A DNA stretch of 64,000 bases from the IMG/VR virus record IMGVR_UViG_3300018080_008436, positions 1 to 64,000 of that record; one strand, written 5' to 3'. The notes under the pieces are model-generated. The model searched no databases and had not been told where the DNA came from. It saw only the letters and a list, made by a program, of their open reading frames with translations. The translations under genes were made by a program, and so were the position numbers. Positions 1 through 64,000 of the stretch are shown piece after piece (position 1 is the stretch's first letter; each line of letters begins with the position of its first letter).

Positions 1-720
1 TCATCTTAGGGAACCCCTATTTTTTGGTTTTCTAACTTCAACATCAGGAAGATACATACCACCATACCCATCATCTTTACCAATTGGTTTAGATACAGAC
101 ACTATGTTCTTTAAAGGTATCCTACCTGCCGCCCTTATATAATCATCAGGATCAATCATAAATAAATCTAAACCATCTACGTCAATCGCTAAAACAACAC
201 CAATATGACCACTAGGTATATACTCAGCCGCTGTTTCAGGATAAGGAGATAAATTGATCTGCTCATCCTCTGGAACAATCGCCCCCCTACCATCTGTATC
301 TAAATAACCCTGATCTAATATCCTATGCCAATCCTCTAAAGTAACACCACGATATAAAACCCCACCCGTAATATCAACCCTATACTTAGGACCCAATTCC
401 TTAGTGTAACCTATTATGTCCTTAGTCTTCCTATGACGACGACCCGTATCTTCCATCTCACCTATTATGTTTTCTCTATAATGAGTGGGAATATTGTCAT
501 TGAGAGAATGAAGATCCTTTAAAACTTCATCACGATCTTTAAGCGTTATAGGACTATAACCCTGATTCCGTTTCCGAAACTCTAATAATCGTAATTTGCG
601 CCTGAGAGAATCATACTTCTCATAATCACCCTCTTGATAATTCTTACGTAAATCATCAATCGCTGACTTGAGTCTCTCTATTTCAACATCTAATGAAGAA
701 GCTACACGTATAATTTTCAT
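1..720 (-). CDS. putative ADP-ribosyltransferase-fold protein (Tpt1/DUF952-like C-terminal domain)
   Basis: LYRGVT..W..IL..GYL...INLS....A..Y....VVLAID...IP..I matches the ART-fold pattern. Confidence 0.5.
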   Translation of the reverse strand: MKIIRVASSLDVEIERLKSAIDDLRKNYQEGDYEKYDSLRRKLRLLEFRKRNQGYSPITLKDRDEVLKDLHSLNDNIPTHYRENIIGEMEDTGRRHRKTKDIIGYTKELGPKYRVDITGGVLYRGVTLEDWHRILDQGYLDTDGRGAIVPEDEQINLSPYPETAAEYIPSGHIGVVLAIDVDGLDLFMIDPDDYIRAAGRIPLKNIVSVSKPIGKDDGYGGMYLPDVEVRKPKNRGSLR

Positions 721-745
721 TTTTAGGGAACCCTTATTCGAGCAT

Positions 746-982
746 TTATCTATTATTTAAGGAATCCATTAAATTCTCAAAATTATCTTCTGAAAGAATA
801 GGATAATTACCATCAGGATTTTTGGATATAATACCATAAGGCTTTCTGTCACCAGACCAAACCAACTTTATTGTGTTGTCGAAGATCTTATCAAGAATAC
901 ATTGACTCATTATCTTGCCCTTGATATGAATAACTGTCTCACCCTCTTGAACATTCTGACCTAACATGTCTGTGGCTATCAT
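746..982 (-). CDS. hypothetical protein
   Basis: ORF in minus-strand gene run. Confidence 0.6.
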   Translation of the reverse strand: MIATDMLGQNVQEGETVIHIKGKIMSQCILDKIFDNTIKLVWSGDRKPYGIISKNPDGNYPILSEDNFENLMDSLNNR

Positions 983-1024
983 AAAATAAACCTATGTAAA
1001 AAATAATAAATACATAGTTCTATC

Positions 1025-1381
1025 TTATCCCATCCCTTCCCTTTCTTCCTTCTGTCTATCTGTTTCACCATGGAAAGCTTTGGCCGCATTACTGATTTCT
1101 ATTAAACCCTCATAATGAAGATCTGTTAAAAACTCTGTTCCAATAATTACACCTGGAAAACTTCCATCATCAGCTATTGAAGGATCATTGGACATAATCT
1201 CTAAATACGTATGCCCATTAGAACCAACCTGAATTGTTATATCACAATTACCTAAATTAACCCCTCCATCACTACGACAATTCTCTAAAAAATCATACTT
1301 ATTATCTGAATAACAATACTTACCCTGAGAAAACTCCTTAGTTTCCCTGATAACAGACGTTACTATCCCTACATTAGACAT
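1025..1381 (-). CDS. hypothetical protein
   Basis: ORF with GGAG SD. Confidence 0.65.
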   Translation of the reverse strand: MSNVGIVTSVIRETKEFSQGKYCYSDNKYDFLENCRSDGGVNLGNCDITIQVGSNGHTYLEIMSNDPSIADDGSFPGVIIGTEFLTDLHYEGLIEISNAAKAFHGETDRQKEEREGMG

Positions 1382-1465
1382 ACTAAATCTCCAGTTATAT
1401 AACCATAAGAATATTATACAAAAGCTCTAGGGAACCAATATTTTAGGGAACCCATATACACCTCT

Positions 1466-1510
1466 TTAGTAATTTTTACTAATTTAATATACTTTAGTAA
1501 TTTTTACTAA
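1466..1510. promoter_or_regulatory. paired 17-bp palindrome TTAGTAA-N3-TTACTAA (operator-like)
   Basis: 1466-1482 and 1494-1510, 28-bp period. Confidence 0.6.
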
Positions 1511-1944
1511 TTTAACCCCTTACATGTATACTATTGAGCGTTGCGATTTCACAAGCGAAAATCTTGTGTGGTGTGAAAAAATTTAGGGAACCCTTATTTT
1601 CCTGTGTGAAAAAATTTAGGGAACCCTTATCACCCTGATAGGGTTCAAGGTGGAACCCTTATCGAAGACAAAGAGCTTCACTTTGCCTCAAGGACAAAGA
1701 GCTTCGCAATCTAGTTTTAGGGCACCCCCTACACCTGAAAAAGGTCAAATATTCGGAGGGGGGTGGGGGTACGTTTTCCCATATATAGAACATGCGTTTT
1801 TATATAAAAAATAAAAACAGTAGTACTCTTTTCATAATGCCTGCCGCTGTCCACCTGATTCTGGCAAAAGAAAAACCCCGCCTATCTCTAAGCGGGGTCA
1901 AGTTATTATTAAGTTTGGGATATAGAATCAGGTTAGTTCATACT

Positions 1945-2499
1945 TCATCCTCGTTTGTACAGTCGATGAGCGTTGTATCCTGCTACTTCGTTGTCTTGAG
2001 CAAATTTCCAGTATTTGGTAATGACCTGAGCCGACATGTCCTCATCGTCGATATGCTGGCTCATAAGCGTTACAAACTCAAAGTTGGACTCATCTACGAC
2101 TCCTTGGTCTACTTTGCGCGAGAGGCCGCAATAACGCGCTTCTCCGACCTCTGAAATGAACATCCCAGAGTAGAACCCTGTCAACTCATGCTTGTTAACG
2201 AATTGATCGGCATTGCACCAGATATAGACCGAGTTCTTTTTGGTCTTCAGCAAGGGGACAAACTGTTTGTCAATGCAATACCCTTTCCATCCGTCTTGCC
2301 AATTGAACGCGCCGACGCTAAACAGCCCCTTAGGCGAACCATGACCCATCATCATAATACGATCATGAGAGGCGATAAGTTCTTTGAGTTCTTGAGGGGT
2401 AACGCCCCCTGTTACAACTGTCTTGTCTTGGATATCTTTGTAGATGATTTCCAAGAACTGTGTTGAGTTGTCTTTAGGATGGATGATTAGGGTTGTCAT
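1945..2499 (-). CDS. hypothetical protein, possible caspase/gingipain-like His-Cys fold
   Basis: IMMMGHGS ... YIWCNA; SD and promoter upstream. Confidence 0.6.
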   Translation of the reverse strand: MTTLIIHPKDNSTQFLEIIYKDIQDKTVVTGGVTPQELKELIASHDRIMMMGHGSPKGLFSVGAFNWQDGWKGYCIDKQFVPLLKTKKNSVYIWCNADQFVNKHELTGFYSGMFISEVGEARYCGLSRKVDQGVVDESNFEFVTLMSQHIDDEDMSAQVITKYWKFAQDNEVAGYNAHRLYKRG

Positions 2500-2553
2500 T
2501 TCTTATCTCCTGTTACTATAACATAGCATACCGAGAGAATAAGTCAAATCGAT

Positions 2554-2901
2554 TCAGAACTTAATGTTGTGTTTTTCCATCAATTCTTCCATAAACTTTA
2601 ATTCTTCAACATTCCGTTTCAATTTTTTATGTTTCCGCTTCAACTCTTTGAGATTCTTTACATCCCAATGTAAATCAAAAGCGTATGCAATAGGTCGCTC
2701 ATCCTCTGGGGTATTCGGAAAGAATTTCACATCTTCCCTTGGTTTCCAATCCTTCACTTCATCCCAAGGGACCGTCAGACAAGTTTTATCTTCAAAGACA
2801 CAATGAACGCCGTTATCCCTATGAAAGCCATAGGTCTTGACCAATTCTCCCTCTGGTGTCTCGTAGTAAATTCCCGCTACAAAGTTCTCTTTAGTATTCA
2901 T
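2554..2901 (-). CDS. hypothetical protein
   Basis: Start overlaps upstream stop (TAATG). Confidence 0.65.
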   Translation of the reverse strand: MNTKENFVAGIYYETPEGELVKTYGFHRDNGVHCVFEDKTCLTVPWDEVKDWKPREDVKFFPNTPEDERPIAYAFDLHWDVKNLKELKRKHKKLKRNVEELKFMEELMEKHNIKF

Positions 2902-3116
2902 TAGACGCATCCTCCGCAACATTGGTGACCGCAAGTCTGGCATTCGCCTGCTGTCCAGTTGTCAAGGTCAGCATTTCCGTTTTTAGTTGGTCCGTAATCC
3001 CCTCCGCATTTGGGACAGATACGATAGTTGAAACAGTTTGTATTTTCGCAGGAGACAGGACAATCATTATAATTGTTTTTGATCTCATAGTGAGGTTCGC
3101 ATAAATGGCATTTCAT
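2901..3116 (-). CDS. Cys-rich Zn-binding protein
   Basis: Multiple CxxC; SD AGGAG. Confidence 0.7.
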   Translation of the reverse strand: MKCHLCEPHYEIKNNYNDCPVSCENTNCFNYRICPKCGGDYGPTKNGNADLDNWTAGECQTCGHQCCGGCV

Positions 3117-3349
3117 AGTGTTATCTCCTTTGTTTACTATAACATAGCATACCGAGAGAATAAGTCAAGCTGTCCAGGTGCTTTTCTTTCTTTCGAAAAG
3201 AGTACTACTAAAGTGGTTCAGATCAAGATCTTGATCGATGATCAAAATCAGCAGTATTCTTTTCGGAAATGACAGAAGCCAGAAAAAGGCCCTCAACCGA
3301 AGTCAAGGGCCATTGCGCAATCCCCTCTGGATTTGGGACCTAAATTGTC

Positions 3350-3511
3350 TTAGATTGGCTTATAATGAACCTCTCCGCATTTTGAACAGACAATCTCGTT
3401 TGTCTCGCATGGATGGACATAGCTTTCAAATTCCCGAAAGCAAGTCGAACATTTGAGAACCCAGAGATTCTTTTTGTCGTCATAGCTAATGACTTCAATC
3501 GTTCCGTACAT
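3350..3511 (-). CDS. 53-aa zinc-ribbon protein (not in ORF track)
   Basis: MYGTIEVISYDDKKNLWVLKCSTC...VCSKCGEVHYKPI; SD AAGGAG. Confidence 0.7.
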   Translation of the reverse strand: MYGTIEVISYDDKKNLWVLKCSTCFREFESYVHPCETNEIVCSKCGEVHYKPI

Positions 3512-3535
3512 GGGTATCTCCTTCCGAAAAGAGTA

Positions 3536-3937
3536 CTACTGTTGTGAGTCTTCCCATTCGCGCCATTTTTTGAGGTACTCGCCAGTTTCGGCTCGAATCT
3601 CTTCGACCGTAATGTCGTACCCTTGCAAGGCGTTTACGGTATCCGTAATGTCAAGGGTAATACAAAACTCATGATTCGCCAGTTCTCGATGAATGATAGC
3701 CTTCTTGCCGTTCTCTTCCATGTCCTGAGCGATACCCGCTTTGTGGATCTTTTCCAATCCTTCAAAGAGTTGATCGGCGTTTTCCTTGGGGCAGAAAAGG
3801 CCGTTAATCATCCGAACATAGGTAACGCCCTCTTTTTGTCCTTCGTTGAATTGCTTAATGTTAAAGGCAAAGAACGCACCCATTTCCTTAAGAAGCTTCG
3901 ACTGGGGTTCTTCGATGTACTGGCTAAGATACTTCAT
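3536..3937 (-). CDS. hypothetical phage protein
   Basis: SD AGGAG; stop codon lies inside a repeat arm. Confidence 0.8.
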   Translation of the reverse strand: MKYLSQYIEEPQSKLLKEMGAFFAFNIKQFNEGQKEGVTYVRMINGLFCPKENADQLFEGLEKIHKAGIAQDMEENGKKAIIHRELANHEFCITLDITDTVNALQGYDITVEEIRAETGEYLKKWREWEDSQQ

Positions 3938-3986
3938 CGTTTTCTCCTTTTGAAAAGAGTACTACTGTTGTGAGTTTTTCCATGTT

Positions 3987-4148
3987 TTACCCCAAGTTAT
4001 AGTTATCGGGATTCGGCGGATTTTCAACGTCTCCGGTTGCATAGGCCAACAACTCGACAATGTATTCTTGATTGTCGTCGGCGGTTGTTATTCCGATCTC
4101 TCGGAACTGGAAAAGGACTTGAGCGACTTTTGCTAGGAATTGGTTCAT
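3987..4148 (-). CDS. hypothetical protein
   Basis: SD and promoter upstream. Confidence 0.65.
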   Translation of the reverse strand: MNQFLAKVAQVLFQFREIGITTADDNQEYIVELLAYATGDVENPPNPDNYNLG

Positions 4149-4359
4149 TGTCTTATCTCCTTTGTCTACTTCTAACATAGCTCAAGATAGTGAAAAGTCA
4201 AACCGGTCTCCCGAGTTTTTTCATCTTTCAAAAAGAGTACTACTGTTTCACTTCAGCAGTACTCTTTTCAGAAGGAGGAGAGGGGGAGGGGGGGCAATAA
4301 AAAACCCCCTGCTCAGAAGAACAGGGGGCGGGCTTGGGGGACGCTTGGCGCGTCTTGGG

Positions 4360-4875
4360 TTAGGTAATGGGTTCGGGGGCCATTTCCTCTTCGACTTCGT
4401 CAGCCGTTACGGTATGGAGTTTGCGCAGGTATTCTACGCGAACATTGAAGGTCAAATGACCCTCTTTTGGGGGCCGTTTCTCAGAGGCGATCATTGTATG
4501 CTCGTAGTTCTCTTTGGGGACTTCTTGACCGTTGAGGAAGTATTGCGTTACGGTCTTGACGTTGTCGAAGGTTCCCGACTCCAAACGAACGGCGAGAGTA
4601 CCCGATTTGAGATGCCGTAAGGTCGTCGGATAGTTGACCCATTCATAACCTTTCAGACCTGCATTCTCGGCGGGGAGAGAGCCGTCAACGCGACCATGCT
4701 TGACTTCAAGAATGTTGTCGTACTTGACCGCGATCCGACAGAGCATGAGCGTCCGTTTCGTCAACGGCAGACCCGTATATGCTTTCTTGACCTTGACGGG
4801 GCGTTCCCATTCGACCATGATATTTGCGCCGTTGGGGATGACTTTCAAAGCTTCGTTGAACTGTTCGATTTTCAT
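4360..4875 (-). CDS. hypothetical protein
   Basis: Own promoter and terminator. Confidence 0.8.
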   Translation of the reverse strand: MKIEQFNEALKVIPNGANIMVEWERPVKVKKAYTGLPLTKRTLMLCRIAVKYDNILEVKHGRVDGSLPAENAGLKGYEWVNYPTTLRHLKSGTLAVRLESGTFDNVKTVTQYFLNGQEVPKENYEHTMIASEKRPPKEGHLTFNVRVEYLRKLHTVTADEVEEEMAPEPIT

Positions 4876-5223
4876 TGTTGTTACCCTTTGTTTTGTTGTT
4901 CCCTTGGTAGCCCTTTTGCTGATACCCCTACAGTAGCATCTCTAAAGAGGAAGTCAAGCGCAGTTGTGCGATTTTTTTATTTTCAAAAACAATACTCCTG
5001 TTTCTGTTCAGCAGTACTCTTTTTGAAAACCAGGTGGTTTTCCGCCAGAAAAAAATCGAGAAAAAATTCGAAAAAAATCGGAAATTCTGTCACAGCCGTT
5101 CTGGAGTTATTTCTAAAAAGAGTACTACTGTTTCACTTCAGCAGTAGTCTTTTTGGAATAGCCTCCAGATACCACAAAAAAAGCCCCCGTCCGAAGACGA
5201 GGGCCAGGGCCAGGGGCCAGGGG

Positions 5224-5382
5224 TTAGTTGTTCTTCAAGGCGTTAAGCTTCTTCATTGCGTCAGCGCAGACCTGCTTGTCCTCTGCGGTTGGCTCTTCAA
5301 GACGACCTGCTTTCATGTCTTGCAAGACCTCTTCAGCAATCGCTTCGGGGTTGACGGCGTCGATGAATTCCTGTTCAGTCAT
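5224..5382 (-). CDS. hypothetical protein
   Basis: SD GGGAG, own promoter and terminator. Confidence 0.7.
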   Translation of the reverse strand: MTEQEFIDAVNPEAIAEEVLQDMKAGRLEEPTAEDKQVCADAMKKLNALKNN

Positions 5383-5838
5383 GTTTCTGCTCCCTTGATT
5401 TGTTAGACTGTACTGATAAGATAGCATCTCTGCCTGGGATGTCAAGTCAGATTTCCAAGTAAAATTTTTTGTACTAGCATAAGAAATCTTATGGCTTCGA
5501 GCTACCCCCGCATCCCTTTCAAAAACAGTACTCCTGATTTGATTGAGCAGTACTCTTTTTGTAAGCCAGGTTCAGGCGGAAGGCGATCTGCGGGACAGAA
5601 AAAAGCAAAAAAATCGGAAATCCCTGTCACAGCCGTTCTGGGGCTATTTCTAAAAAGAGTACTACTGTTTCACTTCAGCAGTAGTCTTTTTGTAATCCAG
5701 GTGCTGGAAGGCGAGGGCTTCGGTCAAAGTCATCTGGGAACAAAAAAAGCCCTCGACCAAACGGGGCCGAGGGCTTGACGACGAGGGGAGAATAACCTCG
5801 TCAGCAGAACGGAAGTAGAGAAGAAATGAACAAAGACC

Positions 5839-6120
5839 CTACTTCCGTTTGGAGTCAGCTTTAGGAGGCTTCTGGGGCAACGGAAGCCGAACGGAACATG
5901 CAAGAGCATTAAATGCTTCTCGCGCCGTAAGAGGCTTCATAGGGGTTACAGGAGCGTTGACATAATTTGTTGTTGCTCGTTGATAGAGATTAGTATGCAT
6001 GAGAAGGGGTTCGTTGACATGGTCTTGCCAGTTTGTCATTTCTTGGATCTCCTTGGTTACTGGTCCTACTATGACATAGGTTTGGAAGATGTCAAATCGA
6101 TCTGGGAGATTTTTCTTCAT
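5839..6120 (-). CDS. hypothetical protein (no clear SD; abuts 38-bp site)
   Basis: ORF followed by terminator. Confidence 0.35.
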   Translation of the reverse strand: MKKNLPDRFDIFQTYVIVGPVTKEIQEMTNWQDHVNEPLLMHTNLYQRATTNYVNAPVTPMKPLTAREAFNALACSVRLPLPQKPPKADSKRK

Positions 6121-6496
6121 TTAAAAAGAGTACTCCTAATTTTATTCAGCAGTACTCTTTTTGAAAGCCAGATGCGGGGAAGCCAGATCCGCCAGATTCA
6201 GATGAGGCTGATCTTTCTGTCATGCGCATACATCATTCAGTGGGTAGAGGCGATCCAGGATCGAGTAAGTGTTTTCAAAAAGAGTACTTCTGTTTTAATT
6301 GAGTAGTACTCTTATTGTACGAACTCGCTATCCAGATAGGCTGACCTTCATAAGATTTCTTATATAAATACAAAAATATTTGTCTTTTGCTGTCACGCCT
6401 TCCAGCGGCTCATTTCTAAAAAGAATACTACTGTTTTGATTCAGCAGTACTCTTTTTGGAATCCAGGTGGCACTCGAAGGCTTCGCGGGAACACTA

Positions 6497-6660
6497 AAAA
6501 ACCCCCGATGGGAGGTCGGGGGTTTGTGAGCGGGAGGGTGGACCGCTCTTAGGGCCGAGACGGGTGAGGGTAATCAAGGGGTGGGGAAGCCCGTCTCTAG
6601 GGTTGTCGCATTGCGCGACTGTTGAATTATGTTACCAGTTCATTGCTTGCTCCTTTGTTA
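6497..6660 (-). ncRNA. candidate small RNA / minigene (Met-Asn-Trp-stop) transcription unit
   Basis: Promoter 6666-6693, SD AAGGAG, ATGAACTGGTAA at 6643-6632, three hairpins, terminator. Confidence 0.5.
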
Positions 6661-6712
6661 CTATCAACATAGCATGTTTAGTTTGATTGTCAAATCGTTC
6701 TAGGAAATTTTC

Positions 6713-7438
6713 TTATGCGCATGATAAGTCAAGCTGATATTCCTCGGGTACGTCATCATCACATTCAGTGGGTAGCTGATCCTCAAACCATTTACCAAAC
6801 TTATCAACATGACAGAGCTTGTTTTTGTTCTGGCTTTTGTAGCTCCAGTTACAACCGTTGATGATGTAACCATTACAGTTGAGGTACATTTCTCCTTCGC
6901 TAATACCCCAGTCGTCCAATTCGATTTCTGGGATACAAACCTTTCGGTCTCCCCCATAACCATGTTCTTCTGCAAGACCTTCAATAATGGGTTCGTAGTA
7001 ATATGATTCATGGCTATGCTTCCGACTAAAGAACGTCAAGCCGTCAAGGAGTTCTGTGTCATACATTCCCTCTCCTGCATGAAACTGATCGTTGGATACA
7101 TTGACAGAGCATGAGTCTTTTTCGATACAGTAGTTATACCATTGGAGGCAAGCCACTACGAATTCCTCTGTGATTTTCGCGCCGTTGGTTGCGATGTAGA
7201 AAGAGCCTACATCGACATTATTCTGCCGACAACGAATCAAGGTTTCTTTAATGGCCTTGACATTCAAAGAGGGTTCGCCCCCAGTAAATGTGATTGTACC
7301 GATTGAGGAAACTTGATCGATCAAACTATGGATGTGTTTGATATCGATGGTTTTGTTTTGGGCTTTACCCCGAAGACAGTGGGAACATTGGAACTGACAG
7401 CGTCGGGTAACTTCGATCATCAAATCTCTAACATACAT
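6713..7438 (-). CDS. radical SAM protein
   Basis: CQFQCSHC (CxxxCxxC), TGGEP, ATNG. Confidence 0.9.
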   Translation of the reverse strand: MYVRDLMIEVTRRCQFQCSHCLRGKAQNKTIDIKHIHSLIDQVSSIGTITFTGGEPSLNVKAIKETLIRCRQNNVDVGSFYIATNGAKITEEFVVACLQWYNYCIEKDSCSVNVSNDQFHAGEGMYDTELLDGLTFFSRKHSHESYYYEPIIEGLAEEHGYGGDRKVCIPEIELDDWGISEGEMYLNCNGYIINGCNWSYKSQNKNKLCHVDKFGKWFEDQLPTECDDDVPEEYQLDLSCA

Positions 7439-7675
7439 TGTAGTATCTCCCTTTTTGATTACTTCAACATAGCACAGGTTTTGATGTTGTCAAGTTGAGT
7501 TCTTAGATTTTCTTCACATATGCAGGCGCATTCAGTGGGTAGGTGATGTGCATTCAGTGGGTAGTTCTAGAAAGAGTACTACTAATTTGATTGAGTAGTA
7601 GTCTTTTTGGAAGAGCCTCCAGACACCACAAAAAAAGCCCTCATCCGAAGACGAGGGCGTTAGAGGATTGGTTGT

Positions 7676-7825
7676 TTATGAGAACATATGATACAGATCC
7701 ACGATTTGTTTACGTTTCTTTTGTGGCATGTTATCCCAACAAAGACCAGCATGTTCACGATTCTCTTTGATTCCACCTTTTGCTTGTAGGTAGATGATTG
7801 CTGTGATTCCTTCTTCTCTATCCAT
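7676..7825 (-). CDS. hypothetical protein
   Basis: SD AGGAG. Confidence 0.6.
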   Translation of the reverse strand: MDREEGITAIIYLQAKGGIKENREHAGLCWDNMPQKKRKQIVDLYHMFS

Positions 7826-7851
7826 TGTGATCTCCTGCGCTTTTAAAAAGA

Positions 7852-8277
7852 CTACTCCTGTTTTTGTTTTGGTTTCTTGGCCCACTCGCCAAACTTAGGG
7901 TAATTGATCTTTGGCACTTCTCCATGCCACTCGATTGTTTTGATTCCGTCTTTGAGTTTATAGAACTCTCCAACTATAAAAGGAAATTGAAAATGTTCTT
8001 CATCTCCTTTTTTGCAATATCCTTGATGATGAGGAAGCCACACTAAACGATCTTCCTCAACGGAGTTGAATGCCCATGGTCCAGTATCAGTGACATAGGA
8101 CAACAAGGCTTGTACTCCTTCACCGACAAAGCCCAACATCCCATCTTCATTCCGAACAAGATAATAGTCTTTGATTCGGAATTGATCGTGAGAACATTGC
8201 ACAGGACAAAGAAGTTTCTTTCCAAAGTATTTGTCTGGGAAAGTTTTCTTATAATAACAATGTTTTCGGACTATCAT
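7852..8277 (-). CDS. hypothetical protein
   Basis: ATGA overlap; stop inside repeat arm. Confidence 0.7.
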   Translation of the reverse strand: MIVRKHCYYKKTFPDKYFGKKLLCPVQCSHDQFRIKDYYLVRNEDGMLGFVGEGVQALLSYVTDTGPWAFNSVEEDRLVWLPHHQGYCKKGDEEHFQFPFIVGEFYKLKDGIKTIEWHGEVPKINYPKFGEWAKKPKQKQE

Positions 8278-8687
8278 TTCATCCCCTTGAGCACACATTC
8301 TTCTTTGAGAACTTTGTATGTTACAAATTCGTCTTGTTTTGGTTCTGGGATGGGTTCGTTGAACTCTTCCAACTCATATTGAAATTGTTCTAACTCATCG
8401 TCAGTCCAAGGGATGGTTTTGATTTGGGCAGTCATTTCAATCGTGAAATCCCAAACCTCTCCTTCGTTTTTGCCTTCCGCTTGTTTCAAAACAAACGCAC
8501 AGAAAACTGGAAAGTCCCAGGGGTTGTGAACTTCTTCCAACGTATCTTGAGTTATGGTCTCGCCATCATCGCTAATGGCTACTCGTGCTTTCCCTTTGAA
8601 GGTTCCCAGCTTCCGAAGATGACCCCACGTATCTTCCATTATTTTTGTTTTCTTGCCCATTGCGAAGGCATCAGCAACTACACCCAT
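8274..8687 (-). CDS. hypothetical protein
   Basis: SD GGGAG. Confidence 0.7.
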   Translation of the reverse strand: MGVVADAFAMGKKTKIMEDTWGHLRKLGTFKGKARVAISDDGETITQDTLEEVHNPWDFPVFCAFVLKQAEGKNEGEVWDFTIEMTAQIKTIPWTDDELEQFQYELEEFNEPIPEPKQDEFVTYKVLKEECVLKGMK

Positions 8688-8712
8688 CTTCTTCTCCCTT
8701 TCAAAAAGAGTA

Positions 8713-8946
8713 CTACTGATCTTTTGAGACTTTGACTGTTGTTGTAATTCCCGCCAACGCTCCACATGCTATGAGACCGAAGAGGATGTATTGAGAAAGT
8801 TGATCGGCAGAGATAAGAATTGCTTTAGCTATCTCGTCTTCATAGTTGACAGCTTGTTCAGTCAATGACGGATCAGAATCTCCACAGCCAGTCAAGATTC
8901 CCGCAAAGATAATTACAGCCAGGATGATAATCATATAGCGTTTCAT
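8713..8946 (-). CDS. putative membrane lipoprotein
   Basis: Hydrophobic signal with LTGC lipobox and C-terminal TM segment. Confidence 0.6.
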   Translation of the reverse strand: MKRYMIIILAVIIFAGILTGCGDSDPSLTEQAVNYEDEIAKAILISADQLSQYILFGLIACGALAGITTTVKVSKDQ

Positions 8947-9599
8947 TGTCTTTCTTCCTCTTGTTACTATCAACATAGCATAGATATGGTTGATGTCAAT
9001 CCTATTTAGAAAAAATAAATGAGATCGAGGAGGGTCTCCAGGATCGAGGAGGTATTTCTAAAAAGAGTACTACTGTTTTAATTCTGTAGTACTCTTTTTG
9101 AAAATCCTGGTGTGTATAATCACACTTCTTCACACCTCAAAATCAGGCTTATTATAATAGAATATAATATTATAATACAGAGAGATGAGCTTGATCTTAT
9201 ATAAAAAATAGAAAGAGAGTATATAGAAAGGTATCAAAACAATGGTATCAACACATTAGACACGTAAAGATACACGTGAAGATACACGTGGGCTATTATA
9301 CCAGCACGGGGTTTTCTAAAAAGAGTACTTCTGTTTTGATTGAGTAGTACTCTTTTTGAAAGGTCTGCTGGAACTCGAAGGCGCTTGGCGGGAATGAGAA
9401 ATAAAAAAGCCCTCTCGCAGATTGAGAGGGCTTTGCGCAGAGGAGGGAGGGGCCTCTGCATTGTGGAAAATTGAGGGCCTAAGGTCGGGCCTCAGGAGGG
9501 AGAGCGACCTCCCTAACTTTTCTTGCTAGTCGCTATTGCAATTCAGTCACCTCATTGATTGTTAAATACCTGCGTCCAGCTTCCCTCGGATCAGGAATT

Positions 9600-9827
9600 T
9601 CATCCGATTCGGTCAAGCTCCACCCTGTCTGGAGAAAGTCTTATTTTTCGAACGGCCAGCCGTCCTAGCTTGACATGATCTTCTTGATGCGATCCATATG
9701 TAATGGCAGTTACAGACTTCGCCATCTGCCAATGACCGGCCTTGGGAACCGACTTTGGGAACACCTTGGCCGTCGCATCTTCTTTCGGGGCCATATAGCA
9801 GTTTGAGCCGACTATGACCCCGAACAT
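9600..9827 (-). CDS. hypothetical protein
   Basis: ORF in operon. Confidence 0.5.
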   Translation of the reverse strand: MFGVIVGSNCYMAPKEDATAKVFPKSVPKAGHWQMAKSVTAITYGSHQEDHVKLGRLAVRKIRLSPDRVELDRIG

Positions 9828-9833
9828 CTTTAG

Positions 9834-10055
9834 TTAGTAACCTCCTACTCTTTTCTTGGCGATCATCTTGTCGCCGTTGAACAATTGAAACTCTACGAAA
9901 TCCGCGCCAGGATCATCGAAGCTTGAACCCCATACTTGCATGGAGTCTGCTTGTTCAACTGTCTCCTGGTCGAACCCAGGGCCGAAAGGGGCCGACTGAG
10001 TTGCAGTCTGCTTCATCTTCGGGTCATCGTTTTGGATTGTTTCCATCAAATACAT
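9834..10055 (-). CDS. hypothetical protein
   Basis: SD and promoter upstream. Confidence 0.7.
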   Translation of the reverse strand: MYLMETIQNDDPKMKQTATQSAPFGPGFDQETVEQADSMQVWGSSFDDPGADFVEFQLFNGDKMIAKKRVGGY

Positions 10056-10282
10056 TTAAGATCTCCCATCTTGTTTATAGCATCAACATAGCATCTCTTG
10101 ATTCGATGTCAAATCGTTTTGTATGGAAATCTTCTCTTTTCTTGAGAACTTATGCATATACATGCCTGGGGGTATAGGCATTCAGTGGGTAGCCTGGGTG
10201 TATTCAGTGGGTAGTTTCAAAAAGAGTACTACTAATTTGATTGAGCAGTGGTCTTTTTGGAATGGGAGATCGAGACACTAGA

Positions 10283-10477
10283 TTAGGCTTCTTGGACTTT
10301 CTCTTTCTTCCCTCCAGTACAGAGGTTTCCTTGGATCAGAGCAATGGCAGTACGCCCATAACTACCTTGAAGCTCCCAAGCCATACCTGTGTCGATGAGT
10401 TCCTGAAAGAACTCGATTGCTTGTTCCTTACTCATCTCTCCAGATTCATAGGCGATAATTTTGTCCGAGAGTTCCAT
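10283..10477 (-). CDS. hypothetical phage protein
   Basis: FQELIDTGMAWELQGSYGRTA motif; SD. Confidence 0.75.
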   Translation of the reverse strand: MELSDKIIAYESGEMSKEQAIEFFQELIDTGMAWELQGSYGRTAIALIQGNLCTGGKKEKVQEA

Positions 10478-10669
10478 GATACTTTCTCCGTTTGTTCTAC
10501 TTCTATCTTAACTCGTTACCAACTGTTGTCAACCTTATTCGCAAAAATACTGAAGAAAAAATGATGAGTTCCATCGGAAATCCAGGAGTGTCTGGATCTG
10601 GTATTATTTTCAAAAAGAGTACTACTGTTTTATTTCAGCAGTACTCTTTTCAGAAATAGACCTGGTGGT

Positions 10670-10733
10670 CCGCCAGGCTGACCTTCTTCCGCCAGGAAGC
10701 TGACCTTCTTCCGCCAGGAAGCTGATCTTCCGC
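10670..10733. repeat. tandem ~22-bp repeat CCGCCAGGAAGCTGACCTTCTT x3 (imperfect)
   Basis: Direct reading. Confidence 0.75.
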
Positions 10734-10848
10734 AGGAATAGAAAAAGCCCCCATCGACATACGGATCGATGAGGGCTGAGCATTACATATATAAGTTCAT
10801 ATCTATGATCATTCTTCCATGGCGATCAAACCTCTAATAATGCATTGG

Positions 10849-11076
10849 TCAATCCTCCAATGATACAGTTTCTAACGTTTTGTCTAGGTCGATTTCGGAA
10901 CCGTCAAACCATCCAAACCATTTTCGATTTCCTGCTGACGTATCACCCAGGCTTCCAACGAAAATGGCATCCTTACCTCTGAAACGTGCCATGGTCATTA
11001 ACCTCATGGTTTCGCCATGTTGTCGAACTCGTTCTTTGGCTCGTTTGCTTGTTGGGATGATTTTAACAGTTCTCAT
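10849..11076 (-). CDS. hypothetical protein
   Basis: Directly downstream of promoter 11087-11114. Confidence 0.6.
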   Translation of the reverse strand: MRTVKIIPTSKRAKERVRQHGETMRLMTMARFRGKDAIFVGSLGDTSAGNRKWFGWFDGSEIDLDKTLETVSLED

Positions 11077-11343
11077 AACAGTTACTACTATAGCATGCAT
11101 ACGTATGATGTCAAGCGCGTATACAAAAAAAGTCCCCCAAGTTGTGAGTTGGGGGACTAAGCCAGAGTTTAGGGGGTACTCCGACAACCAGAGAGAAGCG
11201 TCAGTCTAGCATTATAGGAGGTGACCTTTTTGATTCATCTCTCCAGCCATCTTCATTATACAGTAAGAGAACGAATCAATAACCACATCTTGACAAATAA
11301 CCATGTCGTTCCAAGAAGAATAATGATGAGCAACGCTTTGTCT

Positions 11344-11538
11344 TTAGAGATCGTTTGGCTTACCGATACCTGGGTATCCGAAGTTACCTTTCTTGACCTC
11401 TTCGTTTTCTCGGTCAATGGCTTTCTGGAAGTCTGGGTGAGCGCGTTCTTTGGCCTTACATTCCATACAGATGGTATCAGTGTTGAAATAGCTCATGCTA
11501 TGAACGGTTACATCTTTGAAGCATCTATCGCATTTCAT
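11344..11538 (-). CDS. Zn-binding hypothetical protein
   Basis: CDRC...CMEC. Confidence 0.75.
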   Translation of the reverse strand: MKCDRCFKDVTVHSMSYFNTDTICMECKAKERAHPDFQKAIDRENEEVKKGNFGYPGIGKPNDL

Positions 11539-11678
11539 TGATCATTCTTCCATGATTTGTCTTTGCGGTTGTAGCCTCGTTTCCCTCGCTTGGTTCCTTT
11601 GACCTGGGTTTTGATAGGACCATTGGCTAAGGCCATGATTCGGAAGTTGGCTAATAGTTTTTTCTTTTTCTTCTTCAT
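11535..11678 (-). CDS. 47-aa basic protein, ArfA-like motif (not in ORF track)
   Basis: MKKKKKKLLANFRIMALANGPIKTQVKGTKRGKRGYNRKDKSWKNDQ; probably leaderless. Confidence 0.5.
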   Translation of the reverse strand: MKKKKKKLLANFRIMALANGPIKTQVKGTKRGKRGYNRKDKSWKNDQ

Positions 11679-11901
11679 GCTACCACTATAACTTATCTAA
11701 ATAAGATGTCAAGTCGATTTACAAAAAATAAATGCGCATACTATGCGCAGGCATTCAGTGCGTAGCCTGGGTGCATTCAGTGGGTAGTTCTAGAAAGAGT
11801 ACTTCTGTTTTGATTGAGTAGTACTCTTATTGAAAGGAGAGAAGGCACTAAAAAACCCCAGCCATCTCTGACTGGGGTTGATCCTCACACGGTAGAGTGG
11901 T

Positions 11902-12150
11902 TTAGAGGGAGGTTCTGTCTCCTATTAAGGTATCACATTCATCGCCTTCATATACGACTTCGACAACATCGATCTCTGTTCTGTCATAGATCATCTCATC
12001 CCCACAGACAGGACAAATAGGTATGCCAGAGTCTTGAATAGAATCAAGGTTCGCCTCGACCTCAGTTTCTGTTCCAAAGGAGGCACAGGACTTTAGGCAT
12101 TTGTCATCTACCCTCCAGAACATGTGAATCTTGTCATCAGGAATTATCAT
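11902..12150 (-). CDS. hypothetical protein
   Basis: CPVC motif; ATGA overlap. Confidence 0.65.
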   Translation of the reverse strand: MIIPDDKIHMFWRVDDKCLKSCASFGTETEVEANLDSIQDSGIPICPVCGDEMIYDRTEIDVVEVVYEGDECDTLIGDRTSL

Positions 12151-12533
12151 TGCCAATCAACGCTCCTCTCTAAATTATGTGGTTTGAAGAACAATTCCTC
12201 TCCACTTTTGACTTTGACTTTGGCCATATTTGAATTAAGACCTTCGCCAAACCCAATGAATCTTCCCTGCCATTCATCAGGGTGCTTGTAGTGTTTGACG
12301 TATTGACCTTCCTCCAAAGGGGTCATGTTCAACAAATGGTTTTCCCATTTTTTCTGAATGCGATCCATCAACTCGTTCAATTCATCCATGGAAAGATCCA
12401 TGGACTCGCATAAGGCTTCCATGTCGAGATTGTCTTGGGTTGCAATGATCTCGGAAACCAACCGAAGGGCTTGGAGTCTTGTGTCTTTCCATAACAAGAC
12501 AGTTGTAACAGGGGGCGTGTCTTGGTTATTCAT
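12147..12533 (-). CDS. hypothetical protein
   Basis: SD GGAGG. Confidence 0.65.
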   Translation of the reverse strand: MNNQDTPPVTTVLLWKDTRLQALRLVSEIIATQDNLDMEALCESMDLSMDELNELMDRIQKKWENHLLNMTPLEEGQYVKHYKHPDEWQGRFIGFGEGLNSNMAKVKVKSGEELFFKPHNLERSVDWQ

Positions 12534-12738
12534 TGGTTTCCTCCGCAGGTCTGTCTGGGCCTTCCCAGACTTCCTCAAGAACCTTCTTGGCCCCAACCTC
12601 GTTGACCTCTTGGGCTTTCTTGTATGCCCCGCAACCAACGAAGATGAGGGCAATGATAACGAACAACATGATGATGCCAATGACGATAATGACAATGGCA
12701 ACGATCAGTTCAATCAATGTGAAAAATTTGGCTTTCAT
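12526..12738 (-). CDS. prepilin-type N-terminal (FTLIEL) small membrane protein
   Basis: MKAKFFTLIELIVAIVII hydrophobic helix; SD GGAGG. Confidence 0.65.
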   Translation of the reverse strand: MKAKFFTLIELIVAIVIIVIGIIMLFVIIALIFVGCGAYKKAQEVNEVGAKKVLEEVWEGPDRPAEETNE

Positions 12739-12739
12739 G

Positions 12740-13009
12740 TTATTCCTCCATCATGCTGTCATGGCATCCATCGCAAAGCCATTCATTAGGATCATACTTG
12801 TTTGGACGACCTTCGTTTTCCTCAAAGGTTTCTCCACAGTCTTCGCAGATCATCTTGCCGATCTTATCCCGTTTACCGTTCCGCATGTCTTTAACCATGT
12901 TCGCCAGACCTGCGTAGGTCTTCATGCCTCTAGACGTTCGTACTTTCCCATCCACCATTGGCAGGTCCAGGGTATGAACTAACAACTTGCCATATTCTTC
13001 GTCAGTCAT
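12740..13009 (-). CDS. Zn-finger hypothetical protein
   Basis: CEDC...CDGC. Confidence 0.65.
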   Translation of the reverse strand: MTDEEYGKLLVHTLDLPMVDGKVRTSRGMKTYAGLANMVKDMRNGKRDKIGKMICEDCGETFEENEGRPNKYDPNEWLCDGCHDSMMEE

Positions 13010-13208
13010 TTTCAACGACCTCCAACCCATGCTTTCCCCGACAGGTGGAACAGACGGGGGCTTTCTTGTTTGTGTCAATCTGAACCATGTTCTTCTTGAC
13101 TTTGCGCGACTGGATATGATTGGCGCAAATGAAGCAGTTGCAGTTTTCGTTCTTGACTGCATGAACGTGGGCCTGGATGCGCTTTCTACGATGTCGTGAC
13201 ATTGCCAA
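13002..13208 (-). CDS. Zn-finger hypothetical protein
   Basis: CFIC...CSTC; SD. Confidence 0.6.
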   Translation of the reverse strand: MAMSRHRRKRIQAHVHAVKNENCNCFICANHIQSRKVKKNMVQIDTNKKAPVCSTCRGKHGLEVVEND

Positions 13209-13299
13209 TCTCCTTTTTGTCGAAAACGAAGTTTGAAGGCCAAACTTCTTTTTGTTTATATCATCAACATAGCACAGGTTGTGATGATGTCAAGTCGTT

Positions 13300-13662
13300 C
13301 TACAAAATAATTCCTTCTCCTTGACAGTTCTTGCATTTGGGATTGATTGCTCCATCCAGGTTACATTCCTCGCAACCATGAGTATCATGCCAAATATCCT
13401 CTGCATCGTACTCAACCTGGTTTAATGCGTCCCAGAATGCTTTCTCTGGGAAAGGGTAGGTCAAGGTCTGGATCGGGGTTGTTGCGTCTGTACCTTCAAC
13501 GATAGACCCCATCGATACTCCGTCCTCATTGAACTTGATCCATGCTCCGCAGGACGTACTTCTAAAGATGGATTTGCTGACCAGGGCTTCGATGTCTTCT
13601 CCCTTGATTGGACCTCTTCCCCTTACGAGACTGAATACATTGTTCTTGTTTCTGACATTCAT
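13300..13662 (-). CDS. hypothetical protein
   Basis: SD GGGAG; C-terminal CxxC pair. Confidence 0.75.
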   Translation of the reverse strand: MNVRNKNNVFSLVRGRGPIKGEDIEALVSKSIFRSTSCGAWIKFNEDGVSMGSIVEGTDATTPIQTLTYPFPEKAFWDALNQVEYDAEDIWHDTHGCEECNLDGAINPKCKNCQGEGIIL

Positions 13663-13683
13663 TTTGTTTCTCCCTTTTTAAGA

Positions 13684-13831
13684 TGGAGGCCCCTTCAGGA
13701 GTTCAACCTGAATCTTCTCATCTGGATCGCAATGCATGCCCTTTACGACGAGCCATTTGCAACTAACTACTTACCCTGCTGTGTCCAACAACGTAACCGT
13801 CCGAGATGCTTTATCATTAAGCTAAGGGGCT
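13684..13831 (-). ncRNA. tRNA-like RNA with ~70-nt insert in place of anticodon loop
   Basis: Acceptor GCCCCT/AGGGGC, D arm GCTT/AAGC, T arm TCAGG-TTGAACT-CCTGA, 3' CCA; first gene after promoter 13871-13898. Confidence 0.65.
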
Positions 13832-14101
13832 ATCAAATCTCCTGTTTGTTCCTGTTTCAGTTTATAAGTCACAATAGCATCTCTATTGGGGATGTCAAGC
13901 GCATTTAGAAAAAATAAATCCAGCTTGATGAACCTGGCTTCCCTGGGCCTGAACTAGTGTTTCAAAAAGAGTACTCCTGTTTTTATTCAGGAGTACTCTT
14001 TTTAGAAGATGGTCCAGAGGTCCCAGGTCCTGGCTTTCTGGGCACTAAAAAACCCCCCGCCTCGAAAGGCAGGGGGCTTGACTGGGATCTCCTATCGGAG
14101 A

Positions 14102-15025
14102 CTAGTTGGTCTCGGTTTCAGCCTCGACCTGGGTCTGGGGTTCGGGAGTCGCAGGTTCGGTCTCAGGGGCAACAGTCTTGGCGATCTGCGCCTGAGCCTT
14201 GGCCTGAGCCTTGGACTTGGCAGTCTTCTTGGCAGGAGCCTTCTTCTTGGCAGGAGCCTTCTTCTTGGCAGGCGCTTTCTTCTTGGCAGGCGCTTTCTTA
14301 GCCGTTGTCTCGGCCTTGGGCTTCGACTCGGACTTGGACTTGGCTTCCTGCGCCTTCAAGCGTTCCTGGCGCTTCTCTTCGCGTTCCTTGGCCTTCTGAG
14401 CCTTTTCCGCTTCCTTCTTGGCCTTCGCCTCTTCTCGCGCTTTCTTGCGCTCGGCAACGCCCTTCTGGCGTTCGGCTTCTGCCTCGGCGCGTTCCTTCTT
14501 CTTGGCTTCGCGTTCCTCGGCGCGTTTCTGCTTGTCGGCTTCAGCCTTCGCCTTGGCCTCTTCCTTGGCTTTCGCCTCCTGGGCCTTCTTGGCTTCCATC
14601 TTCTTGATCTGGGCAGGCGTTTTGCCGATATGGTCGCGATTCAGCTTGGGCAACGGTTCCTTGCGGAAGCGCAGGCGATAATGCTGTTCCTCCTTGACCT
14701 TTTCGCCATCGGCGTTCTTGACCATTTTGCGAGTACAACGTTCCATGTAGTACAGATGACCCTTTGCGGAGTAGTTACCCCGATTGGTCTCGGTCGGCCC
14801 CATGAGAACGTTGACGGTTGCCAGAGTCGCTTTGTCCTCGGTCCCCTCCTTGATGACATCCGCTTTGAAGGTCATGTTCTTACGAGCGAAGTCGATGACC
14901 TGTTGCTTGGTAAAGCGTTTGGCATTGGAGTTGTACCCGAAGGTCTCCATGATATGGGCCATGATCAGGTTGTAGTTTGAACCTTGGCGCGGATAGGGAT
15001 TCTGGATTTTCTGGAACTTGGGCAT
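14102..15025 (-). CDS. protein with histone H1-like Lys/Ala-rich C-terminus
   Basis: (K)KKAPA x4, KAEA-rich coil; GC-rich codons; SD AAGGAG. Confidence 0.8.
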   Translation of the reverse strand: MPKFQKIQNPYPRQGSNYNLIMAHIMETFGYNSNAKRFTKQQVIDFARKNMTFKADVIKEGTEDKATLATVNVLMGPTETNRGNYSAKGHLYYMERCTRKMVKNADGEKVKEEQHYRLRFRKEPLPKLNRDHIGKTPAQIKKMEAKKAQEAKAKEEAKAKAEADKQKRAEEREAKKKERAEAEAERQKGVAERKKAREEAKAKKEAEKAQKAKEREEKRQERLKAQEAKSKSESKPKAETTAKKAPAKKKAPAKKKAPAKKKAPAKKTAKSKAQAKAQAQIAKTVAPETEPATPEPQTQVEAETETN

Positions 15026-15473
15026 TTTGAAATGCTCCTTTGTTTGAGTTGGCTTTGAGGATTGTCCTCGATCTACCAGTTACGTTAGCATGTCTTTCGA
15101 TGTTGTCAAGTGCAATTTCGAGATTTTGTCAGCTTTTTTCGATCCTCCATTTTGTTCTCGGTTGTGCAGGTTCTTTGTTATCATGCGACTACTATGGCAC
15201 TCGAAACGGTACTTGTCAAGTGCGGTTCTCAAAAAAAGTTGAACTTTCTCATTTCAGGCACCCATTTCCCTATATACCTTATAATATACTGGCGATATGT
15301 GAGTCGAATTCGAAGACCTGGAAGACCTGGGACGGTGGCTTCTGGAGACCCTGAAAACCACTTTTCAAAAAGAGTACTACTGTTCTGATTCAGTAGTATT
15401 GTTTTTAGAAGGGGAAAAGGCACCAGGATACTTTGCGATACAAAGTACTTGGGATCTAAAACAGGTGGGGACT

Positions 15474-15518
15474 TTAGTAAAAATTACTAAAATTACACTA
15501 ATTAGTAAAAATTACCAG
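15474..15518. promoter_or_regulatory. paired TTAGTAA-N3-TTACTAA palindrome
   Basis: 15474-15490 perfect, 15502-15518 imperfect. Confidence 0.55.
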
Positions 15519-15880
15519 TGGTTTCCGATCTGATACAGATAATTGTGAGAAGTACCAAGATAATCAGAAAATTCTTTGGCCTCTTTCAATCCGATACGAA
15601 ATCGATTACGAAGTTCTTTGATGAAGGCGATCTTACCTGCGTACTGTTTGTTCCCACGCGCCTCATCATAACACTGCTCGACTGCGTCCCATGCGTATGT
15701 GTTACCATCATACTCTACGGTATGCGCAATGTCAAAGTCAACGACAGTGACATTCTTTTGTTTCTTGACCAGTTCATCGAGAGTATCTCGAAGCTGTAAC
15801 GCTTCTGATCTAATCTCTTGAGTGAGATTAGAGGCCGTTAGAATTTTGGTGAGGAAATCTCTGAGAGTATTCTTTTTCAT
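15512..15880 (-). CDS. protein with ribosomal L7/L12 C-terminal-like motif
   Basis: KIAFIKELRNRFRIGLKEAKEF. Confidence 0.65.
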   Translation of the reverse strand: MKKNTLRDFLTKILTASNLTQEIRSEALQLRDTLDELVKKQKNVTVVDFDIAHTVEYDGNTYAWDAVEQCYDEARGNKQYAGKIAFIKELRNRFRIGLKEAKEFSDYLGTSHNYLYQIGNHW

Positions 15881-16191
15881 AATTTCTTCTCTAATACCTG
15901 ATTATTTGGATCGAACTCATTCCAACCAACAAACTCACAGCGATAGTGTTTACCATCTTCATCAACAACAACATCTCCAACTGATGTCGAACGATGATCA
16001 ACTCCCATGAGAACTGTGACTTCTGGATTCTTTGTCCAAGAGTCTTCAATATGATTGGTAACTCGAAAGACTTCTTCAAATGCTTTGACTTCGACTTCAG
16101 CAACTTGACAGAAATTCAAATCGTTGAAATAGATATGAGGAGCATTGACATTGAAGTTCGGTTGAACTGCATGATAGACTTTGAGTTTCAT
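15877..16191 (-). CDS. YodL-like protein
   Basis: HRSTSVGDVVV motif. Confidence 0.6.
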   Translation of the reverse strand: MKLKVYHAVQPNFNVNAPHIYFNDLNFCQVAEVEVKAFEEVFRVTNHIEDSWTKNPEVTVLMGVDHRSTSVGDVVVDEDGKHYRCEFVGWNEFDPNNQVLEKKL

Positions 16192-16511
16192 GATCCTCTC
16201 CTTTTGTTCTTTATATACCATAACATCATATGTATGTATTTCAAGTTGACTTAGTAAAATAACTTCCCAGGTGTCTGCCTTCCTGGAAGCATTTCTGAAA
16301 AGAGTACTTCTGTTTTTATTCAGTAGTACTCTTTTTAGAAGTAGCTGGCACCGGCGGCTGGTCCGCCAGGGCTATGAACTCATTGGGGAAAAAAGGAAAG
16401 CCCCTACCCAATTAAGGATAGAGGCTTTAACGACCCTGCCAAGGTTGAGATCGCAGGGGCCTGCGTAGGCAGGCATTCAAGGACGCGCATTCAGTGGATG
16501 CGCTCAGGCAT

Positions 16512-16745
16512 TCAGTGCATGCATTCCGTGGATGGTTCTACCCATCTTGCAACTGAATCGCAATGACAACAACTATGATACTTGCCAGCGATGTTCTTGG
16601 AGCTATCAATAGCATCTCCATGTTCATCAACTGTCAACTCGACTGTAAACATTGGGTTGGACCCATTGTTGGAATCGCATTCGTCATTGGTACATTGCAG
16701 TTGCAATTCTGGTTTGAATTTCTCAGCCATGAGTTTCTCAGCCAT
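16512..16745 (-). CDS. hypothetical protein
   Basis: Cys pairs. Confidence 0.55.
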   Translation of the reverse strand: MAEKLMAEKFKPELQLQCTNDECDSNNGSNPMFTVELTVDEHGDAIDSSKNIAGKYHSCCHCDSVARWVEPSTECMH

Positions 16746-16871
16746 CGGAATTCTTTTCCAGTTCTTTGATCCTTTTATGGAGGCGTACTACATGAAGTAC
16801 AGCCCCCAGGATGATTGCGCAAAGCGCGATGATGAGTGGAATGGCGAATAGTTGATACATAATCAACCTCC

Positions 16872-17756
16872 CTACTTCATGATCTTGGGCAAGAGACGTT
16901 TCGGAACCTGCCAGATCATGTTGCTAGTTTTGGTATACGCCTTCTGGTTGTTTTCGATGTAGTTCTTGAGAGCTTTCTGAGTCCGCAAGAAATACTCGAT
17001 ACGAGAAACCCCTCCGACAGATACCTTGCGATTTGCCAGGATTTGATCGCGGAACTTGACAACGATGATGTCCTTCTGGGACCGAGAGATTCCCGAAACA
17101 AGAACCTTGATGAAACCCAGGAGGTCATTGTCAGAGACTGCCCCTGAGCAACGAGCCGCATACAGAGCCGCTTGGACATAGGAAACAGCGATACCCGAAG
17201 GAATCTTGCGTCCTCCTGCGGACTCCGTATATGCTTCCAAAATGAAGGCGACATGTTCCTGAGTTGCCTCAAGAAGGTCGAGCTTCTGATACGCCGAGGT
17301 CTTACCCCGAATGTTGTGCATCTGAAGGTAGAAACCGACAACCTGCATGGCGTTCTTGGGAACATCATCTCCGCAGGCCATCTTCGCCAACTGATTGGCA
17401 TTACGAGTCTGACCAACGTCGATGGATGCAACGGCATCCTCGTCAATGTTCCAGACAACGACAGCAGTGACAGGAATACCCGTCTCTTTGATTGCAGTCA
17501 AACGAGTCTGACCATCAGCCAGATCTCCGCTAGAATAAAAACCAATTCCATTGGAGTTGGTCTTCCAACGGCCCATCTTGATGTCGTTCTTCAACTTCGT
17601 CAAGGAGTTCCGATTGAGTCGGCGGTTCCGATTGTTCTTGGAGAGGAATTCCTCTGCCATTTCGGGGGTAATTCGAGTCAGAACAGGAACGATCATCTGT
17701 TCTTTCTTCTTCTCAACCCAAAACCCATTCTCGTAGACTGTCATTGTTTCGTTCAT
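16872..17756 (-). CDS. ParB/Srx-like N-terminal domain protein
   Basis: ITPEMAEEFL..N.RNR ... LADGQTRLTAI. Confidence 0.7.
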   Translation of the reverse strand: MNETMTVYENGFWVEKKKEQMIVPVLTRITPEMAEEFLSKNNRNRRLNRNSLTKLKNDIKMGRWKTNSNGIGFYSSGDLADGQTRLTAIKETGIPVTAVVVWNIDEDAVASIDVGQTRNANQLAKMACGDDVPKNAMQVVGFYLQMHNIRGKTSAYQKLDLLEATQEHVAFILEAYTESAGGRKIPSGIAVSYVQAALYAARCSGAVSDNDLLGFIKVLVSGISRSQKDIIVVKFRDQILANRKVSVGGVSRIEYFLRTQKALKNYIENNQKAYTKTSNMIWQVPKRLLPKIMK

Positions 17757-17774
17757 ATTCTTGCTCCTATGTAT

Positions 17775-18029
17775 TTAGTTTTGTTTGACTTCAGTCTTTC
17801 TTTTGGACTGTTGCTTTGCTTCTTCCCGCGCTCGACGCTTCTCCTCTTTCCCTTTAGACTTGTACATCTTTAACTGCTTACGAGCCGTAGTGCAGGCATC
17901 ATTCGCCTGCGATTTGGACAACCCAGGATACTTTGACATCAAGTCTTCCCGAACTTCCTTGGTCCGAAGACCTTTGTTGAAATTGTCTTTTGCGAAGGCA
18001 TGATGATCAGAAGTAACTACGTTGGCCAT
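17775..18029 (-). CDS. hypothetical basic protein
   Basis: ORF with SD. Confidence 0.65.
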   Translation of the reverse strand: MANVVTSDHHAFAKDNFNKGLRTKEVREDLMSKYPGLSKSQANDACTTARKQLKMYKSKGKEEKRRAREEAKQQSKRKTEVKQN

Positions 18030-18074
18030 AATCTTGATTCCCTTTGATTTGTTATGAGGCTAAAATAACCTCTT

Positions 18075-18380
18075 CTAGGACGTTGTCAAGTCCTTTGGTT
18101 GACTTTTGATCAACTTTTTCAATTCTGGCATTGAAAACTTCTCAACCTGAACCAAATGAGGAACGACCAGAATAAGAACATCGGGAATACCCTCAAACAA
18201 ATAGTTCACTGTTTCAGCAACCTTTTGCATATCATTCTTTGTTGCTGGCTCCTCTTTGTTACCAACAGTGAGAACAAGAAGAGATGGATTAAGATTTACT
18301 TCTTCCCCTTTGACAGGGATAGGCATGGATGCAATGACTGGCAATCCAAGCAGTGATTTGACGAATGAACCTCGTTTCAT
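18075..18380 (-). CDS. hypothetical protein
   Basis: SD GGAGG. Confidence 0.6.
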   Translation of the reverse strand: MKRGSFVKSLLGLPVIASMPIPVKGEEVNLNPSLLVLTVGNKEEPATKNDMQKVAETVNYLFEGIPDVLILVVPHLVQVEKFSMPELKKLIKSQPKDLTTS

Positions 18381-18381
18381 T

Positions 18382-18780
18382 TTACGGACCTCCATATGGA
18401 TCATAGTTGTTGGGGACATAGTAGTCATCATAATCATCATAATCGTCATAATCGTCATAATCGTCTGGGGGAGAGAAATCGTATTCCTCCTGGGCCTCTT
18501 CCCCATTCTCTTCGATCCAACAATTGATTTCATTCATCATCTTTTCTTTGACCTCTCCCAACAAGTCTTCGAATTTGACAATGGTATCACCATTCTCCAG
18601 AATTTCAATGATAGAGAAATCCGAGTCGAAATCGGCAGGAGTCCAATTATCAGGATTCCCTGAAAGACGAGCAGGAGTGTAATGCGCATAGAAGTCAAAA
18701 GTAACTTCATACGTATCGCAAGCCGATTCGTCGTTGATCAGATCCATTTCATGTTCGATGGTGATTGTTGCTTCAGGCAT
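18382..18780 (-). CDS. acidic protein with DDY repeats
   Basis: (DDY)x5 tail. Confidence 0.7.
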   Translation of the reverse strand: MPEATITIEHEMDLINDESACDTYEVTFDFYAHYTPARLSGNPDNWTPADFDSDFSIIEILENGDTIVKFEDLLGEVKEKMMNEINCWIEENGEEAQEEYDFSPPDDYDDYDDYDDYDDYYVPNNYDPYGGP

Positions 18781-19088
18781 TAGTCCCGTCCTCCCAACAA
18801 GTCTTGAAAGATTGAAATGTGTTTTTCCAGGTCATCCCGATTGTAGTCAGTTTGATATTCATGTTGATGAATGTAGATCCGATGACGATAAGCTGTTTGA
18901 CAGATCGTCTTGATCTTATGTTTCCGAGCAGGAATGGTGGTATATGCCTCATCCCCTGATTCCTTCTGATAGGAAAGGTAAAGGTCTGTTCCCAGTTCCC
19001 GTTCAATGACCTCCCAAAGACGAGTAACGTTCGTCTTATTAGTAAGGTAAGTTCCATTCAATGCGACGATGTAGACTGTTCGAACCAT
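18780..19088 (-). CDS. hypothetical protein
   Basis: SD and promoter. Confidence 0.7.
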   Translation of the reverse strand: MVRTVYIVALNGTYLTNKTNVTRLWEVIERELGTDLYLSYQKESGDEAYTTIPARKHKIKTICQTAYRHRIYIHQHEYQTDYNRDDLEKHISIFQDLLGGRD

Positions 19089-19356
19089 GGTACTGCTCCC
19101 TTGTTTATATAGTCACCTTAGCATATGTTAAATATATGTCAAGCCCATTTACAAAAAATAATTCAGACATCGATCAAAATCTCCTGAACAGCTCCTGGAC
19201 AGCGGCTCATCTTTCAAAAAGAGTACTACTGTTTTTATTCAGTAGTACTCTTTTTAGAAGTAGCTGGCACCCGGCGGCAGGCGGCGGGGCCTGAAAACAA
19301 AAAACCCCTGGCATTTCTACCAGGGGTTCTTCGGTATGGCTCGTTGCTTCGTTCGG

Positions 19357-19935
19357 TTATTGTTCTATTGTCACATACTTCTTCCAGTCATCATCGATGT
19401 TGAATCTGAATGCAACCAAATCAGTTGGATCAATTCCAAGGTTCCTGCATCTCTCAGCATAAAGAAACATTTTGATCTGACAGATAGCAACCCTTCTGTC
19501 TTTCCCATACTTGTAATATGGCAAACCTCTTTTGGTCCATCCATAGATACAAGTTCCAGTTCTCTCAAATTGTTTCCCTGCTTCAGTAGTTGTAACTGTA
19601 TTATGATTGATCCACACAATCCTATCGAAGTCTTCTTGTTTCAGATAGTGATTCCGACCAATCTTAATGACAATATCTGTCATCAAATGTTTGTTGCGAG
19701 AGGGAAGAAAGTTGCAACGATCTTTTCCACATTCTTCTGCCAACTCAGCAATCGTTCTCAGTTTGAGTTTGTCATATGCAATAGTGATATACTTCTTCGC
19801 CCATTCCTCAGGAATATAAACTCTTCCATTCTTTCGTTTGGAAGGACAATGTCCTGTTCGAACATGCATACGAACAGTATTCATTTTGACTTTGGTAAGT
19901 CTTCCGATATCAGCTATTGGTATCCACTTGCTCAT
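19357..19935 (-). CDS. MerR/excisionase-like HTH protein with tandem domains
   Basis: IADIGRLTKVKMNTVRMHVRTG..PS.RKNGRVYIP and two similar units. Confidence 0.65.
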   Translation of the reverse strand: MSKWIPIADIGRLTKVKMNTVRMHVRTGHCPSKRKNGRVYIPEEWAKKYITIAYDKLKLRTIAELAEECGKDRCNFLPSRNKHLMTDIVIKIGRNHYLKQEDFDRIVWINHNTVTTTEAGKQFERTGTCIYGWTKRGLPYYKYGKDRRVAICQIKMFLYAERCRNLGIDPTDLVAFRFNIDDDWKKYVTIEQ

Positions 19936-20075
19936 TTTTCATTCAACACTTTTTTGAGCCAGACGCAGAGCCAATGAGTGAAGGTATTAGGAGACAGTTT
20001 GCCTTCCTTGTAATCCTTTACCAATTTCTTGATCTCGTCTACTGATTCATCTGTCATTGTTTTCCTCCATAATAT

Positions 20076-20152
20076 TGGTACGCCCGACAGGATTCGAACC
20101 TGTGACCTACGGATTAGAAGTCCGTTGCTCCATCCAACTGAGCTACGAGCGC
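20076..20152 (-). tRNA. tRNA-Arg(TCT)
   Basis: Full cloverleaf, ACGGA-CTTCTAA-TCCGT, CCA. Confidence 0.95.
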
Positions 20153-20158
20153 ATTACC

Positions 20159-20470
20159 TCAATACCGTCCTCGTTTTCCACCCAGGATTATGCCAATGAA
20201 TTTGAAGACATGAACAAGGGCAAAGAAAAACCAAAAAGCCGAATAGCCCAACTGTTCTCCAATACCATTGTTCTTGACATAAGTCAAGTCATTCTCAGCA
20301 ATTGTTTTGAGCATCATGACAATGAAACAGATTGATGCAACGACAATGTAGACGACAACAATCGTCTGCCAATGCACCATAATGGGGGTCAGAATCATTT
20401 CTCCAATGTATCCCAACCCTTCCCAGGCTTCGCGTTCTCCAGGTCGATAAACTGTGATTTTGTCTTGCAT
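20159..20470 (-). CDS. membrane protein
   Basis: Two hydrophobic segments. Confidence 0.65.
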   Translation of the reverse strand: MQDKITVYRPGEREAWEGLGYIGEMILTPIMVHWQTIVVVYIVVASICFIVMMLKTIAENDLTYVKNNGIGEQLGYSAFWFFFALVHVFKFIGIILGGKRGRY

Positions 20471-20480
20471 TGGTCAACTC

Positions 20481-20864
20481 CTAACCGCAATAAACGATTT
20501 CTCCGAAACAACCCGCTTGGACAATGACATCTGCCAAGCCTGCATCAATATACCCTGCATTCCCTTCATGCACTGCTTTCAGAATATCCTTCTGGTAATC
20601 AGGGTGTACAATCTCATCAGATTCCAGGATTGCTTTGAGGCCCTTGCCGATCAGTTCGAGGGTCAACTCATGAGTGTCTTCATCGGGATCAATCTCTCCC
20701 CAGTCGGTAAGGATGTGTAACGTCCCAAACTTTTTCCCTTCCCATTTGAGTCCTTCGATCTGAGACCAGTAACCAATTCCACCTTCCAAGGCGATGCATC
20801 CAATGTCATGCAGGAACTGATCTTCGACTTTCTTCTTGGTTGTAATTTCCAATTCCAAGGCCAT
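20481..20864 (-). CDS. hypothetical phage protein
   Basis: IDA..ADVIVQ...FGEIVY motif. Confidence 0.75.
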   Translation of the reverse strand: MALELEITTKKKVEDQFLHDIGCIALEGGIGYWSQIEGLKWEGKKFGTLHILTDWGEIDPDEDTHELTLELIGKGLKAILESDEIVHPDYQKDILKAVHEGNAGYIDAGLADVIVQAGCFGEIVYCG

Positions 20865-20875
20865 TGTTCTATCTC

Positions 20876-21205
20876 CTATCGTTCGATCTCGATGTCGCCG
20901 TTCCCCATGAGAACAGCATTCTTATTCACAATTTGCTTGAAGATTTCAAAACGCGCATTGTCGCTAAGCCAATGAACCGCATCCGTAATCTCATCAATGA
21001 CATCCTCTTTGGACAAGTAGATCTTCTCCCCATGAACAGGAATGACATCGGCGGTATTGATCTTCTTCTGGCAACCTGCGCAAACAAAAACAACTGGACC
21101 TTTATTCAACAAATGGCCTGCATTGATACCTGTCTGGAAACCACAATCGCATTCGATGACTTCCATCTCCGTATGCTTACCCTGAATGTTCTCAACCCTT
21201 TTCAT
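20876..21205 (-). CDS. hypothetical protein
   Basis: CDC/CAGC. Confidence 0.6.
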   Translation of the reverse strand: MKRVENIQGKHTEMEVIECDCGFQTGINAGHLLNKGPVVFVCAGCQKKINTADVIPVHGEKIYLSKEDVIDEITDAVHWLSDNARFEIFKQIVNKNAVLMGNGDIEIER

Positions 21206-21434
21206 TTTTGTCCTCAATTGATTTAAGAAATGATGCGTTGCAAGCATGACAAAATAAACCCAGATGAACCCCATGATCGCAACAGTCCGTCAGATCTTTC
21301 TCAGCGATCTCATTGCAGGCAGACTCAACAATGTCAAGGATTCGTTCAACGCATTGAGGGCTTACATTCTCAGCCAGTTCTACTCGGATAGCGTCTCTAG
21401 CTTCATCCTTGATTGTATCCAAATCTCGTTTCAT
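21192..21434 (-). CDS. hypothetical protein
   Basis: SD and promoter. Confidence 0.65.
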   Translation of the reverse strand: MKRDLDTIKDEARDAIRVELAENVSPQCVERILDIVESACNEIAEKDLTDCCDHGVHLGLFCHACNASFLKSIEDKNEKG

Positions 21435-21573
21435 TCTCTGTCTCCGCTTTTTGTTTATACCTCAACATAGCATACCAATACATGATGTCAAATGCATTTA
21501 GAAAAAATAATTCAAAAGGACTTGCAATGCTGTGAAGACATGCCATAGTATACCTAAACCAAAGGAGCATCTC

Positions 21574-21993
21574 ATGGTTAACAAAACATTCATCCTGGCA
21601 GGGAAAGCAATCTTTACCATCAACAATAATAAAGGAGAGCATTTGACTTTTCGAATCGATGGTAAGCCAGACCGCAACAACCCTAATGCTAAGGTCTACT
21701 TCGCTAAGGTTCTGACTGGACCTGATAATCTCTCCAACTATACGTATATGGGTCTCCTTCGTCAAAAGGATCTGCGGCTCATCCTTACTAAGAACTCTCG
21801 ATTTACGAAAGAATGTCGTAGCATTCGCGTCTTCTGTTGGGCCATGCAAATCATCAATGGAACCACCAAACTTCCTGAAGGGTATGCGATCAAACATGCT
21901 GGTCGCTGTTGTCGATGCGCCAAACTGTTGACAGATCCTGAATCCATTGAAGTCGGTATCGGTCCTGAATGTCGGAAACGCATGGGTCTTTAA
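21574..21993 (+). CDS. DUF6011-like Zn-finger protein
   Basis: CCRCAKLLTDPESIEVGIGPEC; SD AAGGAG; terminator 22013-22046. Confidence 0.8.
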   Translation: MVNKTFILAGKAIFTINNNKGEHLTFRIDGKPDRNNPNAKVYFAKVLTGPDNLSNYTYMGLLRQKDLRLILTKNSRFTKECRSIRVFCWAMQIINGTTKLPEGYAIKHAGRCCRCAKLLTDPESIEVGIGPECRKRMGL

Positions 21994-22211
21994 TCTCTCT
22001 CCTCCTTAGTCGCCCCCTACTGAGCAATCGGTAGGGGGTTTTCTTTTGCCTGGACCTTTCCTGGACAGCGGCTCGCCTTTCAAAAAGAGTACTACTGTTT
22101 TAATTCTGTAGTACTCTTTTTAGAAGAGATAGGGCACACCAGGCTACCCATCAGGGCACAAAAAAAGCCCCTACCGAAGTAGGGGCCAGGGAATAAACAC
22201 GAGGAGATGGT

Positions 22212-22400
22212 TTATTTCCCTAACATATCTGCAACTGGGGCCTTAGTATTGCGAGTTTCGATCTCCTTTTCCTCATCGGTTCCGACTCGAACCTTGAGAA
22301 CCTTGAACCATTTGTCGCTTGGGATGTCTTCAGGAGTTTTGATCAACAGAGTTCGAGTGCTATTCTCGAATTGAATGAAGATTGGGAAGTACGATTTCAT
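22212..22400 (-). CDS. hypothetical protein
   Basis: ATGA overlap. Confidence 0.55.
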   Translation of the reverse strand: MKSYFPIFIQFENSTRTLLIKTPEDIPSDKWFKVLKVRVGTDEEKEIETRNTKAPVADMLGK

Positions 22401-22579
22401 GGTAAAAATCTTCCTGTTACAATTTCTTTTAAGAATATAAAACACCAACTCATCATTCCAAAAATGAAGATAAGACCTGTAGCATCTTCATTACCTCCCC
22501 AGATCCACAAAAGGAATAAACCCCAGAAGAGTGCAATTAGTACTCGTTGGTTTAATGAAAATTCCTTCCAGAAAATCAT
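22397..22579 (-). CDS. small membrane protein
   Basis: Two TM segments. Confidence 0.55.
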   Translation of the reverse strand: MIFWKEFSLNQRVLIALFWGLFLLWIWGGNEDATGLIFIFGMMSWCFIFLKEIVTGRFLP

Positions 22580-22582
22580 TTG

Positions 22583-22906
22583 TCAAATCTCTTTGTATGT
22601 TCCTTTAAATGTCTCTGGATCAAATATAGTCGCTAAACCCTCTTTGTCAATCAGAACTACAGAATTTATTTCAGTTCTTGCGGTTCCCAGATCTACCACA
22701 GGATCATCGACAGTAAATTGTCTTGCTTCAACAATATACTCTTCTTGAGTCAATGCTGTGCATTTATACTTCTTCCAACCAGAAAGTTTCTTGGCTTCTT
22801 CGAGATTGATAACCTTGGGTTTCTCTATCTTGAATTCTTCGCCTTCATCTTGCTGTGGTACTTCAACTGGTTTTCTTTTGAATAATCGTTTAAAAAATCC
22901 CATCAT
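22583..22906 (-). CDS. hypothetical protein
   Basis: SD AAGGAG. Confidence 0.7.
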   Translation of the reverse strand: MMGFFKRLFKRKPVEVPQQDEGEEFKIEKPKVINLEEAKKLSGWKKYKCTALTQEEYIVEARQFTVDDPVVDLGTARTEINSVVLIDKEGLATIFDPETFKGTYKEI

Positions 22907-22919
22907 TATCTCCTTTAAT

Positions 22920-22996
22920 TGGTGGGCCATGTAGGACTTGAACCTACGACCTGTCGATTATGAGTCGAATGCTCTGACCAACTGAGCTAATGGCCC
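22920..22996 (-). tRNA. tRNA-CAT (probably Ile2; elongator Met possible)
   Basis: Cloverleaf, GACTCATAATC anticodon arm, CCA. Confidence 0.9.
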
Positions 22997-23007
22997 TTTG
23001 CAATTTC

Positions 23008-23253
23008 TTAAGATGGAGAGTAAGATCCAAGGGGTCTTCTCACCTTGTTCCTTTCAATTCTCCACTTCTCTTGTTTCTCGAAATCTTCTTCAAAAGTGAA
23101 GCTAACAAAAGTAGCTGTGACATTCCCCCCACTTGCAATACGATAGATCAAACCATTGGGAACTCGCATAACGCTTGTTCTATCAGAGACTGTTCGAACT
23201 TCATGAAGTTCCATTGATCGAAGATCTTCATAGTTGTTAGCTTCATCATTCAT
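23008..23253 (-). CDS. hypothetical protein
   Basis: ORF in operon. Confidence 0.6.
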   Translation of the reverse strand: MNDEANNYEDLRSMELHEVRTVSDRTSVMRVPNGLIYRIASGGNVTATFVSFTFEEDFEKQEKWRIERNKVRRPLGSYSPS

Positions 23254-23476
23254 TTTTCTTTCTTCCTTTTAGCATTACTTCACAATCTTCTCGATCTGGA
23301 CAACCGTAACGACAGTACATATCTCTTAAGATTGGTCCGAACTCTTCATTGAAACTCATCAAGGCTTCTTCATCATTTTGAATGCCTCGATACCACTTAT
23401 GTTTTTCGAGATGACTTTTAATAACATCGATCTCTGCTTTTGTTAAATCGCCTACTCGCGTACAATGCTTGTGCAT
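23246..23476 (-). CDS. hypothetical protein
   Basis: ORF in operon. Confidence 0.65.
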   Translation of the reverse strand: MHKHCTRVGDLTKAEIDVIKSHLEKHKWYRGIQNDEEALMSFNEEFGPILRDMYCRYGCPDREDCEVMLKGRKKNE

Positions 23477-23699
23477 TACTGTACCCCCTAAATGACATAC
23501 TCATTATACATTCCGTGCATGTCATTCGGTTTCCTCCCTTGAAACATTTTTCCTTTTACGAACCCATGACAAGAACATATAAATGATAATCATTGTCATG
23601 GTTGAGAAAATATAGCCCCAGACCAATCCCCTCAAATAGAAGTACATCGGATCTGGATTATTCCAATCAGTTAATAACATTTTCTTTCTCCTGTTAAAT

Positions 23700-23896
23700 T
23701 GGCAGGCTGGGTTGGATTCGAACCAACGTCCCTTCGTATACTACTCTCCGCTTTCCTGTCTAGCCTCAACAGTACATATCACTTTGAGTGACTCCAGATG
23801 TTTCATTTGACTTTTGGAACTAACCGCGTATCAGTTCCTACTAACAGACTACTTTATCCTTCTGTCTAACGATGCTCTCCTATGAGCTACCAGCCC
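23700..23896 (-). ncRNA. tRNA-like RNA with ~120-nt structured insert in place of anticodon loop
   Basis: GGGCTGG/CCAGCCT acceptor, GCTC/GAGC D arm, GTTGG-TTCGAAT-CCAAC T arm, GCCA end. Confidence 0.75.
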
Positions 23897-23904
23897 GTTA
23901 AATT

Positions 23905-24108
23905 TTACTCGACCTCTTCGATTGTGATCTTAAATTTCTTTCCGACAGGTTGTTTCGCCAACCACTCATCAAATTTGTCAAGCTCCACGTGAGCCTCTTC
24001 AGTTATCGAAGGAGAACAAAGCAACAGAAGGGTTGCGTTATATCTTTCAAGAACGTCAGGACACTCCTCTTGATTGTACTCGACATGTGCTTCGGTTTCA
24101 AATTTCAT
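23905..24108 (-). CDS. hypothetical protein
   Basis: SD AGGAG. Confidence 0.6.
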   Translation of the reverse strand: MKFETEAHVEYNQEECPDVLERYNATLLLLCSPSITEEAHVELDKFDEWLAKQPVGKKFKITIEEVE

Positions 24109-24123
24109 CGCCTTTCTCCTATT

Positions 24124-24209
24124 TGGTAGCTAGGGGGGGACTCGAACCCCCAATCCCAAAGGGCGGTTGATTTTAAGTCAACTGCGTATACCAATTCCGC
24201 CACCTAGCC
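24124..24209 (-). tRNA. tRNA-Leu(TAA)
   Basis: Cloverleaf with variable arm, GTTGA-CTTAAAA-TCAAC, CCA. Confidence 0.95.
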
Positions 24210-24215
24210 ATAAAA

Positions 24216-24575
24216 TTATTCCTCATACTCCGCAATGAACTTCAATGCTTCTGCAAGTGCATCAGCAATCTGTTTGTTCGTTGGATTCTCAGGAAGAGCA
24301 TCAAATGTTGACTCCATCAAACGTTCCCGATATCTACGACGACAAAGGATGATCAACTCTTTGTCAAATGCCTTGCGCCTATCATCTGACAAATGTGAAA
24401 TTGTTTTGGGCGACGGAAGCAAAGGAATGTACACCGCTCTAGGTTGATGATACTGAGGCTTCGATTGTGGAATATAAGCCGAGATCAACATCCCAATCGC
24501 AATTCCAAGAAGTGCGCATAAAGGATATACAGTCGGAAGAAACCATTTTGGAAATGTTTTCTTTTCTTCAGACAT
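24216..24575 (-). CDS. membrane-anchored hypothetical protein
   Basis: N-terminal TM. Confidence 0.65.
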   Translation of the reverse strand: MSEEKKTFPKWFLPTVYPLCALLGIAIGMLISAYIPQSKPQYHQPRAVYIPLLPSPKTISHLSDDRRKAFDKELIILCRRRYRERLMESTFDALPENPTNKQIADALAEALKFIAEYEE

Positions 24576-24774
24576 TCGGTTCACCTTTGAGTGACATTAC
24601 ATAGGCTTCCATGCAATCATATTCTGATTGATTCGGATTGTCATACTCTGACTCTCGAAACCAAACGTAGTGTTTCTGAACCAAATCCCATAACAGATCT
24701 GTTTCCAAATCAGGATATTTGATTCGAAGGAGTTCTGCTAAACAGAACATTGAATAGTTCATTGAGCCTTTCAT
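24568..24774 (-). CDS. hypothetical protein
   Basis: SD. Confidence 0.65.
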   Translation of the reverse strand: MKGSMNYSMFCLAELLRIKYPDLETDLLWDLVQKHYVWFRESEYDNPNQSEYDCMEAYVMSLKGEPNV

Positions 24775-24793
24775 TTCCTTTCTCCGTTAGAAA

Positions 24794-24911
24794 TGGGAGC
24801 CAGCCAAAGTTCCTGAACTTCGTTCAAGAGGCGGATAACCAAGTAACCCGTAAGCTTGCCATCAAACGAATTAAAAGCTTGTCCGAAGGACATCTCCTTG
24901 GCTGACTCCCA
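24794..24911 (-). ncRNA. candidate structured ncRNA A
   Basis: 15-bp closing stem GGGAGTCAGCCAAGG/CTTTGGCTGGCTCCC, C(UUCG)G hairpin. Confidence 0.6.
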
Positions 24912-24917
24912 AAAAGA

Positions 24918-25017
24918 TGGGATTGACATCTTTTGGCAAATGCACACCTTGAATCCACTTTCAAGTTCCAGTTATCCCGCTTACCTTTTACGTGGACTTT
25001 CAGCAGGACCAATCCCA
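24918..25017 (-). ncRNA. candidate structured ncRNA B
   Basis: Closing stem TGGGATTG/CAATCCCA, internal CTTGAA/TTCAAG hairpin. Confidence 0.5.
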
Positions 25018-25022
25018 AAAAT

Positions 25023-25262
25023 TTACGCTTCCTCGGTCTCAGCCTGGATCTGTTTGACATCCGAGAACAGAGTCAGAGTGACTTCCTGGGGAACCTCATA
25101 GATGGTTGAAGGTTTCCCCTTACCATCTGCTCGACGCTTCTGACCAACTTCTTTGACCATTCCTTTGTCCTGAAGAACATTCAGAAGGTTGCTGGCCTCG
25201 GCATAGTTGTTGAAGCCTCCCATTTCCTGGAATTCTTTTTTCGTGACTTCGACTGTTTTCAT
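25023..25262 (-). CDS. small winged-helix-like protein
   Basis: LLNVLQDKGMVKEV...GKGKPSTIY. Confidence 0.6.
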   Translation of the reverse strand: MKTVEVTKKEFQEMGGFNNYAEASNLLNVLQDKGMVKEVGQKRRADGKGKPSTIYEVPQEVTLTLFSDVKQIQAETEEA

Positions 25263-25272
25263 GTCTATCTCC

Positions 25273-25590
25273 TTATGTTTTCGGATCGAATGCTACTTCT
25301 CCACACATCTTAATGAAAGCCCTAGCCATAATCATAATGAAAGAGACCTGGACTATCTCAATAAAAAACAAAACAAAAAACGCATCAATGATACCCAAAT
25401 GAGTGTACCAAAGATATCCAACAGCAATCAGGTTCCCTGGAATCCAACCAAAGAAGAAAGAAACAGATCGACGGTATTCCATCATAGGATGAGCCGCCTT
25501 AAGTATCAACATCACTATCAACGGTGGTATGAAAAGAAGGCAAACTGCTGTCGCCCAGGCCATCGTTCCTATGAATGTCGGTTCTTCCAT
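25273..25590 (-). CDS. membrane protein
   Basis: Three hydrophobic segments; promoter upstream. Confidence 0.65.
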   Translation of the reverse strand: MEEPTFIGTMAWATAVCLLFIPPLIVMLILKAAHPMMEYRRSVSFFFGWIPGNLIAVGYLWYTHLGIIDAFFVLFFIEIVQVSFIMIMARAFIKMCGEVAFDPKT

Positions 25591-25868
25591 TGTTATGCTC
25601 CAGTATCTTTACTAATCAACATAACCCCCATTAACATTAAGTCAAGGCCATTTACAAAAAATAATAACCCGCTGTCGATCCAGGAGCCGCCGCCATCTTC
25701 TAAAAAGAGTACTACTGTTTTTATTCTGTAGTACTCTTTTTGAAAATCAGGACCCCAGCCGCCACACCAGCAGACCCTGATCGGACCTGAACAACAAAAA
25801 AGACCCCTACCAATTAAGGTAGAGGCCCATATGCCTATATGTACGAGATAAGCAACTATATTATACAA

Positions 25869-26621
25869 CTAAATCCCAATAACGAAATCCATATCCCCCA
25901 TTCTTTCGCTTGGATAACCCATCGGATTACGTACAAAACGTATATCGCCTAAATATCTATCTACGAAATCATGACTGTGTCCATGTATCCATAACGACAC
26001 ATCATCACCATGCATCATGATGAACGTATCCATGTCAGCCGCGAACGCCTCATTTAACGTATGATTACGCCAATTGGAAGAAATCAAATTGAATGATGGA
26101 AGATGATGAGTTACAATTATCCTCTTGGTCTTAACATTGACCAACTTGTACATCGACTCATTCAAAAAACCACGATTCAACAAATGATACTCATTAATCT
26201 TATCAACAGTCAAACCATCGATCATATGATAATCCCCCATCGAGTTCTTAATCGAAAAGGAATTGACTGCCCCTATATGTGTCCATAATGTTGAACATAT
26301 GAAAGAAACATCTTCGATCTCAACAATTTGGTTGTTGACATAATAACATTTGTTCCCATTCTTCTCAAACACTTGACGATGAGAACCAAAACTCGGATGA
26401 TCCCATGAGTCTTCCCAAAGATCATGATTACCAGGAATCATTACAATATGTTTCCACTTCGGCAATAAATGTTCTTGAATGAACTTCTCCCTCATCGGAG
26501 TATGATTACAGAAGTCTCCTGCAATTACCAGAACATCAGCCCTTGGAATCATTCGGTTAATAACATAACCGTAGTTCTTCTTAAACTCAATATGTTGATC
26601 AGAAAGGATCTGGATTTTCAT
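25869..26621 (-). CDS. calcineurin-like metallophosphoesterase
   Basis: SDQH, AGD, PGNHD, THH, HGHSH. Confidence 0.92.
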   Translation of the reverse strand: MKIQILSDQHIEFKKNYGYVINRMIPRADVLVIAGDFCNHTPMREKFIQEHLLPKWKHIVMIPGNHDLWEDSWDHPSFGSHRQVFEKNGNKCYYVNNQIVEIEDVSFICSTLWTHIGAVNSFSIKNSMGDYHMIDGLTVDKINEYHLLNRGFLNESMYKLVNVKTKRIIVTHHLPSFNLISSNWRNHTLNEAFAADMDTFIMMHGDDVSLWIHGHSHDFVDRYLGDIRFVRNPMGYPSERMGDMDFVIGI

Positions 26622-26838
26622 CTAAGTATTTCTCTTTTTGTTCCTGAAACCAAGGACCATATAAATCCCCAAGAGCATGCCACTCTTCAAGATTCAATTC
26701 TTTAATCCTGTCTCTAACATCCGAAGACTTCTTGAACCATTTATTCAGAAACTCCTGGTTTGTTTTCATCTCAGGTTGTTTCAAAGCTAAAATGACATCT
26801 TTCATGTCCTCAAATAATTGTTTTACTTTCTCATTCAC
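26599..26838 (-). CDS. hypothetical protein
   Basis: ORF in operon. Confidence 0.6.
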   Translation of the reverse strand: MNEKVKQLFEDMKDVILALKQPEMKTNQEFLNKWFKKSSDVRDRIKELNLEEWHALGDLYGPWFQEQKEKYLDENPDPF

Positions 26839-27273
26839 ATATGCCCCCAGGCATTCAGTGCATAGTTTGCATAGCCTGCACCAATTCAGGTTAAGAATGT
26901 GCTTGCATTCGCAGACCCATTCAGTGGATGGTTACATCGTAGCTACTCTCTTATGACAATGTGGACATTTGACAATTCGAGTCTTTCGATGGTAGGCTTC
27001 CTCTGCCGCTCGTTTCAGGTTATAACGTTTCCGACAATGACGACACGTAAAATATGTGTTAAGGTCAATTGGTCTTGGCATTTTTGTTCTTTCATTGAAT
27101 GTTCCTGTCTCTCCCTTTATTATATCGCATAATTGAAGGATGTCAATCCCCTAAGGAATCTCAATCCTCCTGGAGTATGTCGCGATTATTATACTTCTTG
27201 CGGCCTGCCTTCTGAGCCTTGAACTTCCGACGCTTGTCACGAGTGTAAGGGTCCTGCTTCTTGCGATGTCTTT

Positions 27274-27609
27274 TCATATGATACCTCCTGCATCTTGTTG
27301 TAGTTTGTTCAACAGATATTCTTCACCACCCTGGTCCTTGAACATTTGATCATGCAACTTATAACGAAGACCACGAGTCTCAGTCTCTAACCGCTTGGTC
27401 AAACCTTCCCAGGACTTCATCGCCAAATCCAAACACTCTGAAGGAACATGAAAACCTTCTTGCTCCTGTGCAATGGTCTCAGATTCAACTGACATATAGA
27501 AGCTGGCCAAAGCTTCTGCAACATCATAAGCAGTTGTCTGCATATAAATATCACCATCAGCCTCTTCCAACATCTTGTCCAACTGATCATTAATTTGTTG
27601 TGGAGTCAT
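27274..27609 (-). CDS. hypothetical protein
   Basis: ORF in operon. Confidence 0.65.
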   Translation of the reverse strand: MTPQQINDQLDKMLEEADGDIYMQTTAYDVAEALASFYMSVESETIAQEQEGFHVPSECLDLAMKSWEGLTKRLETETRGLRYKLHDQMFKDQGGEEYLLNKLQQDAGGII

Positions 27610-27778
27610 CTTTCTTTCCTTCTCTCAGTTCTTTCCAGAATTTCCGCAAATCACTCAGGCTACCAATCTCAAGTATCGAGAGTGTTAAAGCAAAAAAGGA
27701 TATGAAGAGCATCACGATGATGAAAGTAATCAATATCATGATAACTACAGGAAAGAAAATGTTAAGCATGAAATTCAT
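27590..27778 (-). CDS. small membrane protein
   Basis: Hydrophobic N-terminus; SD. Confidence 0.6.
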   Translation of the reverse strand: MNFMLNIFFPVVIMILITFIIVMLFISFFALTLSILEIGSLSDLRKFWKELREGKKDDSTTN

Positions 27779-27875
27779 CCGATCTCTCCTCGTTCTCTTT
27801 TGTCCTCATACTCAGCTTGCTTAGCAAGTCCAGGCAAAGCTGGTATCAGGTAGATTAACATAATGATGAATCTGA

Positions 27876-28082
27876 TCATTCCCACTCCTTATGATCGCCA
27901 AATTCCATCGCATCTTCATAGCCTTGACGGTACTCAGCAATTTCTTCTTCTGTCATTTCTTCTTCACCAATCCGCAGACCATGATAGGTGCCTTCTGGAT
28001 ACCAATGAGGTTTCTGGCCCCTTCTATAATAAGCGTCTGCTCTTCCTCTATCATAAGGGCTACCATGTTTTACCTGATTCAT
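27876..28082 (-). CDS. hypothetical phage protein
   Basis: HGSPYDRGRADAYYRR motif; SD GGAGG. Confidence 0.75.
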   Translation of the reverse strand: MNQVKHGSPYDRGRADAYYRRGQKPHWYPEGTYHGLRIGEEEMTEEEIAEYRQGYEDAMEFGDHKEWE

Positions 28083-28112
28083 CGCCGCCTCCTAGTCCTT
28101 TCAAAAAGAGTA

Positions 28113-28589
28113 CTACTGATCCTCTTCAGGATCTTCGGGATTCAAATGCTTGAACTCCTCAACCATATCCCGTTTCCAGAGCAATTCAACATCATGAACC
28201 TTACCATCATTCATGTTAATCTGAATATAGTTGGGAAAGATCTTGAGATCCTGAATATCAAACTTGCAGATCTCAAACTCTTCGTCACAAGAGGAAATGA
28301 CCAAATCATCTCGAATGATCTCCCCCTCAGTAACATCAACAAACAAAGACATACCATCGGCAATGATAGCTTCACAATCCCGAACCATATCAAAGAACAA
28401 ATCGATATGTTTATTATATCGATGCTCGATCTCAGTGGTATACTGGACATCATCAGCCTTTACGTCTGAGAAATTTGTATTGGCCGCTTTGAACTCTGCC
28501 TTTGATCGAGCATCCTCATCACTATCAGCTTCAACATCGACAATGATGGTCTTGGCTTCGATTCGACTAACTCTAACTCGGAAATTCAT
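28113..28589 (-). CDS. hypothetical protein
   Basis: Stop inside repeat arm. Confidence 0.7.
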   Translation of the reverse strand: MNFRVRVSRIEAKTIIVDVEADSDEDARSKAEFKAANTNFSDVKADDVQYTTEIEHRYNKHIDLFFDMVRDCEAIIADGMSLFVDVTEGEIIRDDLVISSCDEEFEICKFDIQDLKIFPNYIQINMNDGKVHDVELLWKRDMVEEFKHLNPEDPEEDQ

Positions 28590-28802
28590 TTACTTCACCT
28601 TTACAACTGTTACTTGGGTTAACTTTTTGTAACGAATCTGAACGCTAGTCACTCCAGCATTCTTCAGGTCCGACTTGTTGCAAGGCTTCCCATCCCATTT
28701 GGAAAAGAAATCCGCAACAATGAAATCCTTGTCGGCCTCAAAGTCTTCCTTGACTTTCTTGGCAGAAGTGTAATCTCGGTTATAGGCTGGGGTCAATGTC
28801 AT
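28590..28802 (-). CDS. hypothetical phage protein
   Basis: LTPAYNRDY motif. Confidence 0.7.
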   Translation of the reverse strand: MTLTPAYNRDYTSAKKVKEDFEADKDFIVADFFSKWDGKPCNKSDLKNAGVTSVQIRYKKLTQVTVVKVK

Positions 28803-29179
28803 TTTTCAATCTCCTTTACTTCAATGATCTTGGTTTCTTTGTTCGTCAGAATCTTTAATGCACAAGTCAAACAGTAACGATCTGATTCATCATCCTGAGA
28901 AATGATTGTGACTGAATCATCCCCAATGTTACAAATCTTGTCGCAACCAGCACATTCAAATTCATCTTCCTGAATTGCTTTCATATCTTCATAAAGACAA
29001 CAGGTCGTTGCAACAACTTCATTCCGTCGTTCATCAAGAATGTCAACGACTACGCCTTCATCGTCTAACTTAATCTGTACTTGACCAGACGCAAGGTCCA
29101 GATAAAAATAATCATGAGGTCCAATTTTCTGGTGAGAAATTGGACGACCTCCAAGATCCGTAATTGTCATCTGAGACAT
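28799..29179 (-). CDS. hypothetical protein
   Basis: CAGC...CLTC; SD. Confidence 0.7.
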   Translation of the reverse strand: MSQMTITDLGGRPISHQKIGPHDYFYLDLASGQVQIKLDDEGVVVDILDERRNEVVATTCCLYEDMKAIQEDEFECAGCDKICNIGDDSVTIISQDDESDRYCLTCALKILTNKETKIIEVKEIEK

Positions 29180-29191
29180 AACAACTCCCCT

Positions 29192-29395
29192 TTATTCTAC
29201 CGTTCCGTTCAGTTTGTCAATCCAACCATCATCATCCGAAAAGTAAACAGCTACCTCTCCGTTGTCCCAAATATCAATCTCGACCTTGTAGCCTTTATCA
29301 AGCTCAATGGTCAACTCTTCCTTGGGAGAGCTATCAGGTCTTTCATGAGTGATCTTGTAACCATTGAAAACAACTTCCTTGGAATTATCAGACAT
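29192..29395 (-). CDS. hypothetical protein
   Basis: SD AAGGAG. Confidence 0.65.
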   Translation of the reverse strand: MSDNSKEVVFNGYKITHERPDSSPKEELTIELDKGYKVEIDIWDNGEVAVYFSDDDGWIDKLNGTVE

Positions 29396-29406
29396 AATAA
29401 CTCTCC

Positions 29407-30117
29407 TTAATGTTGGGGAACCCAGGTCTTGCTTCCCCGCTTGGAACAGCGGTCACATTTTTTGCAATTCATAGGACATTCTTTGTAACCCTTGGGGGGC
29501 TTCTCACCTTTGGGAACCATTTTGAATTCATTGATAACCCCAGCCTTTTGGAAATTTGAACCATTGACAACCAGGGTCCGAACATTCTTGAATTCCAGAT
29601 CATGACGAGAAGTGTAACAGTATACCGTAATGTCAAACTTCTTTAACAGCCGAGCAATTTTCTCAGCTTTGTCAACACATGCCTGGGAATGAAAATCCCC
29701 AGCTTCATTCAAACGAATTTTGTCAAACTTATCCCGTTTGGTTGCATTAATGATCAGGAAATGAGAAACGAATTTCTCTGGGGTGATTGTCAGCCAGTAG
29801 CCAGTTTGGCGGCGGCGGAAAGGAAGAACATTGGGCCGATACTCCCGTTCGGACTTCTTGGCATAACAAATGTTCTTGCCATCGATAACAGCCTTACAAA
29901 TGCCTCGAAGCCGAGAAGGACAGTCAGTAGCGCTAGACATATTAAATATAGCTGTGGTATTAGGGATTTTGGTATTGCCTGCGCGAAGCAATCCGTCAAG
30001 AACGGAAATGTCTTGATCCAGGAGTTTGGCGAAGCTATAAAGCAAAGACATCCCCTGAGTCTTGCCATAGGCTTCAATTGAGGTTAAAACGTTTGTGGGT
30101 ACTGATCCGGTCGCCAT
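29407..30117 (-). CDS. phage Gp88-like Cys-cluster protein
   Basis: GNTKI, DCP....C.......CYA, IRLNEAGDF, YCYT, C-terminal CP..CxxCxxC. Confidence 0.7.
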   Translation of the reverse strand: MATGSVPTNVLTSIEAYGKTQGMSLLYSFAKLLDQDISVLDGLLRAGNTKIPNTTAIFNMSSATDCPSRLRGICKAVIDGKNICYAKKSEREYRPNVLPFRRRQTGYWLTITPEKFVSHFLIINATKRDKFDKIRLNEAGDFHSQACVDKAEKIARLLKKFDITVYCYTSRHDLEFKNVRTLVVNGSNFQKAGVINEFKMVPKGEKPPKGYKECPMNCKKCDRCSKRGSKTWVPQH

Positions 30118-30602
30118 ACTAAATCCTCTGTTTAGGGTTTGCGATCTCAACAGCAACAACATAGCATCCCAATACCAGGCTGTCAAACCCATTTAGCAAA
30201 AATAATTCGAGTTTCTATTTTTACGGTCTCAAATTATTATAAGCGGTTAAACTATTAAAAGACCCCTTCGGGGCTTTTTATAGTTTACTTTTTTACTTTT
30301 TAAAAAGAGTACTACAGAATAGAAACAGGAGTACTCTTTTTGAAAATAGGAGTATCAGCCGCCAGGTCCTGGATCGAGTTCATTGCCTGAATCGCCTGGT
30401 TCGACAGCCGCCCACACCAGGCTTCTTTCAAAAAGAGTACTACAGAATTAAAACAGAAGTACTCTTTTTAAAAGGTCTGCTGGAGACCAGGCTAAAAGGT
30501 TTGCTGAAGACCATGATGGGCTGTTTATATACTACGTATATAAAAAAAATGGCTCAGGAACAAAATCCCAAGCCATTTGAATTGTTTAGAATGTATGTGA
30601 AA

Positions 30603-31037
30603 TTACTTAATTTCGTAAGTAACTCCATCAACGCATACCCTGGTGACATTCTCAAGAGGAACTGTTCTCCAGGCTCCTCTCATCCTGTTACCATTTTCGT
30701 CCAATTTATACTCACCACTGCGATCTTTGCAAACTTTGTTAACATCAAACACAGTCATTTGATTGTTCTTCTTGTTGATGGCCTTTCTGGATTGACTCGA
30801 TCCCTTAGGACGGCTGGCAGAAGAAGGATTGGTTACATGTAAGCGATAACACATCTTTCTCAGACTCTTATCACTACGCTTTGTGAAATGAACTGAGGCG
30901 ATTTTGTTACCTGCTTTCTTCATCAATGTTTCCACGTCTGAGGGGTGGACATCTTCAAGAACGACGGTTTGGCCCATTTGTTTGGCGACAGTGTGGACCT
31001 GCTCTACTGTCTGGTTTCCTACGATTGTTGCTTTCAT
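30603..31037 (-). CDS. WYL_2/SH3-like phage protein
   Basis: VHFTKRSD.SLRKM...VFDV...AWRTVPLENV. Confidence 0.6.
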   Translation of the reverse strand: MKATIVGNQTVEQVHTVAKQMGQTVVLEDVHPSDVETLMKKAGNKIASVHFTKRSDKSLRKMCYRLHVTNPSSASRPKGSSQSRKAINKKNNQMTVFDVNKVCKDRSGEYKLDENGNRMRGAWRTVPLENVTRVCVDGVTYEIK

Positions 31038-31079
31038 GGTTTTTCTCCTTTGTTGCAACGGTTTTTAGTTATTTAGTCT

Positions 31080-31496
31080 TTATCGATCATCTTCACTCGA
31101 AGTTGACTCGATCTCATATTTGAGGATCTCTTTCAATAAGTCCTGACTTTCCCTGTCTTCTTCAATATCCTGAAGCTCTTCCATCAAAGACTCAATTGTG
31201 CGATTTTCCTCATTCTCAAGGCCCTTTGAGACCTCTATTCTATTATACCTTAAAGAAGTAATTTCCCACAGAAAATGACAGATTATTTCGGCATTAGAAT
31301 AACGTACAAACATAGATGGATTGATAGCAGAATTTAACCATTCTTTTACCTCTTCATCTTCATCCTTTAAAGCTTCAAATACACTCTCAAGCTTTACGGA
31401 ATTCTTCGTGTAATCGTTACCATACAATTTCGTAAAGGGAGCCTCTAAATCCCCATACTCGAAATTGCCCATCAAATCATAAAATGTCACGTTCAT
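31080..31496 (-). CDS. hypothetical protein
   Basis: SD GAGGAG. Confidence 0.7.
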   Translation of the reverse strand: MNVTFYDLMGNFEYGDLEAPFTKLYGNDYTKNSVKLESVFEALKDEDEEVKEWLNSAINPSMFVRYSNAEIICHFLWEITSLRYNRIEVSKGLENEENRTIESLMEELQDIEEDRESQDLLKEILKYEIESTSSEDDR

Positions 31497-31599
31497 TGGT
31501 CTATTCTCCTCTGTAAGCTTTACGCTAAAGCACAACAGCTTCTTTACAAGCATTTCGAACAATATATTGTTCAAAAGACACAATGAAGATACCTGCTTG

Positions 31600-32290
31600 T
31601 TACTCTATTATTTTACCCCATAAATACCATATGTCAACATTCAAATCAAGAATTATTCTACATTCGTAGATCCATTCAGTGCATAGTATTTATCAAATTA
31701 GTAAAAATTACTAAATTATCACAAATTAGTAAAAATTACTAATGTCTACATAGATGATTCCGTGGATGGATTTGGGGGCTATTTTAAGGTATTTTGAAAA
31801 AATCTTCAAAAATTAGTGCAAAAAACTAGATAGGCAGTTTATTGCCTGGAACTCGATTCAGTGCATAATTCTAGGCAAGAAATTCACCCCGAGATATTGC
31901 CTTAACATCCCCGAATATGGTTCGCGTCATCACATTTAAATTTCATGAATTGGTGAAAAATACGGTTTAAGATTAGTAAAAATTACTAAAGTGTCAGACA
32001 TTCCGTGCGTGTTAAAAAGAACGTTTTATTGCCTGTGATGTTATTTTTCCCTATAGAGAAAAGTTACGAATCCACATTCCGTGCATATGTATCTTTTAGG
32101 GTATGTGAGAAATTTTGAAGGAAAAACTCACATACAAGAGGATCGATACCAAAGGGGGGTTTTAGTGCAAAAACTGGTCTAAAATGGTCTGAACTGGCTG
32201 ATTTTGGTCAATCTTGGTAGGACTGAGTTCAGTCCAGGTCTCCCCCAAGATAGGTCAATCTTGGTCTCCCCCCAAGATAGGTCAGCTTAT
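31600..32290. other. long non-coding repeat-rich region (possible origin or regulatory hub)
   Basis: Palindromes at 31698, 31726, 31973; five ATTCMGTGSRT motifs; direct repeat GGTCTCCCCC(C)AAGATAGGTCA x2. Confidence 0.5.
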
Positions 32291-32295
32291 GGAAA

Positions 32296-33147
32296 TCAGT
32301 TAGAAATCTCATTGTACTGACATTCAGTGCATGATATCTCATTCCCATGTGGGCAGGGTCCTCCCCAAGTACATCGATATTGAGGTGGTCCTACCCAAGT
32401 ACATCGATATTGAGGCTGACTAACGTTCGCAGTACTGGCATTAGTATTCGATTCATCTGAATGATCTGAATGATCTGAATGATCTGAATGTGAACGATTC
32501 AGTTCTTCTGAATGTGAACGATTCAGTGGATGATATACTCTTAGGTTATCTCCCCAATCATCTCCAGGTCTTATTGGTCTTATTCCTTCTTCATTTATAA
32601 CGTATACACCATTAGGATTATCTCCACTTCTTATTCTTCCTTCAATAATATTTTCCAACTGAGAGATAGAATTCTGAACATCAATTTGAAGATTATTTTC
32701 TTGTATCAGATCTCCATTTCTATTTGGATAAATATCGTTTGGTACTTCCTCTTGTGTTTCGGGGACATCATCTGAGAAAACTTCATTGTAATAATCGCAT
32801 GTATCGCAATCTAATTGCATGCAGTCTGAACATGGGTCACAATCATTATTGATTGTTGGGTCATAATCGGTATCTATAGTGTCGATATCTTGTCTATAGG
32901 ATCTACTGACTTGTGGATTATAGTTTGTTCCTCCCCCATTCAGACTCAATGAATACATACCAACGTTTAGTTCTATGTCTTCATGAAGCTTAGGAAGCGT
33001 TTTAATGGCCTTTACAGCCCTCAAAGCCTCATCATGGGTATCCCAGACCGAATCGGGCTTATTATTGATTGTGACAATGTATACGGCTTTATATTGCCCC
33101 ATAGGTTGACAATCTAATGTAAGTGTTCTTGTTCTTGTTTTCTTCAT
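32296..33147 (-). CDS. MIKPIILD-family paralog with long acidic/Cys tail
   Basis: TLTLDCQ..VYIV..DSVWDT..EA. Confidence 0.75.
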   Translation of the reverse strand: MKKTRTRTLTLDCQPMGQYKAVYIVTINNKPDSVWDTHDEALRAVKAIKTLPKLHEDIELNVGMYSLSLNGGGTNYNPQVSRSYRQDIDTIDTDYDPTINNDCDPCSDCMQLDCDTCDYYNEVFSDDVPETQEEVPNDIYPNRNGDLIQENNLQIDVQNSISQLENIIEGRIRSGDNPNGVYVINEEGIRPIRPGDDWGDNLRVYHPLNRSHSEELNRSHSDHSDHSDHSDESNTNASTANVSQPQYRCTWVGPPQYRCTWGGPCPHGNEISCTECQYNEISN

Positions 33148-33377
33148 AAGTTTTTTTGATGCTCAAATTGTGAGTACAATCTTCTTTGAATAATTTTGTA
33201 TGTGTATCCTTGAGGTTTCTTTTTAGCGTTTTCTATATATTCCTCTGCTTGTTCTTTTGTGGACCATATACATGCTATGACAGTTTCTGTTGTCAACATA
33301 TTACGAGTTCTAACCAGATATACGTATGGAGTGTCTTCTTCATATTGACAATCTAGTTTAATTGGTTTTATGCTCAT
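33144..33377 (-). CDS. MIKPIILD-family paralog
   Basis: IKPIKLDCQ..VYLV..IWSTKEQA. Confidence 0.8.
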   Translation of the reverse strand: MSIKPIKLDCQYEEDTPYVYLVRTRNMLTTETVIACIWSTKEQAEEYIENAKKKPQGYTYKIIQRRLYSQFEHQKNL

Positions 33378-33442
33378 TGGTTTTTATTAACCTAATTTAT
33401 TAACCTAATTTATTAACCCGTAGGGTTAATCCTCACTATTAT

Positions 33443-33655
33443 TTACCAATCGTCTTGCCAATTATCTTGCCAGTCTTTTTCTATCCATTGTGAGCATGCT
33501 CGACAATATTCTCCGTTATTTAATTGAACTCCTGGCCATACAGCGCCTTCAGATTCTGAATGTACTGTTGGAGTTTCTTTCTTACATTGTTCATCGACGC
33601 AGTAGACACATGTATTGCATCTTTTCTTACGCCATATGTGTTGATTTTTACCCAA
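33443..33655 (-). CDS. Cys-rich hypothetical protein
   Basis: CNTCVYC...C. Confidence 0.6.
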   Translation of the reverse strand: MGKNQHIWRKKRCNTCVYCVDEQCKKETPTVHSESEGAVWPGVQLNNGEYCRACSQWIEKDWQDNWQDDW

Positions 33656-33941
33656 TTATATATCCATCCTTATTTAGGTATTCTTTGATAGTGTGTGGGT
33701 CCATGCCCATATTTCTCATTTCTATGGCGGCTCTTAGTGCTTTTCTTTTTATTTCTATCAATGCCTCTGAGTATGTGACGATATAGTATCCTCTATGTGG
33801 GTATAGGAATCTACACATTTCTACGTAGTCTTTAGCTTCTTGTTCATTTGTCCAGACGCTTGATATAGCATCTTGTCCTGCTCCTTCGTGGCATTTGACG
33901 ATATATGTTTTTTGGCATTCTAGTGTAATAGTTTTAATCAT
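33648..33941 (-). CDS. MIKPIILD-family paralog
   Basis: MIKTITLE..YIV..SSVWTNEQEA. Confidence 0.8.
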   Translation of the reverse strand: MIKTITLECQKTYIVKCHEGAGQDAISSVWTNEQEAKDYVEMCRFLYPHRGYYIVTYSEALIEIKRKALRAAIEMRNMGMDPHTIKEYLNKDGYIIG

Positions 33942-33964
33942 TGATTATCTCATTCTTCGAATGG

Positions 33965-34435
33965 TTATCTCATTCTTCTATATACAACGCCTTCGTAAGT
34001 TATACAGTCGTCAGTTGGTCCTGTTGGTGTTGAACCAACTGGTTCAGTTGGTGTTGAACCAACAGGACTAGTTGGATCTGAAGAATATGGATGGTCTGCT
34101 GGAAGCACTAGGATATCATCTCTTGGTACAACTGTTTGTTCAGCCATATCTCTTTCATTAACTCTAATGAGTTCTTCTACAGCTTCAGCCACTCTTTGAC
34201 TATCCAATGGTACTTGTGTAACATAGTATCGTTCTGAATTATTGTATCGTTCTGAATTATTACGAGGGCTAAGTTGTTCTCTGATGTTGAGTGTCATAGC
34301 TTGTTTTGTTGCCATATGTCTTTCTGACCATACGCTTATAACTCTTACTCTTCCATCGCTTGTTTCTGCGAGGACGCTATAGGCGACTTCGTCTCTTTCA
34401 TTTGGCATTGTATCTAATATGATTGGTTTAATCAT
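33965..34435 (-). CDS. MIKPIILD-family paralog
   Basis: MIKPIILD..ISVWSE. Confidence 0.8.
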   Translation of the reverse strand: MIKPIILDTMPNERDEVAYSVLAETSDGRVRVISVWSERHMATKQAMTLNIREQLSPRNNSERYNNSERYYVTQVPLDSQRVAEAVEELIRVNERDMAEQTVVPRDDILVLPADHPYSSDPTSPVGSTPTEPVGSTPTGPTDDCITYEGVVYRRMR

Positions 34436-34668
34436 GACCTTTCTGGAGTTGGGCTATATGATTGTAATAATGAGATTCTTCTTTCTCGAATGTTCAATGT
34501 GTATCCACTAACCTGATGGAGAGTGTATAGGCTTTTAATTCTTTCGTATTCTCTGGAGGCTTCTTTTCGGTCATTATACACAGCATATGGACTTTCATTT
34601 ACCATAATGAGGTATACTTTTTGTGAGCTTCCTTTTTCTTGACAGTCTAGTGTTAAGGGTTTAATCAT
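34432..34668 (-). CDS. MIKPIILD-family paralog
   Basis: MIKPLTLDCQ..VYLI. Confidence 0.75.
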   Translation of the reverse strand: MIKPLTLDCQEKGSSQKVYLIMVNESPYAVYNDRKEASREYERIKSLYTLHQVSGYTLNIRERRISLLQSYSPTPERS

Positions 34669-34715
34669 ATGCCTGTTGCGTTATATGGACTTTCATTTAT
34701 TATAATGAGGTATAC

Positions 34716-35366
34716 TTAGTACATCTTGATTTGGCCGTTGTCTGCAAACTTACGAACCTCGCAAAGTTTGACATCGCGCACAAAAACCTCTAGCCAGCAG
34801 TCGCCTGTTTCGTCGTAAGCACACTCGACGCGCAATCCGAACACCTCATGTGCTAGTTTGGTCTCACTAACCAATCGGTCCACGCTGACTTCATTTGCTT
34901 CGTTTGCTTCGCTCATTTGCGGGTTACCTCCTTGTTTAGCTATGTGGTCTGTCCACCGCTTTGCCATCCTCCACGCCAGCGCGACTTGCCAGCACTGGGG
35001 AAACTCGATGTTGTCGGGGACAAAACCCTCTGGCCAAAATCCATACTTTTCCAGGTTCGCCCATGCTTGGATGTGCTCAACGTCTGTCTCGTCAAACCAA
35101 TCCAAGATGCTAACCACTAGTTTCTGCTGATTCGCTTCGCTCATTTGCAGGTTACCTCCTTGTTTATCTTTGATGGTATTGTATTTTTCTTTAAGCTCTT
35201 TGTATTCTTTTTTGAGCTTATTGAGTTCTTCTTGTTGTTCGATGAGTTTCTTTTTCATCTCTCTAGGAGTGCCATAGAGTTTACATGTACTGCACATTCC
35301 TGAGACATCTCCCCATGATGCTCCATACATTTGTCCGCAGTAATCGCATTTAGTAGGTGTAGACAT
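34716..35366 (-). CDS. mosaic hypothetical protein with internal SD-ATG repeats
   Basis: KQGGN(L/P)QMSEAN twice. Confidence 0.55.
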   Translation of the reverse strand: MSTPTKCDYCGQMYGASWGDVSGMCSTCKLYGTPREMKKKLIEQQEELNKLKKEYKELKEKYNTIKDKQGGNLQMSEANQQKLVVSILDWFDETDVEHIQAWANLEKYGFWPEGFVPDNIEFPQCWQVALAWRMAKRWTDHIAKQGGNPQMSEANEANEVSVDRLVSETKLAHEVFGLRVECAYDETGDCWLEVFVRDVKLCEVRKFADNGQIKMY

Positions 35367-35411
35367 AATTTTCCTCTTATTAACCTAATTTATTAACCCT
35401 ACGGGTTAATA

Positions 35412-35900
35412 TTATTCTCTTGAGCAATTAAAGCATGGACTTGGTGTTCCTTCATGGTCGAATGTAAGGTTTTTATATATGTTGGCATCTCCAGGAATAC
35501 CTGAGACTATTCCTTCTTGATGTGGGCATTCATTTTCTGTAGCGTATCTACATACAGTTAGTGAGTCGAAGCTTTGTATGTTTAACAGTCTTGATGCTTG
35601 TTTTCTTTCTTGTGCATCTACTTTTGCTTCTTCTGGCGACATTGTTCTTAGTTCTAATACCCTCATCCCTTGTGCTGTCATATTTTGTTCAGCGAGTTCT
35701 ATACCTTTGAGTATTAATTGTGGGTTAATAACTCTTTTTGTGTAATTTGGTCTGAAGTTTTCTGAGACATGGTTGATAGCTCTGATATGTCTTTGGGCAT
35801 CTTCTTCAGTATTCCAGACGACTTCGATACCGTTTCGATCTTTAACGATATAGACGTAGTTGCCATCTTCCTGGTTATCTAATGTGATATGTTTAATCAT
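35412..35900 (-). CDS. MIKPIILD-family paralog
   Basis: MIKHITLDNQ..VYIV..VVWNTEEDA. Confidence 0.8.
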   Translation of the reverse strand: MIKHITLDNQEDGNYVYIVKDRNGIEVVWNTEEDAQRHIRAINHVSENFRPNYTKRVINPQLILKGIELAEQNMTAQGMRVLELRTMSPEEAKVDAQERKQASRLLNIQSFDSLTVCRYATENECPHQEGIVSGIPGDANIYKNLTFDHEGTPSPCFNCSRE

Positions 35901-36121
35901 AGTTCTTCTGGGGTTACTCCCCCATATATAGGTTCGTTTGTTTTTAGTTTCATGTAGAAGCACTTTCCTGCTTGATCTTGTGTGAGTGTTGATCGTTCTT
36001 TTCGAACTTGAAGTATGGCATCTTCTCTTTCGCCCCATATTCCTAATATGATATCTTGATATTTGACAACATAAACAACTTTCTTATCTTCCTGACCATC
36101 TAATGTGATAGGTTTAATCAT
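35897..36121 (-). CDS. MIKPIILD-family paralog
   Basis: MIKPITLDGQ..GIWGEREDA. Confidence 0.8.
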   Translation of the reverse strand: MIKPITLDGQEDKKVVYVVKYQDIILGIWGEREDAILQVRKERSTLTQDQAGKCFYMKLKTNEPIYGGVTPEEL

Positions 36122-36420
36122 TATTGTGTCTCTTCTGAGGCTTCGTTCAGTCTTTGTATTCGTTCAATTCTTTCTCTTTTTTCTTGACTATTGATAGGTG
36201 TTGCTTTAACATGGTAGTATCTTTTTAGCATAGGGAATCTATACATAAGATATTCCAGGTGTTCTTCTGCGAGTTCTTCAGTATCCCATATTCCAATGAC
36301 CACATCGACCACATCATAAATGATTTCATCTTCTATTACATCCACTGTTACGACTCTATGCTGATATACTATGTATACCATTCTTTCTTCATGTTGCTGT
36401 AGGACGACAGGTTTAATCAT
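36121..36420 (-). CDS. MIKPIILD-family paralog
   Basis: MIKPVVLQQ..GIWDTEELA. Confidence 0.8.
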   Translation of the reverse strand: MIKPVVLQQHEERMVYIVYQHRVVTVDVIEDEIIYDVVDVVIGIWDTEELAEEHLEYLMYRFPMLKRYYHVKATPINSQEKRERIERIQRLNEASEETQ

Positions 36421-36637
36421 TGTTTTCCCATTCATGGATTTCTTTGATCCATGCTTCGTCATTGACCATCCTTTTGGAATACCAGTAATCGTCTGGTGGA
36501 TTTGAGTTAGTTTTTCTCAAATACTCTACGTGTTTTTTGGCTTTTTCTTCTTTATCCCATGCGCCGAGTATGAATGACCTTCTATGTACGATGAAGATAT
36601 TTCCTTCTTGGTGATCTAATAAGATTGTTTTAATCAT
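36413..36637 (-). CDS. MIKPIILD-family paralog
   Basis: MIKTILLDHQ..GAWDKEEKA. Confidence 0.8.
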   Translation of the reverse strand: MIKTILLDHQEGNIFIVHRRSFILGAWDKEEKAKKHVEYLRKTNSNPPDDYWYSKRMVNDEAWIKEIHEWENND

Positions 36638-36873
36638 TGGGTCTGTTTCAATGTGTTTTTAATCAATTTAGATATGAGTGTATTATCTAATGTTCTTCTT
36701 ACCACTTCCATTGGTATTTTTGATCCTGCGAGACTGCATGCTTTTACATAATCTTTTGCCTGTTCTTCATTAGACCACACTGTATCAATTTTCATTGTAT
36801 CCATATTCTGTACGAGATATATGTCTGAATCTCTTGTATTCAGTTGGTGATCAAATATGATTTTTCTAATCAT
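36634..36873 (-). CDS. MIKPIILD-family paralog
   Basis: MIRKIIFDHQ..TVWSNEEQA. Confidence 0.8.
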   Translation of the reverse strand: MIRKIIFDHQLNTRDSDIYLVQNMDTMKIDTVWSNEEQAKDYVKACSLAGSKIPMEVVRRTLDNTLISKLIKNTLKQTQ

Positions 36874-36880
36874 TGGATTC

Positions 36881-37294
36881 TTATACTTCTTCCATTATTC
36901 CGACAAATTCTTGTCGAATTTCTTCTTCAACTCTGATTCTTTCTCTAAGATGTCTATGTAGTGATCTTGATCTATCGTCCCTCTGTATCGCTGTAATAAT
37001 AGGTCTATCTATGCCGTATGCATCAGAGTTTGGATCTTGATGTTGCAATAATCTAATTGATCCATCGCTTCTTCTTTCGAGTGTTCCATTCTCGAATCTT
37101 TCTTGTATAACCCAATTACCATCTGAATGTCTTACAGAGATTTGGCGTCCTTCTTCATTGAAATCGAACAATGAATCACCAAGTTTTTCAGTATAATGGG
37201 TTGTTTCTTTGATAAACTTGAAACCCTTCCATTTTGAAAGGTCATCTGTTTCAGGTGCTTCAGGTGTTGTATCTAATATGATAGGTTTAATCAT
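36881..37294 (-). CDS. MIKPIILD leader fused to unrelated body
   Basis: MIKPIILDTTP, no SVW domain. Confidence 0.75.
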   Translation of the reverse strand: MIKPIILDTTPEAPETDDLSKWKGFKFIKETTHYTEKLGDSLFDFNEEGRQISVRHSDGNWVIQERFENGTLERRSDGSIRLLQHQDPNSDAYGIDRPIITAIQRDDRSRSLHRHLRERIRVEEEIRQEFVGIMEEV

Positions 37295-37634
37295 TTTGGT
37301 AAACCCTTATATTTTCTCGATATTGTTCGCAATTAATATGGCAGTATCTTGAGCCTGTTCTTTCGCAGTTGACACATGGTAGTTGTGATATATTATCTTC
37401 AGCTTGCAAACTTTCTTGAGCTTTTATTGCTATCAGCAACAAATTAGAATCAAGGGTAGTTCGAGTATACATTGCCTGTCTCTGGGGATTGAGTTTATTT
37501 ATTGCCGCAACATGTCTATCAGCATCTTCTCGTCTCATCCATACGCCATCTATGACTCTATGTTTTGTATGAACGACGTATACGCTGACATTCTTGCCTT
37601 CTGGCTGGTTATTTAATATGATTGTTTTAATCAT
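37287..37634 (-). CDS. MIKPIILD-family paralog, Cys tail
   Basis: MIKTIILNNQ..GVWMRREDA. Confidence 0.8.
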   Translation of the reverse strand: MIKTIILNNQPEGKNVSVYVVHTKHRVIDGVWMRREDADRHVAAINKLNPQRQAMYTRTTLDSNLLLIAIKAQESLQAEDNISQLPCVNCERTGSRYCHINCEQYRENIRVYQND

Positions 37635-38038
37635 CTTTCTTGACACCTTTCGCATTGGCAATCAGTATTCAGTTCTGGTGCTACTTTTTGGTCATTGTAT
37701 TGACATCTATAGCAATCAGTTGCTTCGAAGCAATCTTGAGGGTATTGACAACCATGTTTCTTTGAGTATTCGCAGATACCTCTAAGGTCTTTTTGATTGA
37801 GGATTTCTTGTGATTGATTTTTCAATGCCTGTTCATCGATTGATCTCATAACAGTATATAGTGTTATTCCTGGGACATCTATTTGGGATGATTTTACATA
37901 GAGTTCCGCATCTTCTTTTCTTGTCCAGACGGATAACATCTCATCAACTCTTTGACCGTTGTATCTTTGTGTTACTTTCATAACAATATAGATACATTCC
38001 AACCTTTCTTGTTGGTTGAGTATGAGTGTTTTAATCAT
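37631..38038 (-). CDS. MIKPIILD-family paralog, Cys tail
   Basis: MIKTLILNQQ..SVWTRKEDA. Confidence 0.8.
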   Translation of the reverse strand: MIKTLILNQQERLECIYIVMKVTQRYNGQRVDEMLSVWTRKEDAELYVKSSQIDVPGITLYTVMRSIDEQALKNQSQEILNQKDLRGICEYSKKHGCQYPQDCFEATDCYRCQYNDQKVAPELNTDCQCERCQER

Positions 38039-38214
38039 TGCTCACCATTTCTATCTGTATAGATTGGTCCGCATGGTCCTCCGAAGTCTGTTTCAGAGCT
38101 ACCGTCTTCATATTCGGTTTGTTCATATGGGGCATCTTGCCAAGTGCCTTTAGTCTTTTTGACCTTGACCCTTTTGCCATCTTTCCATTCGTATGTCCAT
38201 TCTTCTTCTTTCAT
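38035..38214 (-). CDS. 59-aa hypothetical protein (not in ORF track)
   Basis: ATGA overlaps at both ends. Confidence 0.6.
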   Translation of the reverse strand: MKEEEWTYEWKDGKRVKVKKTKGTWQDAPYEQTEYEDGSSETDFGGPCGPIYTDRNGEQ

Positions 38215-38306
38215 CTGTTACCTGGAATTAGTTTTCCGCATTTTGGACATATAAGTGACCAAGCTGGAATTTTCTTCTTACAATGTGGACATCTTTCTTT
38301 TTTCAT
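38211..38306 (-). CDS. 31-aa zinc-ribbon peptide (not in ORF track)
   Basis: CPHC...CPKCG; ATGA overlaps. Confidence 0.6.
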   Translation of the reverse strand: MKKERCPHCKKKIPAWSLICPKCGKLIPGNR

Positions 38307-38602
38307 TTATCCCATCCCATTAAGTATCTTGCTACTTTGTGTTCTACCTTTCTTTGTTCTTTCTCTGCGAGTTGTTGTGTTATGAGACCGTTGACATGTT
38401 CCCTCATATGTGGAGGATTCATAACTCTTTCGCAGTAATATACCTCTCGTCTTCCCTGCCATGTATATGCCTCTACTTGTTGTTTAGCATCATGTTTATT
38501 ATCCCATACCGAGATGATTTCATCACCTTGAAAGACGATGTAGACCATAACTCCATCACTTGACTGTCCATCTAAAGTAATTTGTTTGACATCTGTTTTC
38601 AC
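38303..38602 (-). CDS. MIKPIILD-family paralog
   Basis: VKQITLDGQ..ISVWDNKHDA. Confidence 0.8.
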   Translation of the reverse strand: MKTDVKQITLDGQSSDGVMVYIVFQGDEIISVWDNKHDAKQQVEAYTWQGRREVYYCERVMNPPHMREHVNGLITQQLAEKEQRKVEHKVARYLMGWDK

Positions 38603-39282
38603 ATGATACCTTCGTTGACAAACGGTTTAATGATATCTGCTTTTTTCAGTTCTTCCTCATGCTCATCGTGGCATTTATCTGAGCAGAACCAGAGCCAAAT
38701 TCTTTCTCTTGGACTTTCTTTTATATGTGTAAATGTACTAGCAGTCTTTCTGGAGTTTACATCTTTCATTTCTTTGCATTGGCATCGGTAGCATACAAGT
38801 TCGGGCAATTTGTCGAGTGTATCAAGTGTTTCTTGTCTATAGATCTCAGATATCCTTATCGCTTCATCGTATTCTTTTGCAACAGCTAGAATCTCATAGG
38901 GAACCCACTTTATATCTGGATCATGTCTTCCTCTAAACATCCATATTCCATCAATTATCCTTAAAATTGCTCTTGCGTATATATGATTAAACCATCCAGT
39001 ATGATTGTCATAAACATGGTCTTCTTCATCAATAACAGATCTTTCGACTTCGACTACATCACCAGTAGTTAAGTTCATCATCACTTCATATCCGACAATA
39101 ACTGGTCTGTTGTTGATTTTTTTCTTTACAATAACTGCATTTGGATATGAAATTTTTAATTTCTCCAACATTTCTTCAGCCACATGTATTTGAGACCATA
39201 CCGAATGTGGACATGTATATTCGGGGCCTTCCCATAGTTCGTAAACAACATTTTGGTTTTCTAATATAATTGGCTTAACCAT
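38599..39282 (-). CDS. MIKPIILD-family paralog with C-terminal FCS/TRASH-like Zn finger
   Basis: MVKPIILE..HSVW; CYRC..WFCSDKC. Confidence 0.8.
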   Translation of the reverse strand: MVKPIILENQNVVYELWEGPEYTCPHSVWSQIHVAEEMLEKLKISYPNAVIVKKKINNRPVIVGYEVMMNLTTGDVVEVERSVIDEEDHVYDNHTGWFNHIYARAILRIIDGIWMFRGRHDPDIKWVPYEILAVAKEYDEAIRISEIYRQETLDTLDKLPELVCYRCQCKEMKDVNSRKTASTFTHIKESPRERIWLWFCSDKCHDEHEEELKKADIIKPFVNEGIM

Positions 39283-39824
39283 CAGAATGGAATCTCTATG
39301 TTTATCCAATCATTATTGGACTCAGTTACTGTTTCATTAGTGTCTACGTAAGGTTCTTCCTCTTTCGATTCTTGAAACTCTTCAGGGTGAGTATATTTTC
39401 TTACCATATTTTTTCTTGCCATCAGATGACCATATTTGTAGCAGAACTCCGTCATTGAGATTTCCAAATCAACTGACAGGATGAGGTGACATCTTACATG
39501 ACTTCCGTTAGATAGTTTGTAATCAACATCTATCATAACATATTGATTGTCATCTGGGAACCTATTTGACACAGCTAAGTGTCTACAGGATTGAGGGATG
39601 ATCATGTATTCTACAGGGAACGATCCCTCTTGTAGATCTTGTTTTGTATAGAGGAATGACTCATTCATACACCATGGTCTTCCTATTTTTGGAAGGATGT
39701 AGTGTCTGAGTTGTTTGTCAAAACATCTGACAATCAGATCCAGGGAATCTTCATGAAACCCTAAGACCTTTTCCAAAGTATCAAAGTGTTTATCTTGAAA
39801 TGGTAATGTAACAGTGTTTTTCAT
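39282..39824 (-). CDS. hypothetical protein (divergent leader)
   Basis: ORF in array. Confidence 0.7.
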   Translation of the reverse strand: MKNTVTLPFQDKHFDTLEKVLGFHEDSLDLIVRCFDKQLRHYILPKIGRPWCMNESFLYTKQDLQEGSFPVEYMIIPQSCRHLAVSNRFPDDNQYVMIDVDYKLSNGSHVRCHLILSVDLEISMTEFCYKYGHLMARKNMVRKYTHPEEFQESKEEEPYVDTNETVTESNNDWINIEIPF

Positions 39825-40249
39825 TATCTTAGGTTCACATCGCAGGGGACGTATCTATCTTTAAAAACTCTCAATGTTAATCGGTTTTCTACTTTGAAGA
39901 TGAATGAAGTTGTTAGTCCCTGGTAATTTACTTCAAACAGGGAGTATCCTTCGACAGTCATCCCATTCTCTCTTCTTGCTCCAGTAGGCGTTTGGGTCAT
40001 TTCTTCCCTGATTTTATATTTTTGGGTTGAGACATATAAATAGTTAGAATCTACATATGCCACATATTCTCTTCCATGACACCAGATTTCATCTTCAAAA
40101 ATCTTTATTCTTGGCAATCCTGAACTTGGGATTCTGAACTTTGATATCACCAATTGTTGAAAGAACAAATAGTTTTCCAAGGCATCACCCAATTCGATTT
40201 GAGTTGGCCTTCTTTTTGGTGTACTGCTCAATATAATTGGCTTAATCAT
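39824..40249 (-). CDS. MIKPIILS leader fused to unrelated body
   Basis: MIKPIILSSTP. Confidence 0.75.
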   Translation of the reverse strand: MIKPIILSSTPKRRPTQIELGDALENYLFFQQLVISKFRIPSSGLPRIKIFEDEIWCHGREYVAYVDSNYLYVSTQKYKIREEMTQTPTGARRENGMTVEGYSLFEVNYQGLTTSFIFKVENRLTLRVFKDRYVPCDVNLR

Positions 40250-40641
40250 CCTTGAAGATTTACCAAGTTATATTTATCTTTATATTCTTCTGGATTCATC
40301 CGCTTGTTGATTGGACCAACAAAAGTTCTCAATGCTTGTTGATAATTAACTGATCCAAAAGACATGTCGCAGATGAAGTACCCATGTCTTTGCATCCTGT
40401 TTCTTTGATCTCTGATCCTGCCATAATACGATCCTGTTCTTGATCTTGCATCAGCCCAGTGAATTCCACTCCCATATATTGTCCAATCAGAAACAGGCAT
40501 CAACATACAATATTTGAATCTTCTTCCGAAGCATTCTTCTAATGCCATTGATGTTCTGTTGTGAACTTTCAGAGTTTTTTCAATCTGAGTGAAATCTGGT
40601 ATAAACTCATTCATACTTTCTAATGTGATTATTTTAATCAT
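40246..40641 (-). CDS. MIKIITLE leader fused to unrelated body
   Basis: MIKIITLES. Confidence 0.75.
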   Translation of the reverse strand: MIKIITLESMNEFIPDFTQIEKTLKVHNRTSMALEECFGRRFKYCMLMPVSDWTIYGSGIHWADARSRTGSYYGRIRDQRNRMQRHGYFICDMSFGSVNYQQALRTFVGPINKRMNPEEYKDKYNLVNLQG

Positions 40642-41533
40642 CGGATTCTTCTCTTTGGATTTCTTGCCATGTGAGATCTTCCATGACTGTTCTGAATGTT
40701 TCCATCATCTCCCTGTCCAATTCATATTTGATTTGATCAGAGCTAGACTGTTGATCGAAATTCATCAGATATGGGGAATAATCTACGTGGTTAATATTGA
40801 TATTCATTTTGCTAAATCTTTTAATGTCATTGTAGATCTTATCATATCTTGACTGATATTCTTGATCTTTTTTCTTTGATTTAGCTCGTCTCACTTTCTC
40901 TTGATATCGTCTAAAGCATTCATCAGAGCAGAACCAGACATATTGTTCTTTGTCGGGTGATTCAAGAGTATAAATATATGCCTCTGGTCTCTCATATTTC
41001 TTTATGTCTTTGTACTCATTGGCCTTACAGTTTTTACACTCAAGTTCTGGAAGGTTTTCCAGTTCTTCGATCTGAGCAGGGATTAAAGCTCTAGCTTCTT
41101 CTATAGCTCTGTCAGCATCGACATGGATGTAGGATATCATACAATCAATCCATCCTTTTGAAAAAGCACTGGCATTAGCTCTACATTTCCAATCTCCATC
41201 TTTTTTATAGTAATTGGCTTTGGGGAAGTTTGAAGGGATGTTTAAAGCCGCTCTGTATGACATCTCCACTGTTTCCAGTTCTGGATCATAAACAATTGCT
41301 CTGGTTTCCTCAACTTCTCCAGAAAGTTTCACCCAAACTTTGTAGGCAATAACAACAGGATTGTTATTCGCTTCTTCTTCGAGGATATAAGCATCTGGTT
41401 TAGCTATAAGAAGTCTTTCCAGGTTCTCTTCTGCCAAATTTTTACTTGTCCAGATTGAGTGAATTACTCTTCCTCCTGATGAAAGAAGCTTATAGATTTT
41501 ATTATGTTCATCAAGTGTGATTGTTTTGATCAT
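40634..41533 (-). CDS. MIKPIILD-family paralog with FCS-like Zn finger
   Basis: MIKTITLDE..IHSIWTS; CKNC..WFCSDEC. Confidence 0.8.
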   Translation of the reverse strand: MIKTITLDEHNKIYKLLSSGGRVIHSIWTSKNLAEENLERLLIAKPDAYILEEEANNNPVVIAYKVWVKLSGEVEETRAIVYDPELETVEMSYRAALNIPSNFPKANYYKKDGDWKCRANASAFSKGWIDCMISYIHVDADRAIEEARALIPAQIEELENLPELECKNCKANEYKDIKKYERPEAYIYTLESPDKEQYVWFCSDECFRRYQEKVRRAKSKKKDQEYQSRYDKIYNDIKRFSKMNININHVDYSPYLMNFDQQSSSDQIKYELDREMMETFRTVMEDLTWQEIQREESDD

Positions 41534-41546
41534 TTTTAAAATTCCT

Positions 41547-42353
41547 TTAGTAATCGTCTGAGTCATCCCATCTCAATGATTCTGGGAGGTCTTCATATTC
41601 TTCATCTGAGGTTGATGCTGATTCTTCTGATGAGGACTCTTCTTCTGATTCTTCTGAAGATGATGAGGTGCCATATTCATAATTTCCTGAAGAGGTCATA
41701 TTACGGAAAGTTTGATTATTTTCCGCAAATTCAGCATGACATTCGTCTGAACAGAACCAAATGAATCTACCTCCGACAAAATTCCCCATAGTGTTTTGGC
41801 TATCCCAGTCCTTAACTTCTTTTGATCCACAGTTTCTACATGGGATATCATTAACAATTGATGGCAATACTTCTAACAGTTCTTGCCTAAAGCTCTCTAA
41901 TTTTGCAAGAGTGATTTCTCTATCCAGGTCAATTGCTTGCATGACTATTGGTCTTATGAACAACGATCCTGCGTAGATGTATCTAAACATCCACTCTTCA
42001 TTCATATATCTAACTCTTACTGGAGAGAACGTGTCATCAATATGGATTTCTTCTGTTTCAATCTTTGGTGTATTGACCCTATCTTCTCCCATTACAGTCA
42101 TCCAAACACGTTCGTCATTAAGAATATTCCCTTTAAGGTCCATTCTGATTTTACTAACCAATTTTGTATCGAAGTCTGGATTAATCTTAATTTCTTCAAT
42201 ATATGTCTCACCATACTTAGGAGTAATCAATTCAACAACTTTCTGCGCTCTTTCTTTTGAGGTCCATCTTGAGTGGATTGCTCCACCTCTTTGATGAGTC
42301 CAAACATTGTACAGTGTGTTTTGCTGTTCTAAAATGATTGGTTTAATAGTCAT
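41547..42353 (-). CDS. MIKPIILD-family paralog with FCS-like Zn finger and acidic tail
   Basis: IKPIILEQQ..IHSRWTS; CRNC..WFCSDEC. Confidence 0.8.
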   Translation of the reverse strand: MTIKPIILEQQNTLYNVWTHQRGGAIHSRWTSKERAQKVVELITPKYGETYIEEIKINPDFDTKLVSKIRMDLKGNILNDERVWMTVMGEDRVNTPKIETEEIHIDDTFSPVRVRYMNEEWMFRYIYAGSLFIRPIVMQAIDLDREITLAKLESFRQELLEVLPSIVNDIPCRNCGSKEVKDWDSQNTMGNFVGGRFIWFCSDECHAEFAENNQTFRNMTSSGNYEYGTSSSSEESEEESSSEESASTSDEEYEDLPESLRWDDSDDY

Positions 42354-43042
42354 CGCCCGAGTGATTCTCTATATTGCTTGTCATATGTCCTTTGGCAGTT
42401 AAGACTACAAAAGAACATGTTTTCTACTCCATTGCCACCGAAGACTCTGAATTCTCGTCCCATCGTCATTCCACAATCCAGATCTTTAATATAATCTGCC
42501 TTACATATACGACATTCGAGTGGCGGCATGGCTTCAAGTCTTTGTATTTCACGTACCCTTTCTTTCATCGCCTCTTCCAGAGCGAGTTCTCTTGTTTCAT
42601 GGATAGAAGTGAGAACCAACTTAAAGAATCTCATCATACCTGAGCCATCATTGTATTCTCTTTTTCTCCATTCTCCGTTCTCATTTTGAACGAAGACTGC
42701 TCTGGGGATGGGATAGATATAGGTGTCAATATTATAATGTGAGAAAACTTCTGTACGATTTTTCCATTCTCCATTTGGCCATTCGATTTGAGCACATCTT
42801 CTATCAGAGACCATTTCACATGTTGAAATATCCATTTCAAGTAGATGCCCCTCTTTCACAGAGGCTTCGTCTGCATGTATTCTAAAGCTATAGATAGAGT
42901 TATTTAAGTCTCTCTCCAAATTAAGAACGTTACAGATTCTTTCTGCTTCTTCACGAGTTGCGACTCTTATGGTCCTATCAGCTCCACTTCTCACTTCATA
43001 GATATGATCTATGCATCCCACCATAATTGATTTGACATTCAT
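42350..43042 (-). CDS. divergent paralog with FCS-like Zn finger
   Basis: CRIC..FFCSLNC. Confidence 0.75.
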   Translation of the reverse strand: MNVKSIMVGCIDHIYEVRSGADRTIRVATREEAERICNVLNLERDLNNSIYSFRIHADEASVKEGHLLEMDISTCEMVSDRRCAQIEWPNGEWKNRTEVFSHYNIDTYIYPIPRAVFVQNENGEWRKREYNDGSGMMRFFKLVLTSIHETRELALEEAMKERVREIQRLEAMPPLECRICKADYIKDLDCGMTMGREFRVFGGNGVENMFFCSLNCQRTYDKQYRESLGR

Positions 43043-43044
43043 TG

Positions 43045-43353
43045 TTATTCTCTATAATCGTCATAAATTTCTAATGTGGGGAATCCACCTACTGTTTGTG
43101 GAGGGGAGATAACAATGTTCCCCCATTCATCGATAAAATCCATTAGTTCTTTCAAAGAACCGAACTCTTTAATATCACCTTCGCAAAGTTTATGAAAATT
43201 ATCTTGGGAACCAACACTCCCTAATTTAGTTTCCTCAAAATTGAATCCAAGCTTTTCCATTTCTTTGGCTTCATCTTCAGTATAGTATGAACCCGCAGAG
43301 TTTATATGGAAGGTGTAAGAGGACTCTTCTAAAATGAGATTTACTACTTGCAT
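43045..43353 (-). CDS. hypothetical phage protein
   Basis: LEIYDDYRE C-terminus. Confidence 0.7.
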   Translation of the reverse strand: MQVVNLILEESSYTFHINSAGSYYTEDEAKEMEKLGFNFEETKLGSVGSQDNFHKLCEGDIKEFGSLKELMDFIDEWGNIVISPPQTVGGFPTLEIYDDYRE

Positions 43354-43598
43354 CTGATATCGATAACTTTTACATTGGGTGTTCTTTTGGTTATACTTTC
43401 TTTGCCAGCGAGTATTTTCATTGATTCCATAAAGTGAGCTTGTTCTTTATGTTTATAGAAGACTTGAATATATTCGCCTCTATTCTCCAATTCCCACTTA
43501 AGTACTTTAATGAGCTTAATAGCTTCTTCGCGTTTCATCCTCATGCCGATAGGATCTTTTCTTGCATCAAAGACTTTACTTCCAGCCAGGATTTTCAT
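43344..43598 (-). CDS. hypothetical protein
   Basis: ORF in operon. Confidence 0.6.
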   Translation of the reverse strand: MKILAGSKVFDARKDPIGMRMKREEAIKLIKVLKWELENRGEYIQVFYKHKEQAHFMESMKILAGKESITKRTPNVKVIDIRCK

Positions 43599-43975
43599 AG
43601 ATCAATTACCTTAACGTTTTTAGAGCGTTTAACAACTTTTGCCTCTGACGTAGGTCTGGGTCTAGGTTTGGGAATTGGTCGCGGTTCTACGTTCTCTGAC
43701 GCTCTTATATCGGACTTCTCTTGCGATTCGTTGTTTGGCAATTCCCAATATGCCATAAACAGTTCTTTCAGAATCAAAAGTGGCCAGATAAGACATTTTA
43801 GGAACCACATGTTCATGGCTTTCTTATTTCTGAAAAACGGGTCTTTGTCTTCTCCTAGAGATCCAATAACAAATGCCATGAATCCTAATACACATCCTAT
43901 ACCAGAGATGATTCCCCAAAACATGAGAATCATCTTTCCAAGTTGTTTAAGCACAATAATGTGTTCTGGATTCAT
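43595..43975 (-). CDS. membrane protein
   Basis: Two TM segments. Confidence 0.65.
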   Translation of the reverse strand: MNPEHIIVLKQLGKMILMFWGIISGIGCVLGFMAFVIGSLGEDKDPFFRNKKAMNMWFLKCLIWPLLILKELFMAYWELPNNESQEKSDIRASENVEPRPIPKPRPRPTSEAKVVKRSKNVKVIDL

Positions 43976-44295
43976 TTTTCTTCTCCGAGTATTTCATCTA
44001 ACATTCCTGGGACAGCAACTTTAATCGCTTCCTTGATATCTTCTTTTAGCCTTCCTTGGGATGCATTAAGACCTTCTCGCAAAGCTTTGATGTAACCTTT
44101 TTTAAGCTGTGTAGGATTCAAGACACATGGTTTTACAACAATCTCTGTATTTGGAGCGCATATCTTCATGGTAACGAAAATAAGATTAGCGTCCTCCATA
44201 TGTTCCCATGATGAGTGTATTTCTCCATCCATCATAATTACCCATATGTGTTCGCATTCAGGGATTTTATCTAGAATGATTGATTTTGTTGTCAT
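43972..44295 (-). CDS. MIKPIILD-family paralog
   Basis: TKSIILD..IHSSWE. Confidence 0.8.
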   Translation of the reverse strand: MTTKSIILDKIPECEHIWVIMMDGEIHSSWEHMEDANLIFVTMKICAPNTEIVVKPCVLNPTQLKKGYIKALREGLNASQGRLKEDIKEAIKVAVPGMLDEILGEEK

Positions 44296-44310
44296 TAGGA
44301 GCTAAAAGTA

Positions 44311-44565
44311 TTAGAAACTGAAAGTTGGCTCACCAGTCATCGTATCGATTCCTGGAATCAGTTCAATTTTCGGTCCAGTGGGAGTGATTTTGATGATTTC
44401 ATGGTTGCTATCATCTTTAATCATCCTTTCTTCTGGATGGGGTTTAAAATCCAGTGGTTTTGTTCTTGGGTCTGGCGGATTAGACAGAATGTAGGCAAGA
44501 AATCCGCAAAAGACCAAGATGATTAACAAAAACATGTGTTCAATTCTGAATTCAAAATTGTGCAT
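44311..44565 (-). CDS. membrane-anchored hypothetical protein
   Basis: TM segment; SD AGGAG. Confidence 0.6.
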   Translation of the reverse strand: MHNFEFRIEHMFLLIILVFCGFLAYILSNPPDPRTKPLDFKPHPEERMIKDDSNHEIIKITPTGPKIELIPGIDTMTGEPTFSF

Positions 44566-44575
44566 TGATTTTCTC

Positions 44576-45031
44576 CTAACTAATGATTTTCTCACATATT
44601 ATTAAAACGATGATCATAGAGACCCAGGCCATCAGGATTGTTGTGGCAACTTTTTCTGAGTGATTGTGGAGGAATTCTTTTATCCACTTCTTAATTTTAT
44701 AAGACCTTTTTACTTTTTCCGTTCTATCAAATTGACAATAGATGTTCATGTCCCTTTCATCAGGGAAAGTTCTTTTAAGGTTATTTTTGAAGTAATGGGC
44801 ATCCCAGTTATGAGGATTCAAATCGTTGATCCTTATCCTCTCAACATATCCTCTATCTTCACATTCATCGATATTGCGACACATATCATTGAATAACATT
44901 TCTGCATCCCACGCCGTATCCCTGATTCCAACGATTCTATCATTAAAGACGATGACATAGACAGATGCTCCACCATAACTTCTTCTGGGGGTACTGGCCA
45001 GTATGATTGGTTTGATTGTTTGGTCTTTCAT
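44576..45031 (-). CDS. MIKPIILD-family paralog with C-terminal TM
   Basis: IKPIILAS..VYVIV. Confidence 0.75.
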   Translation of the reverse strand: MKDQTIKPIILASTPRRSYGGASVYVIVFNDRIVGIRDTAWDAEMLFNDMCRNIDECEDRGYVERIRINDLNPHNWDAHYFKNNLKRTFPDERDMNIYCQFDRTEKVKRSYKIKKWIKEFLHNHSEKVATTILMAWVSMIIVLIICEKIIS

Positions 45032-45330
45032 GATATCATCTCTCTTGCCAGTGTTTCTCCTTCTTCATCAGGGATGAATCTGGCGACAATATCTCCATCT
45101 TCAAAGAAGTGAGGATCAAGTTCCTTACTACTTGGAAGTATGGCGAACTTTCTGGTTACAAGTATTTTGACCCCATCGAATGTTGTACAATGAGGATACT
45201 TGACTTTTAACATATCATACCGCTTCCCCCTAATAATTTCAAGTATCTCGAAGACAAATTTATTAGGGTTTGGCGTAGTATTCGTTTCAACTACGTAGGT
45301 AGTGTCTTTTGAGAATAATGAAAGCCCCAT
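45028..45330 (-). CDS. hypothetical phage protein
   Basis: PNP..F ... YP.C..FDG.KIL ... LDPHF. Confidence 0.7.
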   Translation of the reverse strand: MGLSLFSKDTTYVVETNTTPNPNKFVFEILEIIRGKRYDMLKVKYPHCTTFDGVKILVTRKFAILPSSKELDPHFFEDGDIVARFIPDEEGETLAREMIS

Positions 45331-45333
45331 AAA

Positions 45334-47364
45334 TCATACCCGAAATGCATTTGCAAGTTCTTGTTCCTCAAGCCATTCATTGAACTTGTGTTCATAACCT
45401 TCAATAATGCTTGACCCCATGCTCTTTTTTGTGATTTGGTATCCACATTCTCTAAAGATTTCAACCATTCTGTCTTGACTGATCTCTTTGGTTTCATTCA
45501 ACTCTTTGGCAACGACTTTGTAGAGATCGGTGTTTTCCTTAAGAAGTCTCATCGCAGTCTTCTTAGACTCTTCGATCAGACTCTCCAACTCTTCATTGGT
45601 CTCTCCTAGAGCCGTATTGTAAGAGCATGAACCGTTGGTTGTCTCTGAGACTACTTTTGATAATGTAGACCCCATAGCGTTCCTCCTAATATATCTAGCG
45701 AGGGCTACGGTTGCATTATCAACATCCAGATAACAACCTGAGGATCTTGACGACTTTCCAAAGACCATTTCTTCTGCACAAAGTCCAGCAAGCCAAACAG
45801 CGCACTGTTTCTTTATATTGTCTTCTGAGTCGATAATTTGATGAGGCATAACATATCCACCCATTTTACCAGAAAGAAGTGAGACAGTATACAATGGAGC
45901 ATGTCCAAAGAGTAATCCATAGACAACTGCATGCCCTGCTTCATGAACTGAAACATGAGTGATGAAATCATACTTTTGGAGCTTTTCCCATTTGATGAAG
46001 TCAATTTCTCCAACATGATTTTTCTCATATGAGAATTTACGACCAGTCAGAACAATCTGCTTATCTTCATAAGAGACCTTAGCCTTTCTGAATTTTTCAC
46101 CAGCGATAAGTGCTTTCAGGATGAGTTCTGTTACACCTGATTCCAGAATGGATTTGATCTCTGAGAAGACTGGTCTTGTCCCTTGAGTTGGATAAACACC
46201 ATTTCTATAGATCAAATCATAGATGGAGTCCTCAATAGTCAGAGTAATTTTAAAATCTTTTTTGATATTCTGTACATACTCATCACATTTCATCTTGATG
46301 ATTGTTCTAAAGTTAGCTTCAGACAATGCAGGATAAATCACATGATTGTTCCCAAGACGAGCAATCTGTTCTGGTAAGAAGACATCCCCCAATGATCTTT
46401 TGATCGTATGGATATTGATGTGTTTGCAAAGTTCATGGTAGTAATCAGCAGGGATGTCATTTCCGAACTGAGTTGAAACATTATAAGCGTTGTCCAAATT
46501 TCCACTTACGAAAACCAACAGCTTACTGTAGTCATGTTCGGTATGAGTGAATTTCTCTTTGTCGTCTTTGAATTCTTTGACCAGATCGATCAGTTTCTCT
46601 TTGGGCCAGTTGGCGATCTCGTAAGCTGACTCAGTCAGTTTGAGTACTCTTTTGATTCTTCTGGCATTGTAAAGACATCCACTTCTGAAGGCATATGAAC
46701 TAAGAGTAGGGGGTTTTGATTCTTCTTCTTCATCATCATCATCTTCATCATCTGTGAGAGGGACCTCACGCTTGTCAAGAATTGTATCAACAAATTTTTT
46801 ACTTGAGCTTTTCTTTGGAATCTTCCCTTCTTTCTGTCTTTCGTTATACTCTTTGAGACGTTTGAGATAGTCCTCATAATCAAGTGTCATCTCATAGAGC
46901 ATGTCGATTGAGACGGTAGATCTGATCTTTCCATCTGAGAGCAGTTCCCAAGTGTCCATATAAGGAAGGTTACGCATCTTGCGTCCAGATTCATCCTTAC
47001 ATCTAAACCGTTGCATTTCGTCAAGCAGAAGGATTCCAGGTTTACCCTCATCGATAACGCCTTCCAGTTTGTCGATGAGCATTTTGGATGCAAGTGAGGA
47101 CTCATCGAATGTAACTTCGCAATAGTCCTCTTTCATATGAAGAAGGTCTCTGAGTGTTCTGACCAGATCTGTTTTACCAACCCCAGTCATACCCCAGAGA
47201 CAAATGATAGTAGGATGGTTGACGATCTCAGGTACGCAGTACCATGCCTCCATCTCACTAATGATTCTATCTATAACCTCGTCTAACCCAACAAACTTTT
47301 TCTTGAGTTCTTCGCCTGCGTTAGCGAGTTCGTTTTTTCTTTTCTCAATAACTTTGAGGTCCAT
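45334..47364 (-). CDS. AAA+ ATPase fused to peptidase M41 (soluble FtsH-like protease)
   Basis: Walker A GMTGVGKT, Walker B LLLDE, HEAGH zinc motif, LAG..AEE..FG. Confidence 0.85.
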   Translation of the reverse strand: MDLKVIEKRKNELANAGEELKKKFVGLDEVIDRIISEMEAWYCVPEIVNHPTIICLWGMTGVGKTDLVRTLRDLLHMKEDYCEVTFDESSLASKMLIDKLEGVIDEGKPGILLLDEMQRFRCKDESGRKMRNLPYMDTWELLSDGKIRSTVSIDMLYEMTLDYEDYLKRLKEYNERQKEGKIPKKSSSKKFVDTILDKREVPLTDDEDDDDEEEESKPPTLSSYAFRSGCLYNARRIKRVLKLTESAYEIANWPKEKLIDLVKEFKDDKEKFTHTEHDYSKLLVFVSGNLDNAYNVSTQFGNDIPADYYHELCKHINIHTIKRSLGDVFLPEQIARLGNNHVIYPALSEANFRTIIKMKCDEYVQNIKKDFKITLTIEDSIYDLIYRNGVYPTQGTRPVFSEIKSILESGVTELILKALIAGEKFRKAKVSYEDKQIVLTGRKFSYEKNHVGEIDFIKWEKLQKYDFITHVSVHEAGHAVVYGLLFGHAPLYTVSLLSGKMGGYVMPHQIIDSEDNIKKQCAVWLAGLCAEEMVFGKSSRSSGCYLDVDNATVALARYIRRNAMGSTLSKVVSETTNGSCSYNTALGETNEELESLIEESKKTAMRLLKENTDLYKVVAKELNETKEISQDRMVEIFRECGYQITKKSMGSSIIEGYEHKFNEWLEEQELANAFRV

Positions 47365-47376
47365 GTATATAATTCC

Positions 47377-47613
47377 TTATTCGAAGCGGATTTTACTTTT
47401 CTTTCTAGTATGGCCACAAGCAGGACAAGTTTCTTCGTCGTTTAGCTCCTTTAGTTCACTTAGGTCTGGTTGATTAACAACTCTTTTCGGGAGGTCACTT
47501 GATGGGACATCATTACAGATGGCAACTTTGTCGCAAATTTCGCATTTTCCTTTACTGGTCATGAATGATGCAGGCCAGTCTTTTTCTCTTCGACAATCCT
47601 CGCAGTAAAACAT
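47377..47613 (-). CDS. Zn-binding hypothetical protein
   Basis: Three CxxC. Confidence 0.65.
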   Translation of the reverse strand: MFYCEDCRREKDWPASFMTSKGKCEICDKVAICNDVPSSDLPKRVVNQPDLSELKELNDEETCPACGHTRKKSKIRFE

Positions 47614-47622
47614 GTTCCCTCC

Positions 47623-47880
47623 TTATTTCAACACTCTTTTCAGAACCTTGTCGATATCCTCGCTCTTCACTCTTTCCCAAATAATTTCTCTATCCAGATG
47701 TTTCTCATCTTCAACGACAGGGGAGTATGCTGTTGGCCCCCATTTCTTCATAAGAAACTTCACTTTATTTCCATTTCTTTCAAGAATGGCTCCCCCATTA
47801 ATAAACTCCATGGAAGTTCCAGGTAGTGACTTGTTGATCAAGTTCCTGATCATTGTATTGATCATTGTTTTGTCATTCAT
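47623..47880 (-). CDS. hypothetical protein
   Basis: ORF in operon. Confidence 0.6.
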   Translation of the reverse strand: MNDKTMINTMIRNLINKSLPGTSMEFINGGAILERNGNKVKFLMKKWGPTAYSPVVEDEKHLDREIIWERVKSEDIDKVLKRVLK

Positions 47881-48254
47881 TTTATGACCTTAAAAAATGG
47901 GGTTACTTTGACAAAGACTTCCTCATCATCTGCTGGCAAACTCAGCCATCCAGCACATAATGAATCTGAGTACAGTTCCCAGAGTCTTTGGGCTTGTGAT
48001 TCTGTAATCGTAATTCCTTTTTCATCAAAGATACTCATGATGCGAGAGATATCTTTGTCATCAGTGTAGAACCTCTGTCTTTTGCTCTTGTTTATTTCAA
48101 TCTTTACAAGAGGTTGACTGTTGGTCAAAATATCAATCTCGCTATCTCCGCACTTACAATCTGGCAATTCATCGTATGGAATGCATGGAGATGAGAAATC
48201 CCCTGCCAGGGACAACCTAATATCTTCGTATTGCCGTCTTGTTATTTTCTTCAT
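47877..48254 (-). CDS. hypothetical protein
   Basis: ATGA overlap. Confidence 0.65.
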   Translation of the reverse strand: MKKITRRQYEDIRLSLAGDFSSPCIPYDELPDCKCGDSEIDILTNSQPLVKIEINKSKRQRFYTDDKDISRIMSIFDEKGITITESQAQRLWELYSDSLCAGWLSLPADDEEVFVKVTPFFKVIK

Positions 48255-49000
48255 CGTTCTTCTTTGTTTGTAATGATTGAGATTGGTGTTTCTTCATCCT
48301 CATCTTCTAGGGGTATAAGCTTCAACCTTCTTCTAATCTCATCAGTGTTTAATAGCTGGGCCTTGTTGCCTTGAGTCACAAGGAAATCAAACCAAGATAT
48401 TTTATCATAGAACTCATCTACTACATCAGCACCAATATTTTTATTATTAGAAAGACGAAGCCAATTAATCTTGTCCTGAAATTCTCTAATGAACTCAACG
48501 CTGAGTGTCTGACTAGATGAGATCATCCCCCAGTCCAGTTTTTCATGGTATTTGCGCATTAAGTCTTCGCCCATTTTTTGATATCGACTTGCACACTTCC
48601 AATCAATTCTTTTACTGAATTTGTCCATGAACTCATCACTAAGCTCTTGGTAATTTACAATACTGTACCAAGCCATTTTTTCTTTGTTCTCTTCGATGAA
48701 CCTCTCGCTCAAAATCTGATAACGACATATGATCCAAAATTCATCGTCCCCCAAAGAATCTTTAACTTTATCGAGTAATTCCTCTGAGACTTTATTATTC
48801 TTAAGAACAGTAGGAAGATTAAGGTGATCCAGGAACTCAATGATAAATTCCTCACTCAGCTTAAGCAGACTGATATGCTTCCAATGAACTTTTTCAATGA
48901 ACTTCTTAATGTCCTTTTTGCGGAGCTTTGTTTTCCTGTAACTCCACAGTCCCTTTTGGTTACCAAGTTCAAGTATTTCATTTTTGAGTTTTCTTTTCAT
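48251..49000 (-). CDS. tryptophan-repeat protein
   Basis: ~23-aa repeats W..IS.YQ.LSE.FI..F.DKI.W. Confidence 0.8.
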   Translation of the reverse strand: MKRKLKNEILELGNQKGLWSYRKTKLRKKDIKKFIEKVHWKHISLLKLSEEFIIEFLDHLNLPTVLKNNKVSEELLDKVKDSLGDDEFWIICRYQILSERFIEENKEKMAWYSIVNYQELSDEFMDKFSKRIDWKCASRYQKMGEDLMRKYHEKLDWGMISSSQTLSVEFIREFQDKINWLRLSNNKNIGADVVDEFYDKISWFDFLVTQGNKAQLLNTDEIRRRLKLIPLEDEDEETPISIITNKEER

Positions 49001-49248
49001 ATCTCATCCAAACATTCGCCGTCGAGGTTAAAATCATCCCAGGCCCATCGGCATGTATCTTTCTTATCGCATTTGTAACAAGTAAATTTCTTTCGAGATG
49101 GTTCACTGTCTTCACCAAGAAACAGTTCCTGTATACGTTCCTGGCAGAAGTTACACCCTTCTACAAACGCTTTAACCCAAAGATCCTTTTGTTCTTTGGT
49201 TAGATCTTTGGGGGCGGTTTCTTGTGCTATCTTTTTGATATTTTTCAT
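48997..49248 (-). CDS. hypothetical protein
   Basis: Cys cluster. Confidence 0.65.
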   Translation of the reverse strand: MKNIKKIAQETAPKDLTKEQKDLWVKAFVEGCNFCQERIQELFLGEDSEPSRKKFTCYKCDKKDTCRWAWDDFNLDGECLDEI

Positions 49249-49757
49249 GGGTTTGGAGTAAACTTCATTCCATCATCAATTGGGTTTCTGGTTTTGACTT
49301 CTGCTGATCTGAGCGTGTCGAAATATCCGCGCCAGAACGCATTAACCCTAACGAGTTCTCCTTCATCGTTAGGTACAAAGAGATAGGATTCAGGCATCCC
49401 TTCAGTGTCGTCGTACCAAGGTTCCTTCTTGGCTTCTTCTTTCATATTCTCGATTTCTTCATCGTCAAACTCGAATCTACCATACCCTTTGATATTCTCA
49501 AAGAAAGTGTGATGAGCTTCAATACACTTTATGGCTTCTTTTGCTTTCTCAACATAATCCCAATAAATCTCTTCAACCATCTCAACCTGATCAGTTTCTC
49601 GGTGGAATGAGTCACCAGTATCATAGATGATTTCGATGTAGTATCTCTTACTGTTTTGGGACTCACGCCATTTCTTCCAACAGGCTTCGCAACCACAGAC
49701 TGGCTTTCTGGTTGCCTTATATTTACTGGCATATGAACATTTCTTTTTCATTTGCAA
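49245..49757 (-). CDS. hypothetical phage protein
   Basis: IEIIYDTGDSF...FWRGYFDTL. Confidence 0.7.
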   Translation of the reverse strand: MQMKKKCSYASKYKATRKPVCGCEACWKKWRESQNSKRYYIEIIYDTGDSFHRETDQVEMVEEIYWDYVEKAKEAIKCIEAHHTFFENIKGYGRFEFDDEEIENMKEEAKKEPWYDDTEGMPESYLFVPNDEGELVRVNAFWRGYFDTLRSAEVKTRNPIDDGMKFTPNP

Positions 49758-49972
49758 TGTCTCTCGAATAGTTCTCGTTCTTCATCTGTCAGAAGACTCT
49801 TGAAAACAAGGATTGATCCGTTGCCAGGATTACCTTCAGCACCATATCCATAACCAGTTAGTTCATACATATCGCCTCTAACTGATTCCACTTTGAAGTC
49901 AATCCCAGGAGGTATTCCCATCCAGACAGAATGCTCCATGCCGAACTTGATTTTATTAGGTTCCAATCTCAT
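49748..49972 (-). CDS. hypothetical protein
   Basis: ORF in operon. Confidence 0.6.
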   Translation of the reverse strand: MRLEPNKIKFGMEHSVWMGIPPGIDFKVESVRGDMYELTGYGYGAEGNPGNGSILVFKSLLTDEERELFERHCK

Positions 49973-49975
49973 TGG

Positions 49976-50257
49976 TTACTCCCATGGGTCAAAATCACCA
50001 ACTGATTCAAGAATCTCTTTGGCTTCTTCGATTAATTCTTCTGTGACGAATGCTCCATCTGTTGCAATATGGTCAATAATTCTGAGCATACGCTCTGCAT
50101 TGACAAACAGTTTAGCATCTCTCTCCCATTGTTCATCAGAAACAAATTTTGGAGCTTTAGCTACACAATATGCGTGACCAGGGAATTTTTCAAAGAAGAT
50201 TGATCCATTGTTTGTCCCGTCATCATTGCGACTTTTGTGATATTGAAGCTTTCTCAC
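49976..50257 (-). CDS. hypothetical protein
   Basis: ORF in operon. Confidence 0.6.
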   Translation of the reverse strand: MRKLQYHKSRNDDGTNNGSIFFEKFPGHAYCVAKAPKFVSDEQWERDAKLFVNAERMLRIIDHIATDGAFVTEELIEEAKEILESVGDFDPWE

Positions 50258-50594
50258 TTTCTTCGATCCTTTCTTTGCATCTTGGGCATCGTTCGCAGAG
50301 ATCTTTTAATGAGATATTGATATCAACTCTTGCGTTGATTACCTCATTGCCATAATGATCGATTCTAGGCTGTTCGTAAGGACTTTTATGGTTCATCCCT
50401 CTACGCAACATCTCTTCTGCCAATTCGTCATGTCTTTGTCCCATTTTAGAGGGTTCTATTTGAACAACAGGATTCAACCTGCCATGCATACGATGTCCTT
50501 TGACGAAGTTATGTTTATGTTTATGGATCTCTCCGTGCTCACCACATAAGTGTTGATTGCATAGCAACTTAGGATTTACCATCCACATTCTCAT
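50223..50594 (-). CDS. pyrimidine dimer DNA glycosylase (DenV-like)
   Basis: MRMWMVNPKLLCNQHLCGEHGEIH ... RHDELAEEMLRRG.NH.SP. Confidence 0.8.
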   Translation of the reverse strand: MRMWMVNPKLLCNQHLCGEHGEIHKHKHNFVKGHRMHGRLNPVVQIEPSKMGQRHDELAEEMLRRGMNHKSPYEQPRIDHYGNEVINARVDINISLKDLCERCPRCKERIEESEKASISQKSQ

Positions 50595-51097
50595 TGAGAA
50601 TCTCCCAATCCAAAAAGTCCGCCGATTGCTTCCACGTCTTGATCTGATGGCCTGAAAATCCCCTCACTATCAAGATTGTTTATTGTACGAGACAAAACGG
50701 CTTGGGCTATCTCTAAAGATCCAATATAATCCTGATCATCATCCAATAAAAAACTAGCCATAACTCTGGTGTCTTCTTGACACTTTATAAACATGTCAAC
50801 AGCGTCCTTATGTCCTGCCAGAATGTAACCAGTAGAAAGAGCCTGTGACTGTTGTGAAGCTTGAACCCACTCTATCAAAGCAGGTTTATTATTCTCTCTG
50901 AACTCCTGGAAAAGTTCTCTGATTCTTCGTACAGCAATTGTCGCGACAGCTTTGATTTGCGCATCATCTTCGGCCTCTTGCCTTTCCTTCTCATATTCTA
51001 TGATGATAGCACTATGCTCCAAAGCAACTTTCGACATAGCCTGCATACGACTTTGTCTAGTTCCAATCTCATTTGCCATTTTTTCCAAGCTACTCAC
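50591..51097 (-). CDS. hypothetical protein
   Basis: ORF in operon. Confidence 0.65.
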   Translation of the reverse strand: MSSLEKMANEIGTRQSRMQAMSKVALEHSAIIIEYEKERQEAEDDAQIKAVATIAVRRIRELFQEFRENNKPALIEWVQASQQSQALSTGYILAGHKDAVDMFIKCQEDTRVMASFLLDDDQDYIGSLEIAQAVLSRTINNLDSEGIFRPSDQDVEAIGGLFGLGDSQ

Positions 51098-51401
51098 TCT
51101 TTTTCTCCTCGATAGGTTTGATCAGTTCATACAGTTCCTCGACATCTTTCTGAGTAACAGTCATGGTCTTGAGTGTTTCAAGCATGTCTTCAGAGATATC
51201 CTTTCTACGACGATGCTTGTCTTTGTATGGATCAAGTAGGCCATTGCCGATCCACATCTCATGAGTGAGATACATCTTGCCCTTCTGGTCTTTGGCGACT
51301 GCCAGTTTCCCCATCTCCAGAACTACATCTTCTTTATGAGTCCCATAATGAATGAACTCATCTACTCTTTCAGCTTTTGTCTTTTGTGATTTTCTGCCCA
51401 T
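51090..51401 (-). CDS. hypothetical protein
   Basis: ORF in operon. Confidence 0.65.
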   Translation of the reverse strand: MGRKSQKTKAERVDEFIHYGTHKEDVVLEMGKLAVAKDQKGKMYLTHEMWIGNGLLDPYKDKHRRRKDISEDMLETLKTMTVTQKDVEELYELIKPIEEKKSE

Positions 51402-51573
51402 TTTGTGCCCCTTTGATACTCTGCTAGTATCCTTCTGTAAGTGCTTTGTAAACTACATAGATTAAAACGACAGCAACGACTCCGACGATAACAATAGTAT
51501 TCATGGTAGCCTCCTGCTTTTACTAAATATAGCTTGGTTCTTGGGCTTATCAAGCCGTAATAAGAAAATATTT

Positions 51574-51915
51574 TCAGAAAGGGATCTCGTCATAAATTTG
51601 GATTGTCATACGACTTTCCATGACCAATCCATCTGGCAAGATGATCTCTCTATGATTATAGGAATTTCGATATCCCAACACTGCTTCTGTATCATCAGTA
51701 CCCATGCCCTGAGTGATATCCTGGTTGATATAAATTTTATCGATTCTCAACTCATCTTTGAGATCTGGCATTCGCTCTTCCAACTCTTTGAGCATCTTGT
51801 TTGCATCATCTAATGATGTCCAGAGAGAATGGACAGCGGCTCCTGACATAAGGAAATAAATATGTTTTTCCAGAAGTCCACTCAAAGTAATTGTTTTTGT
51901 ATTAGTCGAAGTCAA
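51574..51915 (-). CDS. MIKPIILD-family paralog
   Basis: TKTITLS..VHSLWTSLDDA. Confidence 0.8.
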   Translation of the reverse strand: MTSTNTKTITLSGLLEKHIYFLMSGAAVHSLWTSLDDANKMLKELEERMPDLKDELRIDKIYINQDITQGMGTDDTEAVLGYRNSYNHREIILPDGLVMESRMTIQIYDEIPF

Positions 51916-52123
51916 GGTATGTCACCATTTTTCCTACTGGTATTGAATAAAGTTTGGCATCTTTATGATACTTTTCAACATGGCCCAACATTAATAAAGC
52001 TTCTTCTTTGTCAAACCATATAGAGTGAATTTCGACTGACGATTTCCCCCATCTTACTCCATTAAATGTCACAACATAAACTCGTTGGTTTTGTCGATCT
52101 AATATTATTGGTTTTACTTCCAT
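51902..52123 (-). CDS. MIKPIILD-family paralog
   Basis: MEVKPIILDRQ..IHSIWFDKEEA. Confidence 0.8.
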   Translation of the reverse strand: MEVKPIILDRQNQRVYVVTFNGVRWGKSSVEIHSIWFDKEEALLMLGHVEKYHKDAKLYSIPVGKMVTYLDFD

Positions 52124-52578
52124 CAAGTCACCATAAATAAAAACATCATCAAAACAATAACAATCACTGCAATTGGGATGAACGCAAATATACCGAAAAG
52201 TTCCAAACAAATACTAGTAGCGATTGCCAATGCTGTTGAAAAAGTGATTACAACAGTTAACATAAATGAGAGTACTGAATTGGGGTATTTTCTTGCCAAC
52301 TCTCTGGCTTTCATTTTAGTGACTCTACAGATGTATTTCCATCTACTCTCTCGTCTCTCATCCTGTATGTAGGTCTGAGAAAATCCACGCTCTATGATCT
52401 CGTCCAGCGCAATTATTTTTACATAAGAGTCGTGACGGGAGCAGTCCGTATATTCATCCAAAGCGGCTCTTGCTCTATCCATTGTACTCCAGATAGAATG
52501 CATACAATTATGTCGGATCACTGCATATACTTGCTGAACCTCTTGATCATCCATACAAATTGTTTTGACATTACTCAT
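52123..52578 (-). CDS. MIKPIILD-family paralog with two C-terminal TMs
   Basis: VKTICMDDQ..HSIWSTMDRA. Confidence 0.8.
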   Translation of the reverse strand: MSNVKTICMDDQEVQQVYAVIRHNCMHSIWSTMDRARAALDEYTDCSRHDSYVKIIALDEIIERGFSQTYIQDERRESRWKYICRVTKMKARELARKYPNSVLSFMLTVVITFSTALAIATSICLELFGIFAFIPIAVIVIVLMMFLFMVT

Positions 52579-52741
52579 GATACAATGATTATTCTCTTTG
52601 CTTTCTTGCAGATCTTACACTCTTGATCTTCGGTAAACACCTGGATGTCTCCAGTATCAGTGTCAATAGTAGCTACAGATCTCTCCTTGGCTGTCCAAGT
52701 ATGCCAGCCCAAAGAACATAAGATCTCTTGTAGCCTTCTGA

Positions 52742-52936
52742 TCATTTCAGATCTTTTTCACTTACCCAGGTTGTCATGTAAATTTCCAGATGTTTAATCT
52801 GAAATCTTACTTTGCGCATTTGTTCATTCGTCTCAAGAACCTTGCCAACTGATCCTCTCATAACAGTGAATTCAGTTCCGCCACCAACATGAATGATGAT
52901 GTTGTTCTTCAATGTGACTTGATCTTCTGCTTTCAT
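52742..52936 (-). CDS. hypothetical protein
   Basis: SD GGGAG. Confidence 0.6.
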   Translation of the reverse strand: MKAEDQVTLKNNIIIHVGGGTEFTVMRGSVGKVLETNEQMRKVRFQIKHLEIYMTTWVSEKDLK

Positions 52937-52948
52937 TTTCTTATCTCC

Positions 52949-53407
52949 CTAGATAATTTGTAGTGCATGTAAAACCCAATACAATGTTGCCCCTATAATA
53001 GTGATATCTAATATTAACGCTACAGGCAACCATTTTTGTATCTTTCTCATCCTTTCAAGTCGAAAAGCTTCCTCATGCTTTTCCGCAAACTGACATTCTC
53101 TTATCGACTCTTCTCCTTCAGTCAACTCAAAATCTATAAAAGGAATTAGAGATCCAATAGGTGCTTCATGTATCCTAGCCTTCGGATATGTAGAAATGAT
53201 GTTATCCAAAATATATTCAGCCTCTTCTCTCGTCTTCCAAATGGAATGGATCTCTAAATGAGGTGGATAATCCGTACATGATGTTCTATCAAATGGATAG
53301 CTCTTATGGACTCTGAATTCTGGGGGAGGAAGATATACACTCCTGACAATAACATAAACATTGGGGGTGACTATCTGATCTTCTAATACAATTTGTTTAA
53401 CGTTCAT
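52949..53407 (-). CDS. MIKPIILD-family paralog with C-terminal TM
   Basis: VKQIVLEDQ..IHSIWKTREEA. Confidence 0.8.
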   Translation of the reverse strand: MNVKQIVLEDQIVTPNVYVIVRSVYLPPPEFRVHKSYPFDRTSCTDYPPHLEIHSIWKTREEAEYILDNIISTYPKARIHEAPIGSLIPFIDFELTEGEESIRECQFAEKHEEAFRLERMRKIQKWLPVALILDITIIGATLYWVLHALQII

Positions 53408-53691
53408 GACCTTGTCGCTCTAGTAGTTATTTCAGCCATAACTTCTTGGATCTGATCCCTGACGCTCAAATGGGTACATAAATGGGGAGTCGGATTTACA
53501 TCTAACTCAACGGTAACGACACTACCTTCTGTCAGTTCTGAACCACTAGTAAGTTGGTTGACTATTCTTGAGGCATGCTCTCTTCTTGTCCATATAGAAT
53601 GAACAGCGCCCTCCCAAATAACAACACAAACTTGCAACGGGACTTTTACTTTATCAGGTGTACTATCAAGAATTATCTTCTTCGTTGACAT
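53404..53691 (-). CDS. MIKPIILD-family paralog
   Basis: TKKIILDSTP..VHSIWTRREHA. Confidence 0.8.
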   Translation of the reverse strand: MSTKKIILDSTPDKVKVPLQVCVVIWEGAVHSIWTRREHASRIVNQLTSGSELTEGSVVTVELDVNPTPHLCTHLSVRDQIQEVMAEITTRATRS

Positions 53692-54031
53692 CGTTTCTCT
53701 CATGTTGATAATGATTTGGCATGTCATAATCCCATACAGAAGAATCAAAGTTATCTTCAGGGATTGTCCTGGCAGAGTTTAAAGCAACACCGTTATGGAC
53801 TACAACAGATCTTCTTTCATTTTCTCGAATATTGATTGCAATCTTTTTTATAAACACTAAGTTGAATTGATGCCCATGCCTTGTCTCATGATCAATTAGT
53901 GCTTTGACTTCGCAGGCAGTGTCTTCACTTGTCCAGATAGAATCAACAACATTGTTGTGTATAACAACATAAACATATTCTCGCTCTTCTATCGGAGTTC
54001 TATCCAGTACAATTGTTGCTGATTCCGACAT
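53666..54031 (-). CDS. MIKPIILD-family paralog
   Basis: ATIVLDRTP..VDSIWTSEDTA. Confidence 0.8.
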   Translation of the reverse strand: MSESATIVLDRTPIEEREYVYVVIHNNVVDSIWTSEDTACEVKALIDHETRHGHQFNLVFIKKIAINIRENERRSVVVHNGVALNSARTIPEDNFDSSVWDYDMPNHYQHERNDVNEEDNS

Positions 54032-54345
54032 TAAAAACCCTCATTGAAACCACTATCTGAAAACACATCCATCAAAGTTCTTCCCCTTCCTCTGCCATAC
54101 CGTCTTTCATCTTGTTCTCTTGCTCTTCTAACAACATGATCAGTTCCAGGGCAATTTGTGTTTTCATTAAGGTATACTCTTTGGAGTATCCCACTCCCGT
54201 TTTCTTCAACAATCTGACCAAAGACTTCCTGAGCCTCAAATGGGTCTGTCCAGGCAGAATGCACCACATTACCGACTACGATAAGGTGAAGTAAGATCCC
54301 GCTTTCTACAGTATCTTCCAGATTAAATATGCGAACTTTAGCCAT
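54031..54345 (-). CDS. MIKPIILD-family paralog
   Basis: VRIFNLED..VHSAWTDPFEA. Confidence 0.75.
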   Translation of the reverse strand: MAKVRIFNLEDTVESGILLHLIVVGNVVHSAWTDPFEAQEVFGQIVEENGSGILQRVYLNENTNCPGTDHVVRRAREQDERRYGRGRGRTLMDVFSDSGFNEGF

Positions 54346-54392
54346 AGCCTTACTCTTATACAAAGGTTACTTGAATTAATATAGACGCAAGA

Positions 54393-55202
54393 TCAGTCTA
54401 ATCCAAGAATTATCCTCTGTTTTTTGCAACAATTCTCAGAGCAGGCCCAAAGATGGTCATGTTCGAATATGTTGGTAAATTGATGAAGAACTCTGACTTC
54501 GCTGATATCTGCCCCCGCTGGCTTAAAACCTATGATCCATACGTCCTTAGAGTTTCTTGCAATGCTTTTGCCACAATTCTGACAATATCTTGGTGGAAGT
54601 GATCTAAATAATTGACAGATTTCATTTTTGTATGCCAATGCTCTTTCATATGCCAATACAGCAGTGACATCACTGGCCATGACTTCAGGTTCTACTTCAT
54701 AGCGGCTCTCTTTCCACATCCAAATTCTTCTATCAAAAAATGTCTTCCTTTTCAAGCGACGATACATTTCATGATTCATTTTGAAATTAGCGGGAGAGGC
54801 AGAGGCGGGAAAGTCATTTTCGATAATCACTTTATTAACCAGGTCTGGTCTCTGTTCCAAGACCTTTTTCACCTTTTCGGGATCATTTAAGTCTTCAGCA
54901 GTATAGAGTGATTTGAGAGTTTCATTACGAGATGGGTCAATGATCGCTGAAAAAAGTTCAACGGGAAGGCCGTTATTGACGTTAATGCTAATCTCATAGC
55001 CTCTCTGATCGCTTACAACGGGGTTTGTAGGCATTTCGATGATATGAGCGTCATTGTATGCATGTCGAAGTAATTCGAGCGTTTCCTGGGCTTTCTGAGG
55101 GTCCGTCCAAAAAGAGTGTATATCATCGACATAGTCCCCCATAGAGGCCATGACAATATAGATGGTCTCTTGTGGTTTTAGGATAATAGGTTTGGTCTTC
55201 AT
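54393..55202 (-). CDS. MIKPIILD-family paralog with FCS-like Zn finger
   Basis: TKPIILKPQ..IHSFWTD; CQNC..WACSENC. Confidence 0.8.
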   Translation of the reverse strand: MKTKPIILKPQETIYIVMASMGDYVDDIHSFWTDPQKAQETLELLRHAYNDAHIIEMPTNPVVSDQRGYEISINVNNGLPVELFSAIIDPSRNETLKSLYTAEDLNDPEKVKKVLEQRPDLVNKVIIENDFPASASPANFKMNHEMYRRLKRKTFFDRRIWMWKESRYEVEPEVMASDVTAVLAYERALAYKNEICQLFRSLPPRYCQNCGKSIARNSKDVWIIGFKPAGADISEVRVLHQFTNIFEHDHLWACSENCCKKQRIILGLD

Positions 55203-55232
55203 GGTTTGTCTCTTTACGAACCTCGGACCTAT

Positions 55233-55568
55233 TTACCAATACTTCTTGGCTTTTTCCTGCTTACTTTCAAGTTTGTAAATCTCTTCACCCAATTTCTTAA
55301 AGACTTCAGCATAATGTGTTTCAAAAGCTTTATAATTATTCTTGATGAAAACCATCAGAACAATGTTAATACCACCAAACATCCAAGATACACCAATTGC
55401 CATCCATTCAATAGTTTCTCCACTTAAAAACTTCCCCCATGCATCATAGGCACTAAAAGAATGCACTGTAGTCAGGAAAACTATCATAAAGAAGTTCAAG
55501 TAGTAGCCGAACAAATAAGTTCTAGAGAGAATTTTGTGAATTTCCTTACAGGACTCAAGTTCACTCAT
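55233..55568 (-). CDS. membrane protein
   Basis: Two TM segments; SD GGAGG. Confidence 0.65.
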   Translation of the reverse strand: MSELESCKEIHKILSRTYLFGYYLNFFMIVFLTTVHSFSAYDAWGKFLSGETIEWMAIGVSWMFGGINIVLMVFIKNNYKAFETHYAEVFKKLGEEIYKLESKQEKAKKYW

Positions 55569-55866
55569 CTTCTTCCTCCTTGGGATACGTCTTGTACTTG
55601 ACACCATATTTCTCAGAGATTTGACATCGGTTTGGTGCCAAGTAGTTCCATTGTTCAATAGTTGGCATCCCATCCAGTTCTTGAAAAAGTTCTTCACTGT
55701 ATTGTCGGGTAATTCCACAACAGAGAAATTGCTCTCCTGTTTCCTCGTCCTCAACCACAGGAATTCTCTCTTGGAAAAGTTTGGCCACTTTCCCAACGAG
55801 TAATTCGTCATCGGGTTCATTCGAGACTGTAATGACTCTATCGCCAACTTTGATATCTTCTTTCAA
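55561..55866 (-). CDS. hypothetical protein
   Basis: SD AAGGAG. Confidence 0.65.
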   Translation of the reverse strand: MKEDIKVGDRVITVSNEPDDELLVGKVAKLFQERIPVVEDEETGEQFLCCGITRQYSEELFQELDGMPTIEQWNYLAPNRCQISEKYGVKYKTYPKEEEDE

Positions 55867-55867
55867 T

Positions 55868-56203
55868 TTACCACTCCTTGTTTTCGACTGGTGTAACAGA
55901 TTCTGTTTCTGTAGAAGTCTTCAGAGTGTTGATCGCCCTAGTCTTAACTGCCTGCTCTTTTTCTCTGTTAATTTCGTGATATTCGCTTAAGATGATTTTA
56001 TCATCCTCCAAAGCTTTCTGGACAACAGGGAGGATCTCAGGATACTCTTCAGCGAGACGATGAACCTTACCATATTCCTGGGTAGTGATCTCTTTCTTAC
56101 CAACTGATTTGATTGCCATGACAAAAAAGAAAATAGTAAGTCCGACGACAAAAGCTATTGCTGTATGACAAGCAGTTCTTGATTCACAATTTGAACAACC
56201 CAT
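55868..56203 (-). CDS. membrane-anchored hypothetical protein
   Basis: N-terminal TM; SD GGAGG. Confidence 0.7.
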   Translation of the reverse strand: MGCSNCESRTACHTAIAFVVGLTIFFFVMAIKSVGKKEITTQEYGKVHRLAEEYPEILPVVQKALEDDKIILSEYHEINREKEQAVKTRAINTLKTSTETESVTPVENKEW

Positions 56204-56214
56204 GGTAAGCCTCC

Positions 56215-56952
56215 TTAACCAATACAGAAACGTTGCCGATTCAATGCCTTGCCATCCTCAAGCCCTTCAAGAACGACTTCGGCAATTCGAGGGTCAACAT
56301 CGTTATCAGGATGTTCGGGATCTTGAAGAATCTCCTTGAGGCGTTTTACGCGCCCTTGACGAATTTGCTCATCCAACTGGGACCGTTTCTCCTTCAGAGC
56401 CTGGATCTGCTTTTCAACCTCATCCAACTCTTTTGTTACTCCTGGGGCATCCAATCCATCAATCCATTCTTTTTGATATGAATTGACATTGCAATAGAAT
56501 TGTTTCCCCTCTCTACACACTTTGTCATTCTGGGTCATAATGAAAGTGTCAATCCGATAGTTAAGTGCTTCCAGGCCGTCATCAATGAACTGCTCAAGAT
56601 TGTCAGCAATCTTTTCAGTGACCTCTCCGACTACTCTATTAAACTTTTTGACTCGTCCTTCCCACCCTCTACAACCGTTGAATTTGAGATATTCGAGGAT
56701 CTGTTTAAGAGTACCTTCGATTTTTACTTCCCCACTCCAACCAATGATGAATTTGCTTTTCTCAAAGAACTCTCGAAGAGATGGATGCAGAGCCTTGTAG
56801 TCAACTGTCCCGATAACACAATGGGGCAAAAGAGTTTCAACCCCTTCTGAAACTTTTTCAGTTACGTTGGTTGTGAATTCCAGGTCATCGCGAGTAATGT
56901 CTCTAGTCTTCTTGTAGAGATTGCCAAAGCGGGTTTCTGTAATTTCGATCAT
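56215..56952 (-). CDS. hypothetical coiled-coil protein
   Basis: SD AAGGAG; promoter upstream. Confidence 0.75.
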   Translation of the reverse strand: MIEITETRFGNLYKKTRDITRDDLEFTTNVTEKVSEGVETLLPHCVIGTVDYKALHPSLREFFEKSKFIIGWSGEVKIEGTLKQILEYLKFNGCRGWEGRVKKFNRVVGEVTEKIADNLEQFIDDGLEALNYRIDTFIMTQNDKVCREGKQFYCNVNSYQKEWIDGLDAPGVTKELDEVEKQIQALKEKRSQLDEQIRQGRVKRLKEILQDPEHPDNDVDPRIAEVVLEGLEDGKALNRQRFCIG

Positions 56953-56993
56953 TGTTGCCTCTCCTTAGTTGGTTTTATTTAGATTATAGAACC

Positions 56994-57021
56994 AACATAG
57001 CCTGTAATTTCAAAATGTCAA
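56994..57021 (-). promoter_or_regulatory. sigma70-type promoter
   Basis: TTGACA-N16-TATGTT. Confidence 0.75.
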
Positions 57022-57036
57022 GCTATAAAAGAAAAT

Positions 57037-57687
57037 TTATTCTTCGACAACGTCAATATGATCGCCTTTGGCTGAATTACAATGCTGACACATAGTTTGC
57101 ATGTTACTAAGACAGTCCTTACCGCCCTTTGATCTTGGCATGATATGATCTTTTGTAATCAAAACCTTTTCACCATCCTTCATGCCATAAAGATTGAAAT
57201 GCCATCTATTGTCGCCTGGGTTTTTAACCTTCAAGAAGAACGTTCCTTCCAGACCGCAGATGGTACAGACACAACCTTTCTCTTTGAACGTCCTGAGTCT
57301 CAAGGAATTCATTTTGATGTCATCACCATCAAACTCTTTGAGTTGTGGTTTCATGCCATATCGTTTCTTGACATGTTGAAGAACCTCATCAACTGAGTAC
57401 TTCTTTTCACCATACAAAATTCTTGAAGGTTTCTTCTTATTCTGTCTCTTTCTTCTTTGGGTCTTCGAAGGGGTGCTGAATCCTTTTGACGAAACCGTAA
57501 AAAGATATGTGCCTCGGTTGTCGATGATTTTGATATTGAAACCTTGCTCCAAAACAAATGCACCAACAGCATTCAGCATGATCTCATTAGTCCAATTGTC
57601 GAAAAACATCCCACTTTTCCAACCGAAGTCATCGAAAGCTTCTTGAACCTTTTTATCCCCCTGTTTACAAATTACTCTAACTCTCAT
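57037..57687 (-). CDS. HNH endonuclease domain protein
   Basis: CTIC...TKDHIMPRSKGG....N....C..CNSAKG. Confidence 0.88.
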   Translation of the reverse strand: MRVRVICKQGDKKVQEAFDDFGWKSGMFFDNWTNEIMLNAVGAFVLEQGFNIKIIDNRGTYLFTVSSKGFSTPSKTQRRKRQNKKKPSRILYGEKKYSVDEVLQHVKKRYGMKPQLKEFDGDDIKMNSLRLRTFKEKGCVCTICGLEGTFFLKVKNPGDNRWHFNLYGMKDGEKVLITKDHIMPRSKGGKDCLSNMQTMCQHCNSAKGDHIDVVEE

Positions 57688-57688
57688 A

Positions 57689-58153
57689 TCAGGCATAAGT
57701 CTCCATCTTAAGCACTTCCAATGCTTTTCTGAGTGCTCCCATAACAGGAACATCAATGTTGTCAATATCGAACCATTTCAGTTCTGAGCACTTATCGTGC
57801 TCCATGATATTCGGAACTCCCCGCCAATCTGTTGCTTTGAAGAAGAGAGTGATGTAATGAAGACCTTCTTTTTCGAAGATGACATTCTCGAAGCAAACCT
57901 TCTTTATGTTGATCAGATCGACTCCGATCTCTTCTTTGACTTCTCTCTGGCAACAGGTCAGGAAGTCTTCTCCAATGTCCATATGTCCACCAGGGCAGGC
58001 CCATTTCTCTGACTGGTGAGATCCTTTCCTCTTCATTAGAAGGATCTTTCTGACATGATAGGGGTCATGTTGGACATGGTGTATGAACATGATACCAACT
58101 CCAACCTTGGGGGTATCCTGTTTCTTCTTCATCGGACTGAAATCAACGCTCAT
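57689..58153 (-). CDS. Nudix hydrolase (MutT/NUDT15-like)
   Basis: PGGHMDIGE....CCQREVKEEIG; HYITLF; EHDKC. Confidence 0.9.
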   Translation of the reverse strand: MSVDFSPMKKKQDTPKVGVGIMFIHHVQHDPYHVRKILLMKRKGSHQSEKWACPGGHMDIGEDFLTCCQREVKEEIGVDLINIKKVCFENVIFEKEGLHYITLFFKATDWRGVPNIMEHDKCSELKWFDIDNIDVPVMGALRKALEVLKMETYA

Positions 58154-58175
58154 TGTTCTAACCCATCGATAAATT

Positions 58176-58694
58176 TTAGCGGTTAATGTAAGAGATTCTT
58201 GTGTCATCACTTATTGTTTTTGGGGAAAGCCAGATCAGTTTGGCACATTCTTCATTGGCCACCTTCACAGCAAGATCAACTACCTCGTCATGGTCGAATG
58301 CCATGTCGTCTGGGTGCAGGTCATCTATTTTGACCCATTCCGCTTTTTGAACCTCTTCTGGATTTACATTTAATTCTGGCTTCTCACTTAAGAGGAAATA
58401 GTACACAACAGTGACATATCTACCTCTTGGGTCTCTCCCCTTAGTGCTGATTGCCCCAGCTTGACCGAACATGACAATCCTTTCGTCATGAGGATGAATA
58501 CCCGTTTCTTCCTGAAGCTCCCTCAATGCAGTATCATCTGTATTGAGATCGGTCTCGTCCAAATGTCCACCAGGAACAGCGTATTTGCCCCTGAAAGGTT
58601 CGTTATTCCGTTTGATCAAAAGAATCTCATCTCCGCAGATTACAACTGCATCTGCTGTGACCGATTGCATCGGCCAATCATAAGTATAGGACAT
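58176..58694 (-). CDS. Nudix hydrolase (ADP-ribose pyrophosphatase/NrtR-like)
   Basis: PGGH...ALRELQEETG; RDPRGR; MAFDH. Confidence 0.9.
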   Translation of the reverse strand: MSYTYDWPMQSVTADAVVICGDEILLIKRNNEPFRGKYAVPGGHLDETDLNTDDTALRELQEETGIHPHDERIVMFGQAGAISTKGRDPRGRYVTVVYYFLLSEKPELNVNPEEVQKAEWVKIDDLHPDDMAFDHDEVVDLAVKVANEECAKLIWLSPKTISDDTRISYINR

Positions 58695-58695
58695 G

Positions 58696-58920
58696 TTATA
58701 GTTCCTTCCATTTTTGGATTGCGTGAGGAATTAAGAGTATGGGCCATAGAAATACCCAAATGATAAATATTTTAGCCTCATCTCTCGATGAGAAAAAGGC
58801 TGAGCTTCCTTTTTTGGATAGTGCAAGAAATACTAAAAAGGTGGGAATGCCAAATGTAATCCCAGATACATATGACATGAACAAAATGAAGACAATTATT
58901 CTCAAAGTCATCTCAAGCAT
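58696..58920 (-). CDS. small membrane protein
   Basis: Two TM segments. Confidence 0.6.
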   Translation of the reverse strand: MLEMTLRIIVFILFMSYVSGITFGIPTFLVFLALSKKGSSAFFSSRDEAKIFIIWVFLWPILLIPHAIQKWKEL

Positions 58921-58963
58921 TTCCTACATTCCTTATTGGCCAAATTCAAACTCTTCATCATCT

Positions 58964-59338
58964 TCAACACTCTTCTTCTAGATCTTCATGTTCATACAGT
59001 TCTGGATTTAGATCAGTGTCTTTGATGATCTTTTCGCAAGCATCCTTGACTATATACTCAAGAGTTTGAATTCTATCTGATACACAGTTCATCTTTCTTT
59101 CAAGAAGTTCTTGAGCCTTTTCTCTAATCAATCGATTTCGATCTGCATGGAACTTCCGTATCAATTCAGAGAATTTAACCTCATGCCCATTAATCTTTAG
59201 TTCGATCTCATAGACACCATCTTTAGATTCACTTACTAATTGTTTAAATTCTTCTCTTGAAAGAGTTGTAGTGAGAGTAACCAAAGCCCAATGCTCTGGT
59301 GTATCTCTTTTTTCTGCCCTGAAATTGAACAGTTCCAT
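58964..59338 (-). CDS. hypothetical protein
   Basis: SD GGAG. Confidence 0.7.
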   Translation of the reverse strand: MELFNFRAEKRDTPEHWALVTLTTTLSREEFKQLVSESKDGVYEIELKINGHEVKFSELIRKFHADRNRLIREKAQELLERKMNCVSDRIQTLEYIVKDACEKIIKDTDLNPELYEHEDLEEEC

Positions 59339-59436
59339 TATTCAAACTCCGCTTTGAGTTTCTCGTATTCCAGACGGCGTTACGATAACCGTTTAAATTA
59401 AACATTACGATGAATATAACATGTTTACTGGCAATG

Positions 59437-59655
59437 TCAAGTCTTCTTGCCCCATTTTATCCAGTTGATTACATTGAAGGTAAAATAGGTTATTTGAAGG
59501 AGCAATAGTCCCCATAGTTGATTGGTAATCGCCACATATGTTAATAGAAAATTCGATATGGAGAAAAGCACAAAACAGGAACGATTCTTCTCTCCTATCA
59601 AATATATGGCGGGAAGTGTTATAAGGAAGGCTGATATATCAACCCAGTTAATCAT
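59437..59655 (-). CDS. PnuC-like small 3-TM protein
   Basis: Three TMs, LLQ..Y......W..W pattern. Confidence 0.6.
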   Translation of the reverse strand: MINWVDISAFLITLPAIYLIGEKNRSCFVLFSISNFLLTYVAITNQLWGLLLLQITYFTFNVINWIKWGKKT

Positions 59656-59858
59656 TGGTCATCCATCTTCTGAAGGATGATCGAGAAGTAGCCTTCGTCT
59701 GACACCACTTTTTGATAACTATTGCCACTTGATACAGATACGTTTTTCCAGACAGCAACATGAGTATCTGGGACTGGATACCATCCATCCTTAAGATGTG
59801 TATTGACTTCATTTTGAAATTTCCATGGTTCCTCTTCGTAAATCATTTTGAACTGCAT
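59652..59858 (-). CDS. DUF1737-like protein
   Basis: FQNEVN.HLKDGW.P. Confidence 0.55.
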   Translation of the reverse strand: MQFKMIYEEEPWKFQNEVNTHLKDGWYPVPDTHVAVWKNVSVSSGNSYQKVVSDEGYFSIILQKMDDQ

Positions 59859-59870
59859 TGTGTTTCTCCA

Positions 59871-60464
59871 TTAAATGTTGTTAATACGATCTAAGTTATC
59901 CTCAAGGATCTGAATCATTTCATCTTTGTATTCTCTTGCCCTCCTGAGCGCTTCTTCTTTTGTTGGTCCTAAGGCTCCAATAAGGCATTCTTTGGTCATG
60001 TCTCTCCAATCGGGATACTCAAAAAATGTTGACCAGTTATCGTCTGTATGTTGAACAACCCACTTATTGTCTATCTTCCTGGGAAGCTCTCCATCTACAA
60101 TGAGTGCCTCTGGAATACCAATTCTTGAGAAGTAGGCTTCTGGAGTTATGAAGTTATATGGATAGGCGGGAGGATCTGTTCTAAGATAAACGCAACGATA
60201 GTCCATGCTAATCAAATCATCGGCAACTTGTTCGCCATTATTTAAGTTAACTAAGACTTCATATCCTGCAACTTCAGGCATCTTTCTGTCCAACTCAATG
60301 TTAAGAAAGAAAGCGTTTGAATGTTGGTCATTAGTCAAGATATCCACCATTCTTTGAGCGTCTTCTTCGGTTGACCATAATGAATGAGCATAATCATTCT
60401 GGGTGCTACCCTCAAAAACTAAATAGTATACATGTTGACTTTCGAGTATGATCGTATTGTTCAT
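59871..60464 (-). CDS. MIKPIILD-family paralog
   Basis: NTIILESQ.VYYLV..AHSLWSTEEDA. Confidence 0.8.
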   Translation of the reverse strand: MNNTIILESQHVYYLVFEGSTQNDYAHSLWSTEEDAQRMVDILTNDQHSNAFFLNIELDRKMPEVAGYEVLVNLNNGEQVADDLISMDYRCVYLRTDPPAYPYNFITPEAYFSRIGIPEALIVDGELPRKIDNKWVVQHTDDNWSTFFEYPDWRDMTKECLIGALGPTKEEALRRAREYKDEMIQILEDNLDRINNI

Positions 60465-61012
60465 CTCATCCAGTGTTGTCTTCTATTCCTTGGATCAAGT
60501 CTATTATACCATGGTTCTTGAGAGTTTGCTCTTTCTCTGCGTCTAAATTCTCGGTTAAATTCAGGATGAACTCCTTCTGACATCTCACTGATGATGTATC
60601 TTGGAGTTGAGTCTGTTGGTTTCTTACAAGAGGTCACTCTTCGCTCTTGATGTCTTTCTTGATCTCTTCGTAATCGATCTTGATCCTCCCGCTCCAAGGC
60701 TCTTCCTTCTGCACGAGCTTCTCTTCTAATCTCTGCCATTTTGGTCATATGGTTATAGACCACTTTTAAATTAACACAACGATCATAAGAGAATGAGATC
60801 AGACGATCATCAACTAATTCTTCATCAAGGATTACCTCTTCACCATAAAGATCTACGATCCCTTTGTACCATCCGTTCAACCAGTTGGAAGCTGTTTGCC
60901 CAGTTTTTTCATCAATGATAACAGTCACAACTCCCATATATGAGTAAGGACCTTCTGTCATCCTTCCCATAGTGCAAACTTCAGGCTTTATGTCTAAGAT
61001 CGCAACATTCAT
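60461..61012 (-). CDS. hypothetical protein
   Basis: ATGA overlaps. Confidence 0.7.
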   Translation of the reverse strand: MNVAILDIKPEVCTMGRMTEGPYSYMGVVTVIIDEKTGQTASNWLNGWYKGIVDLYGEEVILDEELVDDRLISFSYDRCVNLKVVYNHMTKMAEIRREARAEGRALEREDQDRLRRDQERHQERRVTSCKKPTDSTPRYIISEMSEGVHPEFNREFRRRERANSQEPWYNRLDPRNRRQHWMR

Positions 61013-61404
61013 CTTCCCAGAAACTTCCTTGTTGCTGAAACACTCATCTTGTTCAGGTTCTTGAGATCAGGCATTTGAATAACAAAACCTTCTTTGTCTC
61101 TCATAGTCTCGATCTCTTTCCAAGCCCCTGCTGAGACAGTATTTGTTTTTGCTGTTGAAAAGGCAAGACCATCACATGTCTTTACAATTCTGACAAAGAA
61201 CTTCATAATATAAGCACTGTCTTTGCCTCTTGCCTTCATCTTTTGAACATGCTTTTCAAATTTTGGATGACCAGGATCAATTACTTCAAAACCCATATCC
61301 TTCAACATTTGGACATGCATCTTGGATCTTTTCGATCCGTAGTGCTTCATGCAGTAAGCGTAATAAACTCTAGGCTTCGCCTTCGTTTTCTTCGACGTAT
61401 TCAT
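61009..61404 (-). CDS. nucleoside 2-deoxyribosyltransferase-like fold protein
   Basis: VYYAY..VIDP..VKTCDGLAF..SAGAWKEI. Confidence 0.55.
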   Translation of the reverse strand: MNTSKKTKAKPRVYYAYCMKHYGSKRSKMHVQMLKDMGFEVIDPGHPKFEKHVQKMKARGKDSAYIMKFFVRIVKTCDGLAFSTAKTNTVSAGAWKEIETMRDKEGFVIQMPDLKNLNKMSVSATRKFLGR

Positions 61405-61936
61405 TTGTTGCCTCTCCCCATCTTTTGTTAAGGTCATGCATCATGTCATAAAATAGATCAAAGAATTTGTTTTTGTCACCAAATTCTTTGTTAATTTTAT
61501 GATACTTCTCGGCAATGTCGCACATAAGTTCATCCCTTACCCTTCTGGCGATATTTTGTGCAGTTCCTGAGTCTCCTTTCCCAGGTCTAACCCAAGCAAT
61601 ATCATGAGTGGATGCTAATGTCATAGCCGAATCTCTTTCCTCGTCACTTCGAAATCCCCCCAACTTAAAAGACCAGACGCAATATCTTGGCTTCTTAAGC
61701 ATATGGTGGACTCTGACCTTCATCTCATCATAGCTTTTCTTCTTGAGGTAGTCTTGGGCTTTCTGGTCAGCACCATAGTAGTCTCCGACAACAAAGATCG
61801 CTCCCTCTTTGATCCCTTGGTCAATCTTAGGTATGTAGTGCTCTGCGAATTCTTCGTCTGTAATATTCCTGTGCCCACTAATGAAATAAACAAGCGTTGT
61901 CAATCCTCGAACTCTTTCCGTTACCATCTTGGCCAT
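61370..61936 (-). CDS. SLOG-superfamily-like protein
   Basis: FISGHR..VGDYYGAD..RDSAMT..SGTAQNI. Confidence 0.65.
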   Translation of the reverse strand: MAKMVTERVRGLTTLVYFISGHRNITDEEFAEHYIPKIDQGIKEGAIFVVGDYYGADQKAQDYLKKKSYDEMKVRVHHMLKKPRYCVWSFKLGGFRSDEERDSAMTLASTHDIAWVRPGKGDSGTAQNIARRVRDELMCDIAEKYHKINKEFGDKNKFFDLFYDMMHDLNKRWGEATNEYVEENEGEA

Positions 61937-61940
61937 GACA

Positions 61941-62552
61941 TCACCTTTCAAATTGTTCAATCATCTTTTCAATGGCTTTGATTCGGCTTGGAGCCTCCCC
62001 ATTGTAATGAATGACTTGTGGATGCTTAAAGTCCTTGTTCCAAGGTCTCAACGGCATAATTCCCAAACCTCTTGGTCTTTTATCCAACCAACTGAGCATG
62101 TAGTCAGGATAGTCATCGATCAAAATCCTGCCATACACAAGGCTTTTGTCTTGGGTAATGGTTACTCCTACGTTTGGTGGAAGATGCTTTGCACACCACT
62201 CTACTTTCTGAGTCCATGCAGTTTTGGTGGTTCTTGGTCCTTTGGTCAAGACATGAATCTCGAACCCAACACCAATTGCAGATTTAACAAGATCAAAGCC
62301 ATCTTCAAGTCTTGGCAGGTTTAGCCACCAATCCTTACTGTTTTTGATCATATCAATTCTGTTCTGCAAGTATTCAGGATACTTTGTGTCGTGATTCATG
62401 TCAAATTCGGGTTCATTGGGGGATCTCAACCTTTCGAGATCTTTCTCCAACTGACCAGTGTAATCAGCGACAGTACCATCCATATCGAGTAGACAGATCT
62501 TCTCGCCTGTAGTGGATTCGGGGCCATTCGTCCTTTGATCGACTTGTATCAT
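61941..62552 (-). CDS. 5'(3')-deoxyribonucleotidase (NT5C, HAD)
   Basis: LDMDGTVAD; K.EW; DKSLV.G.ILIDD; PWN. Confidence 0.88.
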   Translation of the reverse strand: MIQVDQRTNGPESTTGEKICLLDMDGTVADYTGQLEKDLERLRSPNEPEFDMNHDTKYPEYLQNRIDMIKNSKDWWLNLPRLEDGFDLVKSAIGVGFEIHVLTKGPRTTKTAWTQKVEWCAKHLPPNVGVTITQDKSLVYGRILIDDYPDYMLSWLDKRPRGLGIMPLRPWNKDFKHPQVIHYNGEAPSRIKAIEKMIEQFER

Positions 62553-62767
62553 CACTTACCTCTATATACAATTCGACCTTTGCTCAGATCATAAGGTGAC
62601 ATTTCAACTCTGACTTTGTCACCTGTCATGATCTTGATGAAGTTCATTCTCATTTTGCCCGAAATGTGGGCAAGGATCTCATGATCATTGTCAAGTTTGA
62701 CTTTGAACATGGTGTTTGGGAGGACTTGCGTAACAACGCCCTCAACTCGAATTGTGTCTTTCGCCAT
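62552..62767 (-). CDS. infA: translation initiation factor IF-1
   Basis: EGVV...[42 protein letters not shown]. Confidence 0.97.
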
Positions 62768-62784
62768 TTCTGGTCTCCTTTTGT

Positions 62785-63078
62785 TTACGTTAAGTCTGTG
62801 TCTTCATGCCAGTCTTCTGGATCTTTGAAGGCAAACTGAAATAGTTCTCGAACATCCCCTTTAATATACTCCTGTTTCTTCTTATCCTCAATATTTGAGA
62901 CATACTCTTCAAGACTAGAAGCTACCTCTGAGAGGAATTCCTCAAACTCACTATGATACCCCCAACGATTAAGGGAGCAACGCATGATCTCTGCAACCAA
63001 CTTGTCAGTTTTTAGCTCCACAGAGACTTTAATTTCATTGTCAGAATCTTCGAATTCCAAATCAATAGTTTGCATCAC
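62785..63078 (-). CDS. hypothetical protein
   Basis: ORF in operon. Confidence 0.65.
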
Positions 63079-63958
63079 AAAAACCTATCTTTTGCCACAG
63101 TTTGTTGTAATCAACATTTGCCGCAACCTTATCCATACCCATGGGATCAGTTCCCCATCCACCATCTCTTCGATAAGGTCTTCCTTCTACCCAACCGAAT
63201 ATCTCTGGATGGAAATGACTCACTGCCGCCGCTGGATCGTGGAACTTCTTCTCACTATGCTTTGCAAGATACATGTCCATAGCTTCAACAAACAGTTCTC
63301 CTGCTCTGTCTCTGACCTTGAGCGTAGGAGCAACCTGTTCATGAACATCCTGGTTGTAAAGAATCGTATGGCATACGTTCTTGCCGACGAATCTTCTATC
63401 ACCAATAAGCGCATTGACGAATTCAATCGTTCCCTTAACATCACCATTCATATTGAAGGTCGGGACAGTGATTTTATCTCTGAACTTGTCAAGAACGGGA
63501 ACCTTGTGCTTCCCATGCAGATTGTATGACAGGAACCCTCCCTGCATAGTTGCCTTGGGGATTGTTGAATTTGAATAAGGGTAATACTCTTTTAGGTAAT
63601 TACCCGTACTGATTGGAGGTCCACAGATAAAAAGATGGCAATCAGGGTCTTTATCTCTAGCTTCCTTCATCAATTCTGCACCATCACCATCATGGGTATG
63701 TTCCAAAGGATATCCGTACTTCTTGAGCATCTTGTAGTGAATGCTTCCTGAAGATCTTTTGTTCCTGTCAAGCTTTCCAACTCCGATAGGAAAGTCTAAG
63801 TCAAGTTGATCTCGAATCAAGTGACAAACAGCAACTTGATCTGCATCTCCAGGTGAGATGTTGACGAGCTTAATGTCTACTCCTGACGAGATAAACCAAA
63901 GCAGAGCAAAAAAATCATCGGGGTCTCTTCCGATATCAGTATCAATTATCATTTTCAT
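63062..63958 (-). CDS. nucleoside hydrolase (IU-NH family-like)
   Basis: IIDTDIGRDPDD; GP; QGG; FN; FHDP. Confidence 0.85.
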   Translation of the reverse strand: MKMIIDTDIGRDPDDFFALLWFISSGVDIKLVNISPGDADQVAVCHLIRDQLDLDFPIGVGKLDRNKRSSGSIHYKMLKKYGYPLEHTHDGDGAELMKEARDKDPDCHLFICGPPISTGNYLKEYYPYSNSTIPKATMQGGFLSYNLHGKHKVPVLDKFRDKITVPTFNMNGDVKGTIEFVNALIGDRRFVGKNVCHTILYNQDVHEQVAPTLKVRDRAGELFVEAMDMYLAKHSEKKFHDPAAAVSHFHPEIFGWVEGRPYRRDGGWGTDPMGMDKVAANVDYNKLWQKIGFCDANY

Positions 63959-64000
63959 TGTATTTCTCCAATTTATATAAACATAGCATGTTGTTTGGGG

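What the first reader, a model, noticed from the sequence alone, without database searches (positions are those of the whole stretch)
30303..30468. Terminal copies of the element are inverted, and paired sites are about 130 bp apart
Seen: the 20 internal sites have T-rich spacers on the plus strand, whereas the last two (AATAGAAA, AATTAAAA) and the first partial site (AATAAAAA before 1818) are A-rich. 30431 is nearly the reverse complement of 9061/22083. Gene-free pairs are spaced 130 (4986/5116), 131 (5522/5653), 128 (30303/30431) and 258 bp (9061/9319). Inference: the element has functional polarity and marks region boundaries; direct sites would excise and opposed sites would invert.
Basis: partly seen in the sequence, partly recalled or inferred. 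Interest (0 to 1): 0.6.

Follow-up and report, generated by a model that had tools for sequence, protein, structure and literature searches.

The report
Repeated hairpin punctuating phage early genes
A 48-base palindrome repeated 22 times sits at the junctions between small early-gene cassettes of a phage of about 524 kb, much like the promoter/stem-loop modules of T4-like phages. The two flipped end copies are a peculiarity of this strain, not a conserved boundary signal.

Summary
There are 22 full copies of a 48-nt near-perfect palindrome (arms AAAAAGAGTACT / AGTACTCTTTTT, 8-nt loop) between window 4226 and 30473, and none elsewhere in the 476-kb record. Twenty have the A-rich loop on the coding (minus) strand. 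The last two, plus a half copy at 1810-1832, are flipped.

The element lies between a G+C-rich intrinsic terminator and a strong sigma-70-type promoter, at the boundaries of ORFan cassettes in the phage's early, gene-variable region. This resembles the PeSL modules (promoter-early stem-loops) of T4-like phages.

Two syntenic relatives carry diverged versions at the same positions. Both arms have changed together (11 of 21 pairs), and all their copies are sense-oriented, including those at the place where this phage has its flipped pair. So polarity relative to transcription is real, but the terminal inversion is specific to this lineage, most simply a flip through the palindromic arms.

The "130 bp" spacing is not a fixed period: it is 128-154 nt here and 58-148 nt in the relatives.

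I found no recombinase, and independent assemblies are collinear. Reads could not be examined. This is a new variant of a known kind, of moderate interest.

The parts
30298..30345 (+). Full hairpin copy, flipped (A-rich loop on the plus strand). First of the terminal pair in the finding.
   Evidence: 70.1 bits on plus
30426..30473 (+). Full hairpin copy, flipped. Second of the terminal pair; near reverse complement of 9056-9103.
   Evidence: I11, 96%; 73.1 bits on plus
30346..30425 (.). 80-nt CCWGG-rich spacer between the two flipped copies, with no gene. Its orientation is undetermined.
30547..30578 (-). G+C-rich intrinsic terminator of the upstream operon (DUF6557 gene and 145-aa gene), 74 nt before the hairpin pair on the coding strand.
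30262..30274 (.). Short G+C-rich hairpin with T runs on both strands (bidirectional terminator-like), between the pair and the GP88 promoter.
30158..30186 (-). Sigma-70-type promoter (TTGACA, 17 nt, TG-TATGTT) of the GP88-like gene. First promoter of the early cluster.
25698..25745 (-). Full copy, sense. Terminator 25801-25828 upstream, promoter 25618-25645 downstream. Positional counterpart of the copies after the Metallophos gene in both relatives.
22078..22125 (-). Full copy, sense. Terminator 22166-22187 upstream; no promoter before the next SD/ATG.
19212..19259 (-). Full copy, sense. Terminator upstream, UP element and promoter 19115-19142 downstream.
16293..16340 (-). Full copy, sense. 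Terminator 16397-16428, promoter 16217-16244.
15363..15410 (-). Full copy, sense; one arm carries 2 uncompensated changes.
13960..14007 (-). Full copy, sense, perfect 20-bp stem. Terminator 14052-14070, promoter 13871-13898.
11788..11835 (-). Full copy, sense. Terminator 11854-11879, promoter 11685-11712.
10608..10655 (-). Full copy, sense. Terminator 10746-10777, promoter 10505-10532.
10215..10262 (-). Full copy, sense, decayed arm. Promoter 10085-10112.
9314..9361 (-). Full copy, sense. Terminator 9406-9434 upstream.
9056..9103 (-). Full copy, sense. Promoter 8972-8999 downstream.
7565..7612 (-). Full copy, sense. Terminator 7637-7658, promoter 7466-7493.
6414..6461 (-). Full copy, sense. 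First of three gene-free tandem copies (spacings 141 and 154 nt).
6273..6320 (-). Full copy, sense.
6119..6166 (-). Full copy, sense. Promoter 6068-6095 lies 24 nt downstream.
5648..5695 (-). Full copy, sense. Pair with 5517-5564 (131 nt); terminator 5747-5776.
5517..5564 (-). Full copy, sense. Promoter 5418-5445.
5111..5158 (-). Full copy, sense. Pair with 4981-5028 (130 nt), a paralogue of the 5517/5648 pair.
4981..5028 (-). Full copy, sense, decayed arm.
4226..4273 (-). Full copy, sense. Terminator 4304-4329, promoter 4174-4201.
3190..3270 (.). Degenerate copy with about 30 nt inserted in the loop, between terminator 3288-3311 and promoter 3141-3168. Orientation ambiguous.
1810..1832 (+). 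Half copy (A-rich loop plus 3' arm on the plus strand, so flipped), just beyond the last terminator 1874-1899 of the region.
3526..3541 (-). Lone 3' arm, sense, directly upstream of an SD and ATG inside an operon.
   Evidence: (D15)
3952..3967 (-). Lone 3' arm, sense, directly upstream of the SD and ATG of the DUF7659 gene.
   Evidence: (D15)
7845..7860 (-). Lone 3' arm, sense, degenerate.
8703..8718 (-). Lone 3' arm, sense. The stop codon of the upstream ORF lies inside it, and the next SD follows.
28103..28118 (-). Lone 3' arm, sense, same gene-junction layout. A lone arm lies at about the corresponding place in relative L136 (3341).

Best explanation
The element is the conserved stem-loop of a composite cassette-junction module in the early, gene-variable region of a huge phage. 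Read on the coding strand, the module runs: gene(s), G+C-rich intrinsic terminator, A+T-rich 48-nt palindrome with A5/T5 tracts, spacer, UP element, strong sigma-70-type promoter, SD, next gene(s). I take it to work like the PeSL modules (promoter-early stem-loops) of T4-like phages in two ways. It would be a second, bidirectional transcription stop that insulates neighbouring, strongly transcribed cassettes. It would also be the shared stretch of homology through which the phage's general recombination duplicates, deletes and swaps cassettes, and through which the copies keep each other alike (concerted evolution). The polarity (A-rich loop on the coding strand) is inherited and kept uniform by that homogenisation. 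The flipped copies at the two edges are local inversions through the element's own 12-16-nt inverted arms. They persist at the edges because edge copies are homogenised least. Shown here: the copies, their orientation, the terminator-hairpin-promoter layout, confinement to the early promoter cluster, conservation of position and palindromy in relatives, and sense orientation of the relatives' boundary copies. Inferred: termination, recombination, and the way the flip arose.
For: There are 22 copies against 0.28 expected, all between 4.2 and 30.5 kb of a 476-kb record. A G+C-rich terminator lies within about 100 nt upstream of 14 copies, and a sigma-70-type promoter within about 150 nt downstream of 14. 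Twelve of the 19 extended -10 promoters on the coding strand of the whole record lie at 2.5-30.2 kb. The genes in between are nearly all ORFans. Each copy has a stem of 11 bp or more followed by T5 on both strands, with folding energies of about -9 to -25 kcal/mol. Relatives L136 and L139 are collinear with window 32 to 19 kb but share only about 6-10 genes with it. Both have the same terminator-hairpin-promoter layout, with their own version of the palindrome at the same two anchor positions: before the GP88 gene and after the Metallophos gene. Copy number at those positions differs, 1 against 5 after Metallophos and 2 against about 1.5 to 3 before GP88, as expected of recombining repeats. 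Between the phages both arms changed together: 11 of 21 pairs, 91.5% of cells paired against 78.9% in shuffles (0 of 500 reached it). Within this genome there is no covariation and the arm mutations are uncompensated, which is the signature of concerted evolution. PeSLs are described as stem-loop terminators just upstream of early promoters, clustered in hyperplastic regions and mediating indels and mini-circles (PMC2839356, PMC4122927).
Against: Most copies already have a canonical terminator just upstream, so a second stop is not obviously needed. The G+C-rich terminators all differ in sequence, whereas the A+T hairpins are nearly identical within a genome, which a mere terminator does not require and which would also fit recognition by a sequence-specific factor. 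At 22078-22125 no promoter follows before the next gene, so termination there cannot be complete. No rearrangement was seen among five or more assemblies, and no read-level evidence could be obtained. The covariation rests on only three lineages. My own-phage profile does not detect the relatives' copies, so homology rests on position, layout and a short shared core. This phage was not shown to be T4-like.
Confidence: 0.5

Rival explanations
1. The palindrome is the recognition site of a phage-encoded sequence-specific factor, either a dimeric DNA-binding regulator or a hairpin- or RNA-binding protein. This factor would switch the early cassettes off or on together, in the manner of operators or of the transcription-oriented 'stoperators' of cluster A mycobacteriophages. 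Site and protein would co-evolve, so each phage has its own version.
For: The arms are near-identical in all copies of one genome but different in each relative, with both half-sites changed together. By contrast the neighbouring G+C-rich terminators are all different. Lone arms are conserved in sense orientation at gene junctions. Orientation follows transcription in three phages. Position is conserved between the same genes.
Against: No candidate protein was found; the only HTH hint is sub-threshold. The distance from hairpin to promoter varies from about 24 to 144 nt, so the element is not a fixed part of the promoter. The half-site centres are 28 bp apart, which is not a whole number of helical turns. 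Concerted evolution by recombination explains the same pattern without a protein.
Confidence: 0.25
2. The copies are sites of a site-specific recombination system: direct copies excise cassettes and opposed copies invert them, and the inverted terminal copies delimit the recombining region.
For: The cassette-like layout with all internal copies direct, flipped copies at both edges, and gene-free 'empty' units. The edge position of the two flip events has about a 1 in 378 chance if flips fell at random among about 28 units (my arithmetic, post hoc).
Against: No tyrosine recombinase, serine recombinase or Y1 transposase in the 476-kb record. The cassettes have their own promoters and terminators, unlike integron cassettes. 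The boundary copies are sense-oriented in both relatives. The assemblies are collinear. The arms are themselves palindromic, so orientation is carried only by the central 16 nt.
Confidence: 0.05
3. The element is a selfish, non-autonomous palindromic repeat (REP- or MITE-like) that spread through intergenic DNA and is tolerated there, with no role for the phage.
For: High copy number, genome-specific sequence, intergenic location after gene ends, many decayed and half copies, and tandem gene-free units.
Against: No Y1 transposase/RAYT. Confinement to 6% of the genome, although intergenic DNA exists elsewhere. Positional conservation between the same genes in phages whose flanking proteins are only 53-69% identical, with palindromy maintained. 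No target-site duplications were noticed.
Confidence: 0.1
4. The hairpin acts as RNA: a 16-20-bp duplex in read-through transcripts that is cut by host RNase III or another nuclease. Cutting would separate cassettes and set mRNA ends, like the conserved RNase III sites between T7 early genes.
For: Sense-strand polarity. A perfect stem of up to 20 bp with an 8-nt loop. G-U pairs on the sense strand in relative L136, whose three full copies fold better in sense than in antisense.
Against: Most copies lie after a terminator and before the next promoter, so they would be transcribed only by read-through. The strand that folds better is mixed in this phage and is the antisense strand in L139. There is no within-genome covariation and no Rfam family match.
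Confidence: 0.1

Closest known systems
PeSL (promoter-early stem-loop) cassettes of T4-like phages RB49/phi1, PST/T4 and nt-1/KVP40 (PMC2839356, PMC4122927)
   Same: A stem-loop with A and T tracts just upstream of an AT-rich region, a strong sigma-70-type early promoter, an SD and a start codon. They are repeated many times, clustered in hyperplastic regions full of ORFans, and show half or degraded copies near indels. The consensus is specific to each genome.
   Different: Here a separate, canonical G+C-rich terminator usually precedes the conserved hairpin. The hairpin is much longer (48 nt, 16-20 bp) and far more uniform. CCWGG-rich G+C-rich spacers flank it. The host genome is a phage of about 524 kb with no detectable near relative among deposited phages. 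Terminator activity and mini-circles were shown for PeSLs but not here.
Bidirectional intrinsic (rho-independent) terminators
   Same: A hairpin flanked by an A tract and a T tract, so that either strand gives a stem followed by a U run.
   Different: G+C-poor stem. The same sequence recurs at every site. It is often redundant with a canonical terminator 20-90 nt upstream.
Stoperators of cluster A mycobacteriophages (from my own knowledge)
   Same: Many copies of one genome-specific site in short intergenic gaps, oriented with transcription, and differing between related phages.
   Different: Stoperators are 13-bp asymmetric sites spread over the whole genome and bound by the immunity repressor. 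Here the site is a 48-nt palindrome limited to the early region, and no binding protein is known.
Minute inversions of hairpin loops in non-coding chloroplast DNA (from my own knowledge)
   Same: A short loop flanked by inverted arms flips without other change. This gives copies that are reverse complements only in the centre, as the terminal copies here are with certainty.
   Different: Different genome type. Here two adjacent copies are flipped, possibly together with the spacer between them.
Integron attC sites and REP/RAYT repeats
   Same: Imperfect palindromes in one orientation at the ends of gene cassettes (attC). Genome-specific intergenic palindromes in high copy number (REP).
   Different: No integrase or Y1 transposase was found. 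The cassettes have their own promoters. The stems are near-perfect, without the extrahelical bases of attC.

Membership tests
PeSL (promoter-early stem-loop module) | Stem-loop immediately upstream of an AT-rich region, a sigma-70-type early promoter, an SD and a start codon | tested here: met
   14 of 22 copies have such a promoter within about 150 nt downstream, and UP-like AT-rich elements precede several. The spacer is longer than in published PeSLs.
PeSL (promoter-early stem-loop module) | Clustered in a hyperplastic region of small ORFans that differs between close relatives | tested here: met
   All copies lie at 1.8-30.5 kb. The proteins there have almost no Pfam hits. The relatives share only a few anchor genes in a collinear frame.
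PeSL (promoter-early stem-loop module) | The stem-loop is an effective transcription terminator | not testable with these tools
   The sequence is compatible: a stem of 11 bp or more plus T5 on both strands. There are no expression data.
PeSL (promoter-early stem-loop module) | Recombination between copies makes indels and mini-circles | tested here: inconclusive
   Copy number and cassette content differ between relatives at conserved positions, and paralogous pair units exist. But all assemblies of this phage are collinear and reads were not available.
PeSL (promoter-early stem-loop module) | Host genome is a T4-like myovirus | not tested
   No match to deposited phages by DNA or by one protein. 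Two terminase Pfam models gave no hit. Taxonomy unknown.
Site-specific recombination sites (integron attC-like, invertase sites) | A cognate tyrosine or serine recombinase in the element or genome | tested here: not met
   PF00589 and PF00239 gave no match in the 476-kb record, while the controls matched. 48 kb of the original contig was not searchable.
Site-specific recombination sites (integron attC-like, invertase sites) | Promoterless cassettes, each ending in one site | tested here: not met
   The cassettes carry their own promoters and terminators.
REP / RAYT repeats | An associated Y1 (IS200-like) transposase | tested here: not met
   PF01797 gave no match in the record.
Any curated RNA family (Rfam 15) | Match to a covariance model at or near the gathering score | tested here: not met
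   Apart from the three tRNA genes, which are real matches but not the hairpin, only sub-threshold hits appeared; those on the hairpins are chance hits to long-hairpin miRNA precursor models.
Structured palindrome under selection (hairpin or dyad site) | Compensatory change of both arms across lineages | tested here: met
   11 of 21 pairs changed on both sides. The covariation score is 0.404 against 0.174 in shuffles (0 of 500 reached it), and slid controls give at most 0.10. Only three lineages are involved, and there is none within this genome.

The most novel reading that the evidence does not exclude
The palindrome is the target of an unrecognised, phage-encoded, sequence-specific machine that co-evolves with it. 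One possibility is a hairpin-recognising transcription factor or polymerase; hairpin promoters are known for the phage N4 virion RNA polymerase. Another is a recombinase of a new type that moves early-gene cassettes. In either case the sense polarity, the lone arms at gene junctions and the flipped edge copies would be functional signals of a cassette system special to huge phages.
Probability: 0.15. Interest if true: 0.75.

Novelty: new variant of a known kind. Interest (0 to 1): 0.4.

Why it matters
Huge phages carry large blocks of small genes of unknown function, and how those blocks are regulated and reshuffled is poorly understood. This region shows that the "punctuation" idea known from T4-like phages, a conserved stem-loop plus early promoter at each cassette junction, also applies in a phage of about 524 kb. 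The form here is more elaborate and unusually uniform. Its position and palindromy are kept in relatives while its sequence drifts in step on both arms. That gives a concrete element to test for termination, for recombination hot-spot activity and for a binding factor. It is also a practical marker for finding the early, fast-evolving region in related metagenomic phage genomes. The particular claim of inverted boundary copies and a 130-bp period does not appear to carry biological meaning.

Tried and rejected
1. Relatives by exact DNA pattern. IMG/VR gave no hits with the 20-base pattern, and only single chance hits with a 14-base pattern. JGI metagenomes gave only the same phage from two samples, plus unrelated single terminators.
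2. Relatives by single proteins in IMG/VR or GenBank phages: none.
3. DUF7659 homologues led to unrelated phages of 50-60 kb. Close DnaE homologues sit on contigs too short to reach this region.
4. Extension of the hairpin by pairing of its flanks: a copy's own flanks pair no better than flanks of other copies.
5. Strand-specific RNA structure: the better-folding strand is mixed.
6. Chi-like reading of the CTGG/CCAG-rich flanks: the asymmetry here is weak (p = 0.04), and opposite or mixed in the relatives. There is no unusual avoidance or excess of AGTACT or CCWGG in the rest of the genome.
7. Deciding whether the flanks or spacer of the flipped pair are inverted: the local matches (9-11 nt) are at the level of shuffled controls.
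8. Coding reading of the hairpin: plus-strand ORFs run through copies, but they have poor codon scores and no start signals.
10. Searching the untrimmed metagenome contig: not held. The 6.5 kb beyond window position 1 has no copy.

Full report
WHAT THE WINDOW IS. The window is the first 64 kb of a 476,248-bp IMG/VR record classed as a provirus. That class is probably an artefact. The record is cut from a 524,692-bp metagenome contig, and an independent ENA assembly of 523,871 bp starts at a different point. Genes run on in the same direction across window position 1, and no integrase is present. Nearly all genes, and all long ORFs of the record, lie on the minus strand. I therefore call the minus strand "sense".

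THE OBSERVATION. The pattern AGAGTACT-N16-AGTACTCT, with up to 3 mismatches, occurs 22 times against 0.28 expected. The full unit is a 48-nt near-perfect palindrome. Its outer arms are AAAAAGAGTACT and AGTACTCTTTTT, four further inner pairs are partly kept, the loop is 8 nt, and 3-4 more flanking pairs often add to it. All copies lie between 4226 and 30473. With one mismatch allowed there is none elsewhere in the 476 kb, and a profile search adds only one weak hit.

Twenty copies have the A-rich loop on the sense strand. The last two (30298-30345 and 30426-30473) have it on the plus strand. The copy at 30426 is 96% complementary to 9056-9103. A half copy, loop plus 3' arm, at 1810-1832 is also plus-oriented. 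Five lone 3' arms (3526, 3952, 7845, 8703, 28103) are sense-oriented and sit at gene junctions just before an SD. A degenerate copy at 3190-3270 has about 30 nt inserted in its loop, and its orientation is ambiguous. However, the 130 and 131 pairs are duplicates of each other, and 141- and 154-nt pairs exist as well.

ANATOMY. On the sense strand the usual order is as follows:
- gene(s);
- a canonical G+C-rich terminator with a T run;
- 20-90 nt of G+C-rich spacer;
- the A+T-rich palindrome;
- 25-145 nt of spacer;
- an AT-rich UP-like element;
- TTGACA, 16-17 nt, then TG-n-TATGTT;
- SD and the next gene.

Fourteen copies have such a terminator upstream and fourteen have such a promoter downstream. 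The cluster of strong extended -10 promoters (12 of the 19 on the sense strand of the whole record) spans 2547-30186, which matches the stretch that holds the hairpins. The genes between are small and almost all lack Pfam matches; the exceptions are DUF7659, radical SAM, Metallophos and GP88. Three tRNA genes lie there too. G+C is 42-48% in this stretch against 36-40% in the rest of the window and about 36-42% over the rest of the record. The 70 nt on either side of the hairpins hold 41 of the record's 604 CCWGG sites in 0.6% of its length.

TESTS INSIDE THIS GENOME. The 22 copies show no covariation. The percentage paired, the compensatory changes and the covariation score do not exceed the shuffles, and mutated arms are uncompensated. 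Which strand folds better varies from copy to copy. A copy's flanks pair no better with each other than with flanks of other copies. So within the genome the copies look like one sequence kept alike or recently spread, with decay at some sites. No Rfam family matches. No tyrosine recombinase, serine recombinase or Y1 transposase is encoded in the record.

OTHER SAMPLES AND ASSEMBLIES. Exact-pattern scans of IMG/VR and of JGI metagenomes found arrays only in this same phage. The other hits are single, unrelated terminator-like hairpins. A 36.6-kb contig from a second sample and ENA and Logan contigs are collinear with the window. They differ by 0-2 SNPs plus one 9-nt in-frame indel, and all hairpins stand in the same order and orientation. 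There is thus no fixed rearrangement.

RELATIVES. Homologues of the GP88-like protein led to two metagenome contigs with the same gene order: DUF6557 gene, 145-aa gene, a 420-470-nt gap, GP88 gene, then the Metallophos gene and tRNA genes. At the DNA level L136 is collinear with window 32 to 20 kb. Only 6-10 genes per relative have a counterpart in the window, so this is a region of fast gene turnover.

Both relatives carry their own palindrome:
- L136 has three full and six partial copies.
- L139 has three full copies and at least three partial ones.
- In both, the copies sit in the same terminator-hairpin-promoter layout with CTGG-rich spacers.
- In both, they sit at the same anchor positions as here: in the gap before GP88 and just after Metallophos.

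The three versions share only an inner core (TACT-n-C ... AG-n-AGTA). The rest of both arms has changed in step. On an alignment of 8+3+3 copies, 11 of 21 pairs have changes on both sides. 91.5% of cells pair against 78.9 +/- 1.5% in shuffles, and the covariation score is 0.404 against 0.174; no shuffle in 500 reached either value. Slid controls give at most 0.10. This rests on three lineages, and my own-phage profile does not detect the relatives' copies. Homology is therefore inferred from position, layout and the shared core.

All copies in the relatives that can be oriented have the loop in the sense orientation. This includes the two or three copies in the gap before GP88, which is the exact counterpart of the flipped pair here.

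WHAT THE FLIPPED COPIES ARE. What is inverted for certain is the central 16 nt between the 12-nt perfect arms. The two flipped copies belong to the same sub-type (inner arm ACAG) as 9056, 22078 and 25698. The arms of each copy, and the outer arms of two neighbouring copies, are inverted repeats of each other. Exchange between them therefore flips either one loop, or both loops together with the spacer. Short matches hint at the second: the outer flank resembles that of 9314 in direct order, and the spacer ends resemble flanks of 9056 and of L136 in inverted order. These matches are no better than shuffled controls, so the extent of the inversion is open.

Two flip events at the two extremes of about 28 units would have a chance of about 1 in 378 if flips fell at random (my arithmetic, post hoc). 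The simplest account is that interior copies are continually homogenised against their neighbours, while edge copies take less part. That is a general property of repeat families evolving in concert, and here it is an inference. Since the relatives do not share the flip, it is not a conserved boundary signal.

SPACING. Gene-free neighbours are 128-154 nt apart here. In L136 they are 66-148 nt apart by the repeat table (about 90 nt between the starts of the first two hairpins), and in L139 about 58-129 nt. The unit is roughly one hairpin plus its two spacers, that is, a junction with nothing in it. There is no fixed period.

EXPLANATION. I rank first (0.5) a PeSL-like junction module. The hairpin would be an extra, bidirectional stop and the shared homology for cassette gain, loss and homogenisation by the phage's general recombination (PMC2839356, PMC4122927). 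The main rival (0.25) is a co-evolving, sequence-specific binding factor. It is suggested by the contrast between identical A+T hairpins and diverse G+C-rich terminators, and by the conserved lone arms.

VERDICT. This is a new variant of a known kind. Interest is moderate (0.4).

Noticed in passing
window 1466, 1494, 15474, 31698, 31726, 31973; G000 463439-463530; L136 160-496; L139 254-617: A second palindrome, TTAGTAA-N3-TTACTAA, brackets the hairpin region and recurs 13 kb before the end of the record. It is conserved upstream of the DUF6557 gene in both relatives and looks like the operator of a conserved regulator.
   Followed up: partly
window 6234, 6762, 7529, 7551, 10179, 11752, 11774, 16488, 16509, 26852, 26918, 31673, 32321: The motif CATTCAGTG(G) (sense strand CCACTGAATG) occurs once or twice just downstream of several hairpins. 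It is conserved in L136, L139 and the more distant L138.
   Followed up: no
window 1-1750 (7, 724, 1444, 1584, 1617): Iteron-like repeats of TTTAGGGAACCC and other direct repeats lie in the gene-free stretch next to the low-coordinate end of the hairpin region. This may be an origin or a control region.
   Followed up: no
window position 1 (contig Ga0180433_10000003 position 48445): The 'provirus' trimming of the IMG/VR record looks artificial. Genes continue across the cut, a second assembly of about 524 kb starts elsewhere, and there is no integrase. The phage genome is probably about 524 kb and circular or circularly permuted.
   Followed up: partly
G000 125866-129225 (outside the window): A 1119-aa protein with a Cas12f1-like TNB domain, so a Cas12/TnpB-type nuclease candidate in a huge phage. 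An SbcC/Rad50-like protein lies at 173283-175850 and a DnaE-type polymerase at 184467-187397.
   Followed up: no
window 14102-15025, minus strand: A 307-aa protein with a long Lys/Glu/Ala-rich stretch and a tail of KKAPAKK repeats, reminiscent of histone H1-like DNA-binding tails, encoded among the early cassettes.
   Followed up: no
window 33909-42352: Eleven copies of a 28-35-nt motif that ends in the start of a minus-strand gene (ATGATTAAACC...). This suggests a family of paralogous small genes with conserved 5' ends just beyond the hairpin region (D6 and D12).
   Followed up: no
window 9104-9313: The 258-nt 'gene-free' interval between two hairpins has an extended -10 (TGGTATAAT) on the sense strand, followed by three direct repeats of ACGTGTATCTT. 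It could be a small RNA unit that ends at the next hairpin.
   Followed up: no
L138 7852-8415, 9408-9971, 10955-12086: A more distant relative has arrays of 66-bp tandem repeats, each with a GGAAAT-nn-ATTTCC palindrome, on both sides of its GP88 gene. This may be another form of repeated palindrome at the same kind of place.
   Followed up: no
window 13700-13880, minus strand: An unusually long leader of about 180 nt lies between promoter 13871-13898 and the start of gene 13300-13662. Its content was not examined.
   Followed up: no

What the first reader, a model, noticed from the sequence alone, without database searches (positions are those of the whole stretch)
32296..61012. Expansion of about 33 genes sharing an N-terminal MIKPIILD leader
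Seen: leader (M)x-K-(P/T)-I-(I/T)-L-(D/E), usually followed by a ~45-aa YIV...I(H/D)S(I/V)W-x4-5-A module and then unrelated tails (Cys clusters, Zn fingers, TM helices, acidic tracts). Clusters lie at 32.3-45.0 and 51.6-55.2 kb with an outlier at 59.9 kb. The leader is also fused to bodies lacking the module (36881, 39824, 40246), so it behaves as a portable tag. Known analogy: T4 internal proteins use a short N-terminal capsid-targeting sequence. Inference: a docking, targeting or degron tag on a diversified effector/adaptor library.
Basis: partly seen in the sequence, partly recalled or inferred. Interest (0 to 1): 0.85.

Follow-up and report, generated by a model that had tools for sequence, protein, structure and literature searches.

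The report
Tagged small-protein gene array in huge phage
A 476-kb uncultured phage carries about 31 tandem genes for small proteins that all begin with the same eight-residue peptide; the peptide is a lineage-specific add-on to a widespread but uncharacterised phage mini-domain (DUF7336-like), and what it does is still unknown.

Summary
On the minus strand between 32.3 and 60.5 kb, 31 genes start with x-K-(P/T)-I-(I/T)-L-(D/E). In 28 of them a ~55-aa beta-beta-alpha-beta module follows, and three have unrelated ORFan bodies.

The module is a remote relative of Pfam DUF7336, a 50-60 aa domain common in phages and of unknown function. That domain begins after the leader. Leaderless homologs exist in this genome and elsewhere. 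AlphaFold leaves the leader unstructured in two models, and its key residues are as conserved as the core residues.

Portability is local only, because the leader occurs nowhere else in the 476-kb genome. Part of its conservation acts on the nucleotides: ATGATTAAA is a start codon that also carries stops in both other frames, and it chains the genes by overlap.

The T4 capsid-targeting analogy has no support. No function was shown. My best inference is a shared docking peptide on a fast-evolving early-protein library. The soluble FtsH-like protease embedded in the array is a speculative partner.

The parts
32296..33147 (-). Member, 283 aa: leader (TRTLTLD) + module + long Cys-rich, repeat-bearing tail
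   Evidence: HMM E 1.8e-14; 10 Cys and 3 CxxC in tail; in-frame tandem repeats at 32357-32415 and 32455-32490
33144..33377 (-). Member, 77 aa: leader + module only
   Evidence: HMM E 2.6e-19; best window hit to Pfam DUF7336, 21.2 bits
33648..33941 (-). Member, 97 aa; first sequence of A1 and the protein modelled
   Evidence: HMM E 9e-20; AF2 pLDDT 80.6, leader residues 1-9 coil, core E10-19 E23-30 H33-46 E52-60
33965..34435 (-). Member, 156 aa: leader MIKPIILDTMP + module + repeat-bearing tail
   Evidence: HMM E 6e-17; in-frame repeats at 34016-34075 and 34226-34261
34432..34668 (-). Member, 78 aa
   Evidence: HMM E 1.7e-16
35412..35900 (-). Member, 162 aa, Cys-containing tail
   Evidence: HMM E 1.2e-20; same start as database protein P0002
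35897..36121 (-). Member, 74 aa
   Evidence: HMM E 2e-17
36121..36420 (-). Member, 99 aa, with a long insert between the first two core strands
   Evidence: HMM E 2e-17; alignment A1
36413..36637 (-). Member, 74 aa
   Evidence: HMM E 5e-18
36634..36873 (-). Member, 79 aa (leader MIRKIIFD)
   Evidence: HMM E 3e-18
36881..37294 (-). Leader-only gene, 137 aa (MIKPIILDTTPE + unrelated ORFan body)
   Evidence: HMM matches positions 1-12 only; only a self hit among 5.8e9 proteins; no module remnant in other frames
37287..37634 (-). Member, 115 aa, CxxC tail; has an external ortholog P0013
   Evidence: HMM E 5.5e-21; P0013 identity: leader 5/8, core 37/57, tail 16/55
37631..38038 (-). Member, 135 aa, tail with 8 Cys
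   Evidence: HMM E 4e-19
38303..38602 (-). Member, 99 aa (GTG start)
   Evidence: HMM E 2.7e-19; same start as P0003
38599..39282 (-). Long-subfamily member, 227 aa: leader + module + beta domain + helix + CxxC...FCSxxC motif
   Evidence: HMM E 2.4e-17; alignments A2 and A3
39824..40249 (-). Leader-only gene, 141 aa (MIKPIILSSTPK + ORFan body)
   Evidence: HMM positions 1-13 only; only a self hit
40246..40641 (-). Leader-only gene, 131 aa (MIKIITLES + ORFan body)
   Evidence: HMM positions 1-12 only; only a self hit, and the database gene call starts 9 residues later; weak similarity to 39282-39824 (E 0.005)
40634..41533 (-). Long-subfamily member, 299 aa, acidic C-terminus
   Evidence: HMM E 3e-15; A2
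41547..42353 (-). Long-subfamily member, 268 aa; modelled at full length
   Evidence: HMM E 8e-18; AF2 pLDDT 73.8, leader residues 1-8 coil at pLDDT ~55
42350..43042 (-). Divergent long-subfamily member, 230 aa (degenerate leader MNVKSIMVG)
   Evidence: Aligns over its full length with the long subfamily, including the C-terminal Cys motif; N-terminal HMM score is marginal
43972..44295 (-). Member, 107 aa
   Evidence: HMM E 2.8e-19
44576..45031 (-). Member, 151 aa, divergent module, C-terminal TM anchor
   Evidence: HMM E 2.9e-4; hydropathy 2.61 at residue 128
45334..47364 (-). Context, not a member: soluble FtsH-like AAA+ / M41 metalloprotease lying between the two clusters
   Evidence: Peptidase_M41 1.2e-14, ClpB_D2-small and AAA hits; Walker A GMTGVGKT and HEAGH read from the translation; no relatives in phage collections
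51574..51915 (-). Member, 113 aa (TTG start)
   Evidence: HMM E 4e-15; same start as P0015
51902..52123 (-). Member, 73 aa
   Evidence: HMM E 6e-17; same start as P0019
52123..52578 (-). Member, 151 aa, C-terminal TM anchor
   Evidence: HMM E 2e-16; hydropathy 3.14 at residue 130
52949..53407 (-). Member, 152 aa, large insert in the core, C-terminal TM anchor
   Evidence: HMM E 7.5e-16; hydropathy 1.9 at residue 127
53404..53691 (-). Member, 95 aa (leader TKKIILDSTP)
   Evidence: HMM E 3e-16; same start as P0012
53666..54031 (-). Member, 121 aa (leader ATIVLDRTP)
   Evidence: HMM E 1.7e-11
54031..54345 (-). Divergent member, 104 aa (leader VRIFNLED)
   Evidence: 21.8 bits with the enlarged family HMM; same start as P0037
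54393..55202 (-). Long-subfamily member, 269 aa; external orthologs P0039 and P0048
   Evidence: HMM E 2.8e-16
59871..60464 (-). Long-subfamily member without the Cys motif, 197 aa; conserved orthologs in relatives
   Evidence: HMM E 1e-10; 38-40% identical to L021:1568-2140 and L024:1075-1647
39282..39824 (-). Doubtful: leader-like MKNTVTLPFQ, no module
   Evidence: Not supported by the HMM; weak similarity to 40246-40641
43045..43353 (-). Doubtful: leader-like and module-like by eye only
   Evidence: 0.5 bits
60461..61012 (-).
   Evidence: 1.2 bits; no Pfam hit

Best explanation
The region is a lineage-specific, locally duplicated array of at least 31 small genes in a 476-kb uncultured phage.

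Each protein has three parts:
(i) an 8-11 residue N-terminal peptide, x-K-(P/T)-I-(I/T)-L-(D/E), followed by x-Q or S-T-P;
(ii) in 28 of 31, a DUF7336-like beta-beta-alpha-beta mini-domain;
(iii) a hypervariable C-terminal tail (Zn-ribbon-like Cys clusters, membrane anchors, acidic or repeat tracts, or nothing).

The peptide is an add-on peculiar to this phage clade. It is not a strand of the ancestral fold.

Inferred mechanism: the peptide is a flexible short linear motif that, alone or together with the mini-domain, docks every family member onto one common partner, probably by adding a beta-strand to it. The tails then supply different targets or locations. The result would be an adaptor or effector library for host take-over.

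At the DNA level, the first three codons, ATGATTAAA, are both a start codon and a stop in each of the other two frames. This lets neighbouring genes be chained by 1-, 4- or 8-nt overlaps and translated by coupling.

Shown: the anatomy, the separability of leader and module, remote homology of the core to DUF7336, local duplication, fast-evolving tails, and the start/stop joint.
Inferred: docking, the existence of a common partner, and any role in host take-over.

The confidence of 0.4 is for the docking mechanism. The descriptive part I hold at about 0.85.
For: Family and layout.

The leader is as conserved as the core. K3 has 3.9 bits, I5 3.6 and L7 3.85, against Y17 3.6, W32 3.9 and A38 4.3. 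The same holds in 28 external homologs, which read M(K/N)TKPIILDSTP.

Selection acts on the peptide. Pro, Ile, Leu and Asp codons vary synonymously, and the relatives keep K-P-I-I-L-D behind different first codons.

The leader lies outside the fold. AF2 shows residues 1-9 as coil in the module model (pLDDT 80.6 overall) and residues 1-8 as coil at pLDDT ~55 in a full-length long member.

The core is DUF7336-like. Leaderless homologs pass the Pfam cut-off (P0071 at 38.4 bits, P0067 at 25.3; cut-off 25). hhalign gives 98.3% over columns 17-63 only. Foldseek against BFVD finds 50-60 aa phage proteins, several annotated DUF7336, at TM 0.7-0.8 and probability 1.0.

Separable both ways. There are leader-only ORFan genes and leaderless modules.

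Gradient of constraint in ortholog pairs: leader 52%, core 37%, tail 22% identity.

Array dynamics. Similarity falls with genomic distance (rho -0.30, p 3e-9). The tails carry in-frame tandem repeats, and tail types are diverse.

Coupling. Of 31 junctions in 32.3-45.3 kb, 12 overlap by 4 nt, 4 by 8 nt and 3 by 1 nt. Eleven of the genome's 18 minus-strand ATGATTAAA sites sit at member starts. Ile-2 is ATT in 14 of 17 cases against 33% usage (p 4e-5).

Promoter-like sites are at background level, which is consistent with long polycistronic units.
Against: No partner was identified and no interaction was tested.

AF2 was run on monomers with shallow alignments (27 paralogs, 12 sequences), so an unstructured leader may only mean that its partner strand, possibly a second copy of the same protein, was absent.

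Twenty-eight of 31 carriers share one domain, and the three exceptions are ORFans inside the array. The leader could therefore be retained there by descent rather than by function.

The leader occurs on no gene elsewhere in the genome.

Extra codon bias inside the leader (Ile-6 ATA, Leu-7 xTA, also in relatives) shows that some constraint acts on the nucleotides.

There are no expression data; only DNA metagenomes hold the sequence.
Confidence: 0.4

Rival explanations
1. The leader is structural. In this clade's version of the mini-domain it forms an extra edge strand, or a swapped strand that holds homo- or hetero-oligomers of family members together. The leader-only genes are decayed or rewritten descendants that kept their 5' end.
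For: The residues alternate as in a beta-strand (K3, I5 and L7 on one face; P/T4, I/T6 and D8 on the other), and both faces are conserved. In some members the linker to the first core strand is only 3 residues, which is compatible with a hairpin. The leader is found only with this family's array. The DUF7336-like fold has an exposed three-stranded sheet.
Against: AF2 does not pair it in either model. The ancestral domain folds without it, as shown by 50-60 aa DUF7336 proteins. Linker length varies from 3 to about 25 residues and often contains Pro. Three intact genes of 131-141 aa keep the leader with no module to pair with.
Confidence: 0.25
2. The leader is an N-terminal degron or timer. All family members are recognised through it by an AAA+ protease, either the phage's own soluble FtsH-like enzyme at 45334-47364 or host ClpXP/ClpAP, so that a whole class of early proteins is cleared together. 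In the reverse version they act as adaptors that deliver bound host proteins to that protease.
For: The FtsH-like gene lies between the two clusters of the array, on the same strand, with intact Walker A/B and HEAGH motifs and no membrane anchor. The phage also encodes a ClpB-like protein. The leader is predicted flexible and N-terminal. From general knowledge, ClpX recognises short N-terminal motifs of the type Met-basic-hydrophobic.
Against: The evidence is purely positional. Co-occurrence could not be tested, because no second complete genome of the clade exists in the collections. The relatives' fragments with members show no protease.
Confidence: 0.12
3. Capsid targeting, as in T4 internal proteins. 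The leader takes the proteins into the prohead and is cut off by the prohead protease, so that a diverse set of proteins is injected with the DNA.
For: The format is the same: a roughly 10-residue conserved N-terminal peptide ending in an acidic residue, on diversified small proteins in a plastic locus. T4 internal proteins share only the capsid targeting sequence (PMC3012670). A 476-kb phage has a very large head.
Against: The acidic residue is Asp in 15 of 26 window members and Glu in 5, whereas T4 cleavage follows Glu (general knowledge). No S77 (T4 gp21) or S78 prohead protease was detected, although the S77 control was uninformative. Three members have C-terminal membrane anchors, which does not fit a packaged soluble protein. 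The array sits among nucleotide-metabolism and early-type genes rather than head genes.
Confidence: 0.08
4. The conservation acts mainly on the nucleic acid. The 5' end of each gene would be a translation-initiation and coupling element, or an operator for a translational regulator, copied with each duplication or homogenised by gene conversion. The peptide would be a by-product.
For: ATGATTAAA carries stops in both other frames and is used as the junction. ATT at codon 2 is in strong excess (p 4e-5). Ile-6 is ATA in 9 of 13 cases and Leu-7 is xTA in 19 of 25 (p 1.6e-6), and xTA recurs in relatives in 11 of 13. This places a TAG or TAA in the same frame as the upstream gene's TGA. Mean nucleotide identity is 49% in the first 30 nt against 28% for the next 60 nt compared position by position without alignment. 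The phage encodes its own IF-1.
Against: Pro, Ile-5, Leu (TTA/CTA) and Asp (GAT here, GAC in relatives) codons vary while the residues stay the same. Relatives have different first codons (ATG AAA ACT AAA ...) but the same K-P-I-I-L-D. Nothing upstream of the ATG is conserved. The longest shared exact stretch is only 16 nt, which argues against recent gene conversion.
Confidence: 0.1

Closest known systems
Pfam DUF7336 (PF24024): 50-60 aa proteins of many tailed phages and some bacteria, function unknown
   Same: The same beta-beta-alpha-beta core with the V-Y-V-V ... S-V-W-x3-E-x-A signature. Leaderless relatives of the window family pass the Pfam cut-off. Structural superposition gives TM 0.7-0.8.
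   Different: Window members score below the cut-off (best 21.2 bits against 25). They carry an N-terminal leader that DUF7336 lacks. They have variable C-terminal tails of up to 234 residues and are amplified to about 28 copies in one genome.
Capsid targeting sequence of T4-type internal proteins
   Same: A short conserved N-terminal peptide shared by diversified small proteins in a plastic locus (PMC3012670).
   Different: Here 28 of 31 carriers also share a folded domain. The leader ends mainly in Asp. No T4-type prohead protease was found. Some members are membrane-anchored. There is no evidence of packaging or cleavage.
Lineage-specific expansion of about 35 Zn-ribbon proteins in Bacillus phage G
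   Same: A comparable copy number of one small-protein family in a roughly 0.5-Mb phage. Several window members also end in Zn-ribbon-like Cys clusters (PMC7824862).
   Different: The conserved part is different (leader plus DUF7336-like domain rather than the Zn ribbon). The Cys clusters here are only one of several tail types.
Translational coupling through overlapping stop and start codons (ATGA, TAATG) in phage and bacterial operons
   Same: Nineteen of 31 junctions overlap by 1, 4 or 8 nt.
   Different: The recurrent 9-mer ATGATTAAA supplies stops for both alternative frames at once. It is also the first three codons of a conserved peptide.
Adaptor-family expansions of eukaryotic viruses (poxvirus ankyrin/PRANC and BTB-kelch proteins); comparison from general knowledge
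   Same: A small constant module is combined with variable target-binding parts and amplified within one viral genome.
   Different: There is no sequence or fold relationship. A shared partner has not been shown here.

Membership tests
Pfam DUF7336 (PF24024) | Score at or above the curated gathering cut-off (25 bits) | tested here: not met
   Three of 27 window members hit, best E 1.7e-4. The six-frame search of the genome gives 21.2 bits at best.
Pfam DUF7336 (PF24024) | Homology traceable through intermediate sequences or profiles | tested here: met
   Leaderless proteins found by the family profile pass the cut-off (P0071 38.4 bits, P0067 25.3). hhalign of the family against the leaderless set gives 98.3%, E 1.9e-14. 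The leaderless set was itself found with the family profile, so the hhalign value is not independent.
Pfam DUF7336 (PF24024) | Same fold as annotated members | tested here: met
   Foldseek against BFVD finds DUF7336-annotated proteins of phages Spock, 2725-N35, phiAGATE, Jersey and Coruscant at TMt 0.61-0.79 and probability 1.0. Both sides are predicted models.
T4-type capsid targeting sequence | Conserved N-terminal peptide on otherwise unrelated proteins | tested here: inconclusive
   There are four body types, but 28 of 31 carriers share one domain, and the three other bodies are ORFans inside the array.
T4-type capsid targeting sequence | The peptide ends in a prohead-protease site (Leu/Ile-x-Glu in T4; general knowledge) | tested here: not met
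   Position 8 is Asp in 15, Glu in 5 and another residue in 6 of 26 window members. In external members it is Asp in 20 and Glu in 5.
T4-type capsid targeting sequence | A T4-type prohead protease (Peptidase_S77) in the genome | tested here: inconclusive
   No match, but the control search also found nothing anywhere. S78 is also absent. A divergent protease cannot be excluded.
T4-type capsid targeting sequence | Proteins present in the virion with processed N-termini | not testable with these tools
   The phage is uncultured and no proteome is available.
N-terminal degron of AAA+ proteases | Leader-dependent recognition or degradation by a AAA+ protease | not testable with these tools
   The only evidence is that the FtsH-like gene lies within the array.
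Signal peptide or lipoprotein signal | A hydrophobic core of at least 10-15 residues before a cleavage site or lipobox | tested here: not met
   The leader has only 3-4 hydrophobic residues followed by Asp/Glu. The only hydropathy peaks of TM strength (mean of 1.9 or more over 19 residues) are C-terminal, in three members.

The most novel reading that the evidence does not exclude
The leader is a dedicated recognition tag for the phage's own soluble FtsH-like AAA+ protease, which is encoded in the middle of the array. The ~31 proteins would then form a phage-built adaptor or degron system. Their variable tails would capture different host proteins, or sit in the membrane, and the common tag would hand them to one proteolytic machine. 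This would be a prokaryotic-virus counterpart of the F-box and BTB adaptor expansions of eukaryotic viruses.
Probability: 0.1. Interest if true: 0.85.

Novelty: new variant of a known kind. Interest (0 to 1): 0.55.

Why it matters
Huge phages carry hundreds of small genes of unknown function, and DUF7336-type mini-proteins are common across tailed phages without any assigned role. Here one such domain has been amplified about 28-fold, given a constant N-terminal peptide that is at least as conserved as its fold, and joined to many different tails.

This natural design (constant handle, variable end) points to a shared partner. It gives a direct experimental route to the function of the leader and of DUF7336 itself: leader-reporter fusions, pull-downs with several paralogs, and the adjacent protease as a first candidate.

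The ATGATTAAA start/stop joint is also a compact example of how a gene array can be built so that duplicated or rearranged cassettes stay translationally coupled.

Tried and rejected
- **Family libraries.** Pfam and PHROGs scans of members and leader-only proteins gave no family above threshold.
- **Solved structures.** The profile search against PDB sequences gave nothing (best E 0.08). Foldseek against the PDB gave nothing for the module (best E 1.6) or for the long member (TM 0.15 or less).
- **Multi-repeat hits.** Four hits of the profile search looked like tandem modules in large proteins (P0001, P0027, P0031, P0043). They are low-complexity, FN3-like, propeller and SPOR-like repeats, and I rejected them as spurious.
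- **SPOR relationship.** This appeared only as a weak structural and sequence echo and I did not pursue it.
- **Relatives.** INPHARED phages gave no DNA or protein match. IMG/VR and GTDB genomes gave no relatives of the protease or of the conserved long member. The two family alignments were too variable for pattern scans. A back-translated KPIILDSTP pattern found nothing in IMG/VR. In JGI metagenomes it found only the source contig plus chance matches. The records behind L021 and L024 are not held.
- **Frameshifted modules.** None were found in the leader-only genes.
- **Stop-codon recoding.** The standard code fits.
- **Strain variation.** The other two runs hold the identical strain at low depth.
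- **Signal peptide or lipobox reading.** Rejected, because there is no hydrophobic core.
- **Literature.** Searches for DUF7336 and for the source contig name returned no papers.

Full report
**Setting.** The window is the first 64 kb of a single 476,248-bp contig with 39% G+C. The tools describe it as an IMG/VR virus record that CheckV rates 98% complete. The same sequence lies on a 524,692-bp JGI metagenome contig, Ga0180433_10000003, and in three sediment or seawater runs. The genome encodes a DnaE-type polymerase, a ClpB-like ATPase, a protein with a Cas12f-like TNB domain and an intein-bearing protein. It is therefore a huge tailed phage. The standard genetic code fits.

**Observation.** ORF listing shows a long run of tightly packed minus-strand genes whose products begin MIKPIILD, MIKTITLE and similar. 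A loose leader regex gives 24 minus-strand matches in 32.3-55.2 kb, all at N-termini. Genome-wide, 24 of the 49 six-frame matches lie in this 1% of the search space.

An HMM of the first ~70 residues finds 26 ORFs at E<1e-3, all between 32296 and 60464, and nothing significant elsewhere apart from a leaderless module-like ORF at 116229-116408. Two divergent genes join on further evidence: 54031-54345 at 21.8 bits and 42350-43042 through the long-subfamily alignment. Three genes (36881-37294, 39824-40249, 40246-40641) match only the first 12-13 profile positions, so they carry the leader alone. The supported total is 31. Three more (39282-39824, 43045-43353, 60461-61012) look similar by eye but fail the test. 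The one correction is that the module extends through a fourth conserved element, to about 55-60 residues.

**What the module is.** Neither Pfam nor PHROGs assigns the members to a family at normal thresholds. A profile search of 1.84 billion representative proteins returned only 76 hits:
- 23 are the phage's own proteins.
- Four multi-repeat hits are spurious.
- 28 of the remaining external hits carry the leader, mostly as M(K/N)TKPIILDSTP, and come from a few metagenomes.
- About a dozen are small leaderless proteins that start directly at the V-Y-V-V strand, and five more have two tandem modules without a leader.

The leaderless group links the family to Pfam DUF7336. P0071 scores 38.4 bits and P0067 25.3 against a cut-off of 25, and several others fall just below it. 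Window members themselves stay below the cut-off, at 21.2 bits at best.

AlphaFold2 on the 27-paralog alignment gives a confident model (pLDDT 80.6) with strands at 10-19 and 23-30, a helix at 33-46 and a strand at 52-60. This model has no significant PDB neighbour. It superposes on many 50-60 aa phage proteins in BFVD at TM 0.7-0.8, rmsd 1-2 Å and probability 1.0, and several of those are annotated DUF7336. The core is therefore a remote DUF7336-like domain. No paper in the searchable library mentions DUF7336, and its function is unknown.

**What the leader is.** Four lines of evidence show that it is not part of that fold:
- The DUF7336 profile and the leaderless homologs begin after it. hhalign aligns only family columns 17-63.
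- The structural neighbours are too short to contain it.
- AlphaFold2 leaves residues 1-9 without secondary structure in the module model. It leaves residues 1-8 as coil at pLDDT ~55 in a full-length 268-aa member whose core is confident.
- The linker between the leader and the first core strand varies from 3 to about 25 residues and often contains Pro.

The leader is nevertheless under strong constraint. K3, I5 and L7 carry 3.6-3.9 bits, as much as the core's Y, W and A. The same is true in the external homologs. In clear ortholog pairs, identity falls from 52% in the leader to 37% in the core and 22% in the tail.

The constraint acts on the peptide. Codons for Pro, Ile-5, Leu and Asp vary synonymously, and relatives keep K-P-I-I-L-D behind different opening codons.

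Leader and module are separable in both directions. Leaderless modules exist in this genome and in relatives. Three intact 131-141 aa genes carry the leader on bodies with no homolog among 5.8 billion proteins and no frameshifted module remnant. Open frames of that length are unlikely by chance in 37% G+C DNA, so these are probably real genes (inference).

**Limits on 'portable'.** A leader-only HMM finds the motif on no other gene of the 476-kb genome beyond two weak candidates of about 7 bits. All three leader-only genes lie inside the array. The simplest evolutionary reading is in-situ birth from family members, or recombination at the conserved 5' end, rather than a tag used throughout the genome.

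**A nucleotide-level layer.** Eleven member genes start with the 9-mer ATGATTAAA. The genome has only 18 copies on that strand and 3 on the other. The 9-mer contains TGA in one alternative frame and TAA in the other.

Among the 31 junctions between 32.3 and 45.3 kb, the upstream stop overlaps the start by 4 nt in 12 cases, by 8 nt in 4 and by 1 nt in 3. Ile-2 is ATT in 14 of 17 cases against 33% usage (p 4e-5), as the TAA requires. The M-I-K part of the leader in this genome is thus partly a start/stop joint for translational coupling.

Further bias is unexplained. Ile-6 is ATA in 9 of 13 cases. Leu-7 is xTA in 19 of 25 cases (p 1.6e-6) and in 11 of 13 in relatives. With the following G or A this creates a TAG or TAA in the frame of the upstream gene's TGA, six codons downstream, which may act as a backup stop.

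Promoter-like sites are at background level.

**Family dynamics.**
- Similarity of the N-terminal 70 residues declines with genomic distance (rho -0.30, p 3e-9), which indicates local duplication.
- Tails range from 8 to 234 residues. Nine contain CxxC-type Cys clusters, three end in a membrane anchor and several are acidic. Several carry in-frame tandem duplications.
- Six to seven long members share a beta-rich middle domain, a long helix and, in five of them, a CxxC...FCSxxC motif.
- This long form and a few others have orthologs in relatives, including the 59.9-kb 'outlier' at 38-40% identity. Most external members have no one-to-one partner, so repertoires turn over quickly.
- Relatives also show tandem members: three in 1.2 kb of L022 and two in L009.

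**Mechanism.** Nothing here demonstrates a function. My preferred inference is that the leader is a flexible short linear motif that docks all members to a common partner, while the tails diversify. Its position, flexibility, two conserved faces and retention on foreign bodies fit this.

The rivals are:
- a structural or oligomerisation strand;
- an N-terminal degron or adaptor tag for an AAA+ protease. The soluble FtsH-like gene at 45334-47364 lies between the two clusters and has intact motifs, but that is positional evidence only;
- T4-like capsid targeting, for which the tested features fail or are inconclusive;
- a purely nucleic-acid element, which codon variation and the relatives contradict for residues 4-8.

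**Comparison and novelty.** The core belongs with DUF7336 as a remote relative rather than a member by the curated threshold. Large single-family expansions in huge phages have a precedent in the roughly 35 Zn-ribbon proteins of Bacillus phage G (PMC7824862). Conserved N-terminal tags on diversified proteins have a precedent in T4 internal proteins (PMC3012670).

What is new is the combination: a clade-specific, highly conserved N-terminal peptide grafted onto an amplified DUF7336-like domain, with variable tails, in a coupled gene chain. I rate it a new variant of a known kind. It is moderately interesting now and would be much more so if a common partner is found.

Noticed in passing
window 45334-47364 (-): A soluble FtsH-like protein with an AAA+ domain, a ClpB D2-small domain and an M41 peptidase domain. 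The Walker A and HEAGH motifs are intact and there is no N-terminal membrane segment. It has no relatives in INPHARED (tblastn) or IMG/VR.
   Followed up: partly
window 62552-62767 (-): Phage-encoded translation initiation factor IF-1 (Pfam eIF-1a, 98 bits). It lies a few kb from a gene array that depends heavily on translational coupling.
   Followed up: partly
window 33941, 34435, 34668, 35900, 36121, 36420, 36637, 37294, 37634, 38038, 40641 (gene starts, - strand): The recurrent 9-mer ATGATTAAA is a start codon plus TGA and TAA in the two other frames. It is used as a 4- or 8-nt overlap junction. Eleven of the genome's 18 same-strand copies are at these starts.
   Followed up: yes
leader codons 6-8 of members, e.g. 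window 34412-34420; also L022, L009, L023: There is a strong bias to Leu codons TTA/CTA (19 of 25 here, 11 of 13 in relatives) followed by G or A. This creates an off-frame TAG or TAA in the frame of the upstream gene's TGA. It may be a backup stop, but the cause is unexplained.
   Followed up: partly
window 32357-32415, 32455-32490, 34016-34075, 34226-34261, 35179-35233: In-frame tandem duplications (periods 30, 9, 24, 18 and 21 nt) inside C-terminal tails of family members and of a neighbouring gene. They suggest rapid tail evolution by slippage.
   Followed up: partly
window 33383-33418: A perfect 13-nt direct repeat (2.8 copies, TTTATTAACCTAA on the + strand) in one of the few intergenic gaps of the array, just upstream of the gene starting at 33377.
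   Followed up: no
window 48251-49000 (-): A 249-aa protein that appears, by eye, to be built of repeats of roughly 30 residues with a recurring W..IS....LSEEFI.EF motif. It has no Pfam match.
   Followed up: no
window 50223-50594 (-); 57037-58694 (-); 61941-63958 (-): Pyrimidine-dimer DNA glycosylase, an HNH endonuclease, two adjacent NUDIX hydrolases, an NT5C-type 5'-nucleotidase and an inosine-uridine nucleoside hydrolase flank the array. The NUDIX-HNH neighbourhood is syntenic in relatives L021 and L024.
   Followed up: partly
genome G000:C1 116229-116408 (-): A leaderless DUF7336-like 59-aa ORF far from the array (18.9 bits with the family HMM).
   Followed up: partly
genome G000:C1 125866-129225 (-), 456524-460027 (-), 184467-187397 (-), 321619-323931 (-): A 1118-aa protein with a Cas12f-like TNB domain, an intein (LAGLIDADG) within a 1166-aa protein, the DnaE Pol III alpha subunit and a ClpB-like double AAA+ protein elsewhere in the phage genome.
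   Followed up: no
genome G000:C1 171730-171990 (-) and 114028-114264 (-): Two weak leader-like N-termini outside the array (MIKHLELDAQ and TKIVTLDSH), at about 7 bits with the leader-only HMM. They may be chance matches.
   Followed up: no
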